Shown here in pieces: positions 1 to 64,000 of a stretch of 64,000 bases of DNA. This stretch comes from an uncultured Bacteroidales bacterium (GTDB taxonomy: Bacteria > Bacteroidota > Bacteroidia > Bacteroidales > FEN-979): positions 13,512 through 77,511 of the forward strand of contig CAIWMX010000011.1 in the NCBI GenBank assembly GCA_903913885.1, in the 5' to 3' direction. Under the pieces are notes generated by a model. That model saw only the letters and a program-made list of their open reading frames with translations. It had not been told where the DNA came from and made no database searches. Positions within the stretch are counted from its first letter, which is position 1. The number at the start of each line of letters is the position of its first letter. Both the position numbers and the translations under genes were made by a program.

Positions 1-332
1 CCCGAAATGGCACAGGGGCCGGTCCGGCAGACTTCTATCACATAGTGTCCCATTTTGTCGAGATAAAACATTGAATAAAAGGTAGCCACCTCATACACTT
101 CGATCGGCTGGATGCCGAGCAGCCCGGCAACATAATCCATAACATCGACTGAAAGGTATCCGCCCAGCTCCTCCTGCGCAATATGCAGGATGGGCAGTAA
201 GGCCGATTTCTGCTGACCTTCCGGGTAGCGGAGGATCAGTTGCTGTATCTTCCCGAGCACTTCGGGCGAAAAAGCAACCGTCTTGCCTTCTTTGACGAAA
301 AGCTTATGATTTACTATATTTCCCTGTTCCAT
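1..332 (-). CDS. nuoE: NADH-quinone oxidoreductase subunit E (24-kDa 2Fe-2S subunit), N-terminal part; the 3' end lies beyond the window
   Basis: Not in the ORF track because there is no stop in the window. My translation of the minus strand from the ATG at 332-330 gives MEQGNIVNHKLFVKEGKTVAFSPEVLGKIQQLILRYPEGQQKSALLPILHIAQEELGGYLSVDVMDYVAGLLGIQPIEVYEVATFYSMFYLDKMGHYVIEVCRTGPCA.. The LPILHxAQ and CxxxxC motifs and the position directly after nuoD fit NuoE. Confidence 0.85.
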   Translation of the reverse strand, partial: MEQGNIVNHKLFVKEGKTVAFSPEVLGKIQQLILRYPEGQQKSALLPILHIAQEELGGYLSVDVMDYVAGLLGIQPIEVYEVATFYSMFYLDKMGHYVIEVCRTGPCAIS

Positions 333-349
333 GATGTACCGATTCAACA

Positions 350-1528
350 TTAAGCGTCCAATTCCCCTGCAATGACATTCATGCTGCTCATCGTCAGGAT
401 GGCGTCCGACAGCACCCCGCCACGGATCATTTCCGGGTAGGCCTGGTAATAGATAAAACCGGGCCTGCGGAAATGCAGCCTGAAGGGGGTTCTGCCACCG
501 TCGCTGACAAGGAAAAATCCCAGTTCGCCGTTGCCGCCTTCCACCGAATGATAGACTTCGCCAACCGGGACCTCAATTTCGCCCATGACAATCTTAAAAT
601 GCCAGATAAGGGCTTCCATCTTCGAGTAGACTTCCTGTTTCGGCGGAAGGTAAAATTCGGGCACATCCATATGGAACGGGCCCTCCGGAAGGTTTTCCAG
701 GGCCTGGCGAACCAGTTTCACACTTTCCCAGATCTCCTGTTGGCGTACACAAAACCGGTCGTAAGTATCTCCCTGGGTGCCAACGGGAATGATAAACTCA
801 TAATCTTCATAACTGCTGTAAGGTGTCATCACGCGCACGTCGTAATCGACCCCGGCAGCTCGCAGGTTCGGGCCGGTAAACCCATAGTTTACGGCCCTTT
901 CGGCGGAGATGGGGCCGACACCGATGGTGCGGTCCATGAATATGCGGTTGCGCATGAGCAGCTTCTCAAATTCGTGCAGCACTTTCGGCAGGTGATCGAG
1001 GAATTCCCTGATCTTCTTCACTGCCCTGATCGAGAGGTCGCGTTCAAATCCGCCAATACGGCCCATGTTGGTGGTAAGCCGGGCACCCGAAACCTCCTCG
1101 TAAATTTCATATACGCGTTCCCGTTCCTGGAAAACATAGATAAAGCCGGTGAGGGCGCCGCTGTCGACGCCGATCACGCTGTTGCACACCAGGTGGTCGG
1201 TGATGCGCGCCAGCTCCATTATAATAATCCTCAGGTAATCAATGCGTTTCGATGTCTTAACCCCAAGGAGCTTTTCGACGGTCATGTGCCAGCCGAGGTT
1301 GTTGATGGGCGAAGAACAGTAGTTGAGGCGATCGGTGAGCGGGGTGATCTGGTAAAAGGGACGGTGTTCGGCAATTTTTTCAAACGCACGGTGGATGTAG
1401 CCGATGGTTTGCTCGGCAGCGACGATCTGCTCTCCGTCCATGGTCAGCACGTTTTGGAAAATTCCGTGCGTGGCCGGATGGGTGGGGCCAAGATTCAGGG
1501 TCGTATATTGTTTTTCCTCAAATTCCAT
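350..1528 (-). CDS. nuoD: NADH-quinone oxidoreductase subunit D (49-kDa subunit)
   Basis: 392-aa [14 protein letters not shown] near the N terminus, the C-terminal RxPGF..AGELDA tail and the operon position after nuoC are typical of NuoD. Confidence 0.95.
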
Positions 1529-1536
1529 TAGCAGAT

Positions 1537-1604
1537 GGCAAAATTGTAAAATTGTAAAATGGCAAAATAGTGAGGTAGCGAGGTAGCGAGGTAGCGAGGT
1601 AGCG
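1537..1604. repeat. tandem repeats in the nuoC-nuoD spacer: (AAATTGT)-type heptamers then GAGGTAGC x4
   Basis: The sequence is ggcaaaattgtaaaattgtaaaatggcaaaatagt followed by gaggtagc repeated four times exactly (1572-1603). Confidence 0.9.
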
Positions 1605-1638
1605 AAATAATGAAAATTGCATTACAGGTATTTTTTGG

Positions 1639-2145
1639 TTATTGAGTATTTCGGCCGAAAAAGCGGTCGTCCTTGTCTTCCCTTGTCGGATCTTCCAGCG
1701 GGTATTCTTTCCGCAGGGGGAAAAAATCCATGTATTCAACATTCAGTATGCGTTTCAGGTTGGGATGGCCGGTGAAGAGGATTCCGTAAAAATCGTAGGT
1801 TTCGCGCTCCATCCAGTTGGCTGATGAAAAAAGATCGGTAACCGTTGAAACGGAAGGATCGGCAAGCGTAACAAATGTTTTAATGCGAATACGCTTGTTT
1901 TCAGGAAGGTTGTGCAGGTGGTATACCACCCCAAGGGGCAATCCCCGGTCGGGATAATGAATGCCGCAGAGATCGGTCAGCATGTTGAATTCAAGATCAC
2001 CATCCTCCTTCAGAAAACGGATCACCTCATGGATCACCGGGTGCGCCACCGTAACGGAAAGAATGTCGGCATCGGTATCCATTTTCAGGATATCCCGCCC
2101 AAACGCCTTGTATAATTTGTCAACTATCAACGCATTCTCCATCAT
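1639..2145 (-). CDS. nuoC: NADH-quinone oxidoreductase subunit C (30-kDa subunit)
   Basis: 168-aa ORF with ANWxERExYDFYGIxF and HPNLKRIL motifs, located between nuoB and nuoD. Confidence 0.92.
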   Translation of the reverse strand: MMENALIVDKLYKAFGRDILKMDTDADILSVTVAHPVIHEVIRFLKEDGDLEFNMLTDLCGIHYPDRGLPLGVVYHLHNLPENKRIRIKTFVTLADPSVSTVTDLFSSANWMERETYDFYGILFTGHPNLKRILNVEYMDFFPLRKEYPLEDPTREDKDDRFFGRNTQ

Positions 2146-2150
2146 TTTCT

Positions 2151-2179
2151 CAATTTCACCATTTCACTACCTCGCTACC
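2151..2179. repeat. nuoB-nuoC spacer: ATTTCAC x2 plus CTACCTCGCTACC (reverse complement of the GAGGTAGC motif)
   Basis: caatttcaccatttcactacctcgctacc. The same 8-mer family as at 1572-1603, in the opposite orientation. Confidence 0.8.
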
Positions 2180-2737
2180 TTAAACCAATATTCCATACCC
2201 CGAAAGCAACTCCTTATACTCCTCCGAATACCTCCGCCTGAGCGACTCGTTTCCCACGAGTTCCTGTATTTTCATGAAGCCGTCGATGATCTGTTCGGGC
2301 CGTGGCGGGCATCCGGGCACGTAAACGTCGACCGGCACCACGCGGTCGATGCCCTGAAGCACGCTGTAGGTGTCGAATATGCCTCCGCTCGAGGCACAGG
2401 CGCCCACAGCCAGCACCCAGCGGGGTTCGGCCATCTGGATGTACACCTGCTGGATGACCGGCGCCATCTTTTTTGCAATGGTTCCCATCACCATCAGCAG
2501 GTCGGCTTGCCTCGGGCTGAAACTCAGCCGCTCGGCGCCGAACCGGCCCAGGTCGTAATGGGCCCCCATCGTGGCCATGAATTCAATGCCGCAACAGGAA
2601 GTGGCAAAAGGCAATGGCCAGATCGAATTTTTCCGCGCCAGGCCGATCACCTTGTCGAATGTGGTGGCAAAGATCCCCGGGGCGGTGTATCCGTCGGGGG
2701 GATCGGCTTTGCTGTATGTCTTTATGTTGGTATCCAT
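2180..2737 (-). CDS. nuoB: NADH-quinone oxidoreductase subunit B (20-kDa, N2 Fe-S subunit)
   Basis: The track ORF 2180..2986 overlaps nuoA. The internal start MDTNIKTY (ATG at 2737-2735) gives 185 aa with the [14 protein letters not shown] and GCPPRPE cluster-binding motifs. Confidence 0.92.
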
Positions 2738-2754
2738 TTTATAACTGAAACCTG

Positions 2755-3138
2755 TTAATCTTCCCAGTTTAACGCACCCTTGCTGATGATGTAATAAAAT
2801 CCGAAAAGCAGGAACCCGAGGAACAGCAGCATTTCCCAGAAGCCGTCCCACCCAAAGTCCTTGAAATTGATGGCCCATGGATAGAAGAAGATAATCTCCA
2901 CATCGAAGAGCACAAACAGGATCGCGATCAGGAAATACTTGACGGAGAACGGGAATCGCGCATTTCCCTTCACCTCGATGCCGCATTCAAAATTCTGATC
3001 TTTGCGGATGGTATGGAATTTCTTGCGTTTTCCCCCGATAAAATGGGTTGCGAACATGGTGACCGCCACAAAACCCAGTGCTACCAGCGATTGGACAAGC
3101 ACCGGGATATAGTCTGACGGGATGAAGATCTTATCCAT
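2755..3138 (-). CDS. nuoA: NADH-quinone oxidoreductase subunit A
   Basis: 127 aa, three hydrophobic segments, and the ECG..[18 protein letters not shown] motif. First gene of the nuo run. Confidence 0.9.
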
Positions 3139-3213
3139 TATTTAGAATTAATCTTGACAAAGGTAAGTAATTTTTTTAATTACCGTTATATCCTTCACAA
3201 AGAATATTGTTTC

Positions 3214-3288
3214 CCCCCGAACCCCGTAGGGGTTCCACTCCTTTTCCAAAAATAATAAATACCCCCGAACCCCGTAGGGGTTCCACTC
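3214..3288. repeat. two identical 27-bp hairpin elements (CCCCCGAACCCCGTAGGGGTTCCACTC) 48 bp apart
   Basis: Copies at 3214-3240 and 3262-3288. Each contains GAACCCC-GTA-GGGGTTC. They sit in the divergent nuoA/fucosidase spacer. Confidence 0.9.
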
Positions 3289-3323
3289 TTTTAACACCTA
3301 AAAATAAAGAATAACTTTGTACG

Positions 3324-4784
3324 ATGAAACACCTCAGCACACTTATCCTGGGAATGCTGCTTGCCCTGGGTGCGCAAGCCCAGGAATCCCCAACCGGCAA
3401 CGCGGTGCGGATCAATCCGGGCGACAGCCTGCCGGTCATCCTGAAAAAGGCAGCCCATATCATACCCTCTGCGCGGCAAATCAGTTGGCAGGAGCTGGAA
3501 TTTACCGTGTTCATCCATTTCGGGATGAACACCTTCACCAACCGGGAATGGGGCGAGAAGGGAACACCGCCATCCCTGTTCAACCCGACGGCGCTCGACG
3601 CTGAACAGTGGGTGAAAACGGCAAAAATGGCCGGGGCAAAACTCCTGATCATCGTCGCCAAACACCACGATGGCTTTTGCCTCTGGCCCAGCAGGTTCAC
3701 AGACTATTCCGTCAAAAATTCACCCTGGAAAGGCGGGAAGGGAGATGTTGTGGGCGAAGTGGCGGCAGCCTGTAAAAAACACGGCATGAAACTCGGGATT
3801 TACCTCTCTCCCTGGGATATGAATTCGCCCCTGTACGGCACCGAGGCATACAACGAACATTTCAGGAACCAGCTCACGGAACTGCTTACCCTGTATGGGC
3901 CTGTTGATGAGGTATGGTTCGATGGCGCGTGCGGGGAAGGTCCAAATGGCAAACGCCAGGTGTACGACTGGCTGAGCTATTACAGGGTGGCCCGAATGCT
4001 GCAGCCGCAGGCTGTGATCGCCGTTACCGGGCCCGACGTGCGGTGGGTTGGCACTGAATCGGGCTACGGCCGTGAAACGGAATGGAGTGTCGTACCCGCC
4101 CCGGCATCCGCCCTGAAGGATATTGCTCTCACCTCTGCCGAAAAGGTTATGAAAGAAGGGGTCTTTTTCCCGATAGGCGACATGATGGAACAGGACCTCG
4201 GCAGCCGGGAAAAAATAGCGCAGGCCGGCGCCCTGATCTGGTATCCTTCCGAGGTCGATGTCTCCATCCGCCCGGGATGGTTCTACCACCCCGGCGAGGA
4301 CAGCCTGGTGAAGAGCGCCGAAACCCTGACCGATATCTGGTACAGTTCCGTCGGGCGGAATTCGGTATTGCTGCTCAATTTGCCTCCCGACAGGCGGGGG
4401 CTCATCCATGAAAACGATGTGGCTGCCTTAAAAAAAATGAAGTCTTTGCTTGATGCCACCTTCAGCAACAACCTGGCAAAAAATGCGGCTGTATTTAAAA
4501 ATGACTCCTCGATGCTGGTCAGGTTCCCCGCGCCGGTTTTGTTTGACCGGGCCATGTTGCAGGAGGACTTCCGCCATGGACAGCGCGTTGAATCATTTAT
4601 CCTGGAATCCTTTAACGGCAATGGCTGGAAGGAGATCGCCCGCGGAACAACCATCGGCTATAAACGGTTGCTACGGTTCGAACCCGTAAAGACAGACAAA
4701 GTGAGGCTGAGGATCACCTCCTCGCGGGATGTGTCTGAAATAAGTCATTTCGGGCTTTACAAAGCCCCGGCTGAAAAACGGTGA
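3324..4784 (+). CDS. alpha-L-fucosidase (GH29) with a signal peptide and a C-terminal discoidin/F5-8C-like domain
   Basis: 486 aa. N-terminal signal MKHLSTLILGMLLALGAQA, the GH29-type core AKHHDGFCLWPS..YLSPWD..VWFDGA, and about 130 aa of beta-rich C-terminal domain. Confidence 0.85.
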   Translation: MKHLSTLILGMLLALGAQAQESPTGNAVRINPGDSLPVILKKAAHIIPSARQISWQELEFTVFIHFGMNTFTNREWGEKGTPPSLFNPTALDAEQWVKTAKMAGAKLLIIVAKHHDGFCLWPSRFTDYSVKNSPWKGGKGDVVGEVAAACKKHGMKLGIYLSPWDMNSPLYGTEAYNEHFRNQLTELLTLYGPVDEVWFDGACGEGPNGKRQVYDWLSYYRVARMLQPQAVIAVTGPDVRWVGTESGYGRETEWSVVPAPASALKDIALTSAEKVMKEGVFFPIGDMMEQDLGSREKIAQAGALIWYPSEVDVSIRPGWFYHPGEDSLVKSAETLTDIWYSSVGRNSVLLLNLPPDRRGLIHENDVAALKKMKSLLDATFSNNLAKNAAVFKNDSSMLVRFPAPVLFDRAMLQEDFRHGQRVESFILESFNGNGWKEIARGTTIGYKRLLRFEPVKTDKVRLRITSSRDVSEISHFGLYKAPAEKR

Positions 4785-4792
4785 GCAGTTGC

Positions 4793-4897
4793 CTAACCCT
4801 TTTTTGCCTTTTTCTCTATTTTTTCCTGCCGTTTTTCCTTTGGTGATTTTGCAGGCGCCTTTTTAACGTCCTTTTTTGCGTCTTTCGATTTTGACAT
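4793..4897 (-). CDS. candidate small lysine-rich protein (34 aa)
   Basis: Below the track cut-off. My translation is MSKSKDAKKDVKKAPAKSPKEKRQEKIEKKAKKG, running from an ATG to a TAG stop. There is no other support, and the composition could arise by chance in an A-rich spacer. Confidence 0.25.
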   Translation of the reverse strand: MSKSKDAKKDVKKAPAKSPKEKRQEKIEKKAKKG

Positions 4898-5085
4898 ATG
4901 AACAGATTTTAATTGTTAACGATCCTTTTTATCTGATTGCCAGCGTTTAAATAAAATTGAAACCAGTCATCTTTAAATGATATGTCCCGGCAAACCTGAA
5001 CAAAGTTAATATTATTTTCTTACTGATGCAAATCCCTTACAGCCGGTTCGATTGAAAATCGAATCTGACCCTTCCGATTCATCTG

Positions 5086-5121
5086 AAAAAAAGGCCGGAC
5101 CCTCCTGCGAGGGAACCGGCC
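5086..5121 (-). terminator. rho-independent terminator of the lipoprotein/LruC transcription unit
   Basis: On the minus strand, GGCCGGTTCCCTC-GCAG-GAGGGTCCGGCC (11 paired bases with small bulges) is followed by TTTTTTT. It begins 22 nt after the LruC stop. Confidence 0.65.
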
Positions 5122-5143
5122 ATGAAAAATGAAAAGGAAACTG

Positions 5144-6661
5144 TTAGTAAATCTTTGAAGGGTCGCGGTTACCCGGGGCATTTGAATACCAGTCGGGATA
5201 AGCAGTGCCTGAACTGGCAGCCCATTCTATGAAATGCAGGTAGGCTTCGTTCACGGGCGTTTTTTCAATCGGGTAATCAAATCCCTGAAGGATATTGACG
5301 CCCCAGGGAAGATTGTTTGCCGTTTTATAATATTTCCCTTCGCCGGGCCTCGTATCATCATCGCGGGTACCAAACAGGGCTGTATTCGCACGACTGGTGG
5401 GAACGCGGCCGGCCAGGTGAATTTCTTTGCCACGGTCCTGAAAGGTGGGTTGTACATTTCCAATAACCTGTCCCGTAAGGGTTTCTCCTACAATGAAGAA
5501 ATTAAACACCGCGGGTGTAAGCTGTGACCCGGCAACAACGCCCCCGGGTGCAGGAATCCCATTGTTAATGAACACCAGGCGAACATTCAGTGTGACGTAC
5601 GGGGAAAAGGCGGCGCCTTTCTCGGTATTCCCCTGGCATAATCCAAGGACGCGGTGAGAATCATCAAACACGATGCATGTTGCATAGGTTTGCCCGGTTT
5701 CCAAACCGTTGGGGCCAATGGAATAAATTGTGACGTGACTTATCGAGTTTCCGTTCACACTGCATATTTTATCCGGCGTAATTCCATCAATCTGGAATCC
5801 AAACCCGTCGTTAAAACAACCGCCGGTTGCACGGAGGGTAAAAGCGCCATTCACCTCCACGACGTTGTTCGCTGCGTTGGTAACCGTTTGCAATTTATAG
5901 TCAACCACCACATCATTGAAATCATAATCGCCTTTTGCCGGCCAGAGGTCTTCAAAGGCAAGCGTTCCTGCCTGGGTTGCCGAGGGGAAGTAGCTGTTGT
6001 ATGCCTTGTTCGGATCGTTGGGATAAGCATCATCCGTATTGGCAACGCCGTCGCCGTCTGAATCCTGAACAGGAGCCTGCGGGATGCAGCCGTTTGCCGG
6101 ATCGGACCAGTAGAGGCCGGGAAAAACAAAATCGTCGGAAATAATGGGAGCCAGCCCGCCCTCACCTGTAAAACTCACCCTGATTTTGTACACTGCCGCT
6201 GAATTGGCGATCGCACCCGGAACCGGCACGACAAATGCCATAACCGGCGTGATGATCCCGGGCGCTGGCCAGTTGTAAGAATAAAACGAAACGGGGGTCC
6301 CCTCGTATGCAGGAGGATTGTTCCCGTCGTACGGGATATAAAAAAGCTCGATTCCCCGTGTCGTGCCGGTTAACCCTCCAAGCCTCGCATTGAAGGTGAT
6401 GTTGCCCGACGATACCAGCATCCATGGGGTCTTAAGCCACGAGGCATCCGGTGAGTTGCCGGGAATGCTGCCGCTTTGCAACGACCAGCTGCCGGTAATC
6501 GGAACGCCGGGAGTCCCGGTATAGGTGGCCTGGGCGAATCCCCAGCAGTTTCCCTGTTCAATGGCACGATTCCCCGATTCGCAGTTTAATGTTACCTGGG
6601 CCATGCTTTCAGAAAAAGAGACCAGGGTAATCAGTACTGATAATAAGAATAGCTTTTTCAT
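5144..6661 (-). CDS. LruC-domain secreted protein with a thrombospondin-type-3-like Ca-binding repeat
   Basis: 505 aa with a signal peptide. Contains DSDGDGVANTDDAYPNDPNKA followed by FEDLWPxKGDYDFNDVVVDY, which I recognise as the LruC/DUF4842 signature. Confidence 0.75.
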   Translation of the reverse strand: MKKLFLLSVLITLVSFSESMAQVTLNCESGNRAIEQGNCWGFAQATYTGTPGVPITGSWSLQSGSIPGNSPDASWLKTPWMLVSSGNITFNARLGGLTGTTRGIELFYIPYDGNNPPAYEGTPVSFYSYNWPAPGIITPVMAFVVPVPGAIANSAAVYKIRVSFTGEGGLAPIISDDFVFPGLYWSDPANGCIPQAPVQDSDGDGVANTDDAYPNDPNKAYNSYFPSATQAGTLAFEDLWPAKGDYDFNDVVVDYKLQTVTNAANNVVEVNGAFTLRATGGCFNDGFGFQIDGITPDKICSVNGNSISHVTIYSIGPNGLETGQTYATCIVFDDSHRVLGLCQGNTEKGAAFSPYVTLNVRLVFINNGIPAPGGVVAGSQLTPAVFNFFIVGETLTGQVIGNVQPTFQDRGKEIHLAGRVPTSRANTALFGTRDDDTRPGEGKYYKTANNLPWGVNILQGFDYPIEKTPVNEAYLHFIEWAASSGTAYPDWYSNAPGNRDPSKIY

Positions 6662-6683
6662 CTGATTTGATTTTAAGATGATT

Positions 6684-7082
6684 TTAATCCGTTACGACAG
6701 GGATAAAGGAGAAAAATGCCTTGTTGTTTGTGATCGCAACCAGGTAAGTTACAGAGCCATATCGCAGGGTAAGCTCTTTTTCCGTTGTAGGTACGGTGAG
6801 GTTGATGATGGCGTTTTCGTCCATCTGGTGCAGCTTGCTGAACAAGGTGGTTCCGTTGGCAAGGTTTACAGTGAGGGTAGATTTTACAGGTACCAGGGTG
6901 GGCAAACCGGTTATCTGAAGTTCTACAGCCATTCCCGTAGTCCAGTTGAACGAATCGGCGGCTTTTAACTCTTTCAGGGTTTTGGGAAGGCTTACCGGGG
7001 TGGTCAGTTCACTTTTTTTGCACCCCGACGCCAGGACCATCGCGATGGCAGAGAAGAGGAAAAACAGTTTAAGTGTTTTCAT
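6684..7082 (-). CDS. hypothetical lipoprotein, co-oriented 22 bp upstream of the LruC gene
   Basis: The internal start MKTLKLFFLFSAIAMVLASGCKK carries a lipobox (LASGC). The track ORF extends 9 codons further upstream, to 7109. Confidence 0.6.
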   Translation of the reverse strand: MKTLKLFFLFSAIAMVLASGCKKSELTTPVSLPKTLKELKAADSFNWTTGMAVELQITGLPTLVPVKSTLTVNLANGTTLFSKLHQMDENAIINLTVPTTEKELTLRYGSVTYLVAITNNKAFFSFIPVVTD

Positions 7083-7103
7083 GGCTTCGATTTTGACCTG
7101 AAA

Positions 7104-7120
7104 TATCAAAATTCATGCCA
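7104..7120 (-). promoter_or_regulatory. sigma54-like -24/-12 element (TGGCATGAATTTTGATA) upstream of the lipoprotein/LruC unit
   Basis: The minus strand reads TGGCAT-N5-TTGA with correct GG-to-G spacing, but the -12 element is GA rather than GC. It lies 22-38 nt upstream of the ATG at 7082, and a sigma54-dependent activator gene lies about 0.5 kb away. Confidence 0.3.
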
Positions 7121-7220
7121 CCATGCAAAATTTAGATTTAAATCGTTGACATTCTTCTGTTTAACAAACAAGTGTCTCTAATACTTACAAATGAAATACT
7201 CCATGAATGGGAAAAATTTC

Positions 7221-7568
7221 TCACATTTTCCGCAACTGGTCATTCACCTCCTGCAGGATCGTTTCAAGTTGTTTTAACAGTTCGGCGAATCCGGGTTCCT
7301 TCATGGCAGGCAGTTCAAGCTGTTCCACTTGCTTGATTATTTCCGTCGCAGAATTTACACCCATGACCATGATCGAAGGTTTCATCTTATGAAGGATTCC
7401 CTTGATCAATGAAAACTCATTTTTGGCAACCTGGGTCCTGATATCCAGCAGGGCGGCTTCATTTTGTGAAATGAAAAGCCTGATCATTTCACTGAAAAAA
7501 CCCTTATCCCCGGCCGCAATGGTACGGAGTTCCTGCAGGTCAAATAATTTTTCCGGTTTACTTGTCAT
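7221..7568 (-). CDS. Hpt (histidine phosphotransfer) domain protein
   Basis: 115 aa and all-helical. LHKMKPS matches the HxxKGS phospho-histidine motif. Sits directly downstream of a response regulator gene. Confidence 0.75.
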   Translation of the reverse strand: MTSKPEKLFDLQELRTIAAGDKGFFSEMIRLFISQNEAALLDIRTQVAKNEFSLIKGILHKMKPSIMVMGVNSATEIIKQVEQLELPAMKEPGFAELLKQLETILQEVNDQLRKM

Positions 7569-7631
7569 GGTTTCAGCTGTGTTTCAATCCATTAACTTTT
7601 ATGGCAATGATTGCCGCGATGATCAGTTTCG

Positions 7632-8978
7632 TCAGATCTCGTCGTTTTGTTTCAACCGGTACAGGGTCGACTTCCCGATGTCCAGCTTTTTAGCCACCAG
7701 GGCAACGTTATCCTGGTATTTATCGAGGTACGACCGGATGATCATCCGGTCATACTGGGCCAGGGTCATTTCGCCCGAGTTAAGAAAATCATTGGGTTGT
7801 GCTGTCTGGGAATAGATGATATCCTCAGTAAGCAGCACCTTGCCGTTCGACATAACCACGGCCAGGTCGATGATGGCTTTAAGTTCCCTGATATTGCCGG
7901 GATAGGAGTAACGGAGCAGTTTTTCACTTGCTTCGCTGGAAAAGCTGACAAGCGGCATTTTATTCTCCTTGCAGAACATTTCGGCAAAGTGTTTTGCCAG
8001 GATCATGATATCATTGTTCCTTTCACGAAGCGGGGGAAGGTGAATGGGAAGGCCCAGGAGGCGAAAATAGAGATCCTGCCTGAAGTTGCCGAGCGCCACT
8101 TCCTCCTTCAGATCACGGTGCGTGGCAACAATGAGCCTCAGGTCGAGGGGAATGGTCTCCTTTCCCCCGATCCTCACCAGTTCCCTTTCCTGGATCACAC
8201 GCAACAGTTTGGCCTGCAGCGCAATATCCATATCGCCGATTTCATCAAGAAACAGGGTTCCCTCGCTGGCGACTTCAAACCGGCCAATTTTCCTCGTGTC
8301 AGCGCCGGTAAACGCACCTTTTTCATACCCGAACAACTCGCTTTCGAGCAACTCTTTCGGGATAGCCGACATATTTACAGCCACAAAAGGTTTCTTGCGC
8401 CGGGGTGAATTATAGTGGATCGCCTTCGCCACCATCTCCTTGCCGGTACCTGTTGCCCCGGTTATTGAAACATTGATGTTGGTCTTGCTGGCCCGTTCAA
8501 TCAGGGCATAGATGGTCTTGATCGCCTGGCTGTTGCCGATGATGGCCTTTTCGAAGTCATATTTCCTGCCCACCTCTTCCTGCAGTTGCTCAACCTGGCT
8601 TTTCAGCACCTGGTTTTCGCGTATGCGCAGGATCACATTCCACAAACGGGATCTCGAATCCTGTTCCTTTACGATATAATCATTTGCACCGTCTTTCAGC
8701 AAATCAAGGGCCGTTGAAATATCCTTCTGGCCGGAAACGATGATCACCTTCGTGTCGGGACTCGTTTGCCGTATCTTTTTAAGAATCACAGCGCCGTTTA
8801 TATCCGGCAGATCATAATCAAGGGTGACCAGGTCGGGCTTTTTATGCAGTTCGCCCATAAATTCCTTCCCGGTCAAAAAAAGCTTGATGTCATAGTCAGG
8901 GTTCGACGAGAGGTATTGCTTCAGATATTGTCCATAAAATCTGTCATCCTCTACAATGAAAATTGAAAAACTACTCAT
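7632..8978 (-). CDS. sigma54-dependent response regulator (REC + AAA+ + Fis-type HTH; NtrC family)
   Basis: 448 aa. REC domain (DDxxF..LDYDLPDING), Walker A GATGTGKE, the GAFTGA loop (EKGAFTGA), and a C-terminal HTH (KSTLYRLKQ). Confidence 0.92.
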   Translation of the reverse strand: MSSFSIFIVEDDRFYGQYLKQYLSSNPDYDIKLFLTGKEFMGELHKKPDLVTLDYDLPDINGAVILKKIRQTSPDTKVIIVSGQKDISTALDLLKDGANDYIVKEQDSRSRLWNVILRIRENQVLKSQVEQLQEEVGRKYDFEKAIIGNSQAIKTIYALIERASKTNINVSITGATGTGKEMVAKAIHYNSPRRKKPFVAVNMSAIPKELLESELFGYEKGAFTGADTRKIGRFEVASEGTLFLDEIGDMDIALQAKLLRVIQERELVRIGGKETIPLDLRLIVATHRDLKEEVALGNFRQDLYFRLLGLPIHLPPLRERNNDIMILAKHFAEMFCKENKMPLVSFSSEASEKLLRYSYPGNIRELKAIIDLAVVMSNGKVLLTEDIIYSQTAQPNDFLNSGEMTLAQYDRMIIRSYLDKYQDNVALVAKKLDIGKSTLYRLKQNDEI

Positions 8979-9193
8979 AGTTTCCGGTTTTGGGATTTGA
9001 TGGTCAATATGACAACTTTTCCCAGGATGACAAAGATATAAAAAGGTTTAATATCATGCTGATGATCTGCTTTATTTAAATAAATAAACCTGGCAACTCC
9101 CTGTTTTTATCTTTTTAATTCCCGGATTTTCATCCGGGGAAACGCACAGAAGGCCGGGAAGGCAGCAGCCACAAGAGGATGGTTTGTAAGGCT

Positions 9194-10207
9194 TTACTTT
9201 ATCGAATGGAAGATTTCATGAAGCTCGCCAAGCTTTTTGGTGATGGTTTTATCGTCGGCTTTCTTAATAACCAGTTGATTTAAAACTCCTGCCTCTTTGA
9301 CCAGGCTGGCGATCGAATTTTTTATTTCAGCCGTATTGAATGAGGCCGGGATCTTTCCGCTTTGCAGATCTTTAGCCCTGGCCAACAACTCGCCCGACCG
9401 TTCGCGGATGGGATTCAGGTCGCCATCCTGCGAGGGATGGAAGGTCTGCGACATCACTTCGTGAAATTCATTCAGCCCCGTCCACGTATCCTTTTCAATA
9501 TCTTTCAGCAGGGGGTTTGCGAGGGCATCGGTGTAGTTCTTATTTACCGCGGCCCAGTTGATCGTGTTGACAATGGCCGAAAGGTAATCTCCCCGTTTGT
9601 TCTGATACTTCAGGTAATAGGCATGTTCCCAAACATCGATGGCCAGGATTGGAATCCCGCGTTCGGGAGAGACATCCATGATAGGATTGTCCTGGTTGGG
9701 AGAGGAACACACGGCAAGTTTCTTATCCGTGGTGACATAAAGCCAGGCCCAACCTGAACCAAAACGGGTGGCGCCTGCTTTGGTCAGCAGCTTCTTTAGA
9801 CTGTCGGCCGAGCCGAATGTGGCAATAACCGCTTTCCCCACGTCGCTCAGGGCATCAAACGGGTTGTTTAACGAAAGGGTATTCCAGTAGAGCGAATGGT
9901 TGTAATGCCCTCCGGCGCTGTTGCGCACGGCATCGCCGGTTTCACCGGCGTAAAGCAGGAGTTCTTCCAGCGTGTATTTCTCATATTCGGTTCCTTTCAC
10001 CGCGAGGTTGAGGTTTTTTACATACGTGGCATGGTGCTTCGAATAATGGATCTCCATGGTCTGTGCATCGATGACAGGCTCAAGGGCAGTGTACGCGTAA
10101 GGCAGCCTGGACAGTTCAAAAGGATAGTTTTGCGCCGGCAGGAGTGTGGAAAACCCCGTAAGGAGTAAGGTTATGGTAAAAAGGGCGATATACCTGAGAT
10201 TTTTCAT
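9194..10207 (-). CDS. Fe/Mn superoxide dismutase, exported, with an extra C-terminal helical domain of about 110 aa
   Basis: 337 aa. Signal peptide, then LPYAYxALEPxID..HxxKHHxxYV and DVWEHAYYLKYQNxR, followed by about 110 further residues not found in ordinary SODs of about 200 aa. Confidence 0.9.
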   Translation of the reverse strand: MKNLRYIALFTITLLLTGFSTLLPAQNYPFELSRLPYAYTALEPVIDAQTMEIHYSKHHATYVKNLNLAVKGTEYEKYTLEELLLYAGETGDAVRNSAGGHYNHSLYWNTLSLNNPFDALSDVGKAVIATFGSADSLKKLLTKAGATRFGSGWAWLYVTTDKKLAVCSSPNQDNPIMDVSPERGIPILAIDVWEHAYYLKYQNKRGDYLSAIVNTINWAAVNKNYTDALANPLLKDIEKDTWTGLNEFHEVMSQTFHPSQDGDLNPIRERSGELLARAKDLQSGKIPASFNTAEIKNSIASLVKEAGVLNQLVIKKADDKTITKKLGELHEIFHSIK

Positions 10208-10303
10208 GGGTTCGGTTTTTATGTTTTATTTGTTACAAATTTACTAATATTTTTACAGACAGTAAATTACAATGTAACCGGTGCAGGGCTCCGGCTCCCG
10301 TCC

Positions 10304-12727
10304 TCATCCCTGATGCGGTTCGCCGTCGCGCTTTTCATCATCGTCGTCAAAGATCAGTTTCCTGTATTTTGTGTAGAGGAAGGAGCTGATCAGCAGCAGC
10401 ACCCCCAGGGAGACGAACACGATGGTTTTTGAAATGGTGTTGAGATCGGAGATATCATAAAAGATGAGTTTGACAAGCGTTGCCCCGAACAGCACAATGG
10501 CGGCGATCCGCAGGTGGACCTTTTTCCTGCTGATGCCCAGTACGACAAGGAGCAGGGCATAAAGCCCGAAAAGGATGCTTAACCCTAGTTTGTAGGATTG
10601 TCCCGGCTGATAGAGGTCCATCCAGTTGATGAGTTCATTGCCGGCAACCGTCAGCAGGGTCAGGTGAAGGAGCAGGTCAAACTCCCTCCTGAAATCTATC
10701 CTGATGAGGCCGCTACGGATATACCTGGAAATGGAAAACACGATCAGGCCGGCAAACACGAATGAAATGTACCGGATCCCGATGTTGAAGCCGCCCCGGT
10801 AATACATTCCTGAAAGCGCCTGCCCCAGGTAGCTTTCGCGCAGTTCCCCTATGGTGTATAATCCCAGGGTGAGGAATATGCCCAGGCAAACCGTATTCAG
10901 AACAAGGTTGATGTTGCCAGGCAGGCTGCTCTTCAGCCACCGGATATTCATCATGGAAAGAAGGAAGAAAAAGAGCAGTGAATAGCAGATGCCCGAAATC
11001 CTGCCGTATTTCAGAAGATCTTCATTCCAGTATGTTTCGGGAATGGTCCCGCCCTGATTCACAATGACCCTGGAATCCTGGTAAAGTTGCTCCCAGAAGG
11101 TTGATATTTCCATCATGAATGCAAAGTAGAGCGCTATGACCAGGATAGCCGGCATTACGAAGTTCATCACGTTCAGCAACGCTTTTTCCTGAAGAAGCGG
11201 TGAAATGAATTTTTTTTGATTGTTGACAAAGTTGATAAATCCAAAGGAGGAGGCGAAAAACAGGGAGGTCAGCAGGTTGATGTTGAAAACCGGGAAGATC
11301 CTTGTGGCCGGATCCTGCGTGAGATAACCGTTATAAACTGTAGTCCAGTCGTCAACAAGGCTGATAAACACGAACAGCATCAGCGGATATGAAAGCAGTT
11401 CATAAACCATGGCATTTTTGGTACGCCCGATCCAGAACAGGGCGGCAACTTCTCCCGACCAGAGCAGCGTCACCCAGCGGCCATCCCACTGCACCGGTAT
11501 GGCAATGGAGAAAAACACGAGGGCCAGCCCGGCAGTATAGTACAGCAGGTTGCGGTCGCTGTGGTTTTTCCACCGGATCAGGAGGGCTGCCGCGAAATGG
11601 ATCGCAGCATTGATCAGGGTGAACAGGCCCAGAAACGCCGATCCCTGTTTATCTCCCTCCAGGATGCTGTATCCAAGGGCATAAAAAATGGCGGAATTTA
11701 TCAGGAGCAGCAATACATCCCCGGCTTCCGACTTTTCATCTTTCAGCAACTTGTAGGCAAGAAAGATCAGGTAAAAGGTGGTGAAGAAAACCGTGGTGAA
11801 GAGGAGCGCCAGTCCGAAATGTTCCGTTGACAGGTACTTTGTCTCGTACCAGGAGTAAAAAATGAGCCACGTAAGTATGAAGGAAGAATAGTAGAGCGGT
11901 TTCCAGTATTTCCGGAACGACAGGACAAGAATGCCGGTGTTGATCACCGCCATGTAGGTGAAGAAGGCGGCTACCCTGCCCGAACCATCATCCAGCAGAA
12001 ACGGGACCGCATAAGCCCCGACCAACCCGATATGGGCAATCACCTGCTTGTCGTAGCTCAGGGCTGCCGCTACGGTGAAAACGGTAAACATTACCATCAG
12101 GGCGAACGTCAGCATGGCAGGTATCAGGCTGTAAAAGTCGAAGGCGGCAAAAGTGATAAAATACATGATGGACATGGAGCCGCTCAGCAGCACCGCGCTG
12201 AAATTGGCATACTCCTTTTTCAGCCGGAAAGCCAGTCCGAACAGCACCAGTCCGAACAGATACCCCAGGATGATCCTGGTCCACGGGCTGATCAGTTCAT
12301 GATCGATGGCATACTTCACCCCGATGCCCACGCCGATCACGGTAATGGCGATCCCGATCTTGTTGATCAGGTTTTCGCCGATGAATTTTTCAAGGTTCGA
12401 TTTCAGAGGAACCCGGTTTCCGGCAGCGGGGGCTCCAGGAACCGACCGGGGCTGTTCATCTGCCGGAGCCTCCCATGATTTCGTGACCGGGGTTTGAAAG
12501 CCAGAAGCGGATTTCCCGGCAGGGATTACCTCAACCACCGGCGGGATAATGATAATTTTTGCATCTGGAACTGATGCAGGAACTTCTTCTGTAAAACCGG
12601 GCGAGGAATAGAGATTGCTTATTTCTGCCCGCAACGAACCGATTTCCTGTTGAATCGATTCCTGCTTTTTTGCCAGTGACTCCAGCCGCTGGAGGATATG
12701 GTCAAGTTGTTCGGGGGTTTCAGGCAT
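10304..12727 (-). CDS. large polytopic membrane protein, DUF2339-like
   Basis: 807 aa. N-terminal coiled-coil (LDHILQRLESLAKKQESIQQEIGSLRAEI), a Pro-rich linker, then more than 20 hydrophobic segments. The architecture is as I recall for DUF2339. Confidence 0.6.
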   Translation of the reverse strand: MPETPEQLDHILQRLESLAKKQESIQQEIGSLRAEISNLYSSPGFTEEVPASVPDAKIIIIPPVVEVIPAGKSASGFQTPVTKSWEAPADEQPRSVPGAPAAGNRVPLKSNLEKFIGENLINKIGIAITVIGVGIGVKYAIDHELISPWTRIILGYLFGLVLFGLAFRLKKEYANFSAVLLSGSMSIMYFITFAAFDFYSLIPAMLTFALMVMFTVFTVAAALSYDKQVIAHIGLVGAYAVPFLLDDGSGRVAAFFTYMAVINTGILVLSFRKYWKPLYYSSFILTWLIFYSWYETKYLSTEHFGLALLFTTVFFTTFYLIFLAYKLLKDEKSEAGDVLLLLINSAIFYALGYSILEGDKQGSAFLGLFTLINAAIHFAAALLIRWKNHSDRNLLYYTAGLALVFFSIAIPVQWDGRWVTLLWSGEVAALFWIGRTKNAMVYELLSYPLMLFVFISLVDDWTTVYNGYLTQDPATRIFPVFNINLLTSLFFASSFGFINFVNNQKKFISPLLQEKALLNVMNFVMPAILVIALYFAFMMEISTFWEQLYQDSRVIVNQGGTIPETYWNEDLLKYGRISGICYSLLFFFLLSMMNIRWLKSSLPGNINLVLNTVCLGIFLTLGLYTIGELRESYLGQALSGMYYRGGFNIGIRYISFVFAGLIVFSISRYIRSGLIRIDFRREFDLLLHLTLLTVAGNELINWMDLYQPGQSYKLGLSILFGLYALLLVVLGISRKKVHLRIAAIVLFGATLVKLIFYDISDLNTISKTIVFVSLGVLLLISSFLYTKYRKLIFDDDDEKRDGEPHQG

Positions 12728-12740
12728 CGTTTAGGGTTTT

Positions 12741-12776
12741 ACGAAGGACGAAGGACGCGAGACGTGGGACGAGGGG
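12741..12776. repeat. heptamer tandem repeat GACGWRG x5
   Basis: acgaag gacgaag gacgcga gacgtgg gacgagg, located 14 nt upstream of the minus-strand start at 12727. Confidence 0.85.
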
Positions 12777-12865
12777 CATAGGGAGTGTTAAGGGGTTTTG
12801 GAGAGGTCGAAATTACTACAAAGATAGGCGGATGTCAAGCCAAAAGATTTATGGCGGGTCCTGAA

Positions 12866-14944
12866 TCAGGGAGCCAGGGTAACACTTCCGTAAACGACCA
12901 TCGATTTGCCGGGGTTTATGGTAAGGTTGCCAGAACCCTGGATGGTGAGGTTATGGCAGAAGGTGGCATTCACGGTAGTTATGACCGGGTGATTCGGCCC
13001 CGGGGAAATGGTCAGGTCATACAGGGTTGTCGGAACCACTGCCGGGCTCCAGTTGCCGGGATTGTTCCAGTTTGAATCGGCGCCGCCGGTCCAGGAGGCG
13101 TTTGAGAACAGGGTGGGTTCGGCAGTCCATATTTCCATGGCCGGATCGCCAAAAAGGTTGCAGTCGTAATGGCACCAACGCTGTGCGCCGGGTTCGAACT
13201 CCCCCGGAAGGCCGACCCAGGATGCTGTTTTGATCTTCGAGATCATATGGGCCGTACCGATGTGTTTCTCGGGCAGGGTGTCGTTATAAACGGCGCTTAC
13301 GAATTCCCGTTCCAGGTGTTCGGAGGGGCCTTCGGTGGTACCCTCGTCAAACCAGCCGTACCGCGAATTGGCAATACAAGCCGCAAGAAAATTATCGATC
13401 GAAACGGCTTTTGCGGCAATGCACCCTCCGCTTTCATCAAACGCGCCGCAATCGCAACCCTGGGTGTACAAAAGTTCGTAGTTATGGGTGATGCCATTGA
13501 CCGCGGCGAAGTTCGCGTTGGTGATCTGCGACATCGAAAGCCGCATCATGTAGGTGGAATTGGAATGTCCCAGGTGGTGAATGAATGACTTCCCCTGGTT
13601 AAAACAGGCCAGCAGGGCTGATGTACTCCACGACCACACGTTCAAAGGCGGGGAGACCAGGGTGTCGTAAAGTTTTTCAATGGTATTCCCTGTCGATGGA
13701 ATCCCGTGCGTAAAATACCCGTTATCACTGTGGTTGTTGTTAAGCAGGCTCAGGTAGCTGCCGCCGAAGGTCAGCGGCGCCGACCATAAATACTCCCCTG
13801 CCAGCAAAGGCTTGTTCATTTCGCCCAGCACCGGGTTGGTTTGGTAGGAAACAGTTTTGTGGATCAACCGGTGGAGCTGGGCTGTATCATTCACGGTAAA
13901 CCGGCCCACTGCGACATCGGGCAGTAAATCGGGGTTGTCAGCCTCTTCAGCGTAGACATGATTCCCGTTCAGGTCGTAGTTGCCGTCAAGGCCCGAAAAG
14001 TAAAGATCGGCAGGGATATTGGAATCTTCATAGAGGGAACCGCCCGAATGTACATGGCAGTAGAACCCCCGTGCCGGAACCAGGGGCGGATTCCCCGCCA
14101 GGAGTACATATTCGATGCCGGATTGCTGGTACTGGCTTATGATGAAATTCCGGATCTTTTCGTTGAGGTCCCAGCCAGTTGTGGTTGCCGAGATGCTGTC
14201 GACCGTAACGACCCTGGAGGAGATGCCCTTCGCCGCGTACATTCCTGTAAGCGGCTGGAACTCGTTCTTAAAGCTGGCCGGGCATACAATAAGGTACTTG
14301 TAGCTGGTCTGCGGCGATTTCCTCTGAGGATACAACGCGGCCATCTCCGGGTTCATGGCAAAGGACCTCACCCTGTCGGGGGCCCTTCCCGTGATGGGTA
14401 ACCGGGCCAGGGCATCCTGTGATTGTTGATCAGGCTGTGTCTGAATCCTGACGGTCACCTTCCTGAACCATGAAACCTGACGCATGCCCGGGTTATATTT
14501 TACCGGGGTAAAAGAGGAAATGGCAAATGCATAACCATTCATATACTGTGTTACAAGCGGGCCATGCGGGGGCGTGGAATAGATCCCATGCTGCTGATAA
14601 ACCTGTTTGTTCTGCAGAAATTCCCCGGGTTTGCCGTCCGAGATCGGGCGTACGCGTTGTTTGGGCCTGATAAGCAATTGTACGGGAATAACCGCTTCAT
14701 CCCCGTAAACGATCTGAACCGAGGTGGCTGCCTCCCCGGGAGGAAGCATCAGTACCACATTCTGCCAGGGCAGCAATGGCTCCCCGGGGACTCCGGCAAG
14801 GAGCGTGTTCCCGAAACTCAAGGTTTGCCAGTCTCCATCCGATTCGACCTTGTAGGTGTTGAAGCAGAATGTTTTTTCAACCGTCCCAGCCGACAAAAAA
14901 AGCGCAGGGAATAGCGCCAGTATGATGAAGATTTGCTTCTTCAT
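12866..14944 (-). CDS. peptidase C25 (gingipain-like cysteine peptidase) family protein
   Basis: The start is moved to MKKQIFIILALFPALFLSAG (ATG at 14944-14942), which is a signal peptide. The C25-like core includes YVLLAGNPPLVP, DLYFSGLDGNYD, HHLGHSN and QGCDCGAF. No T9SS CTD is visible at the C terminus. Confidence 0.72.
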   Translation of the reverse strand: MKKQIFIILALFPALFLSAGTVEKTFCFNTYKVESDGDWQTLSFGNTLLAGVPGEPLLPWQNVVLMLPPGEAATSVQIVYGDEAVIPVQLLIRPKQRVRPISDGKPGEFLQNKQVYQQHGIYSTPPHGPLVTQYMNGYAFAISSFTPVKYNPGMRQVSWFRKVTVRIQTQPDQQSQDALARLPITGRAPDRVRSFAMNPEMAALYPQRKSPQTSYKYLIVCPASFKNEFQPLTGMYAAKGISSRVVTVDSISATTTGWDLNEKIRNFIISQYQQSGIEYVLLAGNPPLVPARGFYCHVHSGGSLYEDSNIPADLYFSGLDGNYDLNGNHVYAEEADNPDLLPDVAVGRFTVNDTAQLHRLIHKTVSYQTNPVLGEMNKPLLAGEYLWSAPLTFGGSYLSLLNNNHSDNGYFTHGIPSTGNTIEKLYDTLVSPPLNVWSWSTSALLACFNQGKSFIHHLGHSNSTYMMRLSMSQITNANFAAVNGITHNYELLYTQGCDCGAFDESGGCIAAKAVSIDNFLAACIANSRYGWFDEGTTEGPSEHLEREFVSAVYNDTLPEKHIGTAHMISKIKTASWVGLPGEFEPGAQRWCHYDCNLFGDPAMEIWTAEPTLFSNASWTGGADSNWNNPGNWSPAVVPTTLYDLTISPGPNHPVITTVNATFCHNLTIQGSGNLTINPGKSMVVYGSVTLAP

Positions 14945-14951
14945 TTTCAGG

Positions 14952-15887
14952 TTAAACTTGCTGACTGTTAAGCATTTCAACAGTCTCCTTAACCCCGTCG
15001 GCGGGCGCTGTCGGCTTAATTCCGAACCGTTTTTCAAATTTGGCGCTGTCAAAAACATAGTCGCGGTCATACTGGTACAGCATCTCGGGGAATTCACGCA
15101 TCACCGGGATAAACAGTCCGAGGATGCTGATCATAAACCCGGGCAGGACCATGTATTTGGCACTTTTGCCCATCTCCTTCGCGAAGAGGGCAATCCAGTC
15201 TGCCGCCGACAGGTTTCCTCCGCCGGTAGGAAGATTCCAGACCTGGTTGTATGCGTCGGGCGTATTTCCCAGCAGGGCGGTGGCTTTCCCGGCATCGGGG
15301 GTGTAGGTGAACGAATGTTTCACCTTCGCGTTGCATATCCAGTTGGCTTTCTTGTTTTTAAGCAGGTTCTTATAGACCATTTCGATAAGCATGCTCTGCG
15401 TTTTTACCGGACCGTAAAAATCGGCCGAGCGGGCAATGAGGGCGGTGAGGGTTCCCTTTTCAACATGGTCGAGGATGAGCCTGTCGAGCTGCGCCCTCAC
15501 CTCCCCTTTTTTACTTACCGGGCTGATGGGTGAATCTTCGGTGATGTGTTTGACGTGGTCCCCACCGATCATATAGACATTGTCGAAAAACACGAGTTTG
15601 CTCTTGTTTTCGATACACGCGTCGATGACGTTTTGCATGAGCGGGGGCCAAACGGCCTGCCATACTTTGGCCTTGTACTCGAGCCCGATGGTAAGATAAA
15701 CGACCTCCGAGCCTTTCACTGCAGCGAAGATCTCATCCCGGCTGGTGAGGTTGGCCGGATGGAGTGTGTCTGTGTCGTTGACTTTTTTCGGGTTCCGACT
15801 TACCAGCCGGATCTCTTTTGTATAATTTACCAGCGCTTTGGCTAGTTCAATGCCGATTGCTCCGCCGGAGCCCAGGATAGTTTGCAT
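14952..15887 (-). CDS. NAD(P)-binding SDR/epimerase-family protein
   Basis: 311 aa with an N-terminal GSGGAIG Rossmann motif and atypical-SDR length. Confidence 0.78.
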   Translation of the reverse strand: MQTILGSGGAIGIELAKALVNYTKEIRLVSRNPKKVNDTDTLHPANLTSRDEIFAAVKGSEVVYLTIGLEYKAKVWQAVWPPLMQNVIDACIENKSKLVFFDNVYMIGGDHVKHITEDSPISPVSKKGEVRAQLDRLILDHVEKGTLTALIARSADFYGPVKTQSMLIEMVYKNLLKNKKANWICNAKVKHSFTYTPDAGKATALLGNTPDAYNQVWNLPTGGGNLSAADWIALFAKEMGKSAKYMVLPGFMISILGLFIPVMREFPEMLYQYDRDYVFDSAKFEKRFGIKPTAPADGVKETVEMLNSQQV

Positions 15888-15909
15888 GTTACCTTTTTAT
15901 TTTAAGTTT

Positions 15910-15940
15910 GACGTGGGACGTGGGACGAAGGACGTGGGAG
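15910..15940. repeat. heptamer tandem repeat GACGWRG x4
   Basis: gacgtgg gacgtgg gacgaag gacgtgg gag, located 23 nt upstream of the minus-strand start at 15887. Same family as at 12741. A third short copy in reverse orientation lies at 41522-41541. Confidence 0.85.
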
Positions 15941-15945
15941 CATGG

Positions 15946-16479
15946 TTAGGTGGTGAGGAGGGTTAAAATGGTTTTCCAGTTTCGTGTTGTGGTTGATACC
16001 TTTAATTTGCTTTCGAAGAACTGCGGGGTGAGTTTGGTGCGGCCGTATCCATCGGGGCAATAAAGATAGATTTCTTTTCCGTTTATGGCAAATTCGTCGG
16101 GCGGAAAATTATATTCCATTATTTTTTCGGTGCGTCCAGGGTCAGGCAGTTCTGACAGAAAGGTAACATGCATTTTACCGGCGTCAAGGTTTCCATCCCG
16201 GAGGAATGGATTGCTTTTACTGATCACATCCAGTTCCTGCAGGGTACGGATCACCACCGGCACTTCAAATCCGAAGCGTTCCCTGATTTTTCCTGCAATA
16301 CCGGCAGCCAGCGCGGCAGGATCGTCGCTGTTGCTGCCGAAAACAATATTCCCGCTCTGGATATAGGTCCGGATGCCGGTAAAATCAAGTTCGCCCAGCA
16401 CCCCCTTCAGCTCATCCATTTTGATCATGTTATGTCCGCTTACATTGATGCCGCGGAGCAGGGCGATATAGGTTACCAT
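15946..16479 (-). CDS. DUF1697 domain protein
   Basis: 177 aa. The YIALLRGINVSGHNMIKMDELK..YIQSGNIVF opening is characteristic of DUF1697. Confidence 0.8.
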   Translation of the reverse strand: MVTYIALLRGINVSGHNMIKMDELKGVLGELDFTGIRTYIQSGNIVFGSNSDDPAALAAGIAGKIRERFGFEVPVVIRTLQELDVISKSNPFLRDGNLDAGKMHVTFLSELPDPGRTEKIMEYNFPPDEFAINGKEIYLYCPDGYGRTKLTPQFFESKLKVSTTTRNWKTILTLLTT

Positions 16480-16503
16480 GGTTGTTGGGGTTAGGGGTGG
16501 AAT

Positions 16504-16550
16504 ATTTACGATTTACGATTTACGATTTACGATTTACGATTTACGATTTA
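16504..16550. repeat. heptamer tandem repeat ATTTACG x6.5
   Basis: Six exact copies of atttacg, then attta. Located 25 nt upstream of the minus-strand start at 16479. Confidence 0.92.
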
Positions 16551-16581
16551 TGCCGGAAGTCTTCAAAATTCACACTTCAAA

Positions 16582-16642
16582 ATTCGTTAATCAATATTCA
16601 TTATTCGATATTCATCATTCGTTAATCAATATTCATTATTCG
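16582..16642. repeat. 26-bp direct repeat ATTCGTTAATCAATATTCATTATTCG x2
   Basis: Copies at 16582-16607 and 16617-16642. The second overlaps the stop codon of the 16636..18057 gene. A nearby CTTCAAAATTC x2 is also present. Confidence 0.85.
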
Positions 16643-18057
16643 GCAATATTGTGTATCATCCCCCGGAAAATAAGCCCGTGAAAGGGCAGGAAGAAATACC
16701 AGTAAAGTCTGCCCCAAATGCCATAAGGCCTGAAAGTGGCGGTTTGATGCAGGATGTTGGCCTTGTCGATGCTGAACTCGAGCCATCCCTCTCCCGGCAT
16801 TTTCATTTCTGCATAGAGCAGGAACCGCTTTTCTTCCTTGTCGGCCAGGATGACGCGCCAGAAGTCGAGTGCATCGCCGGCCGTGATCTCTCCGGGGCTG
16901 GTTCTGCCCCGGCGGATGCCCACCCCGCCCACGATCCTGTCGATGAAGCCCCGGATGTTCCAGAGCAGGTCGGCAAAATACCAGCCGTTTTCACCGCCGA
17001 TGGACCAGATTTTCTCCAAAGCTCTTGCGGTATCGGCCACCTTCCGGGTTTTGATATCCTTGTAGCATCCGTAAACCGGCACTTCGATGAATTGCGACAA
17101 CCCTTTCGAGAGCGGCTGGCTGGTAAGGGCATCTTTCCAACTTGAGAGTACCTGGTGCTGTTCAATTTTATCGAACGCAAGCTCGATGGATTTGTCGTAG
17201 GTGATGGGGACGATGCCCAGCATCTGTTCGAGTTCATTGTCGTGGCACACCACCTCCACCTTCATGCTGTTTACCAGGTGGCAGGCCAGGGAATAGGAGA
17301 TCGAGGTAACGAAGAAGAGCCAGTAGGAAGAAAGCCTTGGCGTCATGATCGGAAGGATGCCGATCCACCTGGGCAATCCCCTGATTTTGGCAAAACGCAA
17401 CAACATCTCCTTGTAGGTAAGGATTTCAGGCCCGCCAATGTCAAAACTCCGGTTGAAGGTTTCGGGCTTCAGCATGACGCCCGACAGAAACTGTATCACA
17501 TTGCGGATGGCGATGGGCTGGCACCGGGTATTGAGCCAGCGGGGGGCGATCATCACCGGCATTTTCTCGACCAGGTCGCGGATAATTTCGAAGGAGGCGC
17601 TGCCTGATCCCACGATGATCCCTGCCCTGAGCGTTGTCAATGCGTAAGTTGAGGAGGAGAGAATCTCCTCTACATTTTTCCTGGAGGAGAGGTGTTTTGA
17701 GAGTTCTTTTTCGTTGACGATCCCGCTCAGGTAAACAACCTGCCTGACCCTGGTCTGCTGCATCCGTTTTTTAAAATTGAAGGCGGAAGCCGCCTCCAGT
17801 TCTTCAAACTTTCCCCGTTTCGTCGACATGGAATGGATCAGGTAGAAGGCCACGTCGATGTCGGCCGGGATGCGTTCTATTTCGTCCGTTCTCAGGAAAT
17901 CGACTTCGACCACGCTCAGGTTTTCGTTCTTGAAGCGGGTTGCATCAAACCTGTTCGTATCCCTGACGCAGCAAACCACTTCGTGCCCGTTTTCGAGTAA
18001 TACCGGGAGGAGTCGCTTGGCGATGTACCCGGTGGCGCCGGTCAGCAGGATTTTCAT
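16636..18057 (-). CDS. NAD(P)H-binding SDR domain fused to a DUF2867-like C-terminal domain
   Basis: 473 aa. The N terminus MKILLTGATGYIAKRL is a Rossmann motif. I recognise the C-terminal approximately 150 aa (WxFxxxxxxLxQxAxFxPxGxxGxLYWY) as DUF2867-like. Confidence 0.72.
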   Translation of the reverse strand: MKILLTGATGYIAKRLLPVLLENGHEVVCCVRDTNRFDATRFKNENLSVVEVDFLRTDEIERIPADIDVAFYLIHSMSTKRGKFEELEAASAFNFKKRMQQTRVRQVVYLSGIVNEKELSKHLSSRKNVEEILSSSTYALTTLRAGIIVGSGSASFEIIRDLVEKMPVMIAPRWLNTRCQPIAIRNVIQFLSGVMLKPETFNRSFDIGGPEILTYKEMLLRFAKIRGLPRWIGILPIMTPRLSSYWLFFVTSISYSLACHLVNSMKVEVVCHDNELEQMLGIVPITYDKSIELAFDKIEQHQVLSSWKDALTSQPLSKGLSQFIEVPVYGCYKDIKTRKVADTARALEKIWSIGGENGWYFADLLWNIRGFIDRIVGGVGIRRGRTSPGEITAGDALDFWRVILADKEEKRFLLYAEMKMPGEGWLEFSIDKANILHQTATFRPYGIWGRLYWYFFLPFHGLIFRGMIHNIAE

Positions 18058-18102
18058 GGGGGTCGGTTTGGTTTAACTATACGCAAAGGTAATGAATAAT
18101 TT

Positions 18103-18251
18103 CCACCCTGACGGGGTCCTCCACCCTGACGGGGTCCCCCACCCTGACGGGGTCCCCCACCCTGACGGGGTCCCCCACCCTGACGGGGTCCCCCACCCTG
18201 ACAGGGTCCCCCACCCTGACGGGGTCTGCCACCCTGACAGGGTCTGCCACC
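18103..18251. repeat. 18-nt tandem repeat CCACCCTGACGGGGTCCC, about 8.3 copies (intergenic)
   Basis: Eight consecutive 18-nt units with a few substitutions (T/C, A/G, CC/TG), between the start at 18057 and the GNAT stop at 18319. Confidence 0.95.
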
Positions 18252-18318
18252 GATTCCCAATCGAGACAATATTCTTCTCCGACTGGGTAAGATTATTGTA
18301 CTGGTATCTGCCGGAAGA

Positions 18319-18897
18319 TTACCCCTTTTTGACAGAATATATCAGCTCATCGATGTACCGGCCTTCCTTGAAGATCGATTTTTCGAACCTGGCTTCGGGT
18401 TTCATGCCGGCTTTCTCGAGAACACGGTGTGACGCTTTGTTGGATGAAAACGTCCGGGCATAGATGCGGATAATGTCTAAATTGGTAAAACCAAATTCCA
18501 GGATCTGTTTAACTGCTTCAGTCACAATTCCCCGTCCCCAGAATTCTTCCCCAAGCCAATAGCCTATTTCTGCGTTTTTCCGATGCACGTCAGCCTGCTG
18601 GAAAATCCCTATTGATCCGCAGGCAAGGCCGTCAATAACAATAGCGAACACCCTGACAGGGTCCCCCACCCCGACAGGGTCCTCCACCCTGACAGGGTCC
18701 CCCACCCTGACGGGGTCCCCCACCCTGACGGGGTGGAGGGAGGTGATGAAGGCAATGCCATCCTCCCGGGTGTAAGGATGCGGGAACGCATCAACCAGGT
18801 TGCAGGCAATGTTTTTGTTGTTGGCATGCCTCACAAGGCTGTCAACATCGTCCATGGTGAACGGACGCAAAATGAAACTGGGCTTTTCCGGGTTCAT
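18319..18897 (-). CDS. GNAT family N-acetyltransferase (RimJ/RimL-like) carrying an in-frame tandem-repeat insertion
   Basis: 192 aa. GNAT motif A region YWLGEEFWGRGIVTEAV. Residues HPVRVGDPVRVGDPVRVEDPVGVGDPVRV are encoded by the 18-nt repeat at 18649-18734. Confidence 0.85.
   Translation of the reverse strand: MNPEKPSFILRPFTMDDVDSLVRHANNKNIACNLVDAFPHPYTREDGIAFITSLHPVRVGDPVRVGDPVRVEDPVGVGDPVRVFAIVIDGLACGSIGIFQQADVHRKNAEIGYWLGEEFWGRGIVTEAVKQILEFGFTNLDIIRIYARTFSSNKASHRVLEKAGMKPEARFEKSIFKEGRYIDELIYSVKKG
18649..18734. repeat. the same 18-nt repeat family, about 4.8 copies, inside the GNAT coding sequence
   Basis: caccctgacagggtcccc / caccccgacagggtcctc / caccctgacagggtcccc / caccctgacggggtcccc / caccctgacggggt. 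Same strand orientation as 18103-18251, and in frame (6 codons per unit). Confidence 0.95.
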
Positions 18898-18915
18898 CAG
18901 GTTCTGTGCGGGAAT

Positions 18916-19263
18916 CTATTTGGCTTTTTTCTTGCTTGAATTTGCCATCGGGTTGTACTCCAGCGCCAGCCGGATGAAATATTCCAGGTCCTGGTCCTTA
19001 TCAAGCCCCTCCGGGTCGACAAAAATAAAACCCTTCATCGGCCGGTGCGTGAAATCCATCTCCCGGCACCCCGGTTTTGAATAGGCTTCCTCCGTTTTTC
19101 CGGGATCAATGCGGGCCATCATCTTGTCTTTGATTACACCGGCGCACATCTTGTCATTCACCAGAAAACAGATGCCTCCCATCATTTTTTTATCCTCAAA
19201 CGCAACCCCTAGCTCCCTGAACTTATGCCGGATGCGCTCGGTAAGAAATTCATCGTAGGCCAT
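18916..19263 (-). CDS. TfoX/Sxy N-terminal domain protein
   Basis: 115 aa. The KKMMGGICFLVNDKMCAGV pattern is typical of the TfoX_N fold. Confidence 0.72.
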   Translation of the reverse strand: MAYDEFLTERIRHKFRELGVAFEDKKMMGGICFLVNDKMCAGVIKDKMMARIDPGKTEEAYSKPGCREMDFTHRPMKGFIFVDPEGLDKDQDLEYFIRLALEYNPMANSSKKKAK

Positions 19264-19433
19264 AACAAACGTTTATCAGGTTTACACCGGGCGTTTGAGT
19301 TTTCATTCAAACTCAAACAGCCGAAGCATACAATGCCTGCAAAGATATTAAAATGATGATGACCCGGAAATGGTGCGCTAAATTTTGTCATCCCCCGGAA
19401 CAGCGATCATGAAACCATGGCCAACCGGGATAG

Positions 19434-20960
19434 TTACTGTTTCTTCTGATCCTGCGTGTGAAAATAGCGGTACGCCTGCCAGTCGGCCAGGTTGAACGAA
19501 AGCCATCCGCGGCTCTCCCACCGGCTGAAAAACTCCTTCCTGCGTTCCCTGATCTTTTCAGCATATTCGGCCGGCGACATGTACCTGTATTCAAAGGAGA
19601 AGTTCTTATCCTGCACCTGCCTGATCCGGTCAAGTTCGGCGGGGGATTTGTCGAGCATCGGCAGGGCCTTGTCCGAAAGGGTGCATAGCCAGTCGAGGTG
19701 GACAAACGACCGCTGGTACCCGGCGAAATTATAGCGCGCGATCAGCGGGTCCCAGTTCACGCAGGAGGCCGCCGCGAGCAGAATGAACGCGGCCAGGAAA
19801 TTGACGCGCAGGAGATAAAACAGGGTCTTTCGCTCCTTTACCTTGATCACCACCGTGAACAGCCCGATAAGGGTCATGATGAGAAACAGGGCCACGCCGA
19901 TGCGCTTGTAGGCCAGGGCGAAATAACAGATGTACCAGCCGTTGCGCACTGCCACCGAAACCGCCAGCACCATGTTCTGGATCAGCCAGGCGTAACTTAA
20001 CAGCCTGAGGAATTTGTTCCCGGGAATAAAATTCTGGTTCCCACGGTATAACCACAGGATGATGCAGATGGAGATCAGGATGGAGAAGATCAGCAGCCAG
20101 GTGCCTTCATGGATAAACTGCATGAGATACTGTCCGTTCCATTCAAAATTAAACCATACAAACCAAATGTCAAGGAGATTCTGCACGAGGATCAGCAGGT
20201 TCAGCACCACCAGCAGGAACACCCCGGCGCGATATTCGCTTTTCAGGGCAAGGGTGCTGAACGACCGCATTCTTTTCTTCTGCCGCTCACGGTGCATGAT
20301 TTCTGGTGAATGTTCGTCCCAGGCGGGAATGACCTCTTTCCGGTACCGGAATACAAACAGGATGCCGATGCAAAATCCGACAAACAGTACGCCGGCCAGC
20401 GGAACATCAATGTAGTTCAATATCAGGTTCAGCCACCGGTCAAAAAAACTGAAGATGTTGTCGGTGATCGATTCGAACCATGGATTCGACGACCGGTAGA
20501 CTGCCAGGAAAAACAGGATGAGGAACAGGGGAATGACGAAGTAGACCGTTTGCCTTACGCGGTGCATGGTTCGCTGATGATTGCCGTTGCCGCTGACAAG
20601 CATGCCAATGGCATTTCCCGGCGCCAGCAGCAGGTTTCCGAAAGCAAGCCCGGCAAAGGATACGAGCGACCTGCCCGCAGGCAGCAACAACCAGCCGGTC
20701 CAAAGAAAAAGGGCAATCACATTCATGATGATCACAAAATCGGAGGCATGGATGAAGGCAAAAATGGCCGTGACCGCTACGCCGGCCGTGATGACCAGCC
20801 CGTTGCCCCTGGTTGGTTTTATCCCTGATTGCCATATCATCAGGGGAATCAGGATCAACTCAAAAAGAAGGAGGTTGATGCCCGCCGACTGGCGGTAAAA
20901 AAACAGGGTGAAAACAAGTGCAATGGCTCCTGTGAGCAGAAAGGCAAATTTGTGCTTCAT
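19434..20960 (-). CDS. polytopic membrane protein (DUF4173/DUF4153-like)
   Basis: 508 aa with at least 10 hydrophobic segments. The family name is from memory of similar Bacteroidota proteins and is not verified. Confidence 0.45.
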   Translation of the reverse strand: MKHKFAFLLTGAIALVFTLFFYRQSAGINLLLFELILIPLMIWQSGIKPTRGNGLVITAGVAVTAIFAFIHASDFVIIMNVIALFLWTGWLLLPAGRSLVSFAGLAFGNLLLAPGNAIGMLVSGNGNHQRTMHRVRQTVYFVIPLFLILFFLAVYRSSNPWFESITDNIFSFFDRWLNLILNYIDVPLAGVLFVGFCIGILFVFRYRKEVIPAWDEHSPEIMHRERQKKRMRSFSTLALKSEYRAGVFLLVVLNLLILVQNLLDIWFVWFNFEWNGQYLMQFIHEGTWLLIFSILISICIILWLYRGNQNFIPGNKFLRLLSYAWLIQNMVLAVSVAVRNGWYICYFALAYKRIGVALFLIMTLIGLFTVVIKVKERKTLFYLLRVNFLAAFILLAAASCVNWDPLIARYNFAGYQRSFVHLDWLCTLSDKALPMLDKSPAELDRIRQVQDKNFSFEYRYMSPAEYAEKIRERRKEFFSRWESRGWLSFNLADWQAYRYFHTQDQKKQ

Positions 20961-21046
20961 AAGAACGGCTTTTATTTTTATAAACGTGATTTCAGTATAC
21001 TGTATTGCCGGAAATTCTTAATAACTTCGTATCCAAATAATATTTT

Positions 21047-22459
21047 ATGGCAAGGCTCATTACCCGCCGGCAGGCGATCAAGACCCTCGGTTTAACCATT
21101 GGTGCCGCCACCATCGGCATGAAAGGATTTTCACAGACCGGTGAAAATGTGTATGAATACGACCTGAACTACGGGGATGTATATAAGCCCGTTGACAACC
21201 CGCTGAACCGGCCCATCACCGCCATCACCTGCGGGGCCGGGAACAGGGGCAATGTTTACGGCGACTATGCTGCCGCCTTTCCTGCCCAGATCAGCATCGT
21301 GGGGGTGGCCGAACCGATTCCAATCCGGAACGAGCGTTATACGAAACATCACAAGATCGCCGATGCCAACCGCTTTAAAACCTGGGAGGATGTTTTCAAA
21401 CGGCCAAAGTTCGCCGACGTGATCATCATCACCATGCCCGACAACCTACATTACGAGCCCTGCATGAAAGCCATGGAGATGGGCTACGACGTGCTGCTTG
21501 AAAAACCGATGGCGCAAACGGCGCAGCAATGCCGTGACATCCTTGCCATGACCCGCAAAACCGGCCGCATCGTGGCGGTATGCCACGTGCTCCGCTATTC
21601 GCCCTACTTCCTCAAAATGAAACAGCTCATCGAAGAAGGGGCCATCGGGGAGGTCATCAGCTTCCAGCACATGGAACCGATCTTTCATATCCATATGTCG
21701 CACTCATATGTGCGCGGCAACTGGCACGATTCAAAGGCAACCACCCCCATCATCCTGGCGAAGAGCTGCCACGACCTCGACATCCTGCGCTGGATGATCG
21801 GCAAAAATTGCGAAAGTATCGCGGCCATGGGCGACCTGAAGTGGTTCCGCAAGGAAAATGCCCCCGCAGGCAGCACCGACCGGTGCATGAACGGGTGCGC
21901 CGTGGAGGCAACGTGCCCCTATTCCGCCATGCGGATCTATTACCGCGAGCGCGGATGGCTCTACGTTTTCGACCTTCCCGATGAAAAGGAAAAACAGGGC
22001 GACGCCATTCTCGAAAACCTGCGTACCACCAACTACGGCCGCTGCGTTTACCGGATGGAGAACGACCAGCCCGACCACTATATCACTTCCATCCGGTTCG
22101 CCGGCAACATCACCGCAAACTTCTCCATGGAAGCCTTCACCTCTTACGGCGGCCGCCGCACCCGCGTGATGGGGTCGATGGGCGACATCGTCGGGGATAT
22201 GGAAGAGATGACCGTTTACGACTTCCGCACGGAAAAGAGCGTGAAACTGGTGCCGAAAACCGAGGACGTGGAATATTTTAAAAACAGCGGCCATGGCGGC
22301 GGCGACTGGCTCCTGATGCGCGATTTCGTGCAGGCCATCGCCAATCAGGATCCCAAACGGCTCACCTCCACCATCGACCAGTCGATCGAAAGCCACCTGA
22401 TGGGCTTTGCCGCCGAGGAAAGTCGGCTGAACAACCAGTTTGTAAAAGTTATCGTCTAA
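21047..22459 (+). CDS. Gfo/Idh/MocA family oxidoreductase with a Tat-type signal
   Basis: 470 aa. The N terminus RRQAIKTLGLTIGAATIG is a twin-arginine-like signal. Contains EKP (LLEKPMA), the hallmark of the family. Confidence 0.85.
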   Translation: MARLITRRQAIKTLGLTIGAATIGMKGFSQTGENVYEYDLNYGDVYKPVDNPLNRPITAITCGAGNRGNVYGDYAAAFPAQISIVGVAEPIPIRNERYTKHHKIADANRFKTWEDVFKRPKFADVIIITMPDNLHYEPCMKAMEMGYDVLLEKPMAQTAQQCRDILAMTRKTGRIVAVCHVLRYSPYFLKMKQLIEEGAIGEVISFQHMEPIFHIHMSHSYVRGNWHDSKATTPIILAKSCHDLDILRWMIGKNCESIAAMGDLKWFRKENAPAGSTDRCMNGCAVEATCPYSAMRIYYRERGWLYVFDLPDEKEKQGDAILENLRTTNYGRCVYRMENDQPDHYITSIRFAGNITANFSMEAFTSYGGRRTRVMGSMGDIVGDMEEMTVYDFRTEKSVKLVPKTEDVEYFKNSGHGGGDWLLMRDFVQAIANQDPKRLTSTIDQSIESHLMGFAAEESRLNNQFVKVIV

Positions 22460-22480
22460 AAAACGTAAATCCCTTCAGCT

Positions 22481-23314
22481 ATGAAATGGAAAAAAATCCT
22501 GATCATCATGGTGATCATCCTGATTGTGATCGCCGGAACGGGTGCCGTTATCTTTTACCCCATGTACGGCTTTATGTTCCACGAATCAACCCTGGTTGTC
22601 GATAAGGACCTTACCATTATCAGGGGCGGCGGCGGAAACAGCGGGTTGCTGGTCGCCGACAGCGCCGTGGTGGTGATCGACACCAAGATGAGCGGCGCCG
22701 CCGAAACGCTCTATAACCTTGCCAAATCAAAGGCAGGCAGCCGGAAGATCATCGCCGTCAACACCCATTATCACAGCGACCATGTGAATGGCAACAAATT
22801 CTATAAGGGGTGCGATATCTATATCGGCGCCTACGACCAGAAATTCCTGCTCGGCGACATGGGCTCCGAAAACTTGCCCAACCGGTTTGTAAAGGACAGC
22901 CTGGTGCTGAACCTCGGGAATGAAACGGTGTGCCTGTACAATATGGGTCAGGGTCACACCATGAACGACATGGTGGTGCTGCTGAAAAACCACAAGGTGC
23001 TTTTCACGGGCGACCTGATCTTCAATAAGGTAAATCCGTTTTTAAAGCGGGTGAGCGGCGCAAGCGTCGACAAATGGATCGGCGACCTCGACCGGATGCT
23101 CAGCCTGCCCGGCGTTGCTATGGTGGTACCGGGTCACGGCGAAACCGGCGACCGCACTATGATCGAATCGATGAAAAACTATTTCACCGACATGAAGACA
23201 GCTGCCGCCGATCCGACGAAAGAAAAAGCAATGTGCGAAAAATACAAGGAGTGGCTCACCCTGCCCATGATGACTTCGCCTCAGGCCACCATCGATTACA
23301 TCAGGAAACCCTGA
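22481..23314 (+). CDS. MBL-fold metallo-hydrolase, N-terminally membrane anchored
   Basis: 277 aa. One N-terminal TM helix, the HYHSDHVNG (HxHxDH) motif, and a later PGHG. Confidence 0.8.
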   Translation: MKWKKILIIMVIILIVIAGTGAVIFYPMYGFMFHESTLVVDKDLTIIRGGGGNSGLLVADSAVVVIDTKMSGAAETLYNLAKSKAGSRKIIAVNTHYHSDHVNGNKFYKGCDIYIGAYDQKFLLGDMGSENLPNRFVKDSLVLNLGNETVCLYNMGQGHTMNDMVVLLKNHKVLFTGDLIFNKVNPFLKRVSGASVDKWIGDLDRMLSLPGVAMVVPGHGETGDRTMIESMKNYFTDMKTAAADPTKEKAMCEKYKEWLTLPMMTSPQATIDYIRKP

Positions 23315-23331
23315 CCAGCCGCATCACCTCC

Positions 23332-24144
23332 TTAAAAACACTTCTTCACCCCGATGGTGAGTCCGAATGCGGCATTCCGGTGATTCACCGACGTGTTGGG
23401 ATCGGTTGAACGATAGATATCCCGGATATCGGATGCTGAAAGTTTCACCTGGGCCGACTTGTTCTTGACGTCGACGAAACCCATCTGGTAGTTGAGCATC
23501 ACGAAGAGGAATAAATTCTCCGAAAGTCGTTTCTGCGCCCCGGCCCCAAGAGTGAGCCCGAAATCCACTGTTTTGAAAGGCCTGGCCGTAAGATCGTAAC
23601 TATTGGACCCGGAGCCCGTTGTAATAGTTGCAGTTTTGCCTTTCAGCACGTCTGTTTCTGCCATCCCGCCAAAGGTGTTCGTGCCGGCGAACGTCATGGT
23701 TTGCTTGTACCCGGCCAGGAAGCCAAGATAAAAACCGGCATACCCGGTGATGGAGATGGAGTTTTCAGGGTTTGTGCTGTAAATGAACCTGAAGGGGATT
23801 TTTAAATAGGATAGACTTATGTCATTGTTAAGGATTTGATCTCCCTCCGAGGTGGTTACGACCAGTTCCTTGTAATTCTGGCCCTGCAAGGCATAGATCA
23901 ACCCAACGCTCACGCCCATGTTGTCGGTAAAGTTATACCCTCCGTTTACTCCTCCTTCAAATCCGAAGGTGAATGTCTTTTTATAGGCATAATCGTTCCC
24001 GGAGCCATCAGAACCTGCCTTCCAGTCGCCCGATAAAAATGAGGCCCCCGGCTGAAGCGCCAGCTGAACATTAAATCCCCGTTGTGCAAAGAGAAACCCT
24101 GTTCCCATTGCAAAAAACAATAATAGAGTCAATCCTTTTTTCAT
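23332..24144 (-). CDS. outer-membrane beta-barrel (porin-family) protein
   Basis: 270 aa. Signal peptide, alternating hydrophobic beta-strand pattern, and a terminal aromatic residue (..GVKKCF). Confidence 0.62.
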   Translation of the reverse strand: MKKGLTLLLFFAMGTGFLFAQRGFNVQLALQPGASFLSGDWKAGSDGSGNDYAYKKTFTFGFEGGVNGGYNFTDNMGVSVGLIYALQGQNYKELVVTTSEGDQILNNDISLSYLKIPFRFIYSTNPENSISITGYAGFYLGFLAGYKQTMTFAGTNTFGGMAETDVLKGKTATITTGSGSNSYDLTARPFKTVDFGLTLGAGAQKRLSENLFLFVMLNYQMGFVDVKNKSAQVKLSASDIRDIYRSTDPNTSVNHRNAAFGLTIGVKKCF

Positions 24145-24331
24145 GGTTGAAAGTTTTTGGTTTTCCTACTCATATGGCTTTTCGGTTTCGCCCCGTTTTT
24201 GATGGTTTCCGGACTCCATTGGTGGTTTTTGTTAGACAAATATATAACTTTTATTTTTAAATGGAATAATGACAGAAATTTTTGTAAGTCCCAAAATTGA
24301 AGTCTTCCTCTTCAACCCGGCATACAAAAAT

Positions 24332-24387
24332 GGGGCTAAAGCCCCTGTTCCCAGTCATTTTCCTAAACCCCGGGCTGAAGCCCGGGG
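24332..24387. repeat. GGGCTnnAGCCC-type palindromic hairpins
   Basis: GGGGCT-AA-AGCCCC (24332-24345) and CCCCGGGCT-GA-AGCCCGGGG (24368-24387). Related to the 32-nt palindrome at 24448-24479. Confidence 0.8.
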
Positions 24388-24447
24388 CAATAGATATGGA
24401 GCTGCTTCGGCCTGTTAACAAAATTCATGCGGACTATAGCCCGGTAT

Positions 24448-24479
24448 GAATTGCCCCGGGCTTTAGCCCGGGGCAATTC
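24448..24479 (-). terminator. perfect 15-bp-stem palindrome downstream of the DAACS gene (possible terminator or REP-like hairpin)
   Basis: GAATTGCCCCGGGCT-TT-AGCCCGGGGCAATTC, 32 nt after the stop at 24511. No U tract follows, so the terminator function is uncertain. Confidence 0.35.
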
Positions 24480-24510
24480 AGCCATTTGCAGTTCACCCTG
24501 CAATGAAAAT

Positions 24511-25896
24511 TTATGCCTCCTGACTGAAATTTTTGGCCGCCTCATCGTCGAACTCCCCTTCCCATCGTGCAATTACGACGGTGGCCAGGCAATTGCCGAT
24601 CACGTTGACCGCTGTGCGGGCCATATCCATCAGTTCATCGATCCCGAGGATAATGAAGATGGGCCAGGTGGGCAGCCCGAAACTGGCTGCCGTGCCCAGC
24701 AGAATCACCAGCGAGGCGCGCGGCACGCCCGCCACCCCCTTGCTGGTGAGCATCAGGGTCACCATCATGACGATCTGGGTGTCGAACGAAAGGCGCACCC
24801 CCGCCATGTTGGCCACGAAGATGGAAGCCATGGCCAGGTAGAGCGTGGTGCCGTCGAGGTTGAAACTGTATCCGGTGGGAATGACAAACGCGACAATTTT
24901 CCGGGGAACACCGAACCGTTCCATGTTCTCCATCGCCCTGGGAAGCGCCGATTCGCTGCTGGTGGTAGCAAAAGCGATGGTGGCCGGCTCGGCAATGGCC
25001 CTGATGAACCTCCTGACCGGAATTTTCAGCATCAGCATGATGGGCAGGAATACCAGCAGGAAAAATACGATCAGCGCGATATACAGGGTGGCCAGCAGGT
25101 GAAAGAGGTTGAACAGGACCTGCACACCCATGTGCCCGACACTGTAGGCGATGGCCGAGAACACGGCAAAGGGGGCGAAAAGCATGATGATGTTGGTAAA
25201 TTTGAACATCACCGCCGTGAGCGACCCGGTGAACCGAAGCATGGGCGCCCGGTATTGCTCGCTCACCATGGCAACGGCAATGCCGAAGAGGATGCTGAAA
25301 ACAACGATCTGCAACACGTTGCCTTCGGCAACCGACTTGGCGATGTTCTCGGGGAAAATATGAAGGATGATGTCGTGCCATGTTTGGGGTTGCACGGCTG
25401 GCAGCGTCCCGCCGGTCATTTCAGGCGGAACGGCGATGCCCAGCCCTGCCCCGCTGATGTTGATTGCCGCCAGCCCGATAAAAAGTGCAATGGTGGATAC
25501 GATCTCGAAATAAACCAGCGACTTCCAGCCCATGCGGCCAACCTGCTTCAGATCGGCATGCCCCGCAATCCCGGTAACCAGGGTACCAAACAGCAACGGG
25601 GCGATGATCGTCTTCACCAGGTGGATGAATATCTGGCTCACCACGTTCAATTCCTTTGCTACCGCAGGAAGATCATACCCGAACTCAACCCCTGCCAGCA
25701 TGCTCAGGAAGATCCAGGTGGTCAGTTTCTTGCTGACAATGGCATACAAGAGATAAAAAACCAGCGGCACCCAGCGCAGCGCGCACAAAAGCCATGATGG
25801 CGCCTGCAGGGCAAGGTAGTGGCTGGTCACGTGGATCGCGGCTGCCAGGGTGAAGGAGATGAAAAAACCGGCCAGGAGGGGTTTGGGGCGAAGCAT
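24511..25896 (-). CDS. dicarboxylate/amino acid:cation symporter (DAACS; GltP/DctA-like)
   Basis: The track ORF (to 26160) reads through a 9-nt tandem repeat, so the first plausible ATG (MLRPKPLL, 25896) is taken. Typical DAACS blocks are present (AFATSSSxxxLP, SFNLDGT). The exact start is uncertain. A TTG just before ..YAIVSKKLTT would give a canonical N terminus. Confidence 0.88.
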   Translation of the reverse strand: MLRPKPLLAGFFISFTLAAAIHVTSHYLALQAPSWLLCALRWVPLVFYLLYAIVSKKLTTWIFLSMLAGVEFGYDLPAVAKELNVVSQIFIHLVKTIIAPLLFGTLVTGIAGHADLKQVGRMGWKSLVYFEIVSTIALFIGLAAINISGAGLGIAVPPEMTGGTLPAVQPQTWHDIILHIFPENIAKSVAEGNVLQIVVFSILFGIAVAMVSEQYRAPMLRFTGSLTAVMFKFTNIIMLFAPFAVFSAIAYSVGHMGVQVLFNLFHLLATLYIALIVFFLLVFLPIMLMLKIPVRRFIRAIAEPATIAFATTSSESALPRAMENMERFGVPRKIVAFVIPTGYSFNLDGTTLYLAMASIFVANMAGVRLSFDTQIVMMVTLMLTSKGVAGVPRASLVILLGTAASFGLPTWPIFIILGIDELMDMARTAVNVIGNCLATVVIARWEGEFDDEAAKNFSQEA

Positions 25897-25931
25897 AGGC
25901 GGTGGGGGTTGGGTGAGTAAAGGTAAGATAA

Positions 25932-26073
25932 ATGGTGAGATGGTGAAATGGTGGACAGGTGGACAGGTGGACGGGTGGGCAGGTGGGCAGGTGGACGAGT
26001 GGACGAGTGGACAGGTGGGCAGGTGGAAAGGTGGGCAGGTGGGCAGGTGGGCAGGTGGGCAGGTGGACAGGTG
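25932..26073. repeat. 9-nt tandem repeat (C)AGGTGGRC, about 15 copies
   Basis: ggtggacag gtggacagg tggacgggt gggcaggtg ggcaggtgg acgagtgga ... Located directly upstream of the minus-strand DAACS start. It generates spurious PTCPPAHL/GGQVGRW ORFs in several frames. Confidence 0.92.
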
Positions 26074-26427
26074 ATTTTGCCAAACAATGGACATTTGAAA
26101 CCTGCACCTGGTGTCAACCTGGAAATCGATATTCAGGCATAACGAGGGCAGTGGGGACATGCCATGGCATGGTCACACCGTATGGGTTATCCCCATGACA
26201 TGGCATTGACCCGCCACAGGGTTCCCCTTTTTGAGCATCTGATTATATGGTGGGATAATTGTGATCATTCATTTTTTATATGCTTTTTTACAATATAATT
26301 ACATTACATGTTTTTTTGAAGGGTAAGAGGGGGAATGGCGCTGTTCGTAGCAGGCACGGCTTGCAGATTTCAAAGTGCCATTGACTTCTATTGGAAAATG
26401 TTGTACCTTTAGCCCAAATTTTTTGTA

Positions 26428-28062
26428 ATGAAAATATGGGCTTTTTTGAACCCGGGAAACGGGAAACCAGGCAGGAAATTCCTGGTGTTCATTTTCCTGG
26501 TTTGCACGCTGGGATTCACTTTCACCGAAGCGCAGACCATCTCTCCGGGCACGGGCATGATGGTGGGCAGCGGCGCCGTGGTCAACTCCAATACCGACGT
26601 TACCATGTCGGGCGGGGGTACACTCGACGTGCAGGGAACGCTGATCCTGAAAAAAAACCTGGTGAACCTGAACAGTTCGCCCTCCAGCCTGGGCACCGGC
26701 CTGATCGAACTTTCCGGCTCATCCGCGCAAACCGTAAGCGGGCAGAATATCATCCAGGACCTTCGGATTAACAACGCCGCCGGCGTTTCCATCTCGGGCG
26801 ATACCCGGGTGAACGGCATCCTGAAACTCAAAAGCGGCATCGTATCACTGGGGGCCAATAATCTTCTGCTGGGGCCTTCTGCCAGCGATTCGGGCGGGTC
26901 GGCCTCCGCCATGGTGGATGTTACCGGTACCGGTGAATTCCGCAAGGAGTTTTCAACCACCCCGTCCTTTCCCAAGACCTTTACCTTTCCCGTGGGCGAC
27001 AACACGGGCACTGCCGAATACTCGCCGGTTGCAGCGAATTTTACCTCCGGCACCTTCGCTTCGGGCAATTACCTGGGCGTCACGCTCCGCAACCTCCCCG
27101 ACCCTGATGCCAACATCGCCTCGGGCGATTACCTGAGCCGCTACTGGCTTATGAATTCCAACGCCATTACCGGCACCGTGAGCTGCGGGCTTTCCTTTAC
27201 CTTTACCGACGCCGATGTTACCGGGACGAAGGGAAATCTATTTTTAGTCAATTCAACGCCGGTCGTTCAAACTTTCGATGGCGTGAGCGGAAACCAGCTC
27301 ACCGGCACCGTGGGCAGCTTCAGCAGGTTCACCGGTGCCGACGGGGCCCTGCAGACCAGCTTCAAGGCCTTCCTCCAGGGACCGTACAACGCCGCCGATC
27401 ACCACATGACCGACAGCCTGGCGGTGAAACTTCCCCTGGGCGACCGGTCGGTGCTTACCAACTTCCCGTCGAACCAGCCTTACAACGGCTCCCCCTGGAA
27501 TTACAACGGTACCGAGAGCGTGGTCTCCCTGCCGGCAGGCGTTGTTGACTGGGTGCTGGTCGAACTTCGCCAGGCCAACAAAGACACCAATGCCACCGCG
27601 GCCACCCTGGTGACCCGCCGGGCCGGCTTCCTGAAACAGGACGGCTCCATCACCGACCTCGACGGCACCCCGCTGAAATTCTACCACACCCACCTCTCGC
27701 AGAACCTCTACCCCGTGATCAGGCACCGCAACCACATCGCCATCATGGCGCACAACGCCGTGACCAAAGACGGCACCGGAATCTATTCCTACGACTACTC
27801 TTCGGGCAGCAGCCAGGTGTGGGGCGGAACAACAGGCATGAAACAGGTCGACACCAGCCCCGTACGGTGGGCCATGGTTGGTTCCGACGCCAACGCCGAC
27901 AACAACATCTGGATTAACGATTATGCAAACTATTATGTGCCGGAATTCTTCATCAGCGGCCAGTATATGCCGGCCGACTTCAACCTCGACGGCAACGTCT
28001 GGATCAATGATTACGCCAATTATTATGTGCCGAATTTCTTCATATCAAACCCGTTGCCCTGA
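26428..28062 (+). CDS. secreted protein with a C-terminal dockerin-type duplicated EF-hand module
   Basis: 544 aa with a signal or anchor. The C terminus is DANADNNIWINDYANYYVPEFF...DFNLDGNVWINDYANYYVPNFF, two copies of the DxNxDGxxxxxD Ca-loop plus helix spaced 30 aa apart, as in type-I dockerins. Confidence 0.55.
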   Translation: MKIWAFLNPGNGKPGRKFLVFIFLVCTLGFTFTEAQTISPGTGMMVGSGAVVNSNTDVTMSGGGTLDVQGTLILKKNLVNLNSSPSSLGTGLIELSGSSAQTVSGQNIIQDLRINNAAGVSISGDTRVNGILKLKSGIVSLGANNLLLGPSASDSGGSASAMVDVTGTGEFRKEFSTTPSFPKTFTFPVGDNTGTAEYSPVAANFTSGTFASGNYLGVTLRNLPDPDANIASGDYLSRYWLMNSNAITGTVSCGLSFTFTDADVTGTKGNLFLVNSTPVVQTFDGVSGNQLTGTVGSFSRFTGADGALQTSFKAFLQGPYNAADHHMTDSLAVKLPLGDRSVLTNFPSNQPYNGSPWNYNGTESVVSLPAGVVDWVLVELRQANKDTNATAATLVTRRAGFLKQDGSITDLDGTPLKFYHTHLSQNLYPVIRHRNHIAIMAHNAVTKDGTGIYSYDYSSGSSQVWGGTTGMKQVDTSPVRWAMVGSDANADNNIWINDYANYYVPEFFISGQYMPADFNLDGNVWINDYANYYVPNFFISNPLP

Positions 28063-28097
28063 TTTAGCTTAACATGCCCGTTCCTGAAATATCAAAC

Positions 28098-30287
28098 ATG
28101 AAAAAAATAATCATACCGCTCCTCTGTACCCTGTTCCTTGTGCTGTCTCTCACAGGGATAGGCCAGCCGACGCTGACTTTTAAGATGGATAATCCGAGGA
28201 TATTTAGGGGTTTATCCCCCGTGAAAACGAGGTTGCAATTTGATGTCTATGTTAAGGCATCAATTGATGGAACGTATTTATATTATACACAATTAGCATT
28301 CAGAGTTTCAACATCTTCAAATTTTCTTTTAGATCAATCAAGTCTAAAATATGACCTAACCAATGGAATTTTAGCTGGGGGAAACTATGTTCCGTCTGCA
28401 CCTCTTGCATGGAATCCCACATTTACTGGTTTTGGAATCTCAATAACTTTAGATGGAATGAACCTTGCAGGGAATAATGTCGAAGACGTTTGTGCTCCAA
28501 TTACCACATCCTATCAAAAACTGGTTACAATAAGTATTGGAATTTCAAATCCTGCAGGTGTTGCAGGACTTGCCGGATTAACTTTTGATGCAAGTCAAAT
28601 GATAGCAGGCCCAGGACAAACACAAAAATATGCATTGTTTGGGGAGGTAATAATTCCCCCGGATCATTATTATAGTGCCCCAAATTTGTTCTTTAACAAA
28701 GACTTTTCCAACCTTTACCTGGGCAGAATCTACTCTTCTGCCTGGGGCTGGTCACAATACACCACCTTCACTGGTCAGCACACGATATGGGCTACGGCCG
28801 TGAACACGTCGGTATGGGATACCCTTACAGCGGCTGCGACCATCGACACGGCCGGTTCGCAGGCTTTGGCGCTGCGCATCCACGCGGGCGGGCGGCTGAA
28901 GGTAAAGGTGGGCAAAGACCTCACCTGCACCGGGGCCACGGAGATCAACGAGCCGCAGGGGCTTTGGATCGCCTCCGATGCCAGCGGCACCGCCTCCTTT
29001 ATCGACAACGGCACCATAACCTACAATACCGGTGGCACGGCACGGGTCGACCGCTATTTCACCCCGGGTTTCTGGCATTTCTGGAGCATGGCGGTGGGGT
29101 CATCCACCTCAGCCCCGTTCTACAGCTTCTACATGCGGTATTACGACGAACCGACCCACCAGTTCCAGCAGATCACCACCACCGGGGTTCCTTTACATCC
29201 CACCCAGGGATACTCGGTGTGGGCAAACGGGACCAACACCACCGCAGGGGTGAGCGGGGCGCTGAACACGGGTACCATGACCACCCAGCCGCTCACCAGC
29301 ACCCTCATCGGTGCATCGGTTTACGACGGCTACAACATGATCGGCAATCCCTACCCGAGCAGTGTTGACTGGACTTCAGCGGGTTATTCGCGCACCAACA
29401 CGGAGCCGGTCAAGTACAGTTACAACGTGAACCAGTACCAAACCTACAACGCGCAAACCGGGGAGAGTACCAACGGGGGCGACAAATACGTGAAGCCCGA
29501 ACAGGGATTTTTCGTGCATGTCACCGACAACACCACCGGCTCGGTGTCGGTGAACAACACGGCGCGCCTGCATCTCACCGGATCGTACAACAAAAAATCA
29601 AGTGGCATCAGCGACATGCTGATCCTCACCGCCTCGGCCAACGGGATCGCCGACGAAACCCACATCGTGTTCAACAGCGATGCCACCGTGAATTTCGACC
29701 CGGATTTCGATGCATACAAGATGACGGGAACCAGCCAGGCCCCGAACCTGTACAGCAGGTTGCCGGGAAACATCCAGGCTGCGGTGAACTGGCTTCCCCG
29801 GACGGGCGCAAGCCAGCTTGTCCCGCTGGGATTCACCTGCGGACCGTCGGGCGTTTACCACATTACCGCCAGCAACCTCGGGAGTTTCAACTCGGCCACG
29901 CAGATCTTCCTGGAGGACCTGAAAGAGAATAACACGCAGAACCTCGTAACCGACCCCGATTATCATTTTACCTATGCCGCCGGAGAATCGCCCAACCGCT
30001 TCCTGCTTCATTTTTCGAGCCCCACCCTGGATGTGAACGATCAGCAGCCGGAAAAATTCCAGGTGTATGCCTGGGAGGATGCCGTGTATGTGAAAATGCT
30101 CACCACGGGCGAGGTGCATGGAACGGTAGCGCTGTACGACCTCGCAGGGAAAATGGTATTCAGCGGCGGGCTCGCCAACCTGCGGCTCAACAAGTTCAGG
30201 CCGGCCCTGGTACGGGGGCTCTATCTGGTGAAGGTTCAAACCAGCCGTTCGGTTGTAACCGATAAAATTTTCATCAACCAGCAATAA
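28098..30287 (+). CDS. T9SS type-A C-terminal sorting domain protein with an N-terminal domain encoded by AT-rich DNA
   Basis: The start is moved to MKKIIIPLLCTLFLVLSLTG. The last approximately 80 aa (..VYAWEDAVYVKM..ALYDLAGKMVF..GLYLVKVQT..) form a typical T9SS CTD. Confidence 0.75.
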   Translation: MKKIIIPLLCTLFLVLSLTGIGQPTLTFKMDNPRIFRGLSPVKTRLQFDVYVKASIDGTYLYYTQLAFRVSTSSNFLLDQSSLKYDLTNGILAGGNYVPSAPLAWNPTFTGFGISITLDGMNLAGNNVEDVCAPITTSYQKLVTISIGISNPAGVAGLAGLTFDASQMIAGPGQTQKYALFGEVIIPPDHYYSAPNLFFNKDFSNLYLGRIYSSAWGWSQYTTFTGQHTIWATAVNTSVWDTLTAAATIDTAGSQALALRIHAGGRLKVKVGKDLTCTGATEINEPQGLWIASDASGTASFIDNGTITYNTGGTARVDRYFTPGFWHFWSMAVGSSTSAPFYSFYMRYYDEPTHQFQQITTTGVPLHPTQGYSVWANGTNTTAGVSGALNTGTMTTQPLTSTLIGASVYDGYNMIGNPYPSSVDWTSAGYSRTNTEPVKYSYNVNQYQTYNAQTGESTNGGDKYVKPEQGFFVHVTDNTTGSVSVNNTARLHLTGSYNKKSSGISDMLILTASANGIADETHIVFNSDATVNFDPDFDAYKMTGTSQAPNLYSRLPGNIQAAVNWLPRTGASQLVPLGFTCGPSGVYHITASNLGSFNSATQIFLEDLKENNTQNLVTDPDYHFTYAAGESPNRFLLHFSSPTLDVNDQQPEKFQVYAWEDAVYVKMLTTGEVHGTVALYDLAGKMVFSGGLANLRLNKFRPALVRGLYLVKVQTSRSVVTDKIFINQQ

Positions 30288-30299
30288 CCGGGTGCAGCA

Positions 30300-30563
30300 A
30301 TGAAAAGATATCTCATTAAAATCACTGTCATACTTTCGTTTTTACTCCTGCCTGCATTGGCCTTGCTTGCCTCTCCCCCCCTCGACTTTCCTCCCGATCC
30401 GGGCGGCGATCCCGGCCCCGGGGGAACCCCGGTAGGCGGCGCTCCCATTGGCGACGGGCTTATTGTACTCCTCACGCTGGGCGCAGCCTATGGCGGGTGG
30501 AAACTTTACAGGATTAAAAAGCATGACAGCAACGAATCCTTATCTCATACCACCCATCTATGA
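30300..30563 (+). CDS. small exported Pro/Gly-rich protein with a CTERM-type (PID/PEP-CTERM-like) anchor
   Basis: 87 aa. Signal peptide, PPLDFPPDPGGDPGPGGTPVGGAPIGDG, a TM helix LIVLLTLGAAYGGW, then the basic KLYRIKK. Its stop overlaps the next start (ATGA). Confidence 0.5.
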   Translation: MKRYLIKITVILSFLLLPALALLASPPLDFPPDPGGDPGPGGTPVGGAPIGDGLIVLLTLGAAYGGWKLYRIKKHDSNESLSHTTHL

Positions 30564-30844
30564 TCGCATTGCATTCCGTTTACCTCAAACCCATGGAGGA
30601 GGTGGACCAGCACCTTCCGGGGCACCGCGCCTTTCTGAAAACACTTTATGAAAAAGGGATTACCATCTGTTCAGGACCGCAGGTGCCGCGAACGGGGGGC
30701 TTTATCCTGATGAATGCCGCCGGCAAGGCCGAGGCGATGGAGATCATGAAGAACGACCCCTATGTGATCCATGGCATGGCCGAATACACGGCCATCGAGT
30801 TTGAGTGCAGGAGCTACGCCCCGGGCTTCGAGCAGTTTTTCTGA
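30560..30844 (+). CDS. YciI family protein
   Basis: 94 aa. The HxxFL..G.....GP pattern and the size are typical of YciI-like proteins. Confidence 0.72.
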   Translation: MIALHSVYLKPMEEVDQHLPGHRAFLKTLYEKGITICSGPQVPRTGGFILMNAAGKAEAMEIMKNDPYVIHGMAEYTAIEFECRSYAPGFEQFF

Positions 30845-30846
30845 CC

Positions 30847-32556
30847 CTATTTCAGCTTGATCAGCCGCACGGTTTCCGTTTGCGACCCGGCCGATAACCG
30901 GCACAAATAGAATCCGGCCGGCAGCAAGGTTCCCTGCAGGTTCACGGTATGTCCTCCTGCATCCTGGTTTTTATCAACCAGCGTCATGATTTCCGCACCG
31001 ACCATGTTGCAGATCACCAGCTTTACGGCACATTCAGCAGGGATGGTATAACTCACGGAGGCCTGTTCGAGGAACGGGTTGGGTGTGCATCGCACCGAAA
31101 TACCGGGTTTCACGGCATCTTCATTCATCCCCACGATGTTGGGAACGATATGGGTGTAGTACACATCCTCTTCGCCGTTCAGGGTGTTGGCCCATGCCAG
31201 GTGCGCGCCGGTATTGTCGGAAACCATGTCGAAATAGTCGCCCATTTTTGATTGCTGGGGGTACCCAACCGAAGGATCAAAGAGTTCGGATAATCTTTTA
31301 TTGATCGACCAGGTTTCGCCCTGGTCATCGGAATAACAATAGTAGAGCGCCGAAAGCAATGAACCGGCCGGGGCGTCGCGCGTATCGAGCCAAACCACGT
31401 CGATCCTGCCATTGGGCGCCACAGCCATGGTGCCGAGCCACTGGTAGTTGGTGGTGCTTACGTCGGTGTTGAGCCGCTTCGCCGGGTTGAAGGTCAAAAA
31501 GCCGTCGGTGCTTTTGGCAAACATGACATCGGCCGGATCGCTGTTCGACATTCGTTGCACGGAGGCCAGCACATATACATTCCCCCTGCCGGGACCGTTG
31601 GAACGGTCAACATCGACATTGGCCTGCCCGACGAGGCCAACCGGGTTGATCGGCGTTCCGGAGGCAAGATTGCCGTCCATATCGGCATTGTTTGCAATAT
31701 CCCAGCTGATGGTGGAACCGGGGGTTTGCGCGTTGGTCGATTTCGACACTGAGATGCCGTAGGGTGTACCGGCCCCGGCAACATAAAGTTCCCCGTCGGG
31801 CCCGATCGCCATGGTGCCCCAGAAAGGGTCGTTGTCAACCCATACACAATCTTCGTAAGTTGCACCGTCATCCTCGCTGCGGGTGAGAAAACCCGGCTGG
31901 CAGGAGCTGTAATACTGCGACCAGTAGGAATAGATGTTCCCGGAACCCGGCCCTTTGGTACGGTCGATGGCCATCCACTGCTTGTCGCCGCCGTGCGCAT
32001 CGGTACCCTGGTCCCAGGTGGCGCCCCCGTTGGTGCTTTTATATACTTTGGTGGTGTAAAGGTTCCCGTTGGCGGTGAGCGAGTTGTAATAGAAGTTGCC
32101 GGAAGTGTCGAAATCGAGCACGGGATCGGACCGGAACACCATCGGGTCGATCACCCCGGGAAAGGTGAAATGTTGCCCGCCATCGGTCGAATAGGCGTAT
32201 CCCGCCTGGCGGAAATTGCTGTTCACGTTGTCGAATTGCCGCCAGCCGATGACGATGTGGTTTGGATTTTTCGGATCCACGGCGATGTTGGGTTCATTGG
32301 CTGCATCGCCGATGATGTTGGCGCCGTTCGGCCCCACGTTGGCCTGGGTGGTAAAGAAGCCCGTACCGCTTTTCAGTTGCGCCGGCGGCTGCTGCACCTG
32401 GCCGGGCTGGGGCGGAAGGTACTGCTGATCGGGTACTTCGTTATGTGTCCGCACCTTGTCGTAAGCAGACTTAGGTTTGTTCTGCCCCTGCGACGCCAGG
32501 GAACTGACCAGGATGATCCCTGCCAGGAACCATGCCTGAATTGAATTTTTTTCCAT
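30847..32556 (-). CDS. BNR/sialidase-like beta-propeller protein with a T9SS CTD
   Basis: 569 aa. Signal peptide, four SxDxGxxW/F-type BNR motifs (STDGGQHF, STNGGATW, SEDDGATY, SDDQGETW), and a C-terminal T9SS sorting domain. Confidence 0.75.
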   Translation of the reverse strand: MEKNSIQAWFLAGIILVSSLASQGQNKPKSAYDKVRTHNEVPDQQYLPPQPGQVQQPPAQLKSGTGFFTTQANVGPNGANIIGDAANEPNIAVDPKNPNHIVIGWRQFDNVNSNFRQAGYAYSTDGGQHFTFPGVIDPMVFRSDPVLDFDTSGNFYYNSLTANGNLYTTKVYKSTNGGATWDQGTDAHGGDKQWMAIDRTKGPGSGNIYSYWSQYYSSCQPGFLTRSEDDGATYEDCVWVDNDPFWGTMAIGPDGELYVAGAGTPYGISVSKSTNAQTPGSTISWDIANNADMDGNLASGTPINPVGLVGQANVDVDRSNGPGRGNVYVLASVQRMSNSDPADVMFAKSTDGFLTFNPAKRLNTDVSTTNYQWLGTMAVAPNGRIDVVWLDTRDAPAGSLLSALYYCYSDDQGETWSINKRLSELFDPSVGYPQQSKMGDYFDMVSDNTGAHLAWANTLNGEEDVYYTHIVPNIVGMNEDAVKPGISVRCTPNPFLEQASVSYTIPAECAVKLVICNMVGAEIMTLVDKNQDAGGHTVNLQGTLLPAGFYLCRLSAGSQTETVRLIKLK

Positions 32557-32661
32557 ATTTCAAATTTAGGCATTTTTTAATTAGACGAAGCAAGAATATT
32601 CTGCCGAAATTGTCAGCGATTTCGGGGATTTTTTTACATTAGTAAACTGAAAAACCGCAAC

Positions 32662-34641
32662 ATGAAACTCCCGCGACAAACCCTCCCTGCCATCGCCCTC
32701 ATCTCGCTGATACTGGCTTTCACGAAATCCTCACCGGCCCAGGAAAAGATGGTCTTCGGTAAAATCGAGCCCGGCGACCTTACATTAACCCATTGCCCGT
32801 CGGATACTTCGGCCGGGGCGATGGTGCTGGGCGACATCGGCTCCACCTGGTTCGATTACGACCCGATTGGCGGTTTTGTCATGATGTATGAACGGCTGCT
32901 CAGGATCAAAATATTCAGGAAGAGCGGGTATGATTATGCCAGCCAGGTGATCGCTCTCTTTCACGAGGATAATCTGAAGGAGGATATGATGATCTTCAAG
33001 GCCCGGACATACAACATGGAAGGCGGGCAGATGGTGGAAACAAAGTTGAAGGATGAGTCCGTTTTCAGGGAGTCGGAGGACATCTACCGTGACAATCTGC
33101 GGTTTACCTTCCCGGCGGTGAAGGAGGGCTCCATCATCGAGATGAAGTACACCATCCGCTCCCCCTTCTTCGGGTATTTTCGCGACTGGACATTCCAGTA
33201 TTCCATCCCGGTGCGCTGGAGCGAATACGAAACCAATATCCCCGAATTTTATCATTATACGCATCAAACCTTCGGTTATGTGCCGTTTTTCATCAACAAG
33301 GAATCATCCGCCCCGAATTCAAACACGACGATAAGCTTCACCGACAACATCCTTCGCCTTGCCGTGAAAGATGTGCCGGCCATCAGGGAAGAACCTTTTA
33401 CCAATTCCATCAGCAATTATACCTGCCGGGTTGAGTATGTGCTTCATTCATACCAGTTTCCCGGCCAGTTGTACCATGCCATCAATACCAACTGGGCGAA
33501 TGTGGCCTCGAAGCTGATGAAAGACGAAGACTTCGGCCTGCAACTGAAAAAAAGAGGGGTGGTCAAAGAGTTTGCCGCGGCCATCAGCGCGGAGGCCAAA
33601 ACGCCGGAGGAAAAGATGCTTCTGGCGTTCGACCGCATCAGGAACCGGATGAAATGGAATGAACATTACTCAAAATACACCTCGAAGAAACTGGCTAAAT
33701 CCTTCGACGAAAAAACCGGCAACTCGGCCGATATCAACATGCTGCTGATCGTGTTGATGCGTGAACTCGGGTTAACAGCCGACCCGGTGCTGCTCAGCAC
33801 CCGCACGCACGGGCTGGTGATGGATTACACGGTTTCCCTTTCGCGCATGAACCACGTAATCTGCCTGGTAACCCTCGGCGAAAAGAGTTACCTGCTCGAC
33901 GCAACGCAACGCGTACTTCCCTACAACATGCTCCCGTTCCAGTGCCTCAACGGCCAGGGGCTGGTCGTGCTGCCTGAAAAAGCGCGCTGGATCGACCTGC
34001 TGACCAGCGAAAAGAAAAACAAACTCGTGTGTCCGAAATTTAAGATATCCCCTGCCGGCGAAATCGAGGGTACCATGCAGGTGACCACCACCGGGTATAA
34101 TGCCAGGGATATCCGCAACGCATGTGCGCTCACCGGGAAGGAGGAGTATGTCAGAACTCTGAAAACCGGCCTGAAAAGCTGGGAAGTGACGGATGTCGCG
34201 TTTGAAAACCTCGACAAACTAACTGAACCGCTCATCACCGGTTACACCCTGAAAAATCCGGATGTCGCGCAGGTGAGCGGGAATATGATCTACCTGAACG
34301 TATTGGCGAATCTGGGCCAGACCACCAATGACTTTGTTCAGGAGAAGCGGTATTCGCCCGTCGATTTTGGTTGCCCGGCAAAGGAATCGTATGTGTTCAC
34401 CTACGAAATTCCGGCCGGGTATGCCGTGGAATCGCTCCCCGAGAATGTCCGCCTGTTGCTGCCCGACCAAGCCGGTTCCTATAAGTTCATGATCACGGCA
34501 GAGGGTGGCAGGATCACCGTCAACACACAACTGAACATCAACAAAACCCTGTTCCTCCCTGCCGATTACGATACCCTGCGGAATTTCTTCACCCAGGTCA
34601 TCGCCAAACAGTCGCAGCAAATCGTCCTTAAAAAAGCCTGA
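32662..34641 (+). CDS. DUF3857 + transglutaminase-like (Cys replaced by Ser) + DUF3858-type protein
   Basis: 659 aa with a signal peptide. The TGase-core-like block TGNSADINMLLIVLMRELGLTADPVLL has Ser where the paralog downstream has the catalytic Cys. Confidence 0.68.
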   Translation: MKLPRQTLPAIALISLILAFTKSSPAQEKMVFGKIEPGDLTLTHCPSDTSAGAMVLGDIGSTWFDYDPIGGFVMMYERLLRIKIFRKSGYDYASQVIALFHEDNLKEDMMIFKARTYNMEGGQMVETKLKDESVFRESEDIYRDNLRFTFPAVKEGSIIEMKYTIRSPFFGYFRDWTFQYSIPVRWSEYETNIPEFYHYTHQTFGYVPFFINKESSAPNSNTTISFTDNILRLAVKDVPAIREEPFTNSISNYTCRVEYVLHSYQFPGQLYHAINTNWANVASKLMKDEDFGLQLKKRGVVKEFAAAISAEAKTPEEKMLLAFDRIRNRMKWNEHYSKYTSKKLAKSFDEKTGNSADINMLLIVLMRELGLTADPVLLSTRTHGLVMDYTVSLSRMNHVICLVTLGEKSYLLDATQRVLPYNMLPFQCLNGQGLVVLPEKARWIDLLTSEKKNKLVCPKFKISPAGEIEGTMQVTTTGYNARDIRNACALTGKEEYVRTLKTGLKSWEVTDVAFENLDKLTEPLITGYTLKNPDVAQVSGNMIYLNVLANLGQTTNDFVQEKRYSPVDFGCPAKESYVFTYEIPAGYAVESLPENVRLLLPDQAGSYKFMITAEGGRITVNTQLNINKTLFLPADYDTLRNFFTQVIAKQSQQIVLKKA

Positions 34642-34645
34642 CCGG

Positions 34646-36547
34646 ATGCGAAATCTCCTCTTATTTATCCTGTTTCCCTGCCTGTTGCTGAACCAGCATG
34701 CCGCAGGGCAGGCGGCCCGTTACCCGGTATCGGCCATCGACACGGCATTGCTGAAAAACGCCTCGGTGGTGGTACGCTGCAGCGATATGAACATTCATGT
34801 CTCGTCGCTGAATTCAGAATATCTCACCCATCACCTAGTGTTTACGATTCTGAAAGGAAGCGCTGCCGATGAAGCGATCCTGTCGGTCGCATACAACAAC
34901 TGGTCCGACATCGACCGGTTCGAAGGGGTCATGTATGATGCCAGGGGTGTGGTGATAAAAAAACTGGGAAAGAAGGATATCTTCGACCAGAGCGCCATCA
35001 GCGACGGCATGCTTTACTCCGACGAACGGATGAAGACCATCAGGCCGGTCATCGGCGGATATCCGGTTACCATTGAGTATTTCGTGAAGCAATCGTTCCG
35101 CCGCATGCTGGCCTATCCCACGTGGAAGCCGCAGTACTCCTTCAACATGGCGGTGGAATCAGCGAAGCTGACCCTGGAGGCCGACGGAGATCTCATGCCC
35201 CGGTTCAAAGCCCTCCGTATCCCTGAAAATGCGGTTGTTTCCGGCGACGGAACAAAAACGAAGACCTGGGAGATCGCCGGCCTTGCCGCTGTTACCGACG
35301 AACCGTTCAGCCCCCCGCTCACCGAACTGGCACCCGTCATCTATATTGAACCAAACACTTACTCGGTAAAGGGATATACCGGGGATTTCAGTTCGTGGAA
35401 ATCGTTTGGCGGGTGGATCGCCACCCTTCAGGAATCGCGCGACAGCCTCAGCGCCACTGTGCATGCCAGGATGAACGAACTGGTGAGCGGAACGGATAAC
35501 CTCACCGAGAAGGTAAAACGCGTTTACCGGTACATGCAGTCTACGTGCAGGTATGTCAGCGTGGATGTGGGCATTGGCGGGATCCAGTCGGAGATGGCCG
35601 ACAAGGTTGCCCGGCTTGGGTATGGCGATTGCAAAGGCCTGGTAAACTACACCGGTGCCCTGCTGAAGGCGGCCGGCATTCCTTCCTACTACACGCTCGT
35701 AAGGTCGGGTGACAACGCCGAAGCCATCCAGCGCGACTTCCCCGGGAACCAGTTCGACCACGTCATTCTCTTTGTTCCCACTGCGAAAGACTCCATCTGG
35801 CTCGAATGCACCGGGATGAAAATGCCGTTTGGGTACCTCGGCAATTTCACCGACGACCGCGATGTGCTGGCCATGACGCCGCAGGGCGGCCTGCTGCTCC
35901 ACACGCCCGTTTATCCAAAAGAGCAAAATACCAGTTCCAGGATCACGCGGATGACCGTCGATTCAACGGGCGAGGCTACGGTTCAGATGAAGAGCATTTA
36001 CCGGGGGCTGCAGTTCGACCCGGTGATGGAGCAACCATACAGGTCGGCCGACGAGCAGAAGGAAGCCCTGCGAAAGCACTTTCGGGTTCCCGGTGTGCTG
36101 TTCAGTTCCGTGTCTTATAAAGCTTACGGCGACCGGCTCCCGGTGATGGAGGAACAGGCAAAGGCTGTGGTTCCGAAGTTTTCATCGGTCAGTGGCAACC
36201 GCATGTTCATTTTCCTGAACCGGTTCCTCGACAACCCCGGTACCTTTGCCCGCGACAACCAGCGCAAATACGATGTGGTGGTGAACGATCCCTATATCGA
36301 TTACGACACCGTGGTGGTGGAGATACCCCGCGGGTGCAGGATCGAGACCTCCCCCGCCCCTGCCGAACTTAAAACCCGTTTCGGGATGCTGAATTCGGAA
36401 GTTAAAACCGACGGGAAAACCGTCACGATGTACCGCCGCTTTGAACTTGAAAAAGGGCGCTACCCGGCCGGTCAGTACAATGCATTCGTCGATTTCCTGC
36501 GGCAGGTTGCCAGGCAGGATAACAGCGGGGTGGTGGTGATCAGATGA
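34646..36547 (+). CDS. DUF3857 + transglutaminase-like cysteine-protease-fold protein
   Basis: 633 aa with a signal peptide. The TGase core GYGDCKGLVNYTGALLKAAGIPSYY has the Cys present. Starts 4 bp after the paralog upstream. Confidence 0.75.
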   Translation: MRNLLLFILFPCLLLNQHAAGQAARYPVSAIDTALLKNASVVVRCSDMNIHVSSLNSEYLTHHLVFTILKGSAADEAILSVAYNNWSDIDRFEGVMYDARGVVIKKLGKKDIFDQSAISDGMLYSDERMKTIRPVIGGYPVTIEYFVKQSFRRMLAYPTWKPQYSFNMAVESAKLTLEADGDLMPRFKALRIPENAVVSGDGTKTKTWEIAGLAAVTDEPFSPPLTELAPVIYIEPNTYSVKGYTGDFSSWKSFGGWIATLQESRDSLSATVHARMNELVSGTDNLTEKVKRVYRYMQSTCRYVSVDVGIGGIQSEMADKVARLGYGDCKGLVNYTGALLKAAGIPSYYTLVRSGDNAEAIQRDFPGNQFDHVILFVPTAKDSIWLECTGMKMPFGYLGNFTDDRDVLAMTPQGGLLLHTPVYPKEQNTSSRITRMTVDSTGEATVQMKSIYRGLQFDPVMEQPYRSADEQKEALRKHFRVPGVLFSSVSYKAYGDRLPVMEEQAKAVVPKFSSVSGNRMFIFLNRFLDNPGTFARDNQRKYDVVVNDPYIDYDTVVVEIPRGCRIETSPAPAELKTRFGMLNSEVKTDGKTVTMYRRFELEKGRYPAGQYNAFVDFLRQVARQDNSGVVVIR

Positions 36548-36697
36548 ACAGTGAAAAATGAACACAGATTGTAACCATTTTGGAAATCAATAAAACGTTA
36601 ACAATGAAGATTGTGATAGCTCACTGTACTCCCGGCGGGAGTATCGAGCGGGCTGTCAACATTAAAGTGCCATGAATTTGCTTTACCCGGCCCGGGC

Positions 36698-36728
36698 TTG
36701 CAAACGCTGTTTTTTGTTCATATATTTG
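36698..36728 (+). promoter_or_regulatory. Bacteroidota-type promoter (-33 TTG / -7 TATATTTG)
   Basis: TTG at 36698-36700, a 20-nt spacer, then TATATTTG at 36721-36728. This matches the TTG-N19-21-TAnnTTTG consensus and lies 41 nt before the ATG at 36769. Confidence 0.45.
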
Positions 36729-36768
36729 GAAACCGGTCATTTTCATTCAACCCGGAAATCCCCACAAG

Positions 36769-38613
36769 ATGAAAACACTATCCATTGCCGCCATTATCAT
36801 GATCATGGGTATCATGACCATGGGCCAAAGCAGAATAAGCACTGCTGTCGAATCGCGTGTAAGGCAAAATGCTCCGGCTGTCCCAGCCGATGACATGGTG
36901 CTGCCGCTTCGGGTCTCTTCCGGAGCCCCGCTTTCAAAACCGGCAATGGAAGTCCAGATCGGAGGTTCGCGTTACGATATGCAAACCAACCAGGCTATCT
37001 CGAACCGTATCTGCCTCTTTCCCGATGGCACACTCTCGGCCGTGTGGACCCAGGGATTTACCGATCCCTCTTTCCCCGACCGCGGAACAGGTTATAACTA
37101 TTTTAATGGTACAGCATGGCTGCCGGACCCGGCTTCCAGGATAGAGAATCTCCGGACCGGCTGGCCCTGCATCGCCCCGGTGAACGGGAACGGTGAGATT
37201 ATCATTTGTCACCGGTCCGGCACGGCTGAGATTGTGGTCGAGACCCGGCCCGTAAAGGGAACCGGTAACTGGACAACCAGTTCTATCCTGCCCCCGGCAG
37301 GCGCTTCCGGACTCGGCTGGCCACGGATGATCACATCCGGGCCGACCAACAGTTTTGTTCACATGATCCTGATCACCACCCCCACCGCCAGCGGCGGAAC
37401 GGCCTACCAGGGGCTCGATGCCGCGCTGCTTTACTACCGGTCGCCCGATGGCGGGGTTACCTGGAACAAGCAGGCCGTTTTGCTGCCCCAGCTTACTTCG
37501 GCCGACTATGACGGTTTCGCGGGCGATGTCTATGCATGGGGTACGCCACATGGCAACACCATCTATTTCGCCGCGGGCGCCCCCTATTCCGACACTTTTA
37601 TCATGAAATCCAATGATAATGGCAACACATGGACAAAGATCCCTGTGCTGAGCAATGCAAATAAAAAGATCGCTGCCGGAATAACTGACCTTCCCCCATG
37701 GAAGAGCGCCGACGGTTCTATGGCGGTTGAAATGGGCCACACGGGTATTATTCACCTGGCATTTGGCGTTGGCGGAGGGGTTGTTACCGGGGGCACAAAG
37801 TATATCACCGGCAACCTTAACGGCCTCGTTTACTGGAATACGACGATGCCCATGCTGAAAGACAGTCTCGATCTTGACACCCTGGATGCTCACGGGCAGT
37901 TGCTCGCATATGTGAGCAACGGGCCGAATCCGTGGGATACTCTCGTTGATGTTCCCTTCTACCGGGTTGCCATGACGAGTTTTCCCCAGATCACCATAGA
38001 TCAATTCAACGACATCTACTTTTTATGGTCGGGCGTAACCACGGAGAATCCCTCCCCGGAAAATTTCAACTACCGCCATCTGTTTGCCCGGCCGTGTTAT
38101 CACAACCACGCGACGATGTCGCCTCCTCTTGATCTGGAAGAAGATTTCATTCATGTTTTCCAGGAATTCGTCTATCCTGCCATGGCTAAAAAAACATGGC
38201 TTTACAATCTCCAGATCATTTACCAGTCCTCTTCCCAGCCCGGATCCAATATCGCCTCAACGTCGATCCCGGTCCATGATGTCACGATCGGGTTTCTGAC
38301 TGTGCCTGAATCCGTATTTTACCCGGTGGGCACCGGGCATCCGGCATTAACAGAGCCATTTACCGTGAGCCAGAGTTTTCCTAACCCCGCCAGGGAGTTT
38401 GCCGGTTTTGACGTAACAACCCAATCACCCTCCGGAATATCGGTGATTGTCTGCAACATGTTCGGGGAGAAGATAATGACCCTGGATAAGGGAATTCTTC
38501 CCGCCGGGAAAAATAAGATCACGCTGGATGTGAGCCGGCTGACTCCGGGCATCTATTTTTATACCGTAACGGTTGATGGTCATTCCGTCACGCATAAAAT
38601 GATCGCCGGTTAA
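36769..38613 (+). CDS. BNR/sialidase-like beta-propeller protein with a T9SS CTD
   Basis: 614 aa. Signal peptide, BNR motifs SPDGGVTW and SNDNGNTW, and a C-terminal T9SS sorting domain (..SVIVCNMFGEKIMTL..GIYFYTVTVDG..). Confidence 0.72.
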   Translation: MKTLSIAAIIMIMGIMTMGQSRISTAVESRVRQNAPAVPADDMVLPLRVSSGAPLSKPAMEVQIGGSRYDMQTNQAISNRICLFPDGTLSAVWTQGFTDPSFPDRGTGYNYFNGTAWLPDPASRIENLRTGWPCIAPVNGNGEIIICHRSGTAEIVVETRPVKGTGNWTTSSILPPAGASGLGWPRMITSGPTNSFVHMILITTPTASGGTAYQGLDAALLYYRSPDGGVTWNKQAVLLPQLTSADYDGFAGDVYAWGTPHGNTIYFAAGAPYSDTFIMKSNDNGNTWTKIPVLSNANKKIAAGITDLPPWKSADGSMAVEMGHTGIIHLAFGVGGGVVTGGTKYITGNLNGLVYWNTTMPMLKDSLDLDTLDAHGQLLAYVSNGPNPWDTLVDVPFYRVAMTSFPQITIDQFNDIYFLWSGVTTENPSPENFNYRHLFARPCYHNHATMSPPLDLEEDFIHVFQEFVYPAMAKKTWLYNLQIIYQSSSQPGSNIASTSIPVHDVTIGFLTVPESVFYPVGTGHPALTEPFTVSQSFPNPAREFAGFDVTTQSPSGISVIVCNMFGEKIMTLDKGILPAGKNKITLDVSRLTPGIYFYTVTVDGHSVTHKMIAG

Positions 38614-38653
38614 CCGGGGAATCCCGTGACCTCTCCACAGATCCATTCATAAC

Positions 38654-39088
38654 ATGAAACAGATCATCATTCTCCTGGTACTATTCCTCCCGGTATTTTC
38701 AGCGTGCAAAAAAAGCTTGCAGGACAAGCCGTCCCTGAATGTCGCCTCGGCCGACTGGTACACAACGACCACCAAATCAGCCGCGATTACATTCTGCGAT
38801 GTCCACCTGAAGGTAGCCGGGACAACGAATGCCGCGCTGCTTTCCATAGCCACTTACGGCGACGGGGTGAACGGTTGCACCGAACTCAAATGCGACACGG
38901 AACACCGGTTCAGCGCCGATGTGGTTATCTGTTTTTTCATGGTGAAGGATTCGGCACAGCGGAAATTCTCCACCGAACTTACTGCCTATTCCAGCAGGGT
39001 TAAACCCGCGGTCGTGCTTTGCAACGCGGTGGGTTCGGGAGAAACGATAAGTTATCCTGTGGAAAGCCAATTTCTGAAATGCTACTGA
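38654..39088 (+). CDS. hypothetical lipoprotein
   Basis: 144 aa. Lipobox LPVFSAC. No recognisable domain. Confidence 0.5.
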   Translation: MKQIIILLVLFLPVFSACKKSLQDKPSLNVASADWYTTTTKSAAITFCDVHLKVAGTTNAALLSIATYGDGVNGCTELKCDTEHRFSADVVICFFMVKDSAQRKFSTELTAYSSRVKPAVVLCNAVGSGETISYPVESQFLKCY

Positions 39089-39210
39089 GGCAGCGGCGGC
39101 CGCTCCTTGCCAATAAAATGGCTCACGGCGCTGCGTCCCTTGCACCGCCCGCACTTTTCTTTTCAACTCGCATTTGCTCAAAGGAACAGCCGGCTTAAGC
39201 TCCCACTGTA

Positions 39211-41379
39211 CTACGGGACGAAGAGGAGGCGGAAGCCAATATTGTAGTTGGAACGGGCAGGGTCGTAGTAGTCGCGGTAAGCCGACCGGCAGAAGCCAGC
39301 ATTGCCGATCCACGAGCCGCCGCGACTCACACGGCGCGTACCCGTTACAGGGCCGGCAGGATTTTCAACAACTCCCATTGATTTGCATTCTTCATAGTAT
39401 TTCTCACCATACCTGTCAATGCACCATTCCCACACATTGCCGTGCATATTATACAAACCCCATGGATTGGGTGCGAAACTACCGGCAGCGATCGTGTTTT
39501 TCCTGAAAATTCCCTTCTTGTTTTTCTTATACGGAAAATTTCCGTTATAATTTGCCTGATCGGTAGTCAGGTTGTCGCCGGTGCTGAATGGCGATGTCGT
39601 TCCTGCACGGCAGGCATATTCCCACTCTGCTTCCGTTGGCAAACGAAAGGTCTTGCCGGTTTTTGATGAAAGCCAGTTTGCAAAGGCAACCGCATCGTTC
39701 CAACTGACATGGATGACAGGATGATCCGATTCGCGTTCATCACGTTCTTTTCCCGAAACGCCGAAACGCCAGTTTATTCCTTCTCTATCCTTCCATTCCT
39801 TACCATCAAAAACCCTGCTGGTGCCTGATTTTTCGGCATCGGTAAGGTACCTTGATTCTTCATCAAATTTTTTAAAATCGGCAACCGTAACGGCGTACTT
39901 ACACATGTAAAAATCGGAAAGTCTCACGGGGTGTTGCATCTCATCATTATTCCGCCCGGTTTCATTCTCAAAACATCCCATTAAAAACTCTCCGCCTTTT
40001 ATCGCAACATAATTCGATGAGACCAAGGATGTTGCACCCATTATTTCTGAACAGAACTTTTTTGCCTGATCCATCCCTGCAAAATCCAGCATCATGGCAA
40101 AATCCAGGTTTTCGGCCGCCTCTTTTGCCAGGAAAAACTCCAGGATCGATTTATGGGCAAATTTCCAGTTGTTTTCGGCATCGCGGGTAAGGAGCGACTG
40201 GCCGGTCATCTGGTAATCCTTCAGTTCCACGTTCACATCGGTGGCATCGGCCTTGCTCAGCTGCAGGGAATGGGTCTCTTTTCGCTTTTCGTAAATTTTC
40301 ACGGCCACCAGTTGTGAATATTTATGGAGGTTCTGTTTTAGTTTTTCGCGATCTGTTTGTTTATGCTCACGCTTTTCGCCTTCGCGATCAATCCATTTGT
40401 TTACCAGGGTTTCATAGATCTGGTAGGTGTTGGTAAATGTTAGGTCGCCTCCAACCAGGTTGTCCACGTAACTGAGCAGCATGGGGCGGGCCATCAGGTT
40501 TGGCGACTCTTCGACAATTTGCCGGGCGATCCGTTTTTTCGGGTAGTTCCAGAACCTGAAGATGCCGTATTTTTTATTCAGGTATCGCCTGATTTCGTTG
40601 TCATCGAACGGGGAGAGGTAGAATTTCCCGAGGACATGAAACTTGTCATTGTTAAAATTGGGGATTTTCAGTTCGTAGGGCTGGCTTTCTTCCCCGGGGA
40701 AATACTGCGTGCGGCTGGTAATGACCACTTCGCGGAAATCCTGCACGGTTTCAATGACTTCATCCAGCACCTTGCGAAAACGCTCGTCATCGGTGAGCCC
40801 GTCGGGTTCGGCCGGGGGAAGGATTTTCGTGTATTCGTCGAATGCATCAAGCAGTAAAATGGTGTTTGGGATATCCTCCTTTTTTATCTCTTTGATTTTA
40901 TCAATGATATTGCCCTTGTATCCAAAAGGGATCAGCTTCATCTTATATTTGCGCCGGAAATTGAAAAAGGAGTTGTACCGCACGAACAAATTGATCATGA
41001 AGGTGGTTTTTCCCATGCCCGAATCAGCCAAAACGAGATAAAACTTATCGCTCACCTTTTTCCCGTTAAAGGCTGTATTGATAAAGTGCGGGATCAATTT
41101 TGATTTTGAAACGAACGGGTTTGAAAACCCCGGTTCCGCTTCCCTTGTCGGTGAATTATTCTGGTATTGGCTCTCAATAAACAAAGCGCGTTTTTCCTGA
41201 ATGTTTTTTTCGTTGAAATAGGGCGCCAGGTCTTTTGCCGCGTTCACGTTCTGGTAGCGTTTGTACAACGAGCTGGCCACGTATCCCAGCAAAGCGATCA
41301 ACACCCCTGAAAGCCCGGGAATGGTGATCCCCGAATGATCGACCACCGCCTTGATGATTGCTTCGAATACTTTTTCCAT
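39211..41379 (-). CDS. membrane-anchored NACHT (STAND) NTPase fused to a C-terminal FGE-sulfatase/SUMF1 domain
   Basis: 722 aa. One N-terminal TM (LSGVLIALLGYVASSLY). Walker A DSGMGKTT, Walker B ILLLDAFDE, ITSR, LSPF, ARPMLL and FAHKSILEFFLA, in NACHT order. The C-terminal approximately 270 aa carry FGE-sulfatase hallmarks (HPVxxVSWNDAxAFxxWLS, RLPTEAEWEYACRAG, NxWGLYNMHGNVWEWC, RGGSW, GFRL). Confidence 0.8.
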   Translation of the reverse strand: MEKVFEAIIKAVVDHSGITIPGLSGVLIALLGYVASSLYKRYQNVNAAKDLAPYFNEKNIQEKRALFIESQYQNNSPTREAEPGFSNPFVSKSKLIPHFINTAFNGKKVSDKFYLVLADSGMGKTTFMINLFVRYNSFFNFRRKYKMKLIPFGYKGNIIDKIKEIKKEDIPNTILLLDAFDEYTKILPPAEPDGLTDDERFRKVLDEVIETVQDFREVVITSRTQYFPGEESQPYELKIPNFNNDKFHVLGKFYLSPFDDNEIRRYLNKKYGIFRFWNYPKKRIARQIVEESPNLMARPMLLSYVDNLVGGDLTFTNTYQIYETLVNKWIDREGEKREHKQTDREKLKQNLHKYSQLVAVKIYEKRKETHSLQLSKADATDVNVELKDYQMTGQSLLTRDAENNWKFAHKSILEFFLAKEAAENLDFAMMLDFAGMDQAKKFCSEIMGATSLVSSNYVAIKGGEFLMGCFENETGRNNDEMQHPVRLSDFYMCKYAVTVADFKKFDEESRYLTDAEKSGTSRVFDGKEWKDREGINWRFGVSGKERDERESDHPVIHVSWNDAVAFANWLSSKTGKTFRLPTEAEWEYACRAGTTSPFSTGDNLTTDQANYNGNFPYKKNKKGIFRKNTIAAGSFAPNPWGLYNMHGNVWEWCIDRYGEKYYEECKSMGVVENPAGPVTGTRRVSRGGSWIGNAGFCRSAYRDYYDPARSNYNIGFRLLFVP

Positions 41380-41440
41380 GCTGTTATGGTTTTGTGCCGG
41401 AAAGCTCCCCGTTCAAAAAAGTTTCTGAACTGCCGGATGA

Positions 41441-41448
41441 CAAATATA
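41441..41448 (-). promoter_or_regulatory. possible -7 box (TATATTTG) for the NACHT-FGE gene
   Basis: The minus strand reads TATATTTG 62 nt upstream of the ATG at 41379, downstream of the TonB terminator. No convincing -33 TTG is present. Confidence 0.3.
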
Positions 41449-41461
41449 AACATCTTCCCAT

Positions 41462-41495
41462 AAAAACGAAAACACCCCGGAAACCTTCCAGGGTG
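41462..41495 (-). terminator. rho-independent terminator after the TonB-family gene
   Basis: The minus strand reads CACCCTGG-AAGGTTT-CCGGGGTG (8-bp stem with one G-U pair) followed by TTTTCGTTTTT. Confidence 0.55.
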
Positions 41496-41540
41496 CATTC
41501 AAAAAAAATCATATTGCAACAACGTCCCTCGTCCCACGTA

Positions 41541-42311
41541 TCACTGCAACGTAAACTTCACCGGCAACGTGTACTGCACGCGAACCGGAACGCCCGCCTG
41601 CTTCCCCGGGCTCCACCTGGGCATCATCCCCACTACGCGCAAGGCCTCTTCGTCGCAGCCGGAGCCGATGCCGCGGCGCACGGCGATGTTTGAAACAGAC
41701 CCGTCGGGTTCAACCACAAAGTAGATGTAAACCCGGCCGGTCACGCCGATCTCACGGGCTTCGGCCGGGTATTTGATGTTGGACGAGAGAAACCGGAAGA
41801 GTTCGGCCTCGCCGCCGGGAAATTGCGGCATCTCCTCCACCGAGATCCACGGCTCCTGCTTGGGAACCGGCTGTTCAATTACATTTTTGTTGTTATCCAA
41901 CGGCGGAAGCTCGATATCCCCGGGCGCTACCGCAGCAACAGTTTGTCCCGACAAATCACCCTGGGTCGGCATGTCGGTTTCGATATCCTTGTCCACCACC
42001 ACAGGTGCCACAAAGGCCACCCGTTCGGGGATCGCGGGGTCGACCGGAGGCGGAGGCGGTGGGGGGTCGGCGCTGGGCGGCGCGATCGGGTCGTAAAAAC
42101 CGACGTTAGTACCGGCATGTATGAAGTGATTCGGGTTGAGATACGCCGCGACAAGCGGATAGGAAACAGCAGAAAGGATGACGAAGAGTCCGATGAGCAG
42201 GGCAACCAGAAGTTGTTTGTTGTAGTTCCTGCGAAGGAGGTAGGCACCATAGAGCTTGTTCTTGTTTTTAAAGACCAGCTCCTCCATTGATTCAACATGT
42301 TGTGTTTTCAT
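41541..42311 (-). CDS. tonB: energy transducer TonB family protein
   Basis: 256 aa. N-terminal TM, a Pro-rich spacer (PPSADPPPPPPPVDP), and a C-terminal TonB domain (MPQFPGGEAELFRFL..YPxxAxExGxxGRVYxxFVVxxDGS). Confidence 0.88.
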   Translation of the reverse strand: MKTQHVESMEELVFKNKNKLYGAYLLRRNYNKQLLVALLIGLFVILSAVSYPLVAAYLNPNHFIHAGTNVGFYDPIAPPSADPPPPPPPVDPAIPERVAFVAPVVVDKDIETDMPTQGDLSGQTVAAVAPGDIELPPLDNNKNVIEQPVPKQEPWISVEEMPQFPGGEAELFRFLSSNIKYPAEAREIGVTGRVYIYFVVEPDGSVSNIAVRRGIGSGCDEEALRVVGMMPRWSPGKQAGVPVRVQYTLPVKFTLQ

Positions 42312-42489
42312 ATTGCAATGTGTTAAAAGGTGACAGGAAAAAAAGAACGGTTTCGCCTCAGAATCATCTATAAAACGAGGTTACGGTGCCCCATATTGTA
42401 TTTGATGGCTGAAATAATAACGGCTCCATGCCAAAAACACCCTATTCCGGTAACACCTGTCACATCTCTCATAAATAATTGATGTATGT

Positions 42490-42521
42490 TTGAATTTGAA
42501 TAATTAATTTATTTACTTTTG
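42490..42521 (+). promoter_or_regulatory. candidate Bacteroidota-type promoter in the AT-rich 315-bp region ahead of the aromatic operon
   Basis: TTG at 42490-42492, a 21-nt spacer, then TACTTTTG at 42514-42521 (TAnnTTTG), about 105 nt before the first gene. Confidence 0.3.
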
Positions 42522-42626
42522 AAGCCCTTCCCCTTACTATTTCTGAGTTGATGATTTCCTTATTCTAGTTTTTGCTTTTTTCAGGAATTTTTATTTAGAT
42601 TCATTTAGCACTAAACCGGTACTGAT

Positions 42627-43790
42627 TTGAATACACTGAAAGAAATAGCAGCCCTGTGTGAAGACCTGGCCTTCGACCTCTCCTTTGCACGGGCCAGGGA
42701 GTGGAAATCGCAGGAGGCCGGCCGTGTCGTGGTGGGGCACATGCCCATCTATTTCCCGCGGGAGATCATCCATGCAGCCAACGGACTGGCGGTGGGGATC
42801 CTGGGGGGAGGAGATAAAAAGCTCATCATCAAGGGCGACGCCTATTACCAGTCATATATCTGCCACATGCCCAGGAGCATCGTCGAACTCGTGCTGGACA
42901 AGCATTTTGAAGGGTTCGACGGCTTCATCTTTCCTTCCATCTGCGACGTGATCCGCAACCTTTCAGGTATGTTCCAGCTGATGGGTGAAGGCAAATTCGT
43001 CAAGTATCTCGACCTGCCTCAGAATTTCAAGGCGCACATCGGTGGCACTTTTTACCGACACGAACTTCAAACGGTGATGGATGAAGTGTTCAAACTGAAC
43101 GGGGTGGTGATCACGGCCGAACGGCTCAACCATTCCATCGGACTGTTTAACCTGAACCGCCGGCTGATCTGCCAGTTGTATGATATCCGCCAGGATTTTC
43201 CGTGGCGGATGACGGCGGCCGACCTTTACCACATCGTGCGCGCGGGCTATGTCATTCCCGTGGAAGAACACAACGGAATCCTGGAACAGGCAGTCCGGCT
43301 GATCCAGCAGGAGACCGGCGACCCCATGGACAAGATCCGTGTGCTGGTGATGGGCGCTTTCTGCGAGCAGCCCCCCGCAGGACTGATCCGCACCATCGAA
43401 CTGGCAGGCTGTTATATCGTCGAAGACGATTTCCTGTTAGGCGCCCGGTGGATCCAGGGTGATATCGGCACCGGCAGCGCCGACCCGCTGGAGGCCATAA
43501 CCAGCGCCTACCTTGAAAAGAGCACCTTCTCCTCTTCGGTGTATGATGTGGGCAATCCCAAAGAGGCGCGCCTGCTCGACCTTATCCGGAAACGGAAGAT
43601 CGACGGGGTGATTTTTGCGGCACCCAGTTTCTGCGACCCGGCACTGCTCGACCACCCAATACTGCAGAAGGAGTGCAACGACAAAAATATCAGGTTTATC
43701 AGTTTTCTCTACAGCGAGAATACCGGTCAGTTCAAGGTGATCAAAGAGCAGGTGGGAACGTTCTCGGATTCTATCAAGTTGTGGGATTAA
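42627..43790 (+). CDS. bcrC: benzoyl-CoA reductase (class I, ATP-dependent) subunit C-like
   Basis: 387 aa and a member of the 2-hydroxyacyl-CoA dehydratase/BcrBC superfamily (..FPREIIHAANGLAVGILGG..YYQSYICHMPRS..IFPSICDVIRNL). First of a C-B-A-D-ordered four-gene set. The annotated start is TTG and its exact position is uncertain. Confidence 0.75.
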   Translation: MNTLKEIAALCEDLAFDLSFARAREWKSQEAGRVVVGHMPIYFPREIIHAANGLAVGILGGGDKKLIIKGDAYYQSYICHMPRSIVELVLDKHFEGFDGFIFPSICDVIRNLSGMFQLMGEGKFVKYLDLPQNFKAHIGGTFYRHELQTVMDEVFKLNGVVITAERLNHSIGLFNLNRRLICQLYDIRQDFPWRMTAADLYHIVRAGYVIPVEEHNGILEQAVRLIQQETGDPMDKIRVLVMGAFCEQPPAGLIRTIELAGCYIVEDDFLLGARWIQGDIGTGSADPLEAITSAYLEKSTFSSSVYDVGNPKEARLLDLIRKRKIDGVIFAAPSFCDPALLDHPILQKECNDKNIRFISFLYSENTGQFKVIKEQVGTFSDSIKLWD

Positions 43791-43875
43791 CCTTTTAACG
43801 TTTTACCAGGATATGAAAAATAAAACCATAAACGCATAAACAGAACATTCCTAACCCCTGATTAAACCCAGTCTT

Positions 43876-45156
43876 ATGTCGAAGGAGGTAGCAAAAGAAC
43901 GCAGCATGATCATCCAGAAAGAGATGATGACCCGGCTTTTCAGGGACCTTGGCAACGCCCGGGAGACCGGTAAAAAGGTGGTCTATACTTTCGTTCCCGG
44001 CAACATCTCCGAGCTGATCCTCTCCTTCGACATGCTCCCGGTCTACCCCGAGATCAACGCCCTGCAGTCGGGCATGCGCAAGAAGTCGGGCGGCTACATC
44101 CGCGACGCCGAACAGCATGGCCATTCAGAAGATGTTTGCACCTATGTGAAGTGCGACGTAGGCATGATGCTAAACGGGAACATCGGCCCTACCGGCGAGA
44201 AGATTCCCAGTCCCGACCTGCTGCTGCTGAGCTATACCGGCTGTTTCACCTTCCTGAAATGGTTCGAGACCCTCGAGCGCCTCTATCCCGGCGTGCCGGT
44301 GGCCCTGCTGCACACGCCCTACCAGGAAGCCCACAAGATCACCCCCGAAATGACTGCCTACATGGTCAAGCAGTTGAAGGAGGAGGTGATTCCGAAAATG
44401 GAGAAGGTGTCTGGCAACAAATACGATGAAGAGAAACTGAAAGCCATCCTGCGCAACTCCTCGCAGGTGGAGGATTACATCGTGAAGATCTTCGATACCA
44501 CCAAGCACCGCCCCTCGCCCATCGACGCCTATTTCGCGGGGGTATACTACATCGGCCCCATCAACAGCGGGTTCAGGGGCACACCCGAAGCGGTGGATTA
44601 CTATGCTGAACTCTATAAGGAAATTCTTACGCGTATCGACAAAAAACTTGGCCCCATCACCCCCGAAGGCGAGATGGAAGAGGAGCGGTTCCGCCTCGTG
44701 GTCGAAGGCCCCCCCAACTGGACCCATTTCCGTGAATTCTGGAAATTATTTTATGACATGGGCGCCGTGATCGTTGCCTCCTCCTACACCAAAGTGGGTG
44801 GGGTATACGATATGGGTTTCCGCGTCAACCCCGATAAACCCCTTGAAAGCCTGGCAGAATACTGCATGAATTGCTACACCAACCTCAACCTGGAACAGCG
44901 GGTTGAGTTGTTGTCGAAATGCATTACCGACTACCATGCCGACGGGTTCCTTGTTAATTCAATCAAGAGTTGTAACTCATTCTCTGCCGGGCAATTGATG
45001 ATCATGCAGCAACTGGAGCGCAAACTGGAGATCCCGGTCGGGTTCATTGAATCCGACCTGGTGGATCCCCGGTATTTCTCGTACTCGAATATCAAAAACC
45101 GTCTTGAATCATTCTTCCAGATGCTGGAGCAACGGAAGATGATCGTGACACGCTAG
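43876..45156 (+). CDS. bcrB: benzoyl-CoA reductase subunit B-like
   Basis: 426 aa, same superfamily (..VCTYVKCDVG..LLSYTGCFTFLKW..). Size and position fit the beta subunit. Confidence 0.75.
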   Translation: MSKEVAKERSMIIQKEMMTRLFRDLGNARETGKKVVYTFVPGNISELILSFDMLPVYPEINALQSGMRKKSGGYIRDAEQHGHSEDVCTYVKCDVGMMLNGNIGPTGEKIPSPDLLLLSYTGCFTFLKWFETLERLYPGVPVALLHTPYQEAHKITPEMTAYMVKQLKEEVIPKMEKVSGNKYDEEKLKAILRNSSQVEDYIVKIFDTTKHRPSPIDAYFAGVYYIGPINSGFRGTPEAVDYYAELYKEILTRIDKKLGPITPEGEMEEERFRLVVEGPPNWTHFREFWKLFYDMGAVIVASSYTKVGGVYDMGFRVNPDKPLESLAEYCMNCYTNLNLEQRVELLSKCITDYHADGFLVNSIKSCNSFSAGQLMIMQQLERKLEIPVGFIESDLVDPRYFSYSNIKNRLESFFQMLEQRKMIVTR

Positions 45157-45227
45157 GGAAACTGCTGATGAGCTATTGTCCTCCCCTGTAAACGGGGCAG
45201 GAATGGTATAATTTAACGGATACGTAA

Positions 45228-46604
45228 ATGAAGAAATATTTCCTGGGAATCGATCTTGGATCCACTACCTCCAAAGCCATTATTATTGATGACAACGACC
45301 GGATTATCGGACGCGGGATCACCAATACGCGGGCGAATTATACCGTTGCCACCGAGATCGCGCGGCTCGAAGCCATTTACAATGCGCGATTTTCCCTGCT
45401 GAAGATGAAGCTGGAAGATGAGATCGAACGAAGGCCCGAATACAAAAGATACATCAGGGATATCGAATCGGTTTTCAGGTACATCCAGTTCAAGCGCAGG
45501 CTCGACCGGCTGAACATCCAGTTCCGCGACACGATCGACGGGACTTTCGGCGGGGAGATGAAGGAGAATATAACCCAATATGTTGCCCGGATCGTGAAGG
45601 AGATCGGCCCTGCCATCCTCGATGAATACCTCAACGGCAACCTGGGCCAGAAAAACCAGTTCTTCCGCGACATCGTGAGCGAAAAATACAACCATGAGGT
45701 GAACGGACTGGCGAAAGCCTACTTTGAACCCATGATGCTGGTGTACGACAAAAGCATATCCCACGTGGAGAATGAACTCACCGAATATGATTTCGGGGAG
45801 CTGATTTACCAGTCGATGGAGTTGCTGAACGATAAATATTCGGGGATGGCGGATGTGGCTGAAGAGGAAGCCGGGATCGGGTTCGACACTGAGCTCAACC
45901 TGCTGAAAGGCAACTACAAGCAGATTTATGATTCGCTGAAGGGGCACATCAGTTTCATCGCCAACCTCGACATCCACATCACCAACATGGTGGGCACGGG
46001 TTACGGGCGGGCGTTGCTGCCTTTCCCCGAAAAATCGATCCGGTCGGAGATCCTCTGCCACGCGTTCGGCGCCCATGCCGTGTTCCCTGGAACGCGCACC
46101 GTGCTCGACATCGGCGGACAGGATACGAAGGCCATCCAGGTCGACAGCCACGGGCTGGTGACCAGTTTCTACATGAACGACCGTTGCGCCGCGGGTTGCG
46201 GGCGTTACCTCGGCTATATCGCCGACGAGTTCAACATCTCCCTCAACGAGCTTGGCCCGCTGGCCATTGAAGCCACCAGCGAGGTGAACATCTGTTCCAC
46301 CTGCACCGTTTTTGCCGCGGCCGAGATCAGGGAACTACTCAATGTTGGCCAAAAACGTTCCGACATCCTGGCCGGTCTTCACCGTGCCATCGTGATGCGG
46401 GCCATGTCGCTGCTGGCGCGTTCGGGCGGTGTGCGCAACGAATTCACCTTCACCGGCGGGGTTGCCCGCAACCAGGCCGTGCTGAAGTATGTTTCCGACC
46501 TGGTCCTAAAAAATTACGGCAGCGAAATCAAAATCAACGTCCATACCGATTCGATCTTCATGGGCGCCCTTGGCGGTGCCATGTTCGCCCGAAGAACCAA
46601 CTAA
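45228..46604 (+). CDS. bcrA: benzoyl-CoA reductase subunit A-like (long ATPase subunit)
   Basis: 458 aa. BadF/BadG/BcrA/BcrD-type ATPase (GIDLGSTTSKAIIID ... DIGGQDTKAI ... NDRCAAGCGRYL ... FTGGVARN) with an insertion of about 190 aa after the first phosphate loop, as in the BcrA/BadF long subunits. Confidence 0.78.
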   Translation: MKKYFLGIDLGSTTSKAIIIDDNDRIIGRGITNTRANYTVATEIARLEAIYNARFSLLKMKLEDEIERRPEYKRYIRDIESVFRYIQFKRRLDRLNIQFRDTIDGTFGGEMKENITQYVARIVKEIGPAILDEYLNGNLGQKNQFFRDIVSEKYNHEVNGLAKAYFEPMMLVYDKSISHVENELTEYDFGELIYQSMELLNDKYSGMADVAEEEAGIGFDTELNLLKGNYKQIYDSLKGHISFIANLDIHITNMVGTGYGRALLPFPEKSIRSEILCHAFGAHAVFPGTRTVLDIGGQDTKAIQVDSHGLVTSFYMNDRCAAGCGRYLGYIADEFNISLNELGPLAIEATSEVNICSTCTVFAAAEIRELLNVGQKRSDILAGLHRAIVMRAMSLLARSGGVRNEFTFTGGVARNQAVLKYVSDLVLKNYGSEIKINVHTDSIFMGALGGAMFARRTN

Positions 46605-46616
46605 TATGAAAAAAAT

Positions 46617-46668
46617 CACCCTGTCACCTTGTTACCTTGTTACCTTGTCACCTTGTCACCTTGTCACC
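46617..46668. repeat. 8-nt tandem repeat YACCTTGT, about 6 copies, in the bcrA-bcrD spacer
   Basis: caccctgt caccttgt taccttgt taccttgt caccttgt caccttgt cacc. It ends 16 nt before the bcrD ATG. Confidence 0.92.
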
Positions 46669-46683
46669 ATTTAATAAACCATC

Positions 46684-47517
46684 ATGACAGCTAAACCAAC
46701 CTTCACCCTCGGCGTCGACGTAGGAAGCAGCATCATCAAGGCGGTGCTGATGTCCTATTCGGACACCCCGGTCATCCTTGATAAGGAGTCGGAAAAGATC
46801 CGGAAAAGGAACCCCGAGATGGTCGCCGACCAGCTGATCGATCACCTGCTTGAGAAAAACAACCTCACTTACCAGGATATCACCTACCTGGCATCGACCG
46901 GCGAAGGAGAGATGCTTCAGCGCAAGCGCGGCCACTTCTACAGCATGACCACCCACGCCCGGGGCGGCGTATTCCTGAACCCCGGCGCCCTCACCGTGGT
47001 CGACATGGGCGCCCTGTATGTAAGAGCCATCAGGATCAATGAAGAAGGCAGGGTGCTCGATTACAAAATGACGGGACAGTGCGCTTCCGGGTCGGGCCAG
47101 TTTATCGAGAACATTTCGCGTTACCTGGGACTTTCAATCGAAGATGTCGGGGAGACCTCCCTGAAATCGTTCACCCCGGAAACCCCGTCGGGCATCTGTT
47201 CCGTACTCGCAGAAACCGATGTGATCAACATGGTTTCACGTGGAATTTCCACCCCGGATATCATCAAGGGGATCCACCTCTCGATCGCCAATAAGATCGT
47301 GAAACTGCTCTCCTCGCTCAAGGCGACTTCGCCGGTTGCCCTCACGGGAGGGATGGCCATGAACATCGGGATGATCCAGGCGGTGGAGGAGTTGGTGGCC
47401 GAGAGCAAGCTCAACCTGGAGATCAGGGCCAACGGCGATTCGATCTATGCCGGGGCCATCGGGGCGGCGATATGGGGAGGATTCAGGGATGTAAAACTTT
47501 CAACCGTAAAAAATTAA
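46684..47517 (+). CDS. bcrD: benzoyl-CoA reductase subunit D-like (short ATPase subunit)
   Basis: 277 aa, same ATPase family (GVDVGSSIIKAVLM ... DMGALYVRAI ... TGQCASGSGQF ... LTGGMAMN). Together with the preceding gene it gives the heterodimeric ATPase module typical of class I BCR. Confidence 0.78.
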   Translation: MTAKPTFTLGVDVGSSIIKAVLMSYSDTPVILDKESEKIRKRNPEMVADQLIDHLLEKNNLTYQDITYLASTGEGEMLQRKRGHFYSMTTHARGGVFLNPGALTVVDMGALYVRAIRINEEGRVLDYKMTGQCASGSGQFIENISRYLGLSIEDVGETSLKSFTPETPSGICSVLAETDVINMVSRGISTPDIIKGIHLSIANKIVKLLSSLKATSPVALTGGMAMNIGMIQAVEELVAESKLNLEIRANGDSIYAGAIGAAIWGGFRDVKLSTVKN

Positions 47518-47665
47518 CCTCACCCCCTGCACCCCCTCCCCTGGAGGGGGATGGGGGACAATAAATAACCTCACCCCCTGCACCCCCTCCCCTGGAGGGG
47601 GATGGGGGACAATAAATAACCTCACCCCCTGCACCCCCTCCCCTCCAGGGGAGGGGGACGGGGTA
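47516..47665 (+). repeat. 51-bp tandem repeat x2.9, each unit carrying a CCTCACCCCC box and a GC hairpin
   Basis: Unit aacctcaccccctgcaccccctcccctggagggggatgggggacaataaat at 47516, 47567 and 47618 (the third is diverged). Hairpin CCCCCTCC-CCT-GGAGGGGG. Fills the bcrD/acyl-CoA-synthetase spacer. Confidence 0.92.
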
Positions 47666-47680
47666 CCAAAGTGATAAGCA

Positions 47681-49762
47681 ATGAACAATAGTCTCGACGC
47701 GTTATTCAAACCCAGGTCGGTTGCCCTGATCGGCGCTTCCCAGAAAGAGTTGTCGATCGGGAATGTGATCATTAAAAACCTGCTGCACTACCGGTTCAAT
47801 GGCCCGGTATACCCCATCAACCCGAAAGTTGAGGAGATCCGCGGACTGAAGTCCTATCCCTCCATCCTGGAGGTGCCCGGAGAGGTGGACCTTGCGCACA
47901 TCGTGATCCCGCCGCCCCTGGTACCCGAAGAGGTGGAAAACTGCGGAAAAAAGGGGGTGAAGGCCATCATCATCAACACGGCCGGTTTCAAGGAGATGGG
48001 CGACGAAGGCCAGGCGCTCGAGGATGACTTCCTAGCCAGGGCGCGGAAATACGGTATCCGCGTCGTGGGCCCCAACTGCCAGGGAATCATTAACTCCGAC
48101 CCGGCGATCAACGCTTACTGCAACTTCACCTTCACCTATCCTGAACCCGGACATATTTCGGTGGTCGCCCAGAGCGGCGGCGTGGGTGCCGTGATCATGC
48201 AGGCATTTTACGACATGGGTATCGGCCAGCGCATGTATGCCTCCAACGGTAACGGGTCGGATGTTTCCATTACCGAATTCATCAGCTATTACGGGGACGA
48301 TGATGAAACCCGTGCCATCGTGTTATATGCCGAAAGTCTGGAAAACCCCAAGGAGTTTATTGCTGCAGCCCGGAAAGTCACGGCCCGGAAACCCATCCTG
48401 GCCATCACGGCCGGCCGCACCGAGAAGGGCGCCGAAGCCTCGCGATCGCATATCGGGGGCATAGCCGGCAGCATCTCCATGGACCTCATATACCAGAAGG
48501 CCGGCATCCTCACCTTCACCAGCCAGGAAGACCTTTGTCATGCCGCGGTGGCCCTCTCCACCCAGCCGATCCCCAAAGGCAACCGGGTGGGTATCATTAC
48601 CAACACCGGCGGTCCTTCGGTGATCGCCATTGATGAATTGGATAGTTGCGGGCTGGTGATCCCGCCCCTTTCAAAAAAAGCAGAAAAAATCCTGAAAACC
48701 ACCATGCTTGCTTCGGCATCGGTCAGGAACCCGCTGGATGTGGTTGCCACGGCCGGCCCTGCCCACTTTAAAAGCGCGCTCGAAGTGATGATGAAAGAAC
48801 CGCTGTTCGACAGCATCTATATCAACTTTGTTACCCCGCCCTTTGTCGACTGCGAAAATGTGGCACGCGAAATTGCGGCGGCGGCAAAAGCCGGCAACAA
48901 GCCGATTGTGTGCAATTACATGACGGATAAACAAAAATGGGGTGCCACTTCTAAGATACTGAAGGATGGAGAAGTCCCCTGTTTTGATTTCGCGGAAACC
49001 GCAGCCCGGGCACTTCATTCCCTGGTAAGGTACAACAACATCAGAACGGCAAAAAGGGGAAGCATTAAAAAGTTCACCGGTGTAAGCCGCAATGCAGCCG
49101 GTAAAATCCTCCGCAATGCACGGGAAGAGGGAAGAGACGTGCTAACAGCATCAGAAGTTTACACCATCCTGGAGATTTACGGTATCCCGGTTGCCCCGTG
49201 GAAAATTGCCGGAGATGCGAACGGCGCTGTTGACGCGGCAAACGCGATCGGCTATCCCGTGGTGATCAAGGCGGATGCAGAGGCAATCATCCACAAAAGC
49301 GACGTGGGTGGGGTGGCCGTGAATATTAAAGATGCCACGGAAGCAGCCATGGCGGTAGAAACGATGAAAAAGAAACTGGGTGCGGAAATTAACTTCTTTG
49401 TACAAAAATTTCTTCCAAAAGGAAAAGAACTGTTTATAGGTGCCGTGGCCTCGTCTGGCGTCGGCCACATCATCGGGTTCGGCCTCGGCGGAATCTTCGT
49501 GGAAGTGCTGAAGGATGTGGTATACTGCATCACGCCCGTCAGCGATACCGAAGCCGCCGGCATGATCGGTTCCGTAAAGGCAGCAGCCCTGATCAACGGG
49601 TTCAGGGGCGAACCGGGGATCAACCGGGAAAAAACAGCGGAGATCATCCGGCGGATATCGATGCTGGTAACGGATTTCCCCGCGATCAGGGAACTTGATC
49701 TCAATCCGTTGTTTGCAATTGGCGATGAAATTTGCGTGGTGGATGCCAGGATCATTGTTTAA
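47681..49762 (+). CDS. ADP-forming acyl-CoA synthetase (fused alpha/beta; acetate--CoA ligase [ADP-forming] family)
   Basis: 693 aa. N-terminal CoA-binding/succinyl-CoA-synthetase-like part (FKPRSVALIGAS..GPVYPINPK..VPGEVDLA), a central ligase-CoA domain, and a C-terminal ATP-grasp (..YGIPVAPW..GYPVVIKA..). Confidence 0.85.
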   Translation: MNNSLDALFKPRSVALIGASQKELSIGNVIIKNLLHYRFNGPVYPINPKVEEIRGLKSYPSILEVPGEVDLAHIVIPPPLVPEEVENCGKKGVKAIIINTAGFKEMGDEGQALEDDFLARARKYGIRVVGPNCQGIINSDPAINAYCNFTFTYPEPGHISVVAQSGGVGAVIMQAFYDMGIGQRMYASNGNGSDVSITEFISYYGDDDETRAIVLYAESLENPKEFIAAARKVTARKPILAITAGRTEKGAEASRSHIGGIAGSISMDLIYQKAGILTFTSQEDLCHAAVALSTQPIPKGNRVGIITNTGGPSVIAIDELDSCGLVIPPLSKKAEKILKTTMLASASVRNPLDVVATAGPAHFKSALEVMMKEPLFDSIYINFVTPPFVDCENVAREIAAAAKAGNKPIVCNYMTDKQKWGATSKILKDGEVPCFDFAETAARALHSLVRYNNIRTAKRGSIKKFTGVSRNAAGKILRNAREEGRDVLTASEVYTILEIYGIPVAPWKIAGDANGAVDAANAIGYPVVIKADAEAIIHKSDVGGVAVNIKDATEAAMAVETMKKKLGAEINFFVQKFLPKGKELFIGAVASSGVGHIIGFGLGGIFVEVLKDVVYCITPVSDTEAAGMIGSVKAAALINGFRGEPGINREKTAEIIRRISMLVTDFPAIRELDLNPLFAIGDEICVVDARIIV

Positions 49763-49803
49763 CCCCTATTGGAAATATTGACCTAAAACCTATATTCAAA
49801 ACC

Positions 49804-50763
49804 ATGGAAGAGAAGAATTACAAAATCGGGATCATCGGCCTCGGGCCGATCGGTCAGACGCTTGCCGTGCATTTCAAACAAGCCGGGTGCGAGGTTGCCA
49901 TCACCGACCTGAACAGGGAGAAACTGAGCCTCATCAGGGAGGAAGGGATTGAGATCGTGAATCACCTTGAAAAGAAGTCATTCTTCAAACATGTCTATTT
50001 TTCGGTGGAGGAGATGCTGGAGCATGATTTTGACATTCTCATTTCTGCGGTCAAGGATTATCATGTGGATAAAATCGTCAAGGTGCTGAAGGACAACCTT
50101 ACCAAGGATGTCTTTCTCCTCAGCGCGCAGAACGGCATCGATATCCGGAAAAAATACCTCAGCCATTTCCCGAACTCAGCCATCCTCCGCATGGTGATCA
50201 ACTTTGCCGGAAACCTGCAGGCCCCGAACGTCACGGGAATAAATTTCTTCAACCCGCCTAACTATATCGGTTCCATGGACGATTCGCAGGAAGAGCTGGC
50301 AAAGTGGATCGCCGCCACCCTCACGGGCGTGGGCATGAAAACCGAGCAGGCCAACTCCTTCACCATCATCGACAAGATCTGGGAAAAGACGATCCTGAAC
50401 GCGGCGCTAAGCCCCCTTTGCGCGATATCGCGGCTCACCATGAAGGAGGCCATGGAAAATGCCGACACCCTGGAGATCATCGAACAGATCCTGTATGAAG
50501 CAGTGCAGGTAGCCAATGCCGAGGAGATCAAGCTGCCCGACAACTTCATCAAGCTGGCCATCCGCTATCTCAACAATGCCGGAAACCACATGCCCTCCCT
50601 GGCGGTCGACCTGATCAACAAGCGCGAGACGGAGATCGACTACATGAATGGAAAAATCGTCGATTACGGGAGAAAACATTATATCAAGACCCCGATCAAC
50701 CTCGTGCTGACCAATCTTGTGAATGCCATTTCATGCAAAAACGGCGTGGGAAAGTGCAAATAA
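49804..50763 (+). CDS. 2-dehydropantoate 2-reductase (ApbA/PanE) family oxidoreductase, substrate unknown
   Basis: The start is moved to MEEKNYKIGIIGLGPIGQ (ATG at 49804). The WEKTILNAALSPLCA and HMPSLAVDLINKRETEIDYMNGKIV blocks match the KPR family pattern (KxxxN...S..D...gR.TEid..nG). Confidence 0.78.
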   Translation: MEEKNYKIGIIGLGPIGQTLAVHFKQAGCEVAITDLNREKLSLIREEGIEIVNHLEKKSFFKHVYFSVEEMLEHDFDILISAVKDYHVDKIVKVLKDNLTKDVFLLSAQNGIDIRKKYLSHFPNSAILRMVINFAGNLQAPNVTGINFFNPPNYIGSMDDSQEELAKWIAATLTGVGMKTEQANSFTIIDKIWEKTILNAALSPLCAISRLTMKEAMENADTLEIIEQILYEAVQVANAEEIKLPDNFIKLAIRYLNNAGNHMPSLAVDLINKRETEIDYMNGKIVDYGRKHYIKTPINLVLTNLVNAISCKNGVGKCK

Positions 50764-50798
50764 CGTACCGGAGAATTATTAACCTTTAACTGACAATT

Positions 50799-51851
50799 AT
50801 GAATGAACCTATGTACTCCTGGCAGATGACGGCCCAGGATGCTGATTTTCAGCTTGTCGAAAGCCCGCTTCCCGAAGTCGGGCCACACGAGGCGCTGGTA
50901 AAAATCGCCGGGTGCGGCGTGTGCCATACCGACCTGAGTTTCTGGCATTACGGGGTGAAAACCAAGAAGGAACTCCCCCTGACCCTGGGCCACGAGATAA
51001 GCGGCACGGTGGTGGCCGGTCCGGAAGAATGGCTCGGTAAAAACGTGATCATCCCGGCCGTACTCCCCTGCGGCGAATGCGAATTGTGTAAAAAAGGCCG
51101 GAGCAACATGTGCCAGAAACAACTGATGCCGGGCAATGATTTTGACGGCGGGTTTGCCTCCCACATCAGGGTTCCTGTGCAATTTCTCTGCAATGTGCCT
51201 GACCAGTTGCTGGAAAAGTATCCCCTTGAAAAATTATCTGTGATCGCCGATGCCATCTCCACCCCATACCAGGTGATCATGAAATCGGAACTCGAAGCCG
51301 GCGATTTCGCCATCGTGATCGGGGTTGGCGGCGTGGGAATCTATGCCGCCCTGATCGCACGGATCATGGGAGCTAAGGTGCTGGCCCTGGACCTCGACGA
51401 CGAAAAGCTGGCAACCGCCAAAAATAACGGCATCGACGCGGTGCTGAACATCAGGGGCCTCGATCTCAAAACCATAAAGGAACAGGTGAGGGAGATTGCC
51501 AAGGGGCTGGGCGTTTCGCGTTACGGCTGGAAAATCTTTGAAGTGTCGGGAACAAAACCCGGGCAGGAGCTTGGATTCAACCTGATCACCTTCACCTCCA
51601 CCCTCTCCATCGTCGGGTTTACCCTCGACCGCACCGAAGTGAGGCTGAGCAACCTGATGGCCTTCGATGCCAAGCTGATCGGCACGTGGGGCTGCAAGCC
51701 GGAACTATACCCCGAAGTGGTCGACCTGATTGCCTCCGGTAAACTGAAGATCGATGATTTCGTGGAGACCTTCCCGCTTTCGTCGATCAACGAGGTTTTC
51801 CGGAATACGTTGAACCATGTTTACAAGAAAAGATCGGTGCTGGTGCCGTGA
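50799..51851 (+). CDS. had: Zn-dependent MDR alcohol dehydrogenase; 6-hydroxycyclohex-1-ene-1-carbonyl-CoA dehydrogenase-like
   Basis: 350 aa. GCGVCHTDL and GHEISG Zn motifs and a GVGGVG NAD motif. Placement next to oah and dch homologs. The R. palustris alternative, BadH, would be a short-chain SDR, which this is not. Confidence 0.68.
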   Translation: MNEPMYSWQMTAQDADFQLVESPLPEVGPHEALVKIAGCGVCHTDLSFWHYGVKTKKELPLTLGHEISGTVVAGPEEWLGKNVIIPAVLPCGECELCKKGRSNMCQKQLMPGNDFDGGFASHIRVPVQFLCNVPDQLLEKYPLEKLSVIADAISTPYQVIMKSELEAGDFAIVIGVGGVGIYAALIARIMGAKVLALDLDDEKLATAKNNGIDAVLNIRGLDLKTIKEQVREIAKGLGVSRYGWKIFEVSGTKPGQELGFNLITFTSTLSIVGFTLDRTEVRLSNLMAFDAKLIGTWGCKPELYPEVVDLIASGKLKIDDFVETFPLSSINEVFRNTLNHVYKKRSVLVP

Positions 51852-51976
51852 CCTCACCCATGGCCCCCGAAACACCTCACCCCCCGGCCCCCAGTGGTTG
51901 AAATACCTCACCCCCCGGCCCCCAGTGGTTGAAATACCTCACCCCCCGGCCCCCTCTCCTCGAAGGAGAGGGGGAG
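51851..51976 (+). repeat. 31-bp tandem repeat (ACCTCACCCCCCGGCCCCCAGTGGTTGAAAT) x2 plus partial copies, ending in the hairpin CCCCCTCTCC-TCGAA-GGAGAGGGGG
   Basis: Units at 51874 and 51905, a degenerate unit at 51851, and a last unit running into the 10-bp perfect-stem hairpin at 51950-51974. Located in the had/oah spacer. Confidence 0.92.
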
Positions 51977-52020
51977 GGCGAAGATATAAACTGAATGTTT
52001 AAAAATTAAAATAAAATGTC

Positions 52021-53103
52021 ATGCTAGCAAGTCATAATCTTACTGAAAACACCTACAGCGAGATCCTGGTTGAAAAACGGCCCTGCAGGGATTTGAGCGG
52101 GAATCCCGTGGAAGGACTTTTCAACGCGTGGATCATCCTGAATAATCCCCAGCAGTATAACTCCTATACCACCGGCGCCGTGAAGGAGGTGATTCTCGCC
52201 ATGCGGGAGGCCTCCAACGACCGGAGCGTGGTGGCGGTCGTGTTCACCGGGGTGGGCGACAAAGCCTTTTGCACCGGGGGCAACACGAAGGAATATGCCG
52301 AGTATTATGCCGGCAATCCGCAGGAATACAAGCAGTACATGCGCCTGTTCAACGACATGGTCTCCTCCATCCTGATGAACGACAAGCCGGTTGTTTGCCG
52401 CGTAAACGGCATGCGCATCGGCGGAGGCCAGGAGATCGGGATGGCCTGCGATTTCTCCATCGCCCAGGATTTCGCGCGGTTCGGGCAGGCAGGCCCGAAA
52501 CATGGCAGCGCCCCCGACGGAGGTTCAACAGATTTCCTGCCCCTGTTCGTGGGCATCGAAAACGCCATGTTCTCCTGCACGGTCTGCGATCCGTGGTCGG
52601 CATACGAAGCCATTCGCGGCGGACTGGTCACCGAAGTGGTGCCGGCGCTTAGAGTAAATGGGGAATTCATCCCAAACCCGCTGGTTTACACCGATCAATG
52701 GGTCAACAGCAAAGGCCAGATCGTTTACGGAAAAATGAAAACCGGGGAAGATCTGGCCAAAGGCAAGGAACTGATGAAATCGGGAGAAATGGATCTCGCC
52801 ATGCTGGACCAGGCCGTTGAACGCTTTTGCACCAAACTCCTCTACCTGATGCCGAACTGTTTGAGCAAAACGCTGAATTCGCTCAGAAAACACAAGCTCG
52901 AACATTGGGACAGGAACAAGGAGAGCAACCGCGACTGGCTGGCCCTGAACATGATGACCGAAGGAAAGGCCGGTTTCAGGGCATTCAACGATGGTCCGAA
53001 GGACAAACGGGAGGTTGACTTTATCAAACTGCGGCAGCTGCTTGCCGAAGGCCACGAGTGGAACGACGAGCTGATCAGGGCGGTTTCGCCGCAGTGTCAG
53101 TAG
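52021..53103 (+). CDS. oah: 6-oxocyclohex-1-ene-1-carbonyl-CoA hydrolase-like (ring-opening crotonase; Oah/BamA type)
   Basis: 360 aa. Crotonase core (VVFTGVGDKAFCTGGN..CRVNGMRIGGGQEIGMACDF) plus the extra approximately 100 aa that distinguishes Oah/BamA (about 360-380 aa) from ordinary crotonases or BadI (about 260 aa). Confidence 0.72.
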   Translation: MLASHNLTENTYSEILVEKRPCRDLSGNPVEGLFNAWIILNNPQQYNSYTTGAVKEVILAMREASNDRSVVAVVFTGVGDKAFCTGGNTKEYAEYYAGNPQEYKQYMRLFNDMVSSILMNDKPVVCRVNGMRIGGGQEIGMACDFSIAQDFARFGQAGPKHGSAPDGGSTDFLPLFVGIENAMFSCTVCDPWSAYEAIRGGLVTEVVPALRVNGEFIPNPLVYTDQWVNSKGQIVYGKMKTGEDLAKGKELMKSGEMDLAMLDQAVERFCTKLLYLMPNCLSKTLNSLRKHKLEHWDRNKESNRDWLALNMMTEGKAGFRAFNDGPKDKREVDFIKLRQLLAEGHEWNDELIRAVSPQCQ

Positions 53104-53199
53104 ACCTCACCCCCATGACCAAAAGGGACCTCACCCCCCTGACCCCATGACCAAAAGGGACCTCACCCCCCTGACCCCCTCTCCTCGAAGGAGAGGGGG
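53103..53199 (+). repeat. GACCTCACCCCC..ATGACCAAAAGG repeat x2.5 ending in the identical hairpin CCCCCTCTCC-TCGAA-GGAGAGGGGG
   Basis: Located in the oah/dch spacer. The hairpin at 53175-53199 is identical in stem and loop to the one at 51950-51974. Confidence 0.92.
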
Positions 53200-53256
53200 A
53201 GAAACATACCTCGAAAAAGTGTGGTTTTTTTAAATATAAATGAAGATACTGAAAAA

Positions 53257-54030
53257 ATGCAAAAGATCAAAGTTGAGTATTTATTTGAGGAGACTGTTGC
53301 CAGGGTGATCCTCGACGACGGGAAGGCCAATATCCTCGATGCTGTTATGATGGGCGATATTACCAATTTACTGGTTTCGCTGAAGGATCGGCCGGATATC
53401 AAGCTGATCACCTTTGAAGGTGCCGGGAATAATTTCTCCTACGGCGCGAGTGTGGCCGAGCACACCAAAGACAAAGCAGCCGCGATGCTCGACGGGTTTC
53501 ATAAAATGTTCTTCGCCCTCATCGACCTGCACACCCCGACCCTGGCCAAGTTGTCGGGACAGTGCCTTGGCGGCGGGTTCGAGCTGCCGCTGGCATGCAA
53601 CTTCATTTTTGCCGACAAGAGTGCAAAAATCGGGCAGCCGGAGATCATTCTGGGCGTTTTCGCACCTCCTGCTTCGGTGATGCTGCCCCTGAAAATCGGC
53701 AATGCCAAAGCGGAAGAGTTGCTGATTACCGGGCGGGTCATTTCAGCCGATGAGGCTAAATCGCTGGGTCTGGTGAACGAAGTATATGACGACAAAACAG
53801 CCCTGGAAGCCGCCACGGATGAATGGATCCGGAAAAACATCCTGGGAAAGAGCGCTTCCGCCCTGCGGTTTGCCACCCGGGCAGCCCGCGCCTCGTTCGA
53901 CTTCTTTATGCTGAAACATCTTCCCGAATTTGCCGGTATGTACGTGAACGAAATGATGGAAACCCATGATGCCAACGAAGGGATCAACGCCTTTATCGAA
54001 AAGAGGAAGCCGGTGTGGAAGAATTGCTGA
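53257..54030 (+). CDS. dch: cyclohexa-1,5-diene-1-carbonyl-CoA hydratase-like crotonase
   Basis: The start is moved to MQKIKVEY (ATG at 53257), giving 257 aa. Crotonase fold with FSYGASVAEH in place of the usual FxAGADI, which I recall as a dienoyl-CoA hydratase trait. Operon context supports the call. Confidence 0.62.
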   Translation: MQKIKVEYLFEETVARVILDDGKANILDAVMMGDITNLLVSLKDRPDIKLITFEGAGNNFSYGASVAEHTKDKAAAMLDGFHKMFFALIDLHTPTLAKLSGQCLGGGFELPLACNFIFADKSAKIGQPEIILGVFAPPASVMLPLKIGNAKAEELLITGRVISADEAKSLGLVNEVYDDKTALEAATDEWIRKNILGKSASALRFATRAARASFDFFMLKHLPEFAGMYVNEMMETHDANEGINAFIEKRKPVWKNC

Positions 54031-54033
54031 CAT

Positions 54034-54104
54034 TAATGCCTCTCCCCCTAACCCCCTGGCAATAATGCCTCACCCCCTAACCCCCTCTCCCCAGGGAGAG
54101 GGGG
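54034..54104 (+). repeat. TAATGCCTCNCCCCCTAACCCCCT x2 ending in the hairpin CCCCCTCTCC-CCAG-GGAGAGGGGG
   Basis: Located in the spacer between dch and the dehydratase-family gene. The stem at 54081-54104 is the same as in the two previous elements, with a different loop. Confidence 0.9.
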
Positions 54105-54130
54105 AACCGGACACGTAAATATTAAAACCT

Positions 54131-55384
54131 ATGAGTGAAAAAACAACACAGGACAAGAGCGAGCTGGTGAAACTGCAATCGGCAGGCGAACTGCGCAAAA
54201 CCATGGATGGTTATTTTTCGCGGCTCAGGGAGGCTGCCGAAACCGGCAGCCGGAAAATCGCCTGGTGCACCAGCGTGGGGCCGGCAGAGCTGCTGTATTC
54301 GATGGGCTTCGAGGTTTTCTTCCCCGAGAACCACGGCGCCATGCTGGGCGCCGGTAAAAATGCCGACAAGTACATTCCCACGGCGGTGGCCCACGGCTAC
54401 TCCCCCGACATCTGTTCCTATCTCACCAGCGACATCGGCGCCTTTCTTCAGAATGAGACGCCCCTGCAGAAAAGCGGGTTCAAATCGGTGCCGACGCCCG
54501 ATATCCTGGTTTACAACACGAACCAGTGCCGGGAGGTCGAAGACTGGTTCAGCTTTTATGGCCGGCATTTCAAAGTGCCCGTGGTGGGCATTCACACCCC
54601 GTTGTGCATCACCGATCTTGGCCCCGAAATCATCAAAACCGTGGCCGAACAGTATCACCGCATCATTCCCGAACTTGAAAAGGTGGCAGGGGTGAAATTC
54701 GACATCGACCGGTTCAGGGAAACAGTCGGGTTGTCGCACGATGGCTGCGTTCTCTGGAAAGAGGTGCTGCAAAAAGCCAAAAACATCCCGGCACCCATCA
54801 ACTTCTTCGACTCCGCCATACACATGGGACCCATCGTGGTGATGCGCGGAACGCAGTATGCCAATGACTATTACAAAATCCTGCTGGCCGAACTGCAGGA
54901 GCGAATCGAACAGCATATCAGCGCCGTTCCCTCGGAGAGGTTCAGGCTTTACTGGGAAGGAATGCCGCTCTGGTACCGCCTGAGCAACCTGGCAAAACTG
55001 TTCGCCAAACTCGACACCTGCATTGTGGCGTCAACCTATTGCAACAGCTGGGTATTCGACGACCTTGACCCGGCGGACCCGTTTGAATCGTCGGCACTGG
55101 CTTACAGCAAACTCTTCATCGTCAGGTCAGATACGGTAAAGGAAAATGTGCTCGACCAGCTGATGCAGGAGTTCAGCGTGAACGGGATCATCTACCACGA
55201 GTCGAAGACCTGTGCCCGCAATTCCAACAACCGCTTCGGGCTGCAAAACCGGCTCCTCAAAAGGAATGGGATCCCTTACCTTGAAATAAACGGCGATCTT
55301 AACGATCCGCGCTGCTACAGCGAGGAGCAAAGCATCATCGCCATCGAGACATTCATCGATCAACTCTCCGGCCAGATAAAATGA
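54131..55384 (+). CDS. single-subunit 2-hydroxyacyl-CoA dehydratase-family protein (candidate double-cubane-cluster-type reductase)
   Basis: 417 aa, same superfamily as BcrB/C and HgdA/B (KIAWCTSVGPAELLYSMGFEVFFPENHGA, PDICSYL..). It has nine Cys, only one such subunit is present, and a short activase gene follows. Confidence 0.6.
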   Translation: MSEKTTQDKSELVKLQSAGELRKTMDGYFSRLREAAETGSRKIAWCTSVGPAELLYSMGFEVFFPENHGAMLGAGKNADKYIPTAVAHGYSPDICSYLTSDIGAFLQNETPLQKSGFKSVPTPDILVYNTNQCREVEDWFSFYGRHFKVPVVGIHTPLCITDLGPEIIKTVAEQYHRIIPELEKVAGVKFDIDRFRETVGLSHDGCVLWKEVLQKAKNIPAPINFFDSAIHMGPIVVMRGTQYANDYYKILLAELQERIEQHISAVPSERFRLYWEGMPLWYRLSNLAKLFAKLDTCIVASTYCNSWVFDDLDPADPFESSALAYSKLFIVRSDTVKENVLDQLMQEFSVNGIIYHESKTCARNSNNRFGLQNRLLKRNGIPYLEINGDLNDPRCYSEEQSIIAIETFIDQLSGQIK

Positions 55385-55412
55385 CCGCTGATCCTAACGC
55401 AAAAAACTGAAC

Positions 55413-56162
55413 ATGTACCGTCTGGGCATCGATCTCGGGTCATCTTTCACCAAAGGCGTACTGGTTGATGAAAACAACCGGCTGGCCGATGTTTTCTGTG
55501 TCAGGTCGGGGTATAACTTCAACAACGCCGCCGAAAAAATCATCGCGCATTTCACGGAGAAACACGAGGTTGCTTTTCCTGTTTACACCTGCGGATACGG
55601 GCGGGAACAGATTAAAGTACCGTTCATCTCCAACTCGGAACTGATCGCGCTTTCGAAGGCGGTCTTCGAAATTTACAAGCGATCGTGTTCGATCATCGAC
55701 ATCGGCGGGCAGGACACGAAATTTATCCAGGTCAATTCGCAGGGCCAGGTTGAAAAATTCAAAATGAACCGCAAGTGCGCCGCCGGCACGGGCTCCTTCC
55801 TCGAAGAGATCGCCTTCAGGCTGGATGTGACCCCGGCTGAATTCACGAAATTTGCCGCGGAGGCTACCGGGGAAGTGAAGATCAACAGTTTCTGCACTGT
55901 ATTCGCCATTTCGGAGATCATCGGCATGATCAAGAACGGTGCATCGCTGCCGAACATCATCCTGGGAATCTATAACTCCATCATACTGAGATCATCGGAA
56001 CTTTCGCTGGTCGAAGGTTACGTGGTGATCACCGGAGGGTTGCCCGCCATGCACCCGACCATCGTCAGCCTGTTCAAAAAAAAATACCCGGAATCCGACA
56101 GCCCCGAACATTCGCAGTTCCTGGCTGCCTACGGGTGCGTGCTTTTAAACACATCAAAATAA
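55413..56162 (+). CDS. acyl-CoA dehydratase activase / BadF-BadG-BcrA-BcrD-type ATPase (HgdC-like, short form)
   Basis: 249 aa. GIDLGSSFTKGVLVD, DIGGQDTKFIQV, NRKCAAGTGSFLE and ITGGLP. HgdC-like size with no insertion. Confidence 0.85.
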   Translation: MYRLGIDLGSSFTKGVLVDENNRLADVFCVRSGYNFNNAAEKIIAHFTEKHEVAFPVYTCGYGREQIKVPFISNSELIALSKAVFEIYKRSCSIIDIGGQDTKFIQVNSQGQVEKFKMNRKCAAGTGSFLEEIAFRLDVTPAEFTKFAAEATGEVKINSFCTVFAISEIIGMIKNGASLPNIILGIYNSIILRSSELSLVEGYVVITGGLPAMHPTIVSLFKKKYPESDSPEHSQFLAAYGCVLLNTSK

Positions 56163-56190
56163 AGTATTAAACAACCATTCAATTCAGCGT

Positions 56191-57459
56191 ATGGATAACA
56201 AAGCTAAAGAAGTCGTGATCGTAAGTGCTGCCCGAACGCCGATCGGCAGGCACGGAGGCTACTACAATGATCTTCCGGCCGAAGACCTCGCCGTATTGGC
56301 CGTGTATGAAGCCATCCTGCGGTCGGGAATCGACCTGGCCACCATCCGGATCGACCACGTCGTTGCCGGGATGATCTACATCGATTCGATGAACCAGCAG
56401 ATCTACCTCCCGAGAAACGTGGCGATGCGGGTGGCGGATAAGTTCAACGACACGGATAATCTTCGTGTTGCGCCCGGCAAGACAACCCTGCGCATCTGCG
56501 GCACCGGTTTCCAGGTGCTTGCCGACGGGTTTGATCAGCTGATGTCGGATACCGAAAACGCCGGCTGCGTGCTCGCCTTTGCCACGGAGAACATGTCGCA
56601 GACCAACCTTATCCACCAGGGACGGAGAAAAAAGGAAAGCGTTTGGGATTTCGAAGAGGGGCGGCTCCGCGATTACCTGATGGAGGGGTTCAACCACAAC
56701 CTCTTCCAAACCCTGATGCCGAAAACGGCAGAACTGTATGGCTCCCAGACCGGCATCACCCGCAGGGAGTGCGACGAGTTTTCTTACCTCAGCCATATTC
56801 GCGCCATCAACGCGCAATCGAAACAGTGGAACCGGTTTGCCAACCCCGGGGAAAACAACTACCTCCGGGGCATCTTCACAGTCGACACCGTTGACAAGGC
56901 AGGCAATGCCCTCAATGTGTGGCGGGATGAAGGTACAAAATACGATATCAGCCTCGATGAACTCGCCAACCTGCGGCCGATGCTGAAACCCAACGGGCTT
57001 GTCACGCCGGGCACCGCCAGCCAGATCAGTGATGGCGCAGCCGCTGCCGTGCTGATGGAGCGTTCGTTTGCCGATGAAAACAACATCCCCTGCCTTGCGA
57101 AGATCAAGGGATACCAGTTTTCGACCGTCCCCCCCGAAATCATGGGCCAGGGACCGGTGCCGGCCATCATCGACCTGCTGGCAAAACTGGATATGAAAAA
57201 GGAGGATGTCGACCTTTTCGAGGTCAACGAGGCCTTTGCCGCCCAGTATCTGGGCGTGGAGAAGGAACTCCGCCTCCCGCGCGACCGTACCAACGTGAAC
57301 GGGGGCGCCATCGCCATGGGCCACAATATCGCCGCCACCGGCCTGCGCATCACCACCGACCTAGTGTACGAGTTAAAACGGCGGGGACTGAAAACCGGCA
57401 TCGCATCGGCCTGCATCGGCGGCGGCCAGGGCGGGGCCATCTGCGTGGAAATTGTTTAA
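56191..57459 (+). CDS. acetyl-CoA C-acyltransferase (thiolase)
   Basis: 422 aa. Active-site Cys context RICGTGFQ, and C-terminal NVNGGAIAMGHNIAATG and ACIGGGQGGA. Confidence 0.9.
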   Translation: MDNKAKEVVIVSAARTPIGRHGGYYNDLPAEDLAVLAVYEAILRSGIDLATIRIDHVVAGMIYIDSMNQQIYLPRNVAMRVADKFNDTDNLRVAPGKTTLRICGTGFQVLADGFDQLMSDTENAGCVLAFATENMSQTNLIHQGRRKKESVWDFEEGRLRDYLMEGFNHNLFQTLMPKTAELYGSQTGITRRECDEFSYLSHIRAINAQSKQWNRFANPGENNYLRGIFTVDTVDKAGNALNVWRDEGTKYDISLDELANLRPMLKPNGLVTPGTASQISDGAAAAVLMERSFADENNIPCLAKIKGYQFSTVPPEIMGQGPVPAIIDLLAKLDMKKEDVDLFEVNEAFAAQYLGVEKELRLPRDRTNVNGGAIAMGHNIAATGLRITTDLVYELKRRGLKTGIASACIGGGQGGAICVEIV

Positions 57460-57493
57460 TCATCAACCATTAATTACCCAATAACGTAACAAC

Positions 57494-59956
57494 ATGGGAA
57501 CTGTTTTTTCATTCGGGAACAAACTACTCCAGAAGGAAGTCGCGAAACTCAACAGCATTAAAAAAATTGCCGTTATCGGTTCGGGAACCATGGGTATCGG
57601 CATCGGCATCGACATCCTCAACAAAACAGGGTTCGATGTCATCTTCATTGACGTGGCCGACGCCGCGCTCGAAAGAGCCAGGAGAGATATTACCGCGTAT
57701 TTTTCAGGTCTCGCCGAAGGCGGAAGGATCCTTGACGAACAGGCTTTGGAATATATTTCGCGGGTAACCTATTCAAAAGATTTCACCCTCCTCGGGCAGA
57801 CGGAGATCATCTGGGAGGCAGCCACCGAACGGATCGACGTGAAAAAGGTGATTTTCGGGAACATAGAAAAATATGCCGATCCGGGAAAGCTTGTTTTTAT
57901 CTTTTCCAACACCTCCTCGCACACCACGGCCGAACTGGCGGTGCTGTTCAACGACCGGCTCCTCATGGATAAATTCCTGACCGGCCATGGTTATTTCCCG
58001 TTCCATGCAAACCGCCTCTTCGACGTCATGAAAGGGAAATACGCTTCGGAAGAGACCTTTACCGCCGGGGTGGCCTTCGCCGAACAGGTGCTGGAGAAGA
58101 AGGTTATCGCGCTGCGGAACGACCATCACGGTTATGTGGCCGATCCCATTTTCGAAGGTATGGCGGCCATCATCCAGTGGGACATCCAAACCGGGCAGGA
58201 CCTGGTGGAACTCCCGCAGGTTTTTGAATTGCTGACGGCCAACCCGTTCCAGGTACTCGACCGGACAGGCCACATGCCCTATACCGAATGCGCCAGGCAC
58301 CTGGGGAGGGCCCTTCCCGGCAATGACCGGCTGAAAAGTGTTTACAACCAGGATGGCCGGCATTACCCGCAGTGGATCGAAGATCTCGAGAAATCAGGAA
58401 AGACCGGACTCGCCTCGAAGGAAAAACAGGGCTTCTTCAGGTGGGCGGGTGCGGCAAACCGTGAAAAGATCACCGGGGTGTATGATCCCGGGAGCAAGGA
58501 ATATGTTGCCATCGCAGAGATAAGCCGCCTCGATTACTGGTCGCTGTCTGAAGCCGCTGCGCTGGACCACCGCGAATCGGCCATCAAAAGCATCGACGGG
58601 CTGATCCTTATTGCCGGATCGGACGACAAAGGAGGCCTGACCTTCCGAAGATACGTCATCCCCATCATGCTGTATGCCCTCGATCTGATCCAGGACAATT
58701 ACGCCACCGCGGCCGACATCGATTCCTCCTCTAAGGTGGGCCTTCGCTTCAAATATGGTTTATGCGAGATCATCGACAAATTTATCGGTCATTTCAGCAT
58801 CGACGGATTTATCGGGCTGGTAAAAAAATCGGCGCTCGAAAATCCCGGAAGGGACGAACTTTTTGATGTTGACGGAAACAGCGGGCCCCGGAAAGGTTGC
58901 CCCTCCCTGCTATATACGATGAAGAAAAACGGATGGAAAGGTCTGCTCGGTTACGGGCGCATCTATGGCACCCCCGTAAGCCAGCGCAACTTCGCAACCG
59001 GGGCGATGGATCTGTATTACAATGATCTGCGGTTCATTTATCCCTCCAAAAAAGACCGGGTTGCCACCATTATTTTCGACAACCCGCTCCGCGGGAATGT
59101 GTGGAACCGGAACACCCTCGACCAGCTTGACCACGCCATCGGGATCTCGACCGCCCTGTTTGAGCAGGGAGAACTGGGTGCGCTGCTCTTTACCGCTTCG
59201 GGCAAGGGGATGCGCATGCTCGGAGCTGATGCCCGGCAGTTCAACAAGGGCTGGTTTGATGCCCGCACGGGATACCAGTTCCTCGGGGAGGAGGATGCCT
59301 CCTGGTTCACCAAAGCCGGGATGCGGCTGTTCCGTTTCATCCAGGAGATGCCCGTTTGGACCATTGGCGTGTTTGGCGAAAAATGGGGCGGCGGCGCTGA
59401 ATTCACTTATTTCCTGAACCAGCGGTTCGACCTGGTGATGCATGGGGTTGAGTTTGATTCCCTTAAAAGGAAAAACGTTTTCAAAACCAAAAAGAATTAC
59501 AACCAGCCAGAAATTGAATATGGCATCCTGGGCGGCTTTGGCGCCGTGCAGGAACTGGTCCGCCTGGGTTTCGGCGAGTCGCTCATCGACGAACTTTTCA
59601 TCCAGGGCCTCACGGCAACACGGGCTCACGAACTCGGACTCTCAAACAGCGTAAGCGATAATGAATACGAACTGCTTGAAAAAGCGTTCGAACTGGCCCG
59701 GCTGAAACAAAAGTACGCGGTACCTTATGCCGTGGCCCTCTATAACCTGCAGAAAAAGAATGCGTTCGCAGAAGGGTGCAACGATGACCGGCTTACCAGG
59801 GAAACCGGCGAAACCTTCAATCCCGCGAAAAATCCCTATATTTCCACCGCGTTGTTGCGCCTGCTGAACATCGGCGGAAATAACCCGCCGTTGAACCTCG
59901 AAGTGCGGGGCAATTTGCCGGGTTGGGAGAACAACTATGACAAATTATACGAATAA
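57494..59956 (+). CDS. bifunctional 3-hydroxyacyl-CoA dehydrogenase (N-terminal) / enoyl-CoA hydratase-like (C-terminal) protein
   Basis: 820 aa. N-terminal Rossmann IAVIGSGTMGIGIG plus the HACD fold, and a C-terminal approximately 300 aa crotonase-like domain (VATIIFDNPLRGNVWN..LFTASGKGMRMLGADA..). The domain order is reversed relative to FadB. Confidence 0.82.
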   Translation: MGTVFSFGNKLLQKEVAKLNSIKKIAVIGSGTMGIGIGIDILNKTGFDVIFIDVADAALERARRDITAYFSGLAEGGRILDEQALEYISRVTYSKDFTLLGQTEIIWEAATERIDVKKVIFGNIEKYADPGKLVFIFSNTSSHTTAELAVLFNDRLLMDKFLTGHGYFPFHANRLFDVMKGKYASEETFTAGVAFAEQVLEKKVIALRNDHHGYVADPIFEGMAAIIQWDIQTGQDLVELPQVFELLTANPFQVLDRTGHMPYTECARHLGRALPGNDRLKSVYNQDGRHYPQWIEDLEKSGKTGLASKEKQGFFRWAGAANREKITGVYDPGSKEYVAIAEISRLDYWSLSEAAALDHRESAIKSIDGLILIAGSDDKGGLTFRRYVIPIMLYALDLIQDNYATAADIDSSSKVGLRFKYGLCEIIDKFIGHFSIDGFIGLVKKSALENPGRDELFDVDGNSGPRKGCPSLLYTMKKNGWKGLLGYGRIYGTPVSQRNFATGAMDLYYNDLRFIYPSKKDRVATIIFDNPLRGNVWNRNTLDQLDHAIGISTALFEQGELGALLFTASGKGMRMLGADARQFNKGWFDARTGYQFLGEEDASWFTKAGMRLFRFIQEMPVWTIGVFGEKWGGGAEFTYFLNQRFDLVMHGVEFDSLKRKNVFKTKKNYNQPEIEYGILGGFGAVQELVRLGFGESLIDELFIQGLTATRAHELGLSNSVSDNEYELLEKAFELARLKQKYAVPYAVALYNLQKKNAFAEGCNDDRLTRETGETFNPAKNPYISTALLRLLNIGGNNPPLNLEVRGNLPGWENNYDKLYE

Positions 59957-59984
59957 CACCTGTAATTCCTTTTAACTGAGAAAT

Positions 59985-61163
59985 ATGGCAACGATCCGAT
60001 ACAAATCGCCCGACTATTACCTGGTGGATGAACTTTTTACCGATGAGCACAAGCTCATCCGAGGCACGATCCGCGACTGGGTGAACCGCTCGGTGATGCC
60101 CATCATCGATGATGCCAGCCAGCACCACGAGTTTCCCCGCCACCTCGTAAAGGAACTGGGTGAAATAGGGGCGTTCGGTCCCTATATCCCGGTAGAATAC
60201 GGCGGGTCGGGGCTCGACCAGGTATCGTACGGGCTGATCATGCAGGAGCTTGAAAGAGGGGATTCGGGCGTACGCTCGATGGCCTCGGTACAATCGTCGT
60301 TGGTTATGTACCCCATTTTCAAATACGGCACGGAAGAGCAGCGGAGGAAATACCTGCCGAAACTGGCTACCGGGGAGATGATCGGTGCCTTCGGGCTCAC
60401 CGAGCCCAACCATGGTTCCGATCCCGGGAGCATGCTGTGCAAATTCACCGACCAGGGCGATCATTACCTGCTGAACGGCTCCAAAATGTGGATCACCAAC
60501 GCCCCCATCTCCGACATCAGCGTGGTATGGGCAAAGGATGAAACCGGCACCATAAGGGGACTGATCGTGGAACGCGGCATGGAAGGGTTCACCACGCCAG
60601 AAACCCTGAAGAAATGGTCGTTGCGGGCCTCCTCCACCGGCGAACTCGTTTTCGACGACGTAAAGGTGCCCAAAGCCAACCTGCTGCCTGGCGTCAAAGG
60701 GTTGAAGGGGCCGCTCAGCTGCCTGAGCTCGGCCAGGTATGGCATCGCATGGGGCGTGATAGGCGCGGCAATGGATTGCTACGACACGGCCCTGCAGTAT
60801 TCAAAAGAGCGGAAACAGTTCGGCAAACCCATTGCAGCTTTCCAGCTGACGCAGAAAAAACTCGCGGAAATGCTCACCGAGATCACCAAGGCACAACTGC
60901 TCGCCTGGCGCCTGGGCATGCTGCGCAACGAAGACCGGGCCACGCCGGCACAGATCTCCATGGCCAAACGGAACAACGTGAAAATGGCACTTGACATTGC
61001 CCGGGAATCGCGCCAGGTGCTGGGTGCCATGGGTATTTCCGGCGATTTCCCCATGATGCGGCACATGATGAACCTGGAGTCGGTCATCACCTACGAAGGC
61101 ACGCACGACATCCACCTGCTCATCACCGGCCACGACATCACCGGGGAAAGTGCATTTGAATAA
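59985..61163 (+). CDS. gcdH: glutaryl-CoA dehydrogenase
   Basis: 392 aa. DSGVRSMASVQSSLVMYPI, FGLTEPNHGSDPGSM and TYEGTHDIHLLITG closely track the GCDH signature blocks I know from the mammalian and bacterial enzymes. Confidence 0.85.
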   Translation: MATIRYKSPDYYLVDELFTDEHKLIRGTIRDWVNRSVMPIIDDASQHHEFPRHLVKELGEIGAFGPYIPVEYGGSGLDQVSYGLIMQELERGDSGVRSMASVQSSLVMYPIFKYGTEEQRRKYLPKLATGEMIGAFGLTEPNHGSDPGSMLCKFTDQGDHYLLNGSKMWITNAPISDISVVWAKDETGTIRGLIVERGMEGFTTPETLKKWSLRASSTGELVFDDVKVPKANLLPGVKGLKGPLSCLSSARYGIAWGVIGAAMDCYDTALQYSKERKQFGKPIAAFQLTQKKLAEMLTEITKAQLLAWRLGMLRNEDRATPAQISMAKRNNVKMALDIARESRQVLGAMGISGDFPMMRHMMNLESVITYEGTHDIHLLITGHDITGESAFE

Positions 61164-61196
61164 ACCCCGGGAACCATCGTGAAAATCAAACGTTAA

Positions 61197-64000
61197 ATGC
61201 AACAGATCAGCGTCACAATAAACGGCAGGCCATACCAGTTCCTGGCAGGCGACCACGAAATGCTGTCGCACCTGATCCGGGAAAAAGCGGGCCTTACCGG
61301 CACGAAGGTCGGTTGCGAACAGGGAAGCTGCGGCGCCTGTACCGTGCTGCTGAACGGCAAAGCCGTGCTGAGCTGCATCACGCCGGCCATGCGCGCCCAC
61401 CAGGCCGAAATCACCACCATCGAAGCGCTTGCCATGAACGGCCAGCTGCATAAACTCCAGGAAAAGTTTGTTGACAAGGGTGCCATCCAGTGCGGATTCT
61501 GCACACCAGGGATGGTGATGACTGCGCTCAGCCTGGCTCCGGAACTGGATAGTGAAGCAGATATTCCCGCCCTGATCCACCGGATAAAAAAAGGATTATC
61601 CGGGAATCTCTGCAGGTGCACCGGCTATAAAAAAATCATTGAAGCCGTATCTGAATATGTTCTTGAAACCGCCGGTAAAAACCCGGAAATCCGGGAACCC
61701 GCCCTGCAACCTGCGACAGGTGCAGTTGGCGTTCCGCGGCCATACATCGAGGCTGCAAAGAAAGTCAGGGGCGTGGCTGAATATGCCGATGACATCGCTT
61801 CAAAAAACGCCCTGCACTGCAAATTCCTGCGCAGCATCCACCCGCATGCCCTGATAGAAGGGATCGACCTCACGGATGCCCTGGGCCTGCCCGGCGTTCA
61901 CGCCATTGCCACCGGGAAAGAGTTGCCAGGGAAGTTTGGCGTTCTTCCTGTTTCACAGGATGAGACTGCCATGGCGGTGGACAAAGTGCGTTACGCCGGT
62001 GAAATTGTGGCTGCCGTTGCCGCCGACACGGAAGAGATTGCCGATGCAGCCTGCAGGCTCATCAAAGTAAGCTTCCGGCCCATCCGGGCGTTTCTGACCA
62101 TCGACGATTCGCTGAATGATGCCGGGGAATCGGAAAAAATCCATGATACCGGTAAATTCAACAACAACATTCACAAGAAAGTGGAACTGCGCTTCGGCGA
62201 TCAGCGGAAGGGACTGGAGGAGGCGGATATGACGGCAAAGATGTCGTTCGAATTCGACGGCCTGAGCCACGGTTTCACTGAACCTCATGCGGCTACAGCG
62301 TATTGGGATGAAAACGGCCTCACCATCATCACAGCGACCCAGGTGCCGCATTACCTTCACCGCGCCCTTGCCAAAGTACTGGAGGTCCCGCTGAGCCGCG
62401 TCCGCGTCATAAAACCTTACCTGGGTGGCGGATTTGGCGGAAAAAGCGATCCTTTCCCCCACGAGATCATCGTCGCGCATCTCGCCCGTAAAACCGGCAG
62501 GCCGGTCAGGGTGAGGCTCTCCCGCGAAGAGGTGTTTCTCACCAACCACGGAAGGCACCCCTCGAAAATGACCGTGGAAATGGGTATTTCGGCCGAGGGC
62601 ATCATCCGGGTGCTTGATGCCGATGTCGCCATCGACGGCGGCGCCTACGGCAGTTTCGGTGTGGTGACCTCCTACTACAACGGCGTATTGCTGCAGGCGC
62701 CCTACAAACTTGACAATTTCGGGTTCCGCACCTATCGCGTTTATACCAACAAACCGCAATGCGGCGCAATGCGCGGGCATGGCGCCGTGAATCCGCGTTT
62801 TGCCGTGGAGTCGCTTATCGACGACCTGGCACGCCGCATCAACATGGATCCCTGCACGTTAAGGATGAAAAATTTCCTTGATTCCAACACCCTCACCGTG
62901 GGTCAGTACCGGATTACTTCCAATGGAAGCAGCGAATCGCTCGAAAAAGTGATGGAACAATCGCGCTGGCGGGAACGGATCGGGAAAATGGAGAAAGGCC
63001 GGGGACTTGGCGTGGCCTGCGGCTTCTTCATCAGCGGCAGCGCTCTTCCCATCATCTGGAACGAACTGCCGCAATCGGTGGTGCATTTAAAGGTTGATTT
63101 TGACGGCCGGGTGCTCGTTACCTCCGGCGCCAGCGACATCGGCCAGGGCAGCGATACCATGCTGGCCATCATCGTCTCCGAGGTGCTGGGCATCGCGATG
63201 GATAACATATTCGTGCTCGCGGCCGACACCCTGCTCACACCGGTTGATCTTGGCAGTTATTCGAGCCGGGTTACCTTTATGGCCGGCAACGCCGCAAAGG
63301 ATGCCGCTGAGCAGCTGAAAACGGAGATCAGCCGGGCGTTTACGAAGAAGTTCAATATCGGTGCGGAAGATCTTATTTTTTCCGAAAACCGGGTATTCAG
63401 CCACGATAAAACGGTTGATTGCTCATGGATGGAGGCGGTTGATATCCTGACAGCCAAACGGGGCGCCGTAAGCGTGAGTGGAAAATATATCTCCCCGAAG
63501 CTCGGCGGCGATTTTAAAGGTGCCGGCGCCGGGCTGAGCCCCTCCTACACGTTCGGGGCCTGCATTTCCGAAGTGGAGGTGGATGAGGAAACGGGTTACG
63601 TGAAAGTCACGCAGGTTTGGGGAGCCCACGATTGCGGCAAGGCGCTGAACCCGCTGGCCGTTGAAGGACAGCTGGAAGGTTCGTGGCACATGGGGACCGG
63701 CCAGGCGATCAGCGAGCAGATGACCTACAGCAAGGGGTTGCTGTTCAACAACAATTTCCTGGAATACAAGATCCCGACAACCCTTGATACCCCCGACATC
63801 CATGCCAGCATCATCGAAACCATCGATCCTGAGGGACCCTTTGGCGCAAAGGAAGCCGGCGAAGGAGCCATCCACCCGGTGATCCCGGCCATCGCCAACG
63901 CGGTTTTCAACGCGGTAGGCGTACGGATCACCCGGTTGCCCATCCAGGCTGAGGAGATCCTGGCAAAGATGAAAGAGAACAGGATCTCCGAAGCAAAAAT
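61197..64000 (+). CDS. xanthine-dehydrogenase-family molybdoenzyme with the 2x[2Fe-2S] subunit and the molybdopterin subunit fused (Mop-like aldehyde oxidoreductase architecture); the 3' end is at or beyond the window edge
   Basis: Absent from the ORF track because there is no stop in the window. My translation from the ATG at 61197 is open to 64000 (934 codons): MQQISVTINGRPYQF..GCEQGSCGACTVLLNG..IQCGFCTPGM..NLCRCTGY.. continues without a stop into ..RPYIEAAKKVRG..ITATQVPH..PYLGGGFGGK..QCGAMRGHG..GQGSDTML..FGAKEAGEG.. No FAD-domain segment lies between the Fe-S and Moco parts. Confidence 0.85.
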   Translation, partial: MQQISVTINGRPYQFLAGDHEMLSHLIREKAGLTGTKVGCEQGSCGACTVLLNGKAVLSCITPAMRAHQAEITTIEALAMNGQLHKLQEKFVDKGAIQCGFCTPGMVMTALSLAPELDSEADIPALIHRIKKGLSGNLCRCTGYKKIIEAVSEYVLETAGKNPEIREPALQPATGAVGVPRPYIEAAKKVRGVAEYADDIASKNALHCKFLRSIHPHALIEGIDLTDALGLPGVHAIATGKELPGKFGVLPVSQDETAMAVDKVRYAGEIVAAVAADTEEIADAACRLIKVSFRPIRAFLTIDDSLNDAGESEKIHDTGKFNNNIHKKVELRFGDQRKGLEEADMTAKMSFEFDGLSHGFTEPHAATAYWDENGLTIITATQVPHYLHRALAKVLEVPLSRVRVIKPYLGGGFGGKSDPFPHEIIVAHLARKTGRPVRVRLSREEVFLTNHGRHPSKMTVEMGISAEGIIRVLDADVAIDGGAYGSFGVVTSYYNGVLLQAPYKLDNFGFRTYRVYTNKPQCGAMRGHGAVNPRFAVESLIDDLARRINMDPCTLRMKNFLDSNTLTVGQYRITSNGSSESLEKVMEQSRWRERIGKMEKGRGLGVACGFFISGSALPIIWNELPQSVVHLKVDFDGRVLVTSGASDIGQGSDTMLAIIVSEVLGIAMDNIFVLAADTLLTPVDLGSYSSRVTFMAGNAAKDAAEQLKTEISRAFTKKFNIGAEDLIFSENRVFSHDKTVDCSWMEAVDILTAKRGAVSVSGKYISPKLGGDFKGAGAGLSPSYTFGACISEVEVDEETGYVKVTQVWGAHDCGKALNPLAVEGQLEGSWHMGTGQAISEQMTYSKGLLFNNNFLEYKIPTTLDTPDIHASIIETIDPEGPFGAKEAGEGAIHPVIPAIANAVFNAVGVRITRLPIQAEEILAKMKENRISEAK

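Follow-up and report, generated by a model that had tools for sequence, protein, structure and literature searches.

Comparison with the template (TR) of a retroelement on another contig, C125, identifies a gene in the window (the whole 64,000-nt stretch of DNA analysed here) as a DGR target that is served in trans. The 722-residue protein that it encodes combines a single predicted TM helix, a NACHT-like STAND NTPase and a C-terminal FGE/CLec (FGS) domain (Table 1). This layout had been proposed in an earlier sequence-only reading of the same DNA and proved correct on every point that could be tested. DGRs were only general background in that reading; the finding that the gene is itself a DGR target strengthens the interpretation of the C-terminal domain as a variable ligand sensor. 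The protein is probably a membrane-anchored NLR-like STAND ATPase with a DGR-rewritten lectin-fold sensor, in which a ligand would trigger oligomerisation at the membrane.

Table 1. Features of the gene and its flanks, in coordinates of the window.
Feature	Position	Strand	Basis
Whole gene, 722-aa protein (TM helix + NACHT-like STAND NTPase + FGE/CLec (FGS) domain)	39211..41379	-	ORF list, Pfam
Intrinsic-terminator-like hairpin, 11-bp stem + T-run, ends the upstream TonB gene	41472..41496	-	terminator scan
-7 promoter box of the Bacteroidota type, TATATTTG, with the ATG 62 nt downstream	41441..41448	-	sequence read directly
Single TM helix, residues about 17-39 (predicted)	41263..41328	-	hydropathy, AF2, charge bias
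NACHT-like STAND NTPase module, residues ~95-455 (NBD, helical and winged-helix parts)	40015..41097	-	motifs, AF2, Foldseek
Walker A	41002-41019	-	motif
Walker B	40834-40857	-	motif
FGE-sulfatase / C-type-lectin-fold (FGS) domain	39226..40011	-	Pfam, FGE alignments
DGR variable repeat (VR), last 132 nt, residues ~681-722	39211..39342	-	TR comparison
27-nt VR 3' block (IMH-like), shared without mismatch by TR, VR1 and this gene	39211..39237	-	genome count
Post-VR element, +18..+34 after the stop	39177..39193	-	complementarity to post-TR sequence
Second conserved motif CAAGGGACGCAGCGCCG, downstream of the VR	39126..39142	-	common to cis-targeted homologs

The variable repeat and its template

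The retroelement on contig C125 comprises the TR, an RVT_1 RT (1.7e-13) and an HRDC protein (1.3e-17), as well as an FGE target. When the last 125 nt of the VR were compared with this TR, mismatches were located at 19 of the 34 adenines and at 4 of the 91 other sites (P = 7e-10, Fisher's exact test). The repeat of the target adjoining the C125 DGR (VR1) shows the same pattern, with mismatches at 16/34 adenines and 1/91 other sites. By this measure the gene is a second, remote target of the C125 HRDC-RT-TR element. According to the codon table, 18 codons of the VR are variable through TR adenines, which corresponds to ~10^18 theoretical variants. The genome (5.16 Mb) contains the 27-mer at the 3' end of the VR three times and no more, and its reversed control not at all.

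A short element beyond the stop codon is complementary, at 16 of 17 positions, to the 17 nt that directly follow the TR, and the lone mismatch would be a G.U pair. Its score was reached by none of 2000 shuffles, and the element is unique in the window. It ends at +34, as does the element after VR1, and its offset is common to VR1 and the cis targets; the complementarity of VR1's own element is complete over a shorter stretch (12/12). Across DGR lineages the post-VR element co-varies with the post-TR sequence, and that of the present gene fits the resident DGR with a score of 14, as compared with 6 for the DGRs of the closest protein relatives. We infer a targeting role for this element. Further downstream, the motif CAAGGGACGCAGCGCCG follows the VR in this gene and in the homologs L046, L038, L026 and L035, with a variant form in L019. 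No stable post-VR hairpin, as in the Bordetella phage paradigm, was found; the predicted folds are weak (MFE -2.8 kcal/mol for this gene) and not conserved.

Turnover of the variable repeat

The sister lineage L018 is 94% identical to the gene outside the VR, whereas within the VR 39 of 140 nt differ, 25 of them at TR-A sites. In contigs from eight metagenomes (2016-2020) a single version of the VR was observed, with the limit that assembled contigs leave minority variants invisible, and the VR is likewise identical inside each of the two lineages of the 90% cluster. The breaks of contigs within the VR that occur in low-coverage samples may be due either to the repeat being shared or to hidden variants. 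This uniformity, together with the four non-A differences from the TR, suggests that retrohoming at the remote site is rare or may have ceased.

The same observations, the larger number of non-A mismatches than in the adjacent VR1 (4 vs 1), and the lack of an RT adjoining the gene would suit a frozen target, i.e., a past DGR target, possibly acquired with a cis cassette (Chlorobiaceae-like), which now serves as a STAND sensor of fixed specificity. We consider this unlikely, though a serious contender. The 27-nt block is still identical to the TR, and the post-VR element fits the resident DGR better than VR1's own element does and does not match Chlorobiaceae DGRs, which argues for maintained coupling. 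Moreover, the VR has been rewritten since the split from a lineage that is only 6% divergent elsewhere, and minority variants could not have been revealed by contigs.

Homologs and horizontal transfer

A search with residues 1-450 as the query returned more than 939 homologs. HRDC and RT adjoin the gene at 15 of 79 homolog loci, and the same cassette is found in cis in at least nine other genomes. TR/VR pairs are free of non-A mismatches in L019, L023, L027, L030 and L046, and nearly so in L044, L057, L067 and L071. Cis DGR cassettes also lie beside homologs in other phyla. The common TM+NTPase chassis carries differing C-termini (FGE, Lcl_C, Fib_succ_major or LRR), and such sensor swapping on one chassis is typical of NLR-like receptors. 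Four paralogs are arranged in tandem in L060; no paralog of the NTPase was found elsewhere in the genome that holds the present gene.

The description of the gene as an orphan agrees with its distribution, since none of the 24 other species of the genus has it, and of the 16 other families of the order only one does. Its product is 55-78% identical to proteins of Chlorobiaceae, Calditrichia, Spirochaetales and others. The gene has a GC content of 47.3%, or 46.3% when the VR is excluded, whereas the window averages 52.9% +/- 2.4%; a GC content this low was seen in only 1.6% of segments of equal size. It is thus AT-richer than the neighbouring TonB (57.8% GC) and T9SS-CTD (53.9% GC) genes, as had been noted from the sequence. 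Low GC, absence from congeners and identity to distant groups mark it as an accessory, horizontally acquired gene. Only two distant matches in IMG/VR and one in PLSDB were obtained, so the family is not cargo of mobile elements.

Genomic context

The gene has its own -7 box and is separated from the upstream TonB gene by a terminator, both of which had been noted from the sequence and were confirmed (Table 1). No RNA run containing the gene was found. Its neighbours in the window are TonB, T9SS cargo and metabolic genes of the acyl-CoA dehydratase type. Among 137 neighbours of homologs, there are 11 FGE, 3 NACHT, 2 nSTAND1, 2 TIR and 2 PDC-S01/S02 genes, and the others are ordinary; the neighbourhoods are heterogeneous, with STAND and TIR genes only scattered. 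Apart from HRDC, RT and extra FGE targets, no conserved partner or effector gene was found beside the homologs. A scan of the protein against PADLOC-DB v2, which includes Avs and bNACHT-type models, gave no family at E<=1. The sequence-only reading had suggested checking whether homologs sit in defence islands, and the result is mixed, with FGE, STAND or TIR neighbours at some homolog loci; the gene itself does not lie in a defence island.

These surroundings and the empty PADLOC scan would also be expected of a membrane STAND switch whose diversifiable lectin domain reads self, kin or environmental ligands, not phage. No recognised effector domain, death-type domains included, was found in the protein, and a role in tuning regulatory pathways has been proposed for cyanobacterial DGR targets (PMC7517822). 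Such a non-immune sensor is nevertheless quite improbable, because neither a DNA-binding nor an enzymatic output domain for signalling was found in the protein, and because the patchy, HGT-driven distribution, the sensor swapping and the paralog arrays are traits of conflict genes. The recurrent neighbours, if any, are other FGE, STAND and TIR genes.

The NTPase module

All the NACHT motifs quoted in the sequence-only reading were found, and the family shows little or no variation in them. The Walker A motif DSGMGKTT (residues 119-126, with GMGKT at 121-125) fits GxxxxGK[ST], and the Walker B motif LLLDAFDE (175-182) fits hhhhD[GAS]hDE. In alignments of 36 and 42 sequences, G121, M122, G123, K124, D178, A179, D181 and E182 are invariant, and T221, S222 and R223 of the sensor-1 motif TSR (221-223) and R298, P299, M300 and L302 of the helical-domain motif RPMLL (298-302) are invariant or nearly so. 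The same applies to SPF (256-258) and to F407, H409, S411 and E414, the winged-helix F-H-S-E in FAHKSILEF (407-414). The TSR, RPMLL and F-H-S-E motifs are what we take to be NACHT signature motifs (Koonin & Aravind 2000; Leipe 2004).

The fold search with the full-length model was swamped by FGE matches, and residues 40-455 were folded alone (AF2, pLDDT 87.3, pTM 0.87). When this NTPase model was compared with the PDB by Foldseek, ranks 1-26 were all NACHT NLRs, with NLRP3 as the best (6.8e-9) and NOD2, NLRC4/NAIP, NLRP9, NLRP7 and NLRP2 among the matches. CED-4 first appeared at rank 27, and CED-4, SAMD9 and ORC are all behind the NLRs. The structure prediction suggested as a check thus places NACHT NLRs as the closest solved folds; PDB sequence and profile searches with the NTPase gave nothing useful. 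The protein falls below the Pfam gathering scores of both NACHT (PF05729, 13.1 bits vs 26.7) and nSTAND3 (PF20720, 15.9 bits vs 27.2). PF05729 is weakly matched by 14 of 36 relatives, and the distant relative L088 passes at 27.1. The nSTAND3 model reaches E<=0.01 in 31 of 36 relatives, and L087, L088 and L092 are above its gathering score; it also matches all 14 control genomes and is therefore not specific. The module is accordingly assigned to NACHT as a prediction from motifs and fold search, at Pfam scores below threshold.

The transmembrane helix and topology

Upstream of the start codon the frame stays open for only another 11 codons (ORF list), so no N-terminal domain is hidden. The single N-terminal TM helix claimed earlier was confirmed, with a Kyte-Doolittle peak of 1.83 over 19 aa that is the sole hydrophobic segment of the protein and is overlapped by helix 20-51 of the AF2 model. 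A hydrophobic segment of at least 1.6 occurs at the same place in 90 of 121 family members, and the TM segment is missing from a few relatives. Ahead of it lies a conserved short amphipathic helix (residues 1-13). The flanks carry a net charge of -1 on the N side and +2 on the C side, from which the positive-inside rule predicts an N-out/C-in topology.

Many characterised DGR variable proteins are surface-exposed, and the hydrophobic helix could serve as a signal anchor, so that the lectin domain would be displayed on the cell exterior and act as a TvpA-like adhesin or receptor open to diversification. This is very improbable, given that the C-terminus is predicted to be cytoplasmic and that the P-loop NTPase, which is intact and whose Walker motifs are invariant, needs cytoplasmic NTP; moreover, no signal-peptidase or lipobox motif was found in the protein.

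The FGE-like domain

The C-terminal FGE-sulfatase domain was borne out by Pfam (E=2e-60, residues 457-718). The similarity to FGE is strong in sequence (1e-37) and in fold (Foldseek, 1e-21), and the family profile also finds TvpA (2y3c), the variable protein of a DGR, at 5.5e-38. In a HMMER alignment to human and bacterial FGE, Gly692 is located at the position of human FGE Cys336, and Cys697, the equivalent of Cys341, is the only one kept of the two Cu-binding catalytic cysteines. Among 121 relatives the Cys336 column contains S, N, G, D, Y, F and others, whereas the Cys341 position is conserved. With one of its two catalytic cysteines gone, the FGS domain is predicted to be non-catalytic, and a catalytic FGE reading is rejected because of the missing cysteine.

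That the protein is a genuine formylglycine-generating enzyme for sulfatase maturation fused to a regulatory ATPase, as its FGE likeness and the source annotations of homologs ('formylglycine-generating enzyme required for sulfatase activity') would have it, is scarcely credible, since the replaced cysteine position is hypervariable in the family, the DGR-mutagenised VR occupies the former active-site region, no sulfatase genes are adjacent, and LRR or Lcl_C replaces the FGE domain in other members of the clade. The FGE/C-type-lectin-fold domain thus probably binds a ligand as a sensor and does not generate formylglycine. The label 'SUMF1/EgtB/PvdO family nonheme iron enzyme', attached to hundreds of database entries, is wrong for this clade.

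Discussion

The preferred reading, a membrane-anchored NLR-like ATPase with a rewritten sensor, may be put as follows. The NTPase and lectin-fold domain would face the cytoplasm, anchored by the single-pass helix. The binding surface of the lectin domain (residues ~681-713) would coincide with the VR and be rewritten by mutagenic retrohoming from the C125 DGR. By analogy with Avs, bNACHT and NLR proteins, a non-self, probably phage-derived molecule would bind the diversified lectin tip, lift autoinhibition and permit NTP-dependent oligomerisation. As the TM helix is the only N-terminal "effector", oligomerisation would cluster TM helices, which might either perturb the membrane (abortive infection) or signal there. 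An effector role for the helix is purely conjectural, and an immune function is suggested by the same analogy. The immune-sensor interpretation first offered for this gene gains support, in that the literature gives the same reading for the architecture and places it among conflict systems (PMC8195603; Kibby 2022 preprint, 10.1101/2022.07.19.500537; PMC10907252); we infer the function from this.

DGR-linked STAND-FGS proteins have already been catalogued computationally (Kaur 2021 PMC8195603; Kibby 2022/23; Doré 2024 PMC10907252), and a DGR located "elsewhere in the genome" has been described for such proteins (Kaur 2021, eLife, PMC8195603). For STAND-CLec/FGS proteins there is no experimental evidence for any member, as stated in PMC10907252. 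The architecture had been called unusual, which was overstated, as NACHT+FGS proteins were already tabulated. In the systems of Kaur, Iyer, Burroughs and Aravind (2021, PMC8195603), a central STAND NTPase (NACHT, MNS or nSTAND) is likewise followed by a C-terminal FGS/FGE domain, with hypermutable invader sensing as the proposed role. Those proteins usually have N-terminal EADs or enzymatic effectors (TIR, caspase, trypsin and others), whereas a short helix and one TM segment occupy this position here; their accessory protein is the four-helical Avd, in place of HRDC; and they are enriched in multicellular cyanobacteria, whereas the present family occurs in Bacteroidota, Chlorobiaceae, Calditrichia and others.

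The targets of DGR 3 and DGR 6 of Thiohalocapsa PB-PSB1 (Doré et al. 2024, PNAS, PMC10907252) also join a DGR-diversified CLec to NACHT or nSTAND1, some with predicted TM segments, and were interpreted as antigen sensors, explicitly not yet tested experimentally. They adjoin their DGRs, in duplicated pairs with peptidase or EAD neighbours, whereas ours is a single gene in trans. The bNACHT proteins (Kibby et al. 2022, 10.1101/2022.07.19.500537; Cell 2023) share the NACHT motif set and fold, and their survey includes "antigen receptor-type" FGS C-termini, with NACHT+FGS entries in Table S1. The tested bNACHTs are enterobacterial, with short C-terminal extensions, repeats or other effectors, and no FGS-type member was tested; the present protein differs from them in falling below the Pfam NACHT threshold. 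The Treponema denticola TvpA DGR (HRDC "Architecture C"; Wu et al. 2018, PMC5758913) resembles ours in its HRDC gene, its FGE/CLec variable protein and its multiple remote targets, but targets of the TvpA type, being lipoproteins or surface proteins, lack an NTPase, unlike the predicted cytoplasm-facing STAND ATPase. Avs and other antiviral STAND proteins have the same tripartite effector-NTPase-sensor logic, and defence-associated STAND clades include FGE-sulfatase-like sensors and TM modules (preprint 10.64898/2026.01.04.697583); however, characterised Avs sensors are TPR-like and germline-fixed, not DGR-diversified, and no PADLOC Avs model matches the present protein.

DGR-diversified STAND/NLR-like receptors are the closest proposed bacterial counterpart of anticipatory antigen receptors. 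The present gene offers a tractable case, being a single 2.2-kb gene with no accessory effector, a separate and well-defined retroelement, a natural allele pair differing almost only in the VR, and a sequence element that predicts the addressing of a remote target. Were ligand-triggered, Walker-A-dependent activity or DGR retargeting by the post-VR element to be demonstrated, a long-standing hypothesis would become open to test. More tentatively, and with considerable doubt, the protein could be a compact DGR-programmable NLR in which the membrane helix is the sole effector, and in which an Avd-less HRDC-type retroelement rewrites the lectin-fold paratope in trans and addresses its remote target through post-TR RNA pairing with the 17-nt element. 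If this is true, the addressing rule would let any gene become a DGR target, and the gene and the C125 cassette together would constitute, in a unicellular freshwater Bacteroidota-like bacterium, a minimal immune system of the anticipatory ("adaptive-like") kind.

Sequence link between the NACHT-FGS gene and a resident retroelement

A search of the genome with the NACHT-FGS protein found no NTPase paralog, and led to contig C125. An FGE-only gene lies there together with a reverse transcriptase (RT) and a short segment that has 64% identity to residues 678-722. This locus is a complete diversity-generating retroelement (DGR): besides the RT and an HRDC accessory protein, it has an FGE target with its variable repeat (VR1) and a template repeat (TR) rich in Asn codons. 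Five lines of sequence evidence indicate that the NACHT-FGS gene is a remote target of this DGR. In ungapped comparison with the TR, the last 125 nt of the gene mismatch at 19/34 adenines and 4/91 other positions (Fisher, 7e-10), a pattern nearly identical to that of VR1 (16/34 and 1/91). The final 27 nt are identical among TR, VR1 and the gene, exactly three copies existing in the 5.16-Mb genome. The post-VR element (table) has a would-be G.U pair as its sole mismatch to the post-TR sequence, shares its end offset of +34 with the 12-nt element after VR1, occurs once in the window, and has a score reached by none of 2000 shuffles. In Chlorobiaceae cis systems, CTCAAAAGCAAAGTCGGA is paired with TCCGGCTTTGCTTTTGAG at +17..+34. 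Despite 75-78% identity between the NTPase and proteins of Chlorobiaceae, the post-VR element matches the DGR of its own genome (score 14) instead of the Chlorobiaceae DGRs (score 6). The sequence-only reading had mentioned DGR targeting as general background; the gene is itself such a target, with the retroelement on C125. Its VR spans residues ~681-713, where the TR adenines make 18 codons variable, allowing ~10^18 possible proteins.

A second conserved motif, CAAGGGACGCAGCGCCG, is common to the gene and cis-targeted Chlorobiaceae homologs, and lies downstream of the VRs at loci L046, L038, L026, L035 and L019; it may act in DGR recognition, as a terminator or as an RNA element. An ICMT/PEMT-family membrane methyltransferase gene flanks the C125 DGR. 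An LRR-Roc-COR (ROCO) GTPase gene comes after this DGR on the same strand. The DGR therefore serves putative sensors in two different contexts, the small lectin protein beside ROCO and the remote NACHT protein.

Coordinates of the NACHT-FGS gene, its surroundings and related loci
Feature	Location	Strand	Details
NACHT-FGS gene	39211..41379	-	722-aa product
VR of the gene	39211..39342	-	
Conserved loop QNxSPTxEEEP	~41110-41178	-	residues 68-90, between TM helix and P-loop domain
-7 box TATATTTG			62 nt 5' of the ATG
Terminator-like hairpin	41496-41472		3' of TonB gene; terminator scan
Post-VR element	39177-39193		+18..+34 past the stop codon; 16/17 complementary to first 17 nt after TR
Motif CAAGGGACGCAGCGCCG	39126-39142	-	~70 nt past the stop codon
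144-aa ORF	38654-39088	+	lipoprotein-type signal (…LPVFSAC); convergent with the gene
Two tandem DUF3857/transglutaminase-core/DUF3858 proteins	32662-36547, 36769-38613	+	followed by T9SS C-terminal-sorting-domain protein
Two HGD-D subunits, two BcrAD/BadFG ATPase activators	42627-47517	+	HGD-D: 2-hydroxyacyl-CoA dehydratase/benzoyl-CoA reductase-like
HRDC-type DGR (L017)	G000 contig C125:109500-115500		298-aa FGE target, HRDC protein, 331-aa RT, TR
Tandem family array	L060:2587-13045		Calditrichia MAG JANQQU010000055.1; ORFs of 841, 711, 987, 703 aa
Split family gene	L064:6621-10498		Chlorobiaceae MAG CAIPMW010000038.1; intervening 481-aa ORF at 7835-9280

Diversification of the variable repeat

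The 90%-identity cluster consists of two lineages. In the sister lineage L018 the synteny (TonB, gene, 144-aa ORF, T9SS) is unchanged, and the gene has 94% DNA identity apart from its VR, whereas the last 140 nt contain 39 differences, 25 of them at TR-adenine positions. The VR has thus been rewritten since these two lineages recently separated. Neither lineage shows more than one VR among its members, and the window's VR recurs exactly in contigs of eight metagenomes from lakes or freshwater (2016-2020). Homing into the remote site is clearly not frequent, as is also indicated by the four differences from the TR outside adenines. Because assembled contigs hide rare variants, low-level diversification could still be ongoing.

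Gene structure and domains

Every detail of the sequence-only reading on the ORF, TM helix, motifs, FGE domain, low GC, terminator, -7 box and orphan status was borne out. The ORF is real, and upstream of its ATG the frame gains just 11 more open codons (733 aa in total), thus hiding no N-terminal domain. The sole strongly hydrophobic segment is residues 17-39 (Kyte-Doolittle 1.83 over 19 aa), and the flanking charges (net -1 on the N side, +2 on the C side) predict an N-out/C-in topology. Among 121 relatives, 90 have a segment of at least 1.6 at this position, its sequence itself not being conserved, and a few have no TM segment. The GC content is 47.3% against 52.9 +/- 2.4% for the window; just 1.6% of windows of this size fall that low. 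The gene is missing from 24/24 other species of the genus, and of 16 further families in the order only one has it (57% identity).

All the NACHT motifs quoted in that reading were found, and two alignments, one of 36 and one of 42 relatives, show them to be invariant or nearly so. In Pfam the protein scores 15.9 bits with nSTAND3 and 13.1 bits with NACHT, each under its threshold; at E<=0.01, 31 of the 36 relatives match nSTAND3 and 14 match NACHT, and a few distant relatives exceed the thresholds. The nSTAND3 model also matches 14/14 control genomes and is therefore not discriminating. Profile searches of PDB sequences found no NTPase. Residues 40-455, modelled with AlphaFold2 from the 42-sequence alignment, gave a confident structure (pLDDT 87.3, pTM 0.87). 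When it was compared with the PDB by Foldseek, all of the first 26 ranks went to NLRs of the NACHT clade, led by NLRP3 (6.8e-9) and followed by NOD2, NLRC4/NAIP, NLRP9, NLRP7 and NLRP2. These matches span ~425 columns; CED-4, SAMD9 and ORC/RFC rank lower. The NLR ranking and the motif set together support a divergent NACHT-like STAND module.

In the very strongly conserved loop preceding the P-loop domain, Q73, P77, E80 and E82 are invariant, and the full-length model gives residues 74-89 a low-confidence pLDDT of <50; the loop may serve as a clade-specific regulatory or interaction motif.

The FGE-sulfatase domain matches Pfam at 2e-60 (residues 457-718), and the family profile hits TvpA, the variable protein of a DGR in Treponema denticola, with 5.5e-38. 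Aligned to human and bacterial FGEs, the protein has Gly692 in place of the first Cu-binding cysteine (human C336) and retains only the C341 equivalent. Across the 121 relatives the C336 column holds S, N, G, D, Y, F and others, and C341 is Cys in 99. The reading as a catalytic FGE is rejected on Gly692 in this variable column, and the domain, judged by its residues, is predicted not to be an enzyme. The database names of hundreds of clade members, either "SUMF1/EgtB/PvdO family nonheme iron enzyme" or [quoted passage not shown], overlook the NTPase and are very probably mistaken in calling the protein an enzyme.

Elsewhere in the window, the DUF3857/T9SS block is syntenic in L018. The HGD-D and BcrAD/BadFG cluster points to an anaerobic lifestyle. 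The 144-aa ORF is conserved in L018, has no Pfam match and was not found beside other family members.

Family distribution and neighbours

More than 939 proteins match residues 1-450, the majority with FGE-sulfatase. The 229 relatives in species-representative genomes belong to hosts including Chlorobiaceae, many Bacteroidota, Calditrichia, Spirochaetales, Opitutales, Gemmatimonadota and Anaerolineales; identities of 55-71% across phyla imply spread by horizontal transfer. An HRDC+RT cassette homologous to that of C125 adjoins the gene in 15/79 loci. TR and VR have zero non-adenine mismatches at L019, L023, L027, L030 and L046, and almost none at L044, L057, L067 and L071. No conserved neighbour was found beside the homologs except DGR parts, the most frequent families in the 137 neighbouring ORFs being additional FGE proteins (11), radical SAM (7), NACHT (3), nSTAND1 (2) and TIR (2), with otherwise ordinary genes. 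The family is virtually absent from the viral contigs and plasmids searched. Distant members keep the TM and NTPase chassis with Lcl_C/DUF1566, Fib_succ_major or LRR C-termini, the same kind of sensor swapping as in NLR-like receptors.

The four tandem FGE/NTPase-family ORFs of the Calditrichia array, at least two with the TM-NTPase chassis, resemble NLR clusters. In the split Chlorobiaceae gene, the NTPase match ends at residue 402 and restarts ~1.7 kb on; the gene is probably disrupted by an insertion element.

Known systems and proposed mechanism

STAND NTPase-FGS proteins linked to DGRs were described computationally (Kaur et al. 2021, PMC8195603), NACHT+FGS architectures were tabulated as "antigen receptor-type" (Kibby et al., 10.1101/2022.07.19.500537), and FGE-sulfatase-like sensors occur among defence-associated STAND clades (2026 preprint, 10.64898/2026.01.04.697583). 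DGR-diversified NACHT/nSTAND1-CLec targets were shown by Doré et al. (2024, PMC10907252), who regard STAND-linked CLec domains as experimentally uncharacterised; both HRDC-type DGRs and the use of remote targets are on record (Wu et al. 2018, PMC5758913). The general kind, DGR-linked STAND-FGS, is therefore already predicted. Unlike the described systems, the present gene has an effector-less, single-TM N-terminus, is apparently served in trans by an Avd-less HRDC DGR and has a co-varying, putative addressing element, and its clade is broad outside multicellular bacteria.

The protein is a NACHT-like ATPase anchored in the membrane. Its lectin-fold domain is non-catalytic, and the tip of this domain is a variable region of the DGR type that is linked by sequence to a DGR at another place in the genome. 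By analogy with Avs, bNACHT and NLR proteins and the computational literature, the diversified tip would bind a foreign molecule in the cytoplasm, and binding would trigger NTP-dependent oligomerisation. Since no other effector or conserved partner exists, the clustered N-terminal helices may then disturb the membrane or signal there; this step is the weakest. The TM segment is missing in a few relatives. The proposal of an NLR-like sensor is supported and sharpened by the DGR link, and from the same analogy we infer an immune function.

Follow-up and report, generated by a model that had tools for sequence, protein, structure and literature searches.

A predicted operon for benzoyl-CoA dearomatisation through a Thauera-type class I reductase in a freshwater Bacteroidales bacterium

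Background

To our knowledge, benzoyl-CoA reduction has been shown for no isolate or enzyme of the Bacteroidota. Class I benzoyl-CoA reductases (BCRs) are considered typical of facultative anaerobes (PMC11971306). Class I BCRs were published in 2024 for the Krumholzibacteriota, another lineage of the FCB superphylum, and four reductase subunits have been reported for the Vicingaceae metagenome-assembled genome (MAG) KA17 (PMC8470020), which carries one of the loci compared here (L083). Moreover, both NCBI (PGAP) and IMG already call proteins of this cluster type 'benzoyl-CoA reductase subunit B [Bacteroidales bacterium]'.

Here a gene cluster of an uncultured lake Bacteroidales bacterium is analysed within a window of 64,000 nucleotides (termed here the window, that is, the whole stretch of DNA that was examined). 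Protein families were called with NCBIfam equivalog (TIGR) models and their curated cut-offs, and also with Pfam, PDB matches and phmmer. Probably, the cluster encodes anaerobic dearomatisation of benzoyl-CoA by way of an ATP-dependent class I reductase of the Bcr (Thauera) type.

Results and discussion

Operon layout

Fifteen co-oriented open reading frames run without interruption along the plus strand from position 42627 to the window end (Table 1), as the first-pass annotation had described, and the sizes that it gave for the first four genes, bcrC-bcrB-bcrA-bcrD, are confirmed. It had also termed the operon complete; gene 15, however, is cut by the window end (the fused HcrC-HcrA-like protein has 935 aa in full), and near-identical contigs add three genes, encoding an HcrB-like FAD subunit, an SDR and a second thiolase. 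The full operon is chromosomal and comprises 18 genes in about 25 kb. Five genes, a third of the fifteen, had been overlooked: those for the ADP-forming acyl-CoA synthetase (ACD; g5), the ketopantoate-reductase (KPR)-like protein (g6), the HadB-like subunit (g10), the activase (g11) and the fused Hcr-like protein. The gene order first given was also wrong: the dch, had and oah genes are all present but do not directly follow bcrD. The lower-pathway genes (thiolase, HCDH/ECH fusion and glutaryl-CoA dehydrogenase) are likewise present. Scores above the respective equivalog cut-off are reached by five proteins (BcrC, BcrB, BcrD, Had and Oah). For BcrA, the Dch-like crotonase, HcrA and HcrB the expected family gives the best match, with a score below its curated cut-off in each case.

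Table 1. Genes and candidate promoter boxes of the operon, in 5' to 3' order
Feature	Position	Strand	Evidence
Two TAnnTTTG boxes, TATGTTTG and TACTTTTG	42485..42521	+	in 316-bp intergenic region upstream of bcrC
bcrC, gamma subunit (electron-transfer HGD-D), 387 aa	42627..43790	+	TIGR02263 456.8 bits (cut-off 421)
bcrB, beta subunit (catalytic HGD-D), 426 aa	43876..45156	+	TIGR02260 637 bits (cut-off 487)
bcrA-like long ATPase subunit, 458 aa	45228..46604	+	TIGR02259 best, 429.5 bits (below cut-off 578)
bcrD, short ATPase subunit, 277 aa	46684..47517	+	TIGR02261 315.6 bits (cut-off 312.85; marginal pass)
g5, ADP-forming acyl-CoA synthetase, fused alpha-beta ACD family, 693 aa	47681..49762	+	Pfam
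g6, ketopantoate-reductase (ApbA/PanE) family NAD(P)H oxidoreductase, 319 aa (ORF from 49732)	49804..50763	+	TIGR00745 168 bits
had, 6-hydroxycyclohex-1-ene-1-carbonyl-CoA dehydrogenase, Zn-MDR, 350 aa	50799..51851	+	TIGR03201 443.9 bits (cut-off 338.65)
oah (BamA-type), 6-oxocyclohex-1-ene-1-carbonyl-CoA hydrolase, 360 aa	52021..53103	+	TIGR03200 586.7 bits (cut-off 464.45)
dch-like crotonase, 257 aa (ORF from 53221)	53257..54030	+	TIGR03189 best, 221 bits (below 292.5)
g10, solitary HGD-D protein, HadB-alpha-like, 417 aa	54131..55384	+	HadB model 211 bits (below cut-off)
g11, third BcrAD/HgdC-type activase, 249 aa	55413..56162	+	TIGR00241 148 bits (cut-off 125)
Thiolase, 422 aa	56191..57459	+	TIGR01930 290 bits (cut-off 240)
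3-Hydroxyacyl-CoA dehydrogenase (N-terminal)/enoyl-CoA hydratase (C-terminal) fusion (HCDH/ECH), 820 aa	57494..59956	+	3HCDH_N 24-209, ECH-like 515-765
Glutaryl-CoA dehydrogenase, decarboxylating (GcdH) type, 392 aa	59985..61163	+	PDB glutaryl-CoA dehydrogenases 3d6b and 1sir, 434 bits
Fused HcrC (2x[2Fe-2S]) + HcrA (Mo), 4-hydroxybenzoyl-CoA-reductase-like	61197..64000	+	TIGR03194 best

Predicted pathway

The catalytic steps, their substrates and the electron donor are predicted from family assignment. BcrAD would couple ATP hydrolysis to the transfer of low-potential electrons, by way of BcrC, to the aqua-[4Fe-4S] site in BcrB, where benzoyl-CoA would be reduced to cyclohexa-1,5-diene-1-carbonyl-CoA. 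Counting against this scheme, neither a ferredoxin nor a ferredoxin-reducing enzyme (such as 2-oxoglutarate:ferredoxin oxidoreductase) is encoded in the operon. The Dch-like crotonase would then hydrate the diene, Had would oxidise the product and Oah would open the ring hydrolytically to give 3-hydroxypimeloyl-CoA. For Had and for the Dch-like protein the next-best families score 145 and 140 bits, respectively, and the order had-oah-dch is found again in relatives. Conversion of 3-hydroxypimeloyl-CoA to acetyl-CoA and CO2 would fall to the HCDH/ECH fusion, the thiolases and the decarboxylating glutaryl-CoA dehydrogenase, which scores only 241 bits against the non-decarboxylating Desulfococcus enzyme (3mpi).

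The fused HcrCA-like molybdenum enzyme, together with the HcrB-like subunit, may remove the para-hydroxyl group of 4-hydroxybenzoyl-CoA and so feed benzoyl-CoA into the pathway. Its HcrA-like part scores 816-820 bits with TIGR03194 (cut-off 994) as compared with 538 bits for XdhA, and the HcrB-like subunit scores 214 bits (cut-off 404); in locus L085, the downstream HcrB-like gene retains a Cys-rich loop present in 1rm6_B, and we take this loop to be the [4Fe-4S] loop specific to 4-hydroxybenzoyl-CoA reductase. In enzyme flavour (a Bcr-type reductase, a decarboxylating GcdH and Hcr) the operon resembles those of Thauera and Magnetospirillum.

An embedded dehydratase-like module

Genes g5, g6, g10 and g11 form a module that is also seen next to reductase genes of the Bcr type, the Bzd type and class II. 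The g5 protein has CoA_binding, Succ_CoA_lig, Ligase_CoA_2 and ATP-grasp_5 domains, and its top NCBIfam match, an ADP-forming 4-hydroxybutyrate-CoA ligase, lies at 500 bits, far under the cut-off of 1300. Across FCB loci the g5 slot holds either an AMP-forming ligase (n = 35) or an ACD (n = 22), never both. Columns of g6 that match N98, K176, S244 and E256 of E. coli PanE (presumably its active-site residues) are invariant, and a g6-like protein is fused to a g11-like activase in 25 of 31 relatives; in locus L106 an Ldh_2-family 2-hydroxyacid dehydrogenase takes the place of the KPR-like gene. A 2-hydroxyacid dehydrogenase of some family goes with the module.

The g10 protein, found in 52 of 58 FCB bcr loci, scores 161 bits with the BcrB model (also under the cut-off) and matches the structures of HadB (168 bits), MbdO (115) and BzdO (84); its Cys residues at three motifs (diCsY, nqCrev and sktCarn) are kept and are taken to be cluster ligands. 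Characterised dehydratases are alpha-beta heterodimers, whereas this module has only one HGD-D subunit, a beta partner for g10 being absent from every locus. The g11 activase has both cluster Cys and a GGQDTK motif. Among 18 distant loci with a g10-like gene, the activase adjoins in all 18 and an ACD in 10, while an oah gene also occurs in only three; the module is therefore not specific to aromatic pathways. Most likely it serves as an entry route of the radical 2-hydroxyacyl-CoA dehydratase type, in which a 2-oxo acid would be converted to a 2-hydroxy acid, its CoA ester and then an enoyl-CoA.

This raises the possibility, which we regard as tentative, that the operon mainly degrades a precursor rather than free benzoate, with the BCR as a downstream step. 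Such a precursor might, among others, be an aryl-lactate or aryl-pyruvate derived from Phe/Tyr, a hydroxycinnamate or a hydroaromatic acid, and it would pass through the ADP-forming ligase, HadB-like dehydration, shortening by beta-oxidation and, if para-hydroxylated, dehydroxylation by Hcr. Such a route is compatible with benzoyl-CoA dearomatisation and differs from it in the physiological substrate. In its favour are the lack of a BclA-type benzoate-CoA ligase in the operon (the slot being filled by ACD or by AMP-forming enzymes that are FadD-like and in no case of the benzoate-CoA-ligase type), the ligase adjoining the HGD-D gene in distant loci, the accompanying 2-hydroxyacid dehydrogenase, the presence of Hcr, two thiolases and the HCDH/ECH fusion within the operon, and the proteolytic T9SS cargo of the host. 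Against it, the argument is based on gene content, the module has a single HGD-D subunit, the distant loci seldom include oah, and 2-hydroxyglutarate is just as possible a substrate.

Identity of the reductase

Because BCRs and 2-hydroxyacyl-CoA dehydratases are homologous, bcrCBAD might instead encode a dehydratase with its activators or, given that the nearest solved structure is 3-methylbenzoyl-CoA reductase and that BcrA is under its cut-off, a reductase of substituted aryl-CoA such as methylbenzoyl-CoA. We consider this very improbable. BcrB and BcrC score 637 and 457 bits with their own models as compared with 162 (HadB) and 153 (HadC), and all HadB, HadC and Bzd models reach only 77-162 bits (BzdO on BcrB, 77); pairwise phmmer scores of 191 bits for MbdO and 197 for MbdN mark these as only distant relatives of BcrB and BcrC. 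The two ATPase subunits are unlike, as BcrA carries the long BcrA-type insert, some 190 aa that follow its N-terminal phosphate motif, and true Had and Oah genes are putatively co-transcribed. Over its C-terminal half BcrA matches MbdQ (211 bits).

The cluster ligands agree with the solved BzdNO, MbdNO and HadBC structures. BcrC, which matches MbdN (197 bits) better than HadC (121) or BzdN (84), keeps the three Cys common to MbdN and HadC but not the three further ones that BzdN has at its [8Fe-9S] site, a three-Cys pattern that, by alignment, is of the BCR/MBR type. In BcrB, a Cys stands at each of the three positions that hold cluster ligands in BzdO (Cys95, 128 and 380); the column of His131 is Phe, as in MbdO. 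Both bridging-cluster Cys are kept in all three ATPases of the operon (BcrA, BcrD and the third activase). Assignment of bcrCBAD to the Bcr (Thauera) type of class I BCR, as first proposed, is thus supported at the level of sequence over that of a 2-hydroxyacyl-CoA dehydratase.

Host and distribution

The host is a member of the Bacteroidales: the flank encodes T9SS cargo, a C25 peptidase and DUF3857/8, and NuoD relatives are named Bacteroidales or Bacteroidetes, which bears out the original host assignment. Of the TAnnTTTG boxes also cited for it, the two upstream of bcrC form a candidate Bacteroidota-type operon promoter, with no further plus-strand copy inside 42.6-64 kb; across the whole window, however, the motif is not enriched (31 found, 27 expected), so that the pair is a positional hint only.

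A recent, isolated acquisition from a denitrifying proteobacterium is very unlikely, even though the enzymes have a Thauera/Magnetospirillum-like flavour, flanks vary from genus to genus, and Ignavibacteria, Chlorobiota, KSB1 and Calditrichia have BcrB copies at 77-86% identity. Tetranucleotide correlations between operon and flank (r = 0.82-0.91) are similar to those within the flank (0.83-0.92), and codon usage agrees (RSCU r = 0.96-0.98); by both measures the operon is native to its host, contrary to the earlier suggestion of horizontal assembly, and no mobile-element genes were seen within the window. BcrB at 76-96% identity, together with conserved, FCB-specific neighbours, occurs in at least 80 species-level FCB genomes; all of these are MAGs, and 68 bear a Bacteroidota label. 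The best 120 database relatives are all at least 81% identical, the named ones being FCB or unclassified. The gene set for ring reduction is therefore common in uncultured Bacteroidota rather than a one-off, and, with the existing database names and the published Vicingaceae and Krumholzibacteriota cases, it is no longer phylogenetically unexpected, as had been thought. A chimeric assembly, or the mis-binning of a contig from a proteobacterium, is hardly credible as the origin of the window: a related 7.8-kb contig (L035) is labelled Gammaproteobacteria and one NuoD relative Alphaproteobacteria, but several assemblies, made independently from different samples, reproduce both the TonB-bcrC junction and the flank, the NuoD and BcrB records give the same length for the longest contig (311,016 bp), and composition is uniform across the window.

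The Ignavibacteria, Chlorobiota, KSB1 and Calditrichia copies suggest some transfer of the cluster within the FCB group. In close relatives class II bamB-F genes stand beside bcrCBAD or in its place, which, along with recurrence of the dehydratase-like module and the activase-reductase fusion, is among the newer observations made here.

Operon organization and extent

The predicted benzoyl-CoA degradation genes form one unbroken plus-strand run of 15 ORFs, which extends from bcrC to the end of the window. The first-pass annotation, made by a model from the sequence alone, had described such a run, including the sizes of its first four products, and ORF analysis agrees with it; the gene order that it proposed stands for bcrC-bcrB-bcrA-bcrD, but not beyond bcrD, where the actual order is different. 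Nor is the operon complete, as had been supposed: the window ends inside gene 15, and near-identical contigs, in which this HcrC-HcrA-like gene is followed by genes for an HcrB-like FAD subunit, an SDR and a second thiolase, add three further genes, so that the operon comprises 18 genes and is incomplete in the window. Beyond the second thiolase these contigs carry a convergent TonB-ExbD-ExbD-ExbB block. Rfam and tRNA scans found no match within or close to the operon, and none of its genes encodes a BclA-type ligase, a ferredoxin or a ferredoxin-reducing enzyme.

Features of the operon and of related loci from other genomes and metagenomes (handles beginning with L)
Feature	Position	Strand	Remarks
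bcrC, bcrB, bcrA, bcrD	from 42627	+	genes 1-4; 387, 426, 458, 277 aa
g5, ADP-forming acyl-CoA synthetase	47681-49762	+	directly after bcrD
g6, ketopantoate-reductase (KPR)-family oxidoreductase	49804-50763	+	after g5
had, oah, dch-like crotonase	between g6 and g10	+	in that order
g10, third HGD-D family protein	54131-55384	+	after dch-like gene
g11, third BcrAD-type activase	55413-56162	+	after g10
thiolase, 820-aa HCDH/ECH fusion, acyl-CoA dehydrogenase	after g11	+	in that order
fused HcrC-HcrA-like molybdoenzyme	last ORF, exceeds window end	+	935 aa in near-identical contigs
L053, ligase-slot gene	13703-15448
L042, ligase-slot gene	13607-15337
L053, fused KPR::activase ORF	16662-18506		575-615 aa (range of the fused ORFs)
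L070, fused KPR::activase ORF	16517-18241
L069, fused KPR::activase ORF	14081-15844
L009, bam genes	727-8512	-	divergent from bcrCBAD
L089, bam genes	3-3094		473-kb contig
L090, bam genes	3-1460
L120, Bzd-type cluster with module	3570-18426
L106, module with Ldh_2-family dehydrogenase	3388-19183
L167, module beside bam genes	1194-8848

The type of reductase

Pfam assigns two HGD-D and two BcrAD_BadFG domains across the four subunits encoded by bcrC-B-A-D. The naming of these genes as reductase subunits in the first-pass annotation holds up against subunit-specific models: BcrB, BcrC and BcrD pass, and BcrA, yet below its cut-off, has the corresponding model as its best family and, despite the low score, aligns with it over its full length (residues 4-454 to model positions 3-432).

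Scores against subunit- and enzyme-specific models
Protein	Model	Score (bits)	Cut-off (bits)	Outcome
BcrC	NCBIfam TIGR02263	457	421	equivalog, passes
BcrB	NCBIfam TIGR02260	637	487	equivalog, passes
BcrD	NCBIfam TIGR02261	316	313	equivalog, passes marginally
BcrA	NCBIfam TIGR02259	429.5	578	best family, below cut-off
Had		443.9	338.65	equivalog, passes
Oah		586.7	464.45	equivalog, passes
Dch-like crotonase		221	292.5	below cut-off; best family by 80 bits (next 140)
HcrA-like	HcrA (alpha)	816-820	994.55	below cut-off; best family (XdhA 538)
HcrB-like	HcrB (beta)	214	404.55	below cut-off; best family for beta
HcrC-like	HcrC (gamma)	146-149	257.8	below cut-off; XdhC and glyceraldehyde-DH gamma models slightly higher

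The HadB/HadC, Bzd-type and double-cubane models, in contrast, score only 71-162 bits against BcrB and BcrC. With HadB/HadC models reaching at most 162 bits, a 2-hydroxyacyl-CoA dehydratase identity for the four subunits was rejected, and the Bzd models, at only 77-148 bits, do not fit a reductase of the Bzd (Aromatoleum) type. Among solved structures, the nearest for all four subunits is the 3-methylbenzoyl-CoA reductase Mbd (191-211 bits). Next in rank for BcrB and BcrC is HadBC, a dehydratase, followed by BzdNO. A tblastn search of plasmids returned only matches of 22-24% identity, four of which are annotated as 2-hydroxyacyl-CoA dehydratase family, and no named Thauera or Rhodopseudomonas sequence.

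The cofactor sites were read using the BzdNO structure paper (PMC11971306) as the key. Each of the three BzdO residues that ligate the catalytic aqua-[4Fe-4S] cluster (Cys95, Cys128 and Cys380) aligns with a cysteine of BcrB; at the position of BzdO His131 BcrB has a Phe, as does MbdO, and a PE motif common to BcrB, MbdO and HadB is read as the probable counterpart of the conserved Glu. Of the cluster cysteines, BcrC has just the three shared by MbdN and HadC and lacks the three extra ones (of six) for the [8Fe-9S] double cubane of BzdN. The Cys pair that binds the bridging [4Fe-4S] cluster (invariant C133 and C172 in BcrD numbering) is kept in BcrA, BcrD and g11, and BcrA has the insert of about 190 aa that is typical of the large ATPase subunit. 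Taken together, the HMM scores, the structure ranking and the cofactor-site pattern identify the predicted enzyme as a class I reductase of the BCR/MBR (Thauera) type, neither Bzd-type nor a dehydratase, where placement with Bcr/Bad as opposed to Hgd/Had/Fld/Bzd reflects HMM and PDB score ranking.

The Aromatoleum (Azoarcus) enzyme BzdNOPQ (PDB 8s02; PMC11971306) belongs to the same class and shares the radical, Birch-like chemistry and the three cysteines of the catalytic subunit, but differs from the enzyme of the window in the features just described. MbdONQP (PDB 9g87/9gai), the nearest enzyme with a solved structure, is a permanent heterotetramer of the BCR/MBR type with a like Cys pattern and Phe at the His131 position; it is nevertheless distant, its scores falling far under those of the Bcr equivalog models, and there is no indication of specificity for a methylated substrate.

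As a separate observation, residues ~107-116 of BcrD (46684-47517) include GALYVR, versus the nucleotide-binding GGQDTK in BcrA and the extra activase.

Predicted pathway

The first-pass assignments of the ring-opening genes stand for had and oah, which pass their equivalog cut-offs, but not fully for dch, whose product falls below its own, although that model is still the best family; the dch-like gene is syntenic with had-oah in relatives. The acyl-CoA dehydrogenase scores 434 bits against decarboxylating glutaryl-CoA dehydrogenases versus 241 against the non-decarboxylating Desulfococcus enzyme and is predicted to be of the decarboxylating GcdH type. Both the reductase and GcdH are enzyme flavours of facultative anaerobes. 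Although all three Hcr-like subunits fall below their model cut-offs, the HcrB-like downstream gene in locus L085 has a Cys-rich loop that, cysteines included, aligns with 1rm6_B; this loop we take to be the [4Fe-4S] loop unique to 4-hydroxybenzoyl-CoA reductase within the xanthine-oxidase family.

Most probably the operon functions in ATP-driven benzoyl-CoA reduction by the class I enzyme, after which Dch, Had and Oah would open the ring and the product would undergo beta-oxidation via decarboxylating GcdH; an Hcr-type dehydroxylation would bring 4-hydroxybenzoyl-CoA into the pathway as a side input. Each catalytic step is inferred from the sequences, as are the electron donor and the substrates used physiologically.

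Relative to Thauera aromatica BcrCBAD and Rhodopseudomonas palustris BadDEFG, the bcrCBAD order and the subunit sizes are the same, and the BcrC, BcrB, BcrD, Had and Oah equivalogs, the three-Cys BcrC, the decarboxylating GcdH and an Hcr-like Mo enzyme are alike. Unlike those systems, the cluster of the window lacks ferredoxin, KGOR and a BclA/BadA-type ligase, has a more divergent BcrA and Dch and a fused HcrC/HcrA, occurs in another phylum, and embeds an extra module consisting of the ADP-forming synthetase (ACD), the KPR-like dehydrogenase, the HadB-like protein and the activase.

Host and genomic context

The flank encodes a T9SS cargo protein (Por_Secre_tail), a C25 peptidase, DUF3857/3858 proteins, TonB and NuoD, and nearly all named relatives of NuoD (85-92% identity) are Bacteroidales, Bacteroidetes or Bacteroidota MAGs. 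The Bacteroidota host proposed at first pass agrees with the cargo protein, the peptidase and these relatives.

Its suggestion of a possibly horizontally assembled system, on the other hand, finds no counterpart in composition. Tetranucleotide correlation is 0.82-0.91 between operon and flank, compared with 0.83-0.92 inside the flank; the correlation of RSCU between operon and flank is 0.96-0.98; and the operon has a GC fraction of 0.54-0.55, the flank one of 0.50-0.54. Recent horizontal transfer was rejected because composition and codon usage are like those of the flank and BcrB relatives occur in at least 80 species-level genomes. An assembly chimera was likewise rejected, since several lake-metagenome assemblies, independent of one another, share the identical junction between flank and bcrC; for NuoD and BcrB alike, the longest contig on record is 311 kb. 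Nothing in these data suggests a recent transfer or a chimera. Synteny of the upstream flank was dropped as evidence for vertical descent, because the flank is kept only within the same species.

A recurrent accessory module

The module (g5, g6, g10 and g11) was surveyed in the 58 FCB loci with enough DNA beyond bcrD. A KPR-like gene is present in 55 of these and a solitary HadB-like HGD-D gene in 52. In 35 loci, from Flavobacteriales, Saprospiraceae and other groups, the slot directly after bcrD is occupied by a FadD-like ligase of the AMP-forming kind, and in 22, mostly Bacteroidales-like, by an ADP-forming synthetase, as in the window; no locus has both. Of the 31 loci in which the activase adjoins the KPR-like gene, 25 have the two merged into a single ORF with ApbA, ApbA_C and BcrAD_BadFG domains. 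Within the window g6 and g11 are separate genes, 4.6 kb apart, and the fusion is a Rosetta-stone link between them. The KPR-like proteins are invariant at the columns of the PanE active-site residues, which we take to be N98, K176, S244 and E256 in E. coli.

The closest relative of g10 is HadB (168 bits), and g10 retains cysteines in three motifs that are read as the cluster ligands; g11 is a dedicated activase of the HgdC type. No second (beta) HGD-D partner with which g10 could form a heterodimer occurs in any locus examined. Clostridial HadBC/HadI, FldBC/FldI and HgdAB/HgdC are similar in that g10 is nearest to HadB, that g11 is of the HgdC/HadI type and that a 2-oxoacid reductase is linked; they differ in that here the HGD-D subunit is single, the place of the CoA transferase is taken by an ADP- or AMP-forming CoA ligase, and the dehydrogenase, a member of the KPR family, is usually joined with the activase in one protein.

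From a g10-centred scan of metagenomes, 18 loci with g10-like genes at 53-59% identity were examined. All 18 have an adjacent activase and 10 an adjacent ADP-forming ligase; a KPR-like gene is nearby in three, Oah lies within three, and a Bcr-type BcrB within none. The module also occurs next to other types of reductase. In L120 the HGD-D protein, activase and ADP-forming ligase form part of a BCR cluster of the Bzd type that also has Had, Oah and a KorA-like gene; in L106 an Ldh_2-family 2-hydroxyacid dehydrogenase stands in place of the KPR-like gene and a BamA-type Oah follows; and in L167 the module adjoins class II bam genes. The alternation of the slot with an AMP-forming ligase had at first led to g5 being read as a benzoate-CoA ligase, a reading that was revised because the ligase accompanies the HGD-D/activase module outside Bcr clusters.

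The simplest reading of these gene neighbourhoods is one functional unit, in which a dehydratase-like radical enzyme of a single subunit, together with its activator, would work with a CoA ligase and a 2-oxo- or 2-hydroxy-acid dehydrogenase; aryl-lactates, 2-hydroxyglutarate and hydroaromatic acids are candidate substrates of this unit.

Interchange of class I and class II reductases

The class II reductase, BamB-I in Geobacter metallireducens, is a tungsten enzyme and is ATP-independent. The window has class I genes only and no bam genes. In a Bacteroidales MAG whose BcrB is 94% identical to that of the window (L009), bamFEDCB is divergent from bcrCBAD, and its BamB scores 1257 bits against Geobacter BamB (PDB 4z3w). 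Two further loci (L089 and L090) lack bcrCBAD and have bamB directly followed by ACD-KPR-had-oah-dch-HGDD at 80-91% identity. All three have bamBCDEF-type genes by the same downstream genes.

A more far-reaching reading, which we advance tentatively and consider unlikely, is that FCB-type and some other benzoyl-CoA clusters include an uncharacterised radical system, made up of a HadB-like [4Fe-4S] protein with one subunit, a catalytically intact KPR-like dehydrogenase to which the activase is usually fused, and either an ADP-forming (energy-saving) or an AMP-forming CoA ligase, that would provide a new anaerobic entry route, for example from Phe/Tyr-derived aryl-lactates or from hydroaromatic acids; the dearomatising step in these Bacteroidales would at the same time be modular, with class I, class II or both placed before the same operon. 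If this radical-entry reading were true, abundant uncultured Bacteroidota would be unrecognised anaerobic aromatic degraders in anoxic fresh waters.

Distribution, earlier reports and significance

Textbooks describe anaerobic ring reduction for Proteobacteria and a few further groups, and no cultured Bacteroidota is known to carry it out. With one genome scanned for each GTDB species, BcrB has 186 relatives, the best 80 of which are 76-96% identical and all from MAGs. Among these 80, 68 carry Bacteroidota-lineage labels (Bacteroidales, Lentimicrobiaceae, Saprospiraceae, Chitinophagales, Flavobacteriales, Vicingaceae, Crocinitomicaceae, Sphingobacteriaceae and Weeksellaceae), and the others are labelled Ignavibacteria, Chlorobiota, Calditrichaceae, KSB1, unclassified (three) and Gammaproteobacteria (one). 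The last (L035; RFGN01000074.1, 7.8 kb), whose BcrB is 80% identical to that of the window, is probably a mis-binned contig. Within a collection of 5.8 billion proteins, the best 120 BcrB relatives are all at least 81% identical and are either FCB or without a name; many are already called 'benzoyl-CoA reductase subunit B [Bacteroidales bacterium]' at NCBI or IMG.

Two earlier reports likewise make genome-only predictions of class I BCRs in the FCB superphylum. A single sentence of PMC8470020 mentions the four BCR subunits for KA17, a Vicingaceae MAG that also has NarG and is the isolate with locus L083, and PMC10936416 (2024), on Krumholzibacteriota MAGs that have bcrABCD and the benzoyl-CoA pathway, presents class I BCR in that group as rare. 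The KA17 enzyme was called Bzd-type, whereas its clade tests as Bcr-type here, as seen for the enzyme of the window. Neither report deals with the spread of these genes across Bacteroidota, with the accessory module or with the class I/II interchange, and in the literature searched Bacteroidota class I BCRs are described nowhere beyond the sentence on the Vicingaceae MAG. Given this wide distribution, the public names and the prior mentions, the operon is a genuine case, yet neither isolated nor unannotated. The class I BCR pathway itself is of a known kind, here in a phylum that is under-appreciated; what may be new is the accessory module, the fusion of KPR and activase, and the interchange of reductase classes.

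If these operons work, a phylum of heterotrophs that is dominant in anoxic lakes, sediments, groundwater and sludge would contribute to the mineralisation of aromatics derived from lignin, protein and pollutants. The accessory module and the class I/II interchange, moreover, offer clonable targets for learning how strict and facultative anaerobes pay for dearomatisation and what supplies benzoyl-CoA in nature. This significance derives wholly from MAG sequences, and the core annotation is already public.

Other features of the window

TAnnTTTG boxes had been taken as a host signal, but their enrichment across the window is not significant. About a third of the copies, correctly oriented, precede a gene start by no more than ~100 bp (3312, 9031, 10236, 12819, 18084, 24237, 32561, 36721, 41441, 42485 and 42514), and these gene-proximal copies fit Bacteroidota -7 promoter boxes. 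A DUF805 RNA motif (Rfam RF03081) at 24159-24224 on the minus strand scores 73.9 bits versus a gathering score of 51.1 and immediately precedes the gene of an outer-membrane beta-barrel protein (23332-24144). Four large ORFs between 24427 and 32556 (456, 544, 737 and 569 aa) have no Pfam match at E <= 1e-5. Finally, a minus-strand ORF at 9194-10207 encodes an Fe/Mn superoxide dismutase of 337 aa, ~110 aa more than its two SOD domains account for, with an unassigned extension at the C terminus.

What the first reader, a model, noticed from the sequence alone, without database searches (positions are those of the whole stretch)
54131..56162. A second ATP-driven low-potential module inside the operon: a single dehydratase-family subunit plus a short HgdC-like activase (double-cubane-cluster-protein-like pair)
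What the sequence shows:
- Only one 417-aa HgdA/B-BcrB/C-superfamily subunit is present. It has nine Cys, including the contexts CTSVG, ICSY, NQCRE, TYCNS and KTCARN.
- A 249-aa activase without the BcrA-type insertion follows immediately.

Established knowledge:
- 2-Hydroxyacyl-CoA dehydratases and BCRs need two different catalytic subunits.
- The homodimeric relatives that pair with their own ATPase are the double-cubane [8Fe-9S] cluster proteins. Their physiological substrates are unknown.

Inference: its position between dch and the thiolase suggests a dedicated, uncharacterised ATP-coupled reduction, dehydration or dehydroxylation of an aromatic or alicyclic CoA ester.
Basis: partly seen in the sequence, partly recalled or inferred. 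Interest (0 to 1): 0.62.

Follow-up and report, generated by a model that had tools for sequence, protein, structure and literature searches.

The report
Partner-less HadB-like radical enzyme plus activator
Inside a freshwater Bacteroidota operon for anaerobic benzoate breakdown sits a gene pair for an ATP-primed iron-sulfur radical enzyme with only the catalytic one of its usual two subunits; it belongs to a widespread, unstudied clade tied to the benzoyl-CoA pathway and is probably a new form of 2-hydroxyacyl-CoA dehydratase, not a double-cubane protein.

Summary
A 417-aa HGD-D protein (54131-55384) is followed 28 nt later by an intact 249-aa HgdC/HadI-type activase (55413-56162). The genome's only other HGD-D genes are bcrC and bcrB.

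The double-cubane reading does not hold. Sequence, profile, fold and tree all place the protein among catalytic alpha-type subunits. HadB is the closest solved relative, then MbdO/BzdO, with DCCP far behind. The 7-Cys DCCP motif is absent.

The protein belongs to its own well-supported clade. Four cysteines are invariant (C46, C95, C133, C361) and C304 is nearly so. C95, C133 and C361 are the HadB/BzdO [4Fe-4S] ligands. C46 and C304 sit where DCCP keeps two distal-cubane ligands.

The clade is truly partner-less: 75 of 83 loci, and four whole genomes, hold no second HGD-D gene. It travels with an activase, an ADP-forming acyl-CoA synthetase and a 2-hydroxyacid dehydrogenase (ApbA/PanE type, sometimes fused, or GlcD/GlcF type). 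It co-occurs strongly with the ring-cleaving hydrolase Oah/BamA.

Best reading: a beta-less, probably homodimeric (R)-2-hydroxyacyl-CoA dehydratase. It may feed aryl-lactates through cinnamoyl-CoA into benzoyl-CoA. The substrate is unproven.

The parts
54131..55384 (+). P0001: solitary alpha-type (HadB/BcrB-like) HGD-D subunit, 417 aa
   Evidence: PF06050 205 bits. Best PDB hit HadB alpha 3o3m_A, 168 bits. AF2 model pLDDT 90.1, pTM 0.90. Foldseek HadB TM 0.88/0.91. Sits in a 46-row clade with support 100.
54413..54415 (+). Cys95 codon (TGT), first canonical [4Fe-4S] ligand; Cys133 (54527-54529) and Cys361 (55211-55213) are the other two
   Evidence: Aligned with the Cys ligands of HadB and BzdO (BzdO Cys95/128/380, PMC11971306). 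Invariant in 57 of 57 family members. Codons checked.
54266..54268 (+). Cys46 codon (TGC), clade-specific conserved Cys at the end of strand beta-1; its partner Cys304 is at 55040-55042
   Evidence: C46 in 57 of 57 and C304 in 55 of 57 members. HadB has Ser and Pro at these positions and BcrB has Thr and Thr. DCCP has a Cys in the C304 column and a Cys one residue from C46. Both lie at strand ends facing the inter-domain cleft in the model.
55413..56162 (+). P0002: HgdC/HadI-type activase (archerase), 249 aa; cluster-bridging Cys122 (55776-55778) and Cys161 (55893-55895)
   Evidence: TIGR00241 148 bits, above the cut-off of 125. Best PDB hits HadI 4eht 108 bits and HgdC 1hux 104 bits. The CAAGTG and CTVFA(E/I)SE Cys motifs and the DxGS / DIGGQD / GG ATP motifs align.
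49732..50763 (+). ApbA/PanE-type NAD(P)-dependent 2-oxoacid reductase-like gene, functionally linked (inferred)
   Evidence: Pfam ApbA + ApbA_C. Relatives of P0001 occur as natural ApbA-HGD-D fusions (P0123, 63% identical). An ApbA gene lies directly upstream of the P0001 homologue in L016, L017 and L065; in the Desulfobacterales loci the order is ApbA-activase-HGDX, and ApbA lies within 10 kb in 22 of 43 loci. Closest solved relatives are 8wl1, 2ew2 and 3wfi (76-84 bits), against E. coli PanE at 28 bits.
47681..49762 (+). ADP-forming acyl-CoA synthetase (ACD), functionally linked (inferred): CoA activation of the acid
   Evidence: Pfam CoA_binding, Succ_CoA_lig and ATP-grasp_5. Within 10 kb of the P0001 homologue in 27 of 43 loci, often directly after the activase. 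Best solved relatives are the ADP-forming 4-hydroxybutyrate- and 3-hydroxypropionate-CoA ligases.
53221..54030 (+). dch-like enoyl-CoA hydratase directly upstream of P0001
   Evidence: TIGR03189 221 bits, below the cut-off of 292.5. The adjacency to the P0001 homologue survives operon rearrangement in Ignavibacteria (L004, L005).
56191..57459 (+). thiolase directly downstream; possible user of the product after hydration and oxidation (inferred)
   Evidence: Thiolase_N/C. Conserved order HGDX-activase-thiolase-HACD in Bacteroidota loci.
57494..59956 (+). 820-aa 3-hydroxyacyl-CoA dehydrogenase / crotonase-like fusion (inferred beta-oxidation partner)
   Evidence: 3HCDH_N and weak C-terminal enoyl-CoA hydratase matches. 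FadB/FadJ-like genes sit directly upstream of the homologue in PVC-group loci.
42627..47517 (+). bcrC, bcrB, bcrA, bcrD: complete class I benzoyl-CoA reductase. Context only, not the partner of P0001.
   Evidence: Two HGD-D and two BcrAD_BadFG proteins. BcrC matches MbdN, HadC, BzdN and DCCP. BcrB groups with MbdO.
50799..53103 (+). had (50799-51851) and oah/bamA (52021-53103): ring-processing genes of the benzoyl-CoA pathway (context)
   Evidence: TIGR03201 444 bits and TIGR03200 587 bits, both above their cut-offs.

Best explanation
P0001 and P0002 form a two-component, ATP-primed ketyl-radical enzyme of the 2-hydroxyacyl-CoA dehydratase kind that has no beta subunit.

Proposed mechanism (all steps inferred from sequence, model and context):
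1. P0002, presumably a homodimer, bridges one [4Fe-4S] cluster through Cys122 and Cys161.
2. It is reduced by a ferredoxin or flavodoxin, binds ATP, docks on P0001 (presumably an alpha2 homodimer) and injects one low-potential electron.
3. P0001 holds a [4Fe-4S] cluster on Cys95, Cys133 and Cys361. The fourth iron is free to bind the thioester or hydroxyl of an (R)-2-hydroxyacyl-CoA.
4. Electron transfer gives a ketyl radical, the alpha-hydroxyl leaves, the beta-proton is removed (Glu66 is the conserved candidate base), and the electron returns to the cluster. ATP is therefore needed only for priming.
5. Cys46 and Cys304, both conserved in this clade, are inferred to line the acyl pocket.

Proposed pathway (inferred):
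- The ApbA-type reductase (49732-50763) makes the (R)-2-hydroxy acid from a 2-oxo acid.
- The ADP-forming synthetase (47681-49762) makes the CoA ester.
- The hydratase, dehydrogenase and thiolase genes around the pair shorten the resulting enoyl-CoA.
- In this operon the most coherent substrate is (4-hydroxy)phenyllactyl-CoA. The route would be arylpyruvate, aryl-lactate, aryl-lactyl-CoA, cinnamoyl- or coumaroyl-CoA, then (4-hydroxy)benzoyl-CoA plus acetyl-CoA, which enter the reductases encoded in the same operon.

My odds: about 0.55 for the enzyme class and about 0.3 for the aryl-lactyl substrate.
For: Shown:
- P0001 is nearest to HadB alpha by sequence (168 bits; family profiles 236-311 bits), by fold (TM 0.88/0.91, E 1e-27) and by NCBIfam (HadB model 211 bits, best of four hits).
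- The three HadB/BzdO cluster Cys and Glu66 are invariant (ligands as given in PMC11971306).
- P0002 keeps both cluster Cys and the ATP motifs of HgdC/HadI.
- No beta partner: 3 HGD-D genes in this genome, two of them BCR subunits. 75 of 83 loci have one HGD-D ORF. Genomes G002 (complete chromosome), G004, G006 and G015 have this one only.
- An activase lies within 1.5 kb in 54 of 59 loci.

Link to 2-hydroxy acids, from two unrelated dehydrogenase types next to the pair:
- ApbA/PanE type, within 10 kb in 22 of 43 loci and naturally fused to the HGD-D domain in P0123, P0128 and P0145.
- GlcD-type FAD enzyme fused or paired with a GlcF-like Fe-S/CCG unit, in about 15 loci.

CoA activation:
- ACD lies within 10 kb in 27 of 43 loci. 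Its closest solved relatives are ADP-forming hydroxyacid-CoA ligases.

Use of an enoyl-CoA product:
- FadB/FadJ-like, thiolase and ECH genes are adjacent.

Aromatic link:
- Oah/BamA is over its cut-off in 12 of 16 carrier genomes.
- In 401 genomes of the phylum, 5 of 5 carriers have Oah against 2 of 396 non-carriers (Fisher p = 2.5e-10).
- Desulfobacterales loci add PaaK-like ligase, 2-oxoacid:ferredoxin oxidoreductase subunits (not typed further), ACT and TRAP genes.
- 4-hydroxybenzoyl-CoA-reductase-like Mo enzymes are nearby here and in several loci.
- A 2026 paper draws exactly this phenylpyruvate-to-benzoyl-CoA route with 'a yet unassigned dehydratase' (PMC13416013).
Against: - No member of the clade has been studied. 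Neither the substrate nor the oligomeric state is known.
- Every characterised dehydratase of this type is an alpha-beta heterodimer, so a beta-less one is unprecedented.
- Two extra conserved Cys in the predicted active-site cleft have no role in the classical mechanism and could mean different chemistry.
- The association with Oah would also fit a function on a ring CoA ester.
- Context is heterogeneous. PVC-group carriers G003 and G012 lack Oah. Some loci have neither ApbA nor ACD.
- ADP-forming synthetases often run in the ATP-forming direction.
- In this window ApbA and ACD are 3.4-4.4 kb from the pair, separated by had, oah and the dch-like gene.
- I had no coordinates of the model, so the position of Cys46 and Cys304 relative to the cluster is inferred from alignment and secondary structure only.
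Confidence: 0.55

Rival explanations
1. ATP-dependent reductase or dehydroxylase acting on an aromatic or alicyclic CoA ester. This would be a minimal, two-gene relative of class I benzoyl-CoA reductase. Stoichiometric ATP-driven electrons, with protons or H atoms delivered by the Cys46/Cys304 pair, would reduce or dehydroxylate for example a substituted benzoyl-CoA or a dienoyl-CoA.
For: - Very strong co-occurrence with Oah/BamA.
- The gene sits between the dch-like gene and the thiolase, and is often next to had, oah, dch and Mo-hydroxylase genes even where no class I BCR is nearby.
- Fold similarity to MbdO and BzdO is almost as high as to HadB (TM 0.84-0.87).
- MbdO also has a Cys at the C46 position.
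- Two conserved extra Cys in the cleft are unexplained by dehydratase chemistry.
Against: - Sequence is clearly closer to HadB than to BCR subunits: 168 against 115 and 84 bits, and profiles 311 against 197 and 163 bits.
- It has the PENH motif like HadB (PENQ), not the PEIN of BcrB and MbdO.
- Known BCRs relay electrons through a double-cubane partner subunit (PMC11971306), which is absent here.
- The carrier genomes I checked already have a BCR. This one, G001 and others have class I. G004, G006 and G015 have BamB orthologues 78-80% identical to the Geobacter copy.
- This reading does not explain the two kinds of 2-hydroxyacid dehydrogenase and the natural ApbA fusions.
- Some carriers lack Oah.
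Confidence: 0.17
2. The same enzyme chemistry runs in the hydration direction as part of the lower benzoyl-CoA pathway. The route would be glutaconyl-CoA (or another enoyl-CoA), (R)-2-hydroxyacyl-CoA, 2-hydroxy acid plus ATP (through the ADP-forming synthetase), then 2-oxo acid (through ApbA or GlcD). This would, for example, regenerate 2-oxoglutarate for ferredoxin reduction.
For: - ADP-forming synthetases commonly conserve ATP from acyl-CoA (established knowledge).
- 2-oxoacid:ferredoxin oxidoreductase genes lie directly upstream of the pair in L036 and L049.
- The pair co-occurs with the benzoyl-CoA pathway, which produces glutaryl- and glutaconyl-CoA.
- GlcD-family enzymes include D-2-hydroxyglutarate dehydrogenases.
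Against: - The operon's acyl-CoA dehydrogenase best matches acryloyl-CoA reductase (265 bits) and glutaryl-CoA dehydrogenase (264 bits) models, both below cut-off. An unchecked first-stage note reads it as the decarboxylating type, which would not release glutaconyl-CoA.
- The nearest solved ACD relatives work as ligases.
- PaaK, ACT, TRAP and 2-oxoacid:ferredoxin oxidoreductase contexts point to aryl acids.
- There is no direct evidence for the direction of the reaction.
Confidence: 0.1
3. One reading: a double-cubane [8Fe-9S] cluster protein with its reductase (DCCP/DCCP-R-like), reducing an unknown small or CoA-bound substrate.
For: - Single subunit plus its own ATPase, which is the DCCP gene architecture.
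- Five conserved Cys, of which C304 aligns with a DCCP distal-cubane ligand and C46 lies one residue from another.
- DCCP is found at fold level (TM 0.75-0.77).
Against: - The 7-Cys motif CX19CX18-19CX29CX166-170CX32-34CX32C (PMC7317905) is absent. The Cys spacing here is 46, 95, 133, 304, 361.
- The third distal ligand (DCCP 'NCAC') has no counterpart.
- NF040772 scores 48 bits against a cut-off of 350.
- DCCP groups with the beta-type subunits (BcrC, BzdN, HadC), on the other side of the root from P0001.
- HadB, MbdO and BzdO all rank above DCCP by sequence and fold.
Confidence: 0.06
4. P0001 is an alternative catalytic subunit that pairs with BcrC of the same operon to give a second substrate specificity to the benzoyl-CoA reductase.
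For: bcrC lies in the same operon. This genome's only possible beta-type partner is BcrC.
Against: - P0001 has its own activase, and that adjacency is conserved in 54 of 59 loci.
- Four carrier genomes have no other HGD-D gene at all.
- 75 of 83 loci have none nearby.
Confidence: 0.03

Closest known systems
(R)-2-hydroxyisocaproyl-CoA dehydratase HadBC with activator HadI (Clostridioides difficile; PDB 3o3m/3o3n, 4eht)
   Same: - P0001 is most like the catalytic alpha subunit HadB: 168 bits, profile 236-311 bits, TM 0.88/0.91.
- It has the same three Cys ligands, the conserved Glu and a PEN(H/Q) motif.
- P0002 is most like HadI and HgdC, with both bridging Cys and the ATP motifs.
   Different: - There is no HadC-type beta subunit gene, here or in the clade.
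- Two extra conserved Cys (C46, C304) replace the Ser and Pro of HadB.
- It forms a separate clade with support 100.
- It is linked to a CoA ligase (ACD) rather than a CoA transferase, and to an ApbA- or GlcD-type rather than an LdhA-type dehydrogenase.
Class I benzoyl-CoA reductase catalytic subunits BzdO, MbdO and BcrB, with double-cubane partner BzdN/MbdN/BcrC and ATPase BzdPQ/BcrAD (PDB 8s02, 9g87, 9gai)
   Same: - Same fold (TM 0.84-0.87).
- Same three Cys and Glu.
- Same operon and the same pathway association.
- MbdO shares the Cys at position 46.
   Different: - Lower sequence similarity (84-115 bits).
- No double-cubane partner.
- The ATPase is a single short gene (homodimer type), not the BcrA/BcrD pair.
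- BzdO His131 is Val136 here. BcrB and MbdO have Phe at this position.
- The BCR clade is separate in the tree.
Double-cubane cluster protein DCCP with DCCP-R (Carboxydothermus hydrogenoformans, PDB 6eno, 7yyl); E. coli YjiM/YjiL
   Same: - The gene architecture is one HGD-D protein plus one activase gene, so a homodimer:homodimer complex is plausible.
- C304 aligns with one DCCP distal-cubane Cys, and C46 lies one residue from another.
   Different: - The 7-Cys motif is absent and the third distal ligand is missing.
- The NF040772 score is far below its cut-off.
- DCCP belongs with the beta-type subunits, whereas P0001 belongs with the alpha-type subunits (PMC7317905).
Phenyllactate dehydratase FldBC with initiator FldI and CoA transferase FldA (Clostridium sporogenes; Dickert et al. 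2002, cited in PMC13416013)
   Same: It catalyses the reaction I propose as most coherent for this operon: (R)-phenyllactyl-CoA to cinnamoyl-CoA by an ATP-primed [4Fe-4S] radical enzyme.
   Different: - FldBC is heterodimeric and uses a CoA transferase.
- No FldB sequence was available to compare, so this resemblance is functional conjecture and was not tested.

Membership tests
2-hydroxyacyl-CoA dehydratase, catalytic alpha subunit (HadB/HgdA/FldB type) | HGD-D fold, closest to alpha subunits | tested here: met
   PF06050 205 bits. HadB is the top hit by phmmer, by profile and by Foldseek.
2-hydroxyacyl-CoA dehydratase, catalytic alpha subunit (HadB/HgdA/FldB type) | Three Cys ligating a [4Fe-4S] cluster with an open fourth iron, plus a conserved active-site Glu | tested here: met
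   C95, C133, C361 and E66 align with those of HadB and BzdO and are invariant in 57 sequences. Whether C46 or C304 occupies the fourth iron could not be tested.
2-hydroxyacyl-CoA dehydratase, catalytic alpha subunit (HadB/HgdA/FldB type) | Obligate heterodimer with a homologous beta subunit encoded alongside | tested here: not met
   No second HGD-D ORF in 75 of 83 loci. It is the only HGD-D gene in four genomes. In this genome the other two are bcrB and bcrC.
2-hydroxyacyl-CoA dehydratase, catalytic alpha subunit (HadB/HgdA/FldB type) | Dedicated HgdC/HadI-type ATP-dependent activator | tested here: met
   P0002 scores 148 bits on TIGR00241 (cut-off 125). Cys122 and Cys161 align with the HgdC bridging Cys. 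An activase is adjacent in 54 of 59 loci.
2-hydroxyacyl-CoA dehydratase, catalytic alpha subunit (HadB/HgdA/FldB type) | Equivalog-level similarity to a characterised member | tested here: not met
   NF052455 HadB scores 211 bits against a cut-off of 750. The protein sits in a separate clade from HadB.
2-hydroxyacyl-CoA dehydratase, catalytic alpha subunit (HadB/HgdA/FldB type) | Dehydration of an (R)-2-hydroxyacyl-CoA with catalytic, not stoichiometric, ATP | not testable with these tools
   Needs anaerobic enzymology.
Double-cubane cluster protein (DCCP, NF040772) | 7-Cys motif CX19CX18-19CX29CX166-170CX32-34CX32C with six [8Fe-9S] ligands | tested here: not met
   The conserved Cys are at 46, 95, 133, 304 and 361. 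There is no counterpart of the DCCP 'NCAC' ligand or of Cys94 (motif from PMC7317905).
Double-cubane cluster protein (DCCP, NF040772) | Family-model score and phylogenetic placement with the cluster II/IV (beta-type) sequences | tested here: not met
   48 bits against a cut-off of 350. DCCP groups with BcrC-type proteins as the outgroup, support 99. BcrC, not P0001, finds DCCP by phmmer.
Double-cubane cluster protein (DCCP, NF040772) | Homodimer served by its own homodimeric ATPase | tested here: inconclusive
   The gene content fits, with one HGD-D gene and one activase gene. The oligomeric state was not testable.
Class I benzoyl-CoA reductase beta subunit (BcrB/BzdO/MbdO) | Equivalog score, and pairing with a double-cubane subunit and a BcrA/BcrD-type heterodimeric ATPase | tested here: not met
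   TIGR02260 scores 161 bits against 487, and TIGR03191 scores 87 bits against 449. There is no dedicated partner. The ATPase is a single short gene. The true BcrB of the window falls in another clade.

The most novel reading that the evidence does not exclude
The five-Cys clade is a self-sufficient, homodimeric radical enzyme that keeps part of the ancestral double-cubane site. Besides the catalytic [4Fe-4S], Cys46 and Cys304 sit at or beside two of the three distal-cubane ligand positions of DCCP and BzdN. In this reading they hold a second, non-canonical metal site, or they act as a redox-active thiol pair delivering H atoms. The pair would then be a reductase rather than a dehydratase. It would be a third, two-gene type of ATP-driven aryl- or enoyl-CoA reductase or dehydroxylase, belonging to the BamA/Oah pathway in both class I and class II BCR organisms.
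Probability: 0.12. Interest if true: 0.85.

Novelty: new variant of a known kind. Interest (0 to 1): 0.62.

Why it matters
All studied members of this radical-enzyme superfamily that act on CoA esters need two different core subunits. The only known single-subunit members are the double-cubane proteins, whose physiological substrates are unknown.

This clade would be a third architecture: an alpha-only enzyme with its own activator. It is not rare. At least 80 species-level genomes across more than ten phyla and two archaeal lineages carry a copy 52-87% identical, and 595 pattern-confirmed relatives were found in one scan.

The clade is tied statistically and physically to the anaerobic benzoyl-CoA pathway, yet it is absent from the textbook gene sets of that pathway.

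If the aryl-lactate reading is right, it supplies the 'unassigned dehydratase' of a redox-neutral route from phenylalanine, tyrosine or phenyllactate to benzoyl-CoA. Strict anaerobes could use that route in place of the difficult alpha-oxidation of phenylacetyl-CoA.

If the reductase reading is right, it is a new class of low-potential aryl-CoA enzyme.

Either way the clade gives a compact, two-gene, expressible system for studying ATP-driven electron injection without a relay subunit.

Tried and rejected
1. Hidden partner subunit. I searched the whole genome with PF06050. I ran phmmer with BcrC, BcrB and P0001 against all ORFs of 83 loci. I counted HGD-D genes in 16 carrier genomes. No dedicated partner was found.

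2. 'The pair is the benzoyl-CoA reductase of genomes that have oah but no class I BCR.' Rejected for the genomes checked. G004, G006 and G015 carry BamB orthologues 78-80% identical to the Geobacter copy next to bamA. The single AOR of G002 did not appear among these BamB-like matches, so it was not resolved.

3. DCCP membership. Rejected by motif, family model, profile, fold rank and tree. The HMMER profile alignment to DCCP put the DCCP Cys opposite C297 rather than C304. I trust the 144-sequence MAFFT alignment and the strand register more, but this equivalence stays an inference.

4. His131 of BzdO as a BCR hallmark. Dropped, because MbdO and BcrB have Phe there.

5. Transcript evidence. 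No RNA run holds the gene. Only freshwater and lake DNA metagenomes do.

6. Literature. Seven full-text searches found no characterised member. The only mentions were a 'singular' FldB-like gene and an 'unassigned dehydratase' in PMC13416013.

7. Substrate assignment from pocket residues.

8. First attempt at the family alignment failed on a stop codon in one reference. It was repeated with corrected coordinates.

Full report
**1. Observation**

The + strand carries an uninterrupted operon:

| Gene | Coordinates |
|---|---|
| bcrC | 42627-43790 |
| bcrB | 43876-45156 |
| bcrA (458 aa, with insertion) | 45228-46604 |
| bcrD | 46684-47517 |
| ADP-forming acyl-CoA synthetase (ACD) | 47681-49762 |
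| ApbA/PanE-like reductase | 49732-50763 |
| had | 50799-51851 |
| oah | 52021-53103 |
| dch-like hydratase | 53221-54030 |
| P0001 (417 aa) | 54131-55384 |
| P0002 (249 aa) | 55413-56162 |
| thiolase | 56191-57459 |
| 820-aa 3-hydroxyacyl-CoA dehydrogenase / crotonase-like fusion | 57494-59956 |
| acyl-CoA dehydrogenase | 59985-61163 |
| fused [2Fe-2S]/molybdenum hydroxylase, open to the window end | 61197 onward |

- The dch-like hydratase scores 221 bits on TIGR03189, below the cut-off of 292.5.
- P0001 is a single HGD-D domain protein with nine Cys.
- P0002 is an acyl-CoA dehydratase activase above its NCBIfam cut-off.
- No + strand promoter-like or terminator-like site lies between 53000 and 57600.
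- The genome (5.16 Mb, 99% complete) has three HGD-D genes in all: bcrC, bcrB and P0001.

The one qualification is that two further family members lie upstream in the same operon, as subunits of a complete class I benzoyl-CoA reductase.

**2. Which branch of the superfamily**

- By phmmer against PDB sequences, P0001 finds HadB (168 bits), the alpha subunit of 2-hydroxyisocaproyl-CoA dehydratase. It then finds MbdO (115 bits) and BzdO (84 bits), and no DCCP.
- Family profiles give HadB 311 and 236 bits, MbdO 197 and 165, BzdO 163 and 122, and DCCP 54 and 36.
- The window's BcrC behaves the opposite way. It finds MbdN, HadC, BzdN and DCCP. This matches the published split into catalytic (cluster III) and supporting or DCCP (clusters II and IV) sequences (PMC7317905).
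- The NCBIfam double_cubane model scores 48 bits against a cut-off of 350.
- An AlphaFold2 model built on 57 family sequences is confident, with pLDDT 90.1 and pTM 0.90.
- Foldseek against the PDB ranks HadB first (TM 0.88/0.91, E 1e-27), then MbdO and BzdO (0.84-0.87), then DCCP (0.75-0.77, E about 1e-15), then the beta-type subunits (0.67-0.74).
- In a 144-sequence tree rooted on BcrC-type proteins plus DCCP (support 99), P0001 lies in a 46-row clade with support 100. That clade is separate from the HadB clade (100) and from the BcrB/MbdO clade (100).

P0001 is therefore an alpha-type, catalytic-type subunit in a clade of its own. It is not a DCCP.

**3. Cysteines**

- Among 57 members spanning 52-87% identity, C46, C95, C133 and C361 are invariant, and C304 is present in 55 of 57. 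The other four Cys vary.
- C95, C133 and C361 align with the three [4Fe-4S] ligands of HadB and BzdO (BzdO Cys95, Cys128, Cys380; PMC11971306). Glu66 aligns with BzdO Glu65.
- The DCCP 7-Cys motif (PMC7317905) is absent.
- C304 falls in the same alignment column as the DCCP ligand in 'VVVGEETC'. C46 lies one residue from the DCCP Cys in 'FATFCVYVP'. The third distal-cubane ligand ('NCAC') has no counterpart.
- In the model all five conserved Cys sit at the C-terminal ends of strands or the N-termini of helices, facing the cleft between the two Rossmann-like domains.
- HadB has Ser and Pro at positions 46 and 304, and the window's BcrB has Thr and Thr. MbdO shares only the first Cys.
- In BzdO the place of the distal cubane is taken by the benzoyl group (PMC11971306). 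The likeliest reading, an inference, is that C46 and C304 line the acyl pocket. A remnant second metal site cannot be excluded.

**4. The activase**

- P0002 aligns end to end with HadI (108 bits) and HgdC (104 bits).
- Its Cys122 (KCAAGTG) and Cys161 (FCTVFAISE) align with the two cluster-bridging Cys. These are HgdC Cys127 and Cys166 by my recollection of the 1hux paper, and the numbering fits the alignment.
- The ATP-binding motifs are intact.
- It is a single short gene, the homodimeric HgdC type, unlike the bcrA/bcrD pair upstream.

**5. Is it really partner-less?**

- A scan of one genome per GTDB species, using a clade-specific pattern, gave 595 confirmed relatives. The best 80 (52-86% identical) come from Bacteroidota, Ignavibacteria, Desulfobacterales, Syntrophales, Geobacter, Aminicenantes, Acidobacteriota, Planctomycetota, Verrucomicrobia, Kiritimatiellia, Chloroflexi, Elusimicrobia, Zixibacteria, Eubacteriales, Thermoplasmata and Promethearchaeota.
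- In 75 of 83 loci, P0001's homologue is the only HGD-D ORF within about 10 kb. The other eight hold a BcrB/BcrC pair.
- Among 16 carrier genomes, four have no other HGD-D gene at all. They are G002 (a complete 4.1-Mb chromosome), G004, G006 and G015.
- The protein must therefore work without a beta-type subunit.
- An activase lies within 1.5 kb in 54 of 59 loci that have enough flank.

**6. What travels with it**

- ACD lies within 10 kb in 27 of 43 loci, and an ApbA/PanE-like gene in 22 of 43. Typical gene orders are ApbA-activase-HGDX-ACD (Desulfobacterales) and HGDX-activase-ACD.
- Relatives occur as natural ApbA-HGD-D fusions. P0123 (728 aa, 63% identical) keeps all the Cys. P0128 and P0145 are fused too but lack the three cluster Cys.
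- In about 15 other loci the neighbour is instead a GlcD-type FAD 2-hydroxyacid oxidoreductase, fused or paired with a GlcF-like Fe-S/CCG unit.
- Two unrelated kinds of 2-hydroxyacid dehydrogenase next to the same enzyme is the strongest contextual pointer to a 2-hydroxy acid-derived substrate.
- The ApbA-like protein is closer to 8wl1, 2ew2 and 3wfi (76-84 bits) than to E. coli PanE (28 bits). By my recollection 3wfi is a D-mandelate dehydrogenase.
- The nearest solved relatives of the ACD are ADP-forming 4-hydroxybutyrate- and 3-hydroxypropionate-CoA ligases. That is a precedent for hydroxy-acid activation by this enzyme type.
- FadB/FadJ-like, thiolase and hydratase genes are frequent direct neighbours. 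This fits an enoyl-CoA product.
- Desulfobacterales loci add PaaK-like phenylacetate-CoA ligase (552 bits), 2-oxoacid:ferredoxin oxidoreductase subunits (not typed further), ACT and TRAP transporter genes.

**7. Link to the benzoyl-CoA pathway**

- had, oah or both lie within 10 kb in 20 of 43 loci.
- Oah/BamA is over its curated cut-off in 12 of 16 carrier genomes.
- In an even sample of 401 genomes of the window's phylum, 5 carry the protein and 7 carry Oah. All 5 carriers have Oah, and they belong to five different families. Fisher p is 2.5e-10, not corrected for phylogeny.
- Carriers use either class of benzoyl-CoA reductase. This genome, the Ignavibacteria loci and G001 have class I. G004, G006 and G015 have BamB orthologues 78-80% identical to the Geobacter copy beside bamA, so they have class II.
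- The pair is therefore not simply the dearomatising reductase of these organisms. It is an unrecognised accessory of the pathway.
- Carriers G003, G009 and G012 (Planctomycetota and Verrucomicrobia) lack an Oah match. The function is therefore not strictly bound to ring cleavage.

**8. Explanation and rivals**

The best-supported reading (0.55) is a beta-less, probably homodimeric, ATP-primed (R)-2-hydroxyacyl-CoA dehydratase. The ApbA-type reductase and the ACD would supply its substrate, and beta-oxidation enzymes would follow it.

For this operon the most coherent substrate (about 0.3) is (4-hydroxy)phenyllactyl-CoA:
- The net reaction would be arylpyruvate + ATP + 2 CoA to aroyl-CoA + acetyl-CoA + ADP + Pi.
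- One NAD(P)H is consumed and one is regained.
- The route bypasses the alpha-oxidation of phenylacetyl-CoA.
- It explains the co-occurrence with the benzoyl-CoA pathway and with 4-hydroxybenzoyl-CoA-reductase-like Mo enzymes.
- A 2026 paper drew this route for a sulfate reducer with 'a yet unassigned dehydratase'. It noted a 'singular' FldB-like gene (PMC13416013).

All mechanistic steps are inferred. None is shown.

Rivals:

| Rival reading | Odds |
|---|---|
| ATP-coupled reductase or dehydroxylase of a ring CoA ester | 0.17 |
| The same chemistry in the hydration direction in the lower pathway | 0.10 |
| A true double-cubane protein | 0.06 |
| An alternative partner of BcrC | 0.03 |

**9. 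Novelty**

- No characterised member turned up in seven full-text searches.
- Earlier notes of this scan on sister loci in other genomes reach the same reading. They are AI notes on the same family, not independent evidence. One of them gave me the GlcD/GlcF lead, which I verified.
- I rate this a new variant of a known kind: known fold, cofactor logic and activator, but a new subunit architecture, a new conserved Cys pair and a new pathway association.

Noticed in passing
proteins P0128 and P0145 (representative library), compared with window 54131-55384: Some natural ApbA-HGD-D fusion proteins have lost all three cluster-ligating Cys (Ser, Gly and Ser in P0128). They must be cluster-free derivatives with a different or purely structural role.
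   Followed up: partly
window 54031-54130: The dch|P0001 spacer holds two CCTC(A/T)CCCCCTAACCCCCT units. They are followed by a perfect hairpin, CCCCTCTCCCC-AGG-GAGAGGGGG, with no T-run. It looks like a REP-like intergenic element rather than a terminator, and another finding of the scan also flags it.
   Followed up: no
window 53221-54030: The 'dch' gene scores below the dienoyl-CoA hydratase equivalog cut-off (221 bits against 292.5). It stays glued to the P0001 homologue when the operon is rearranged in Ignavibacteria. It might hydrate the product of P0001 rather than, or as well as, the dienoyl-CoA.
   Followed up: partly
window 47681-49762: The operon has no AMP-forming benzoate-CoA ligase. 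Its only CoA-activating enzyme is an ADP-forming synthetase, whose closest solved relatives are archaeal hydroxyacid-CoA ligases.
   Followed up: partly
L004 9620-9964 and L005 3223-3567: In Ignavibacteria a small 23S rRNA intervening-sequence protein gene (PF05635) is inserted between the dch-like gene and the P0001 homologue.
   Followed up: no
loci L018-L086, compared with window 55413-56162: Activases next to the 52-59% identical HGD-D homologues are only about 35% identical to P0002. Those of the Bacteroidota/Ignavibacteria group are 58-84% identical. The activase either evolves much faster or was replaced in one lineage.
   Followed up: no
window 61197-64000; loci L024, L028, L034, L064: A fused [2Fe-2S]/Mo-hydroxylase runs off the window end. 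It resembles 4-hydroxybenzoyl-CoA reductase. Similar Mo enzymes with an HcrB-like FAD subunit sit beside the HGD-D/activase/ACD module in Aminicenantes and other phyla.
   Followed up: partly
window 53900-56300: Near-identical DNA occurs in freshwater and lake-water metagenomes from several studies (share of words 0.63-1.00). No RNA run holds it.
   Followed up: partly
L052 5326-10028 (Acidobacteriota): A divergent four-gene set lies head to head with the P0001 homologue. It has two HGD-D genes 26-28% identical to BcrC and BcrB, and two BcrD-like ATPase genes. It may be a separate heterodimeric radical enzyme.
   Followed up: no
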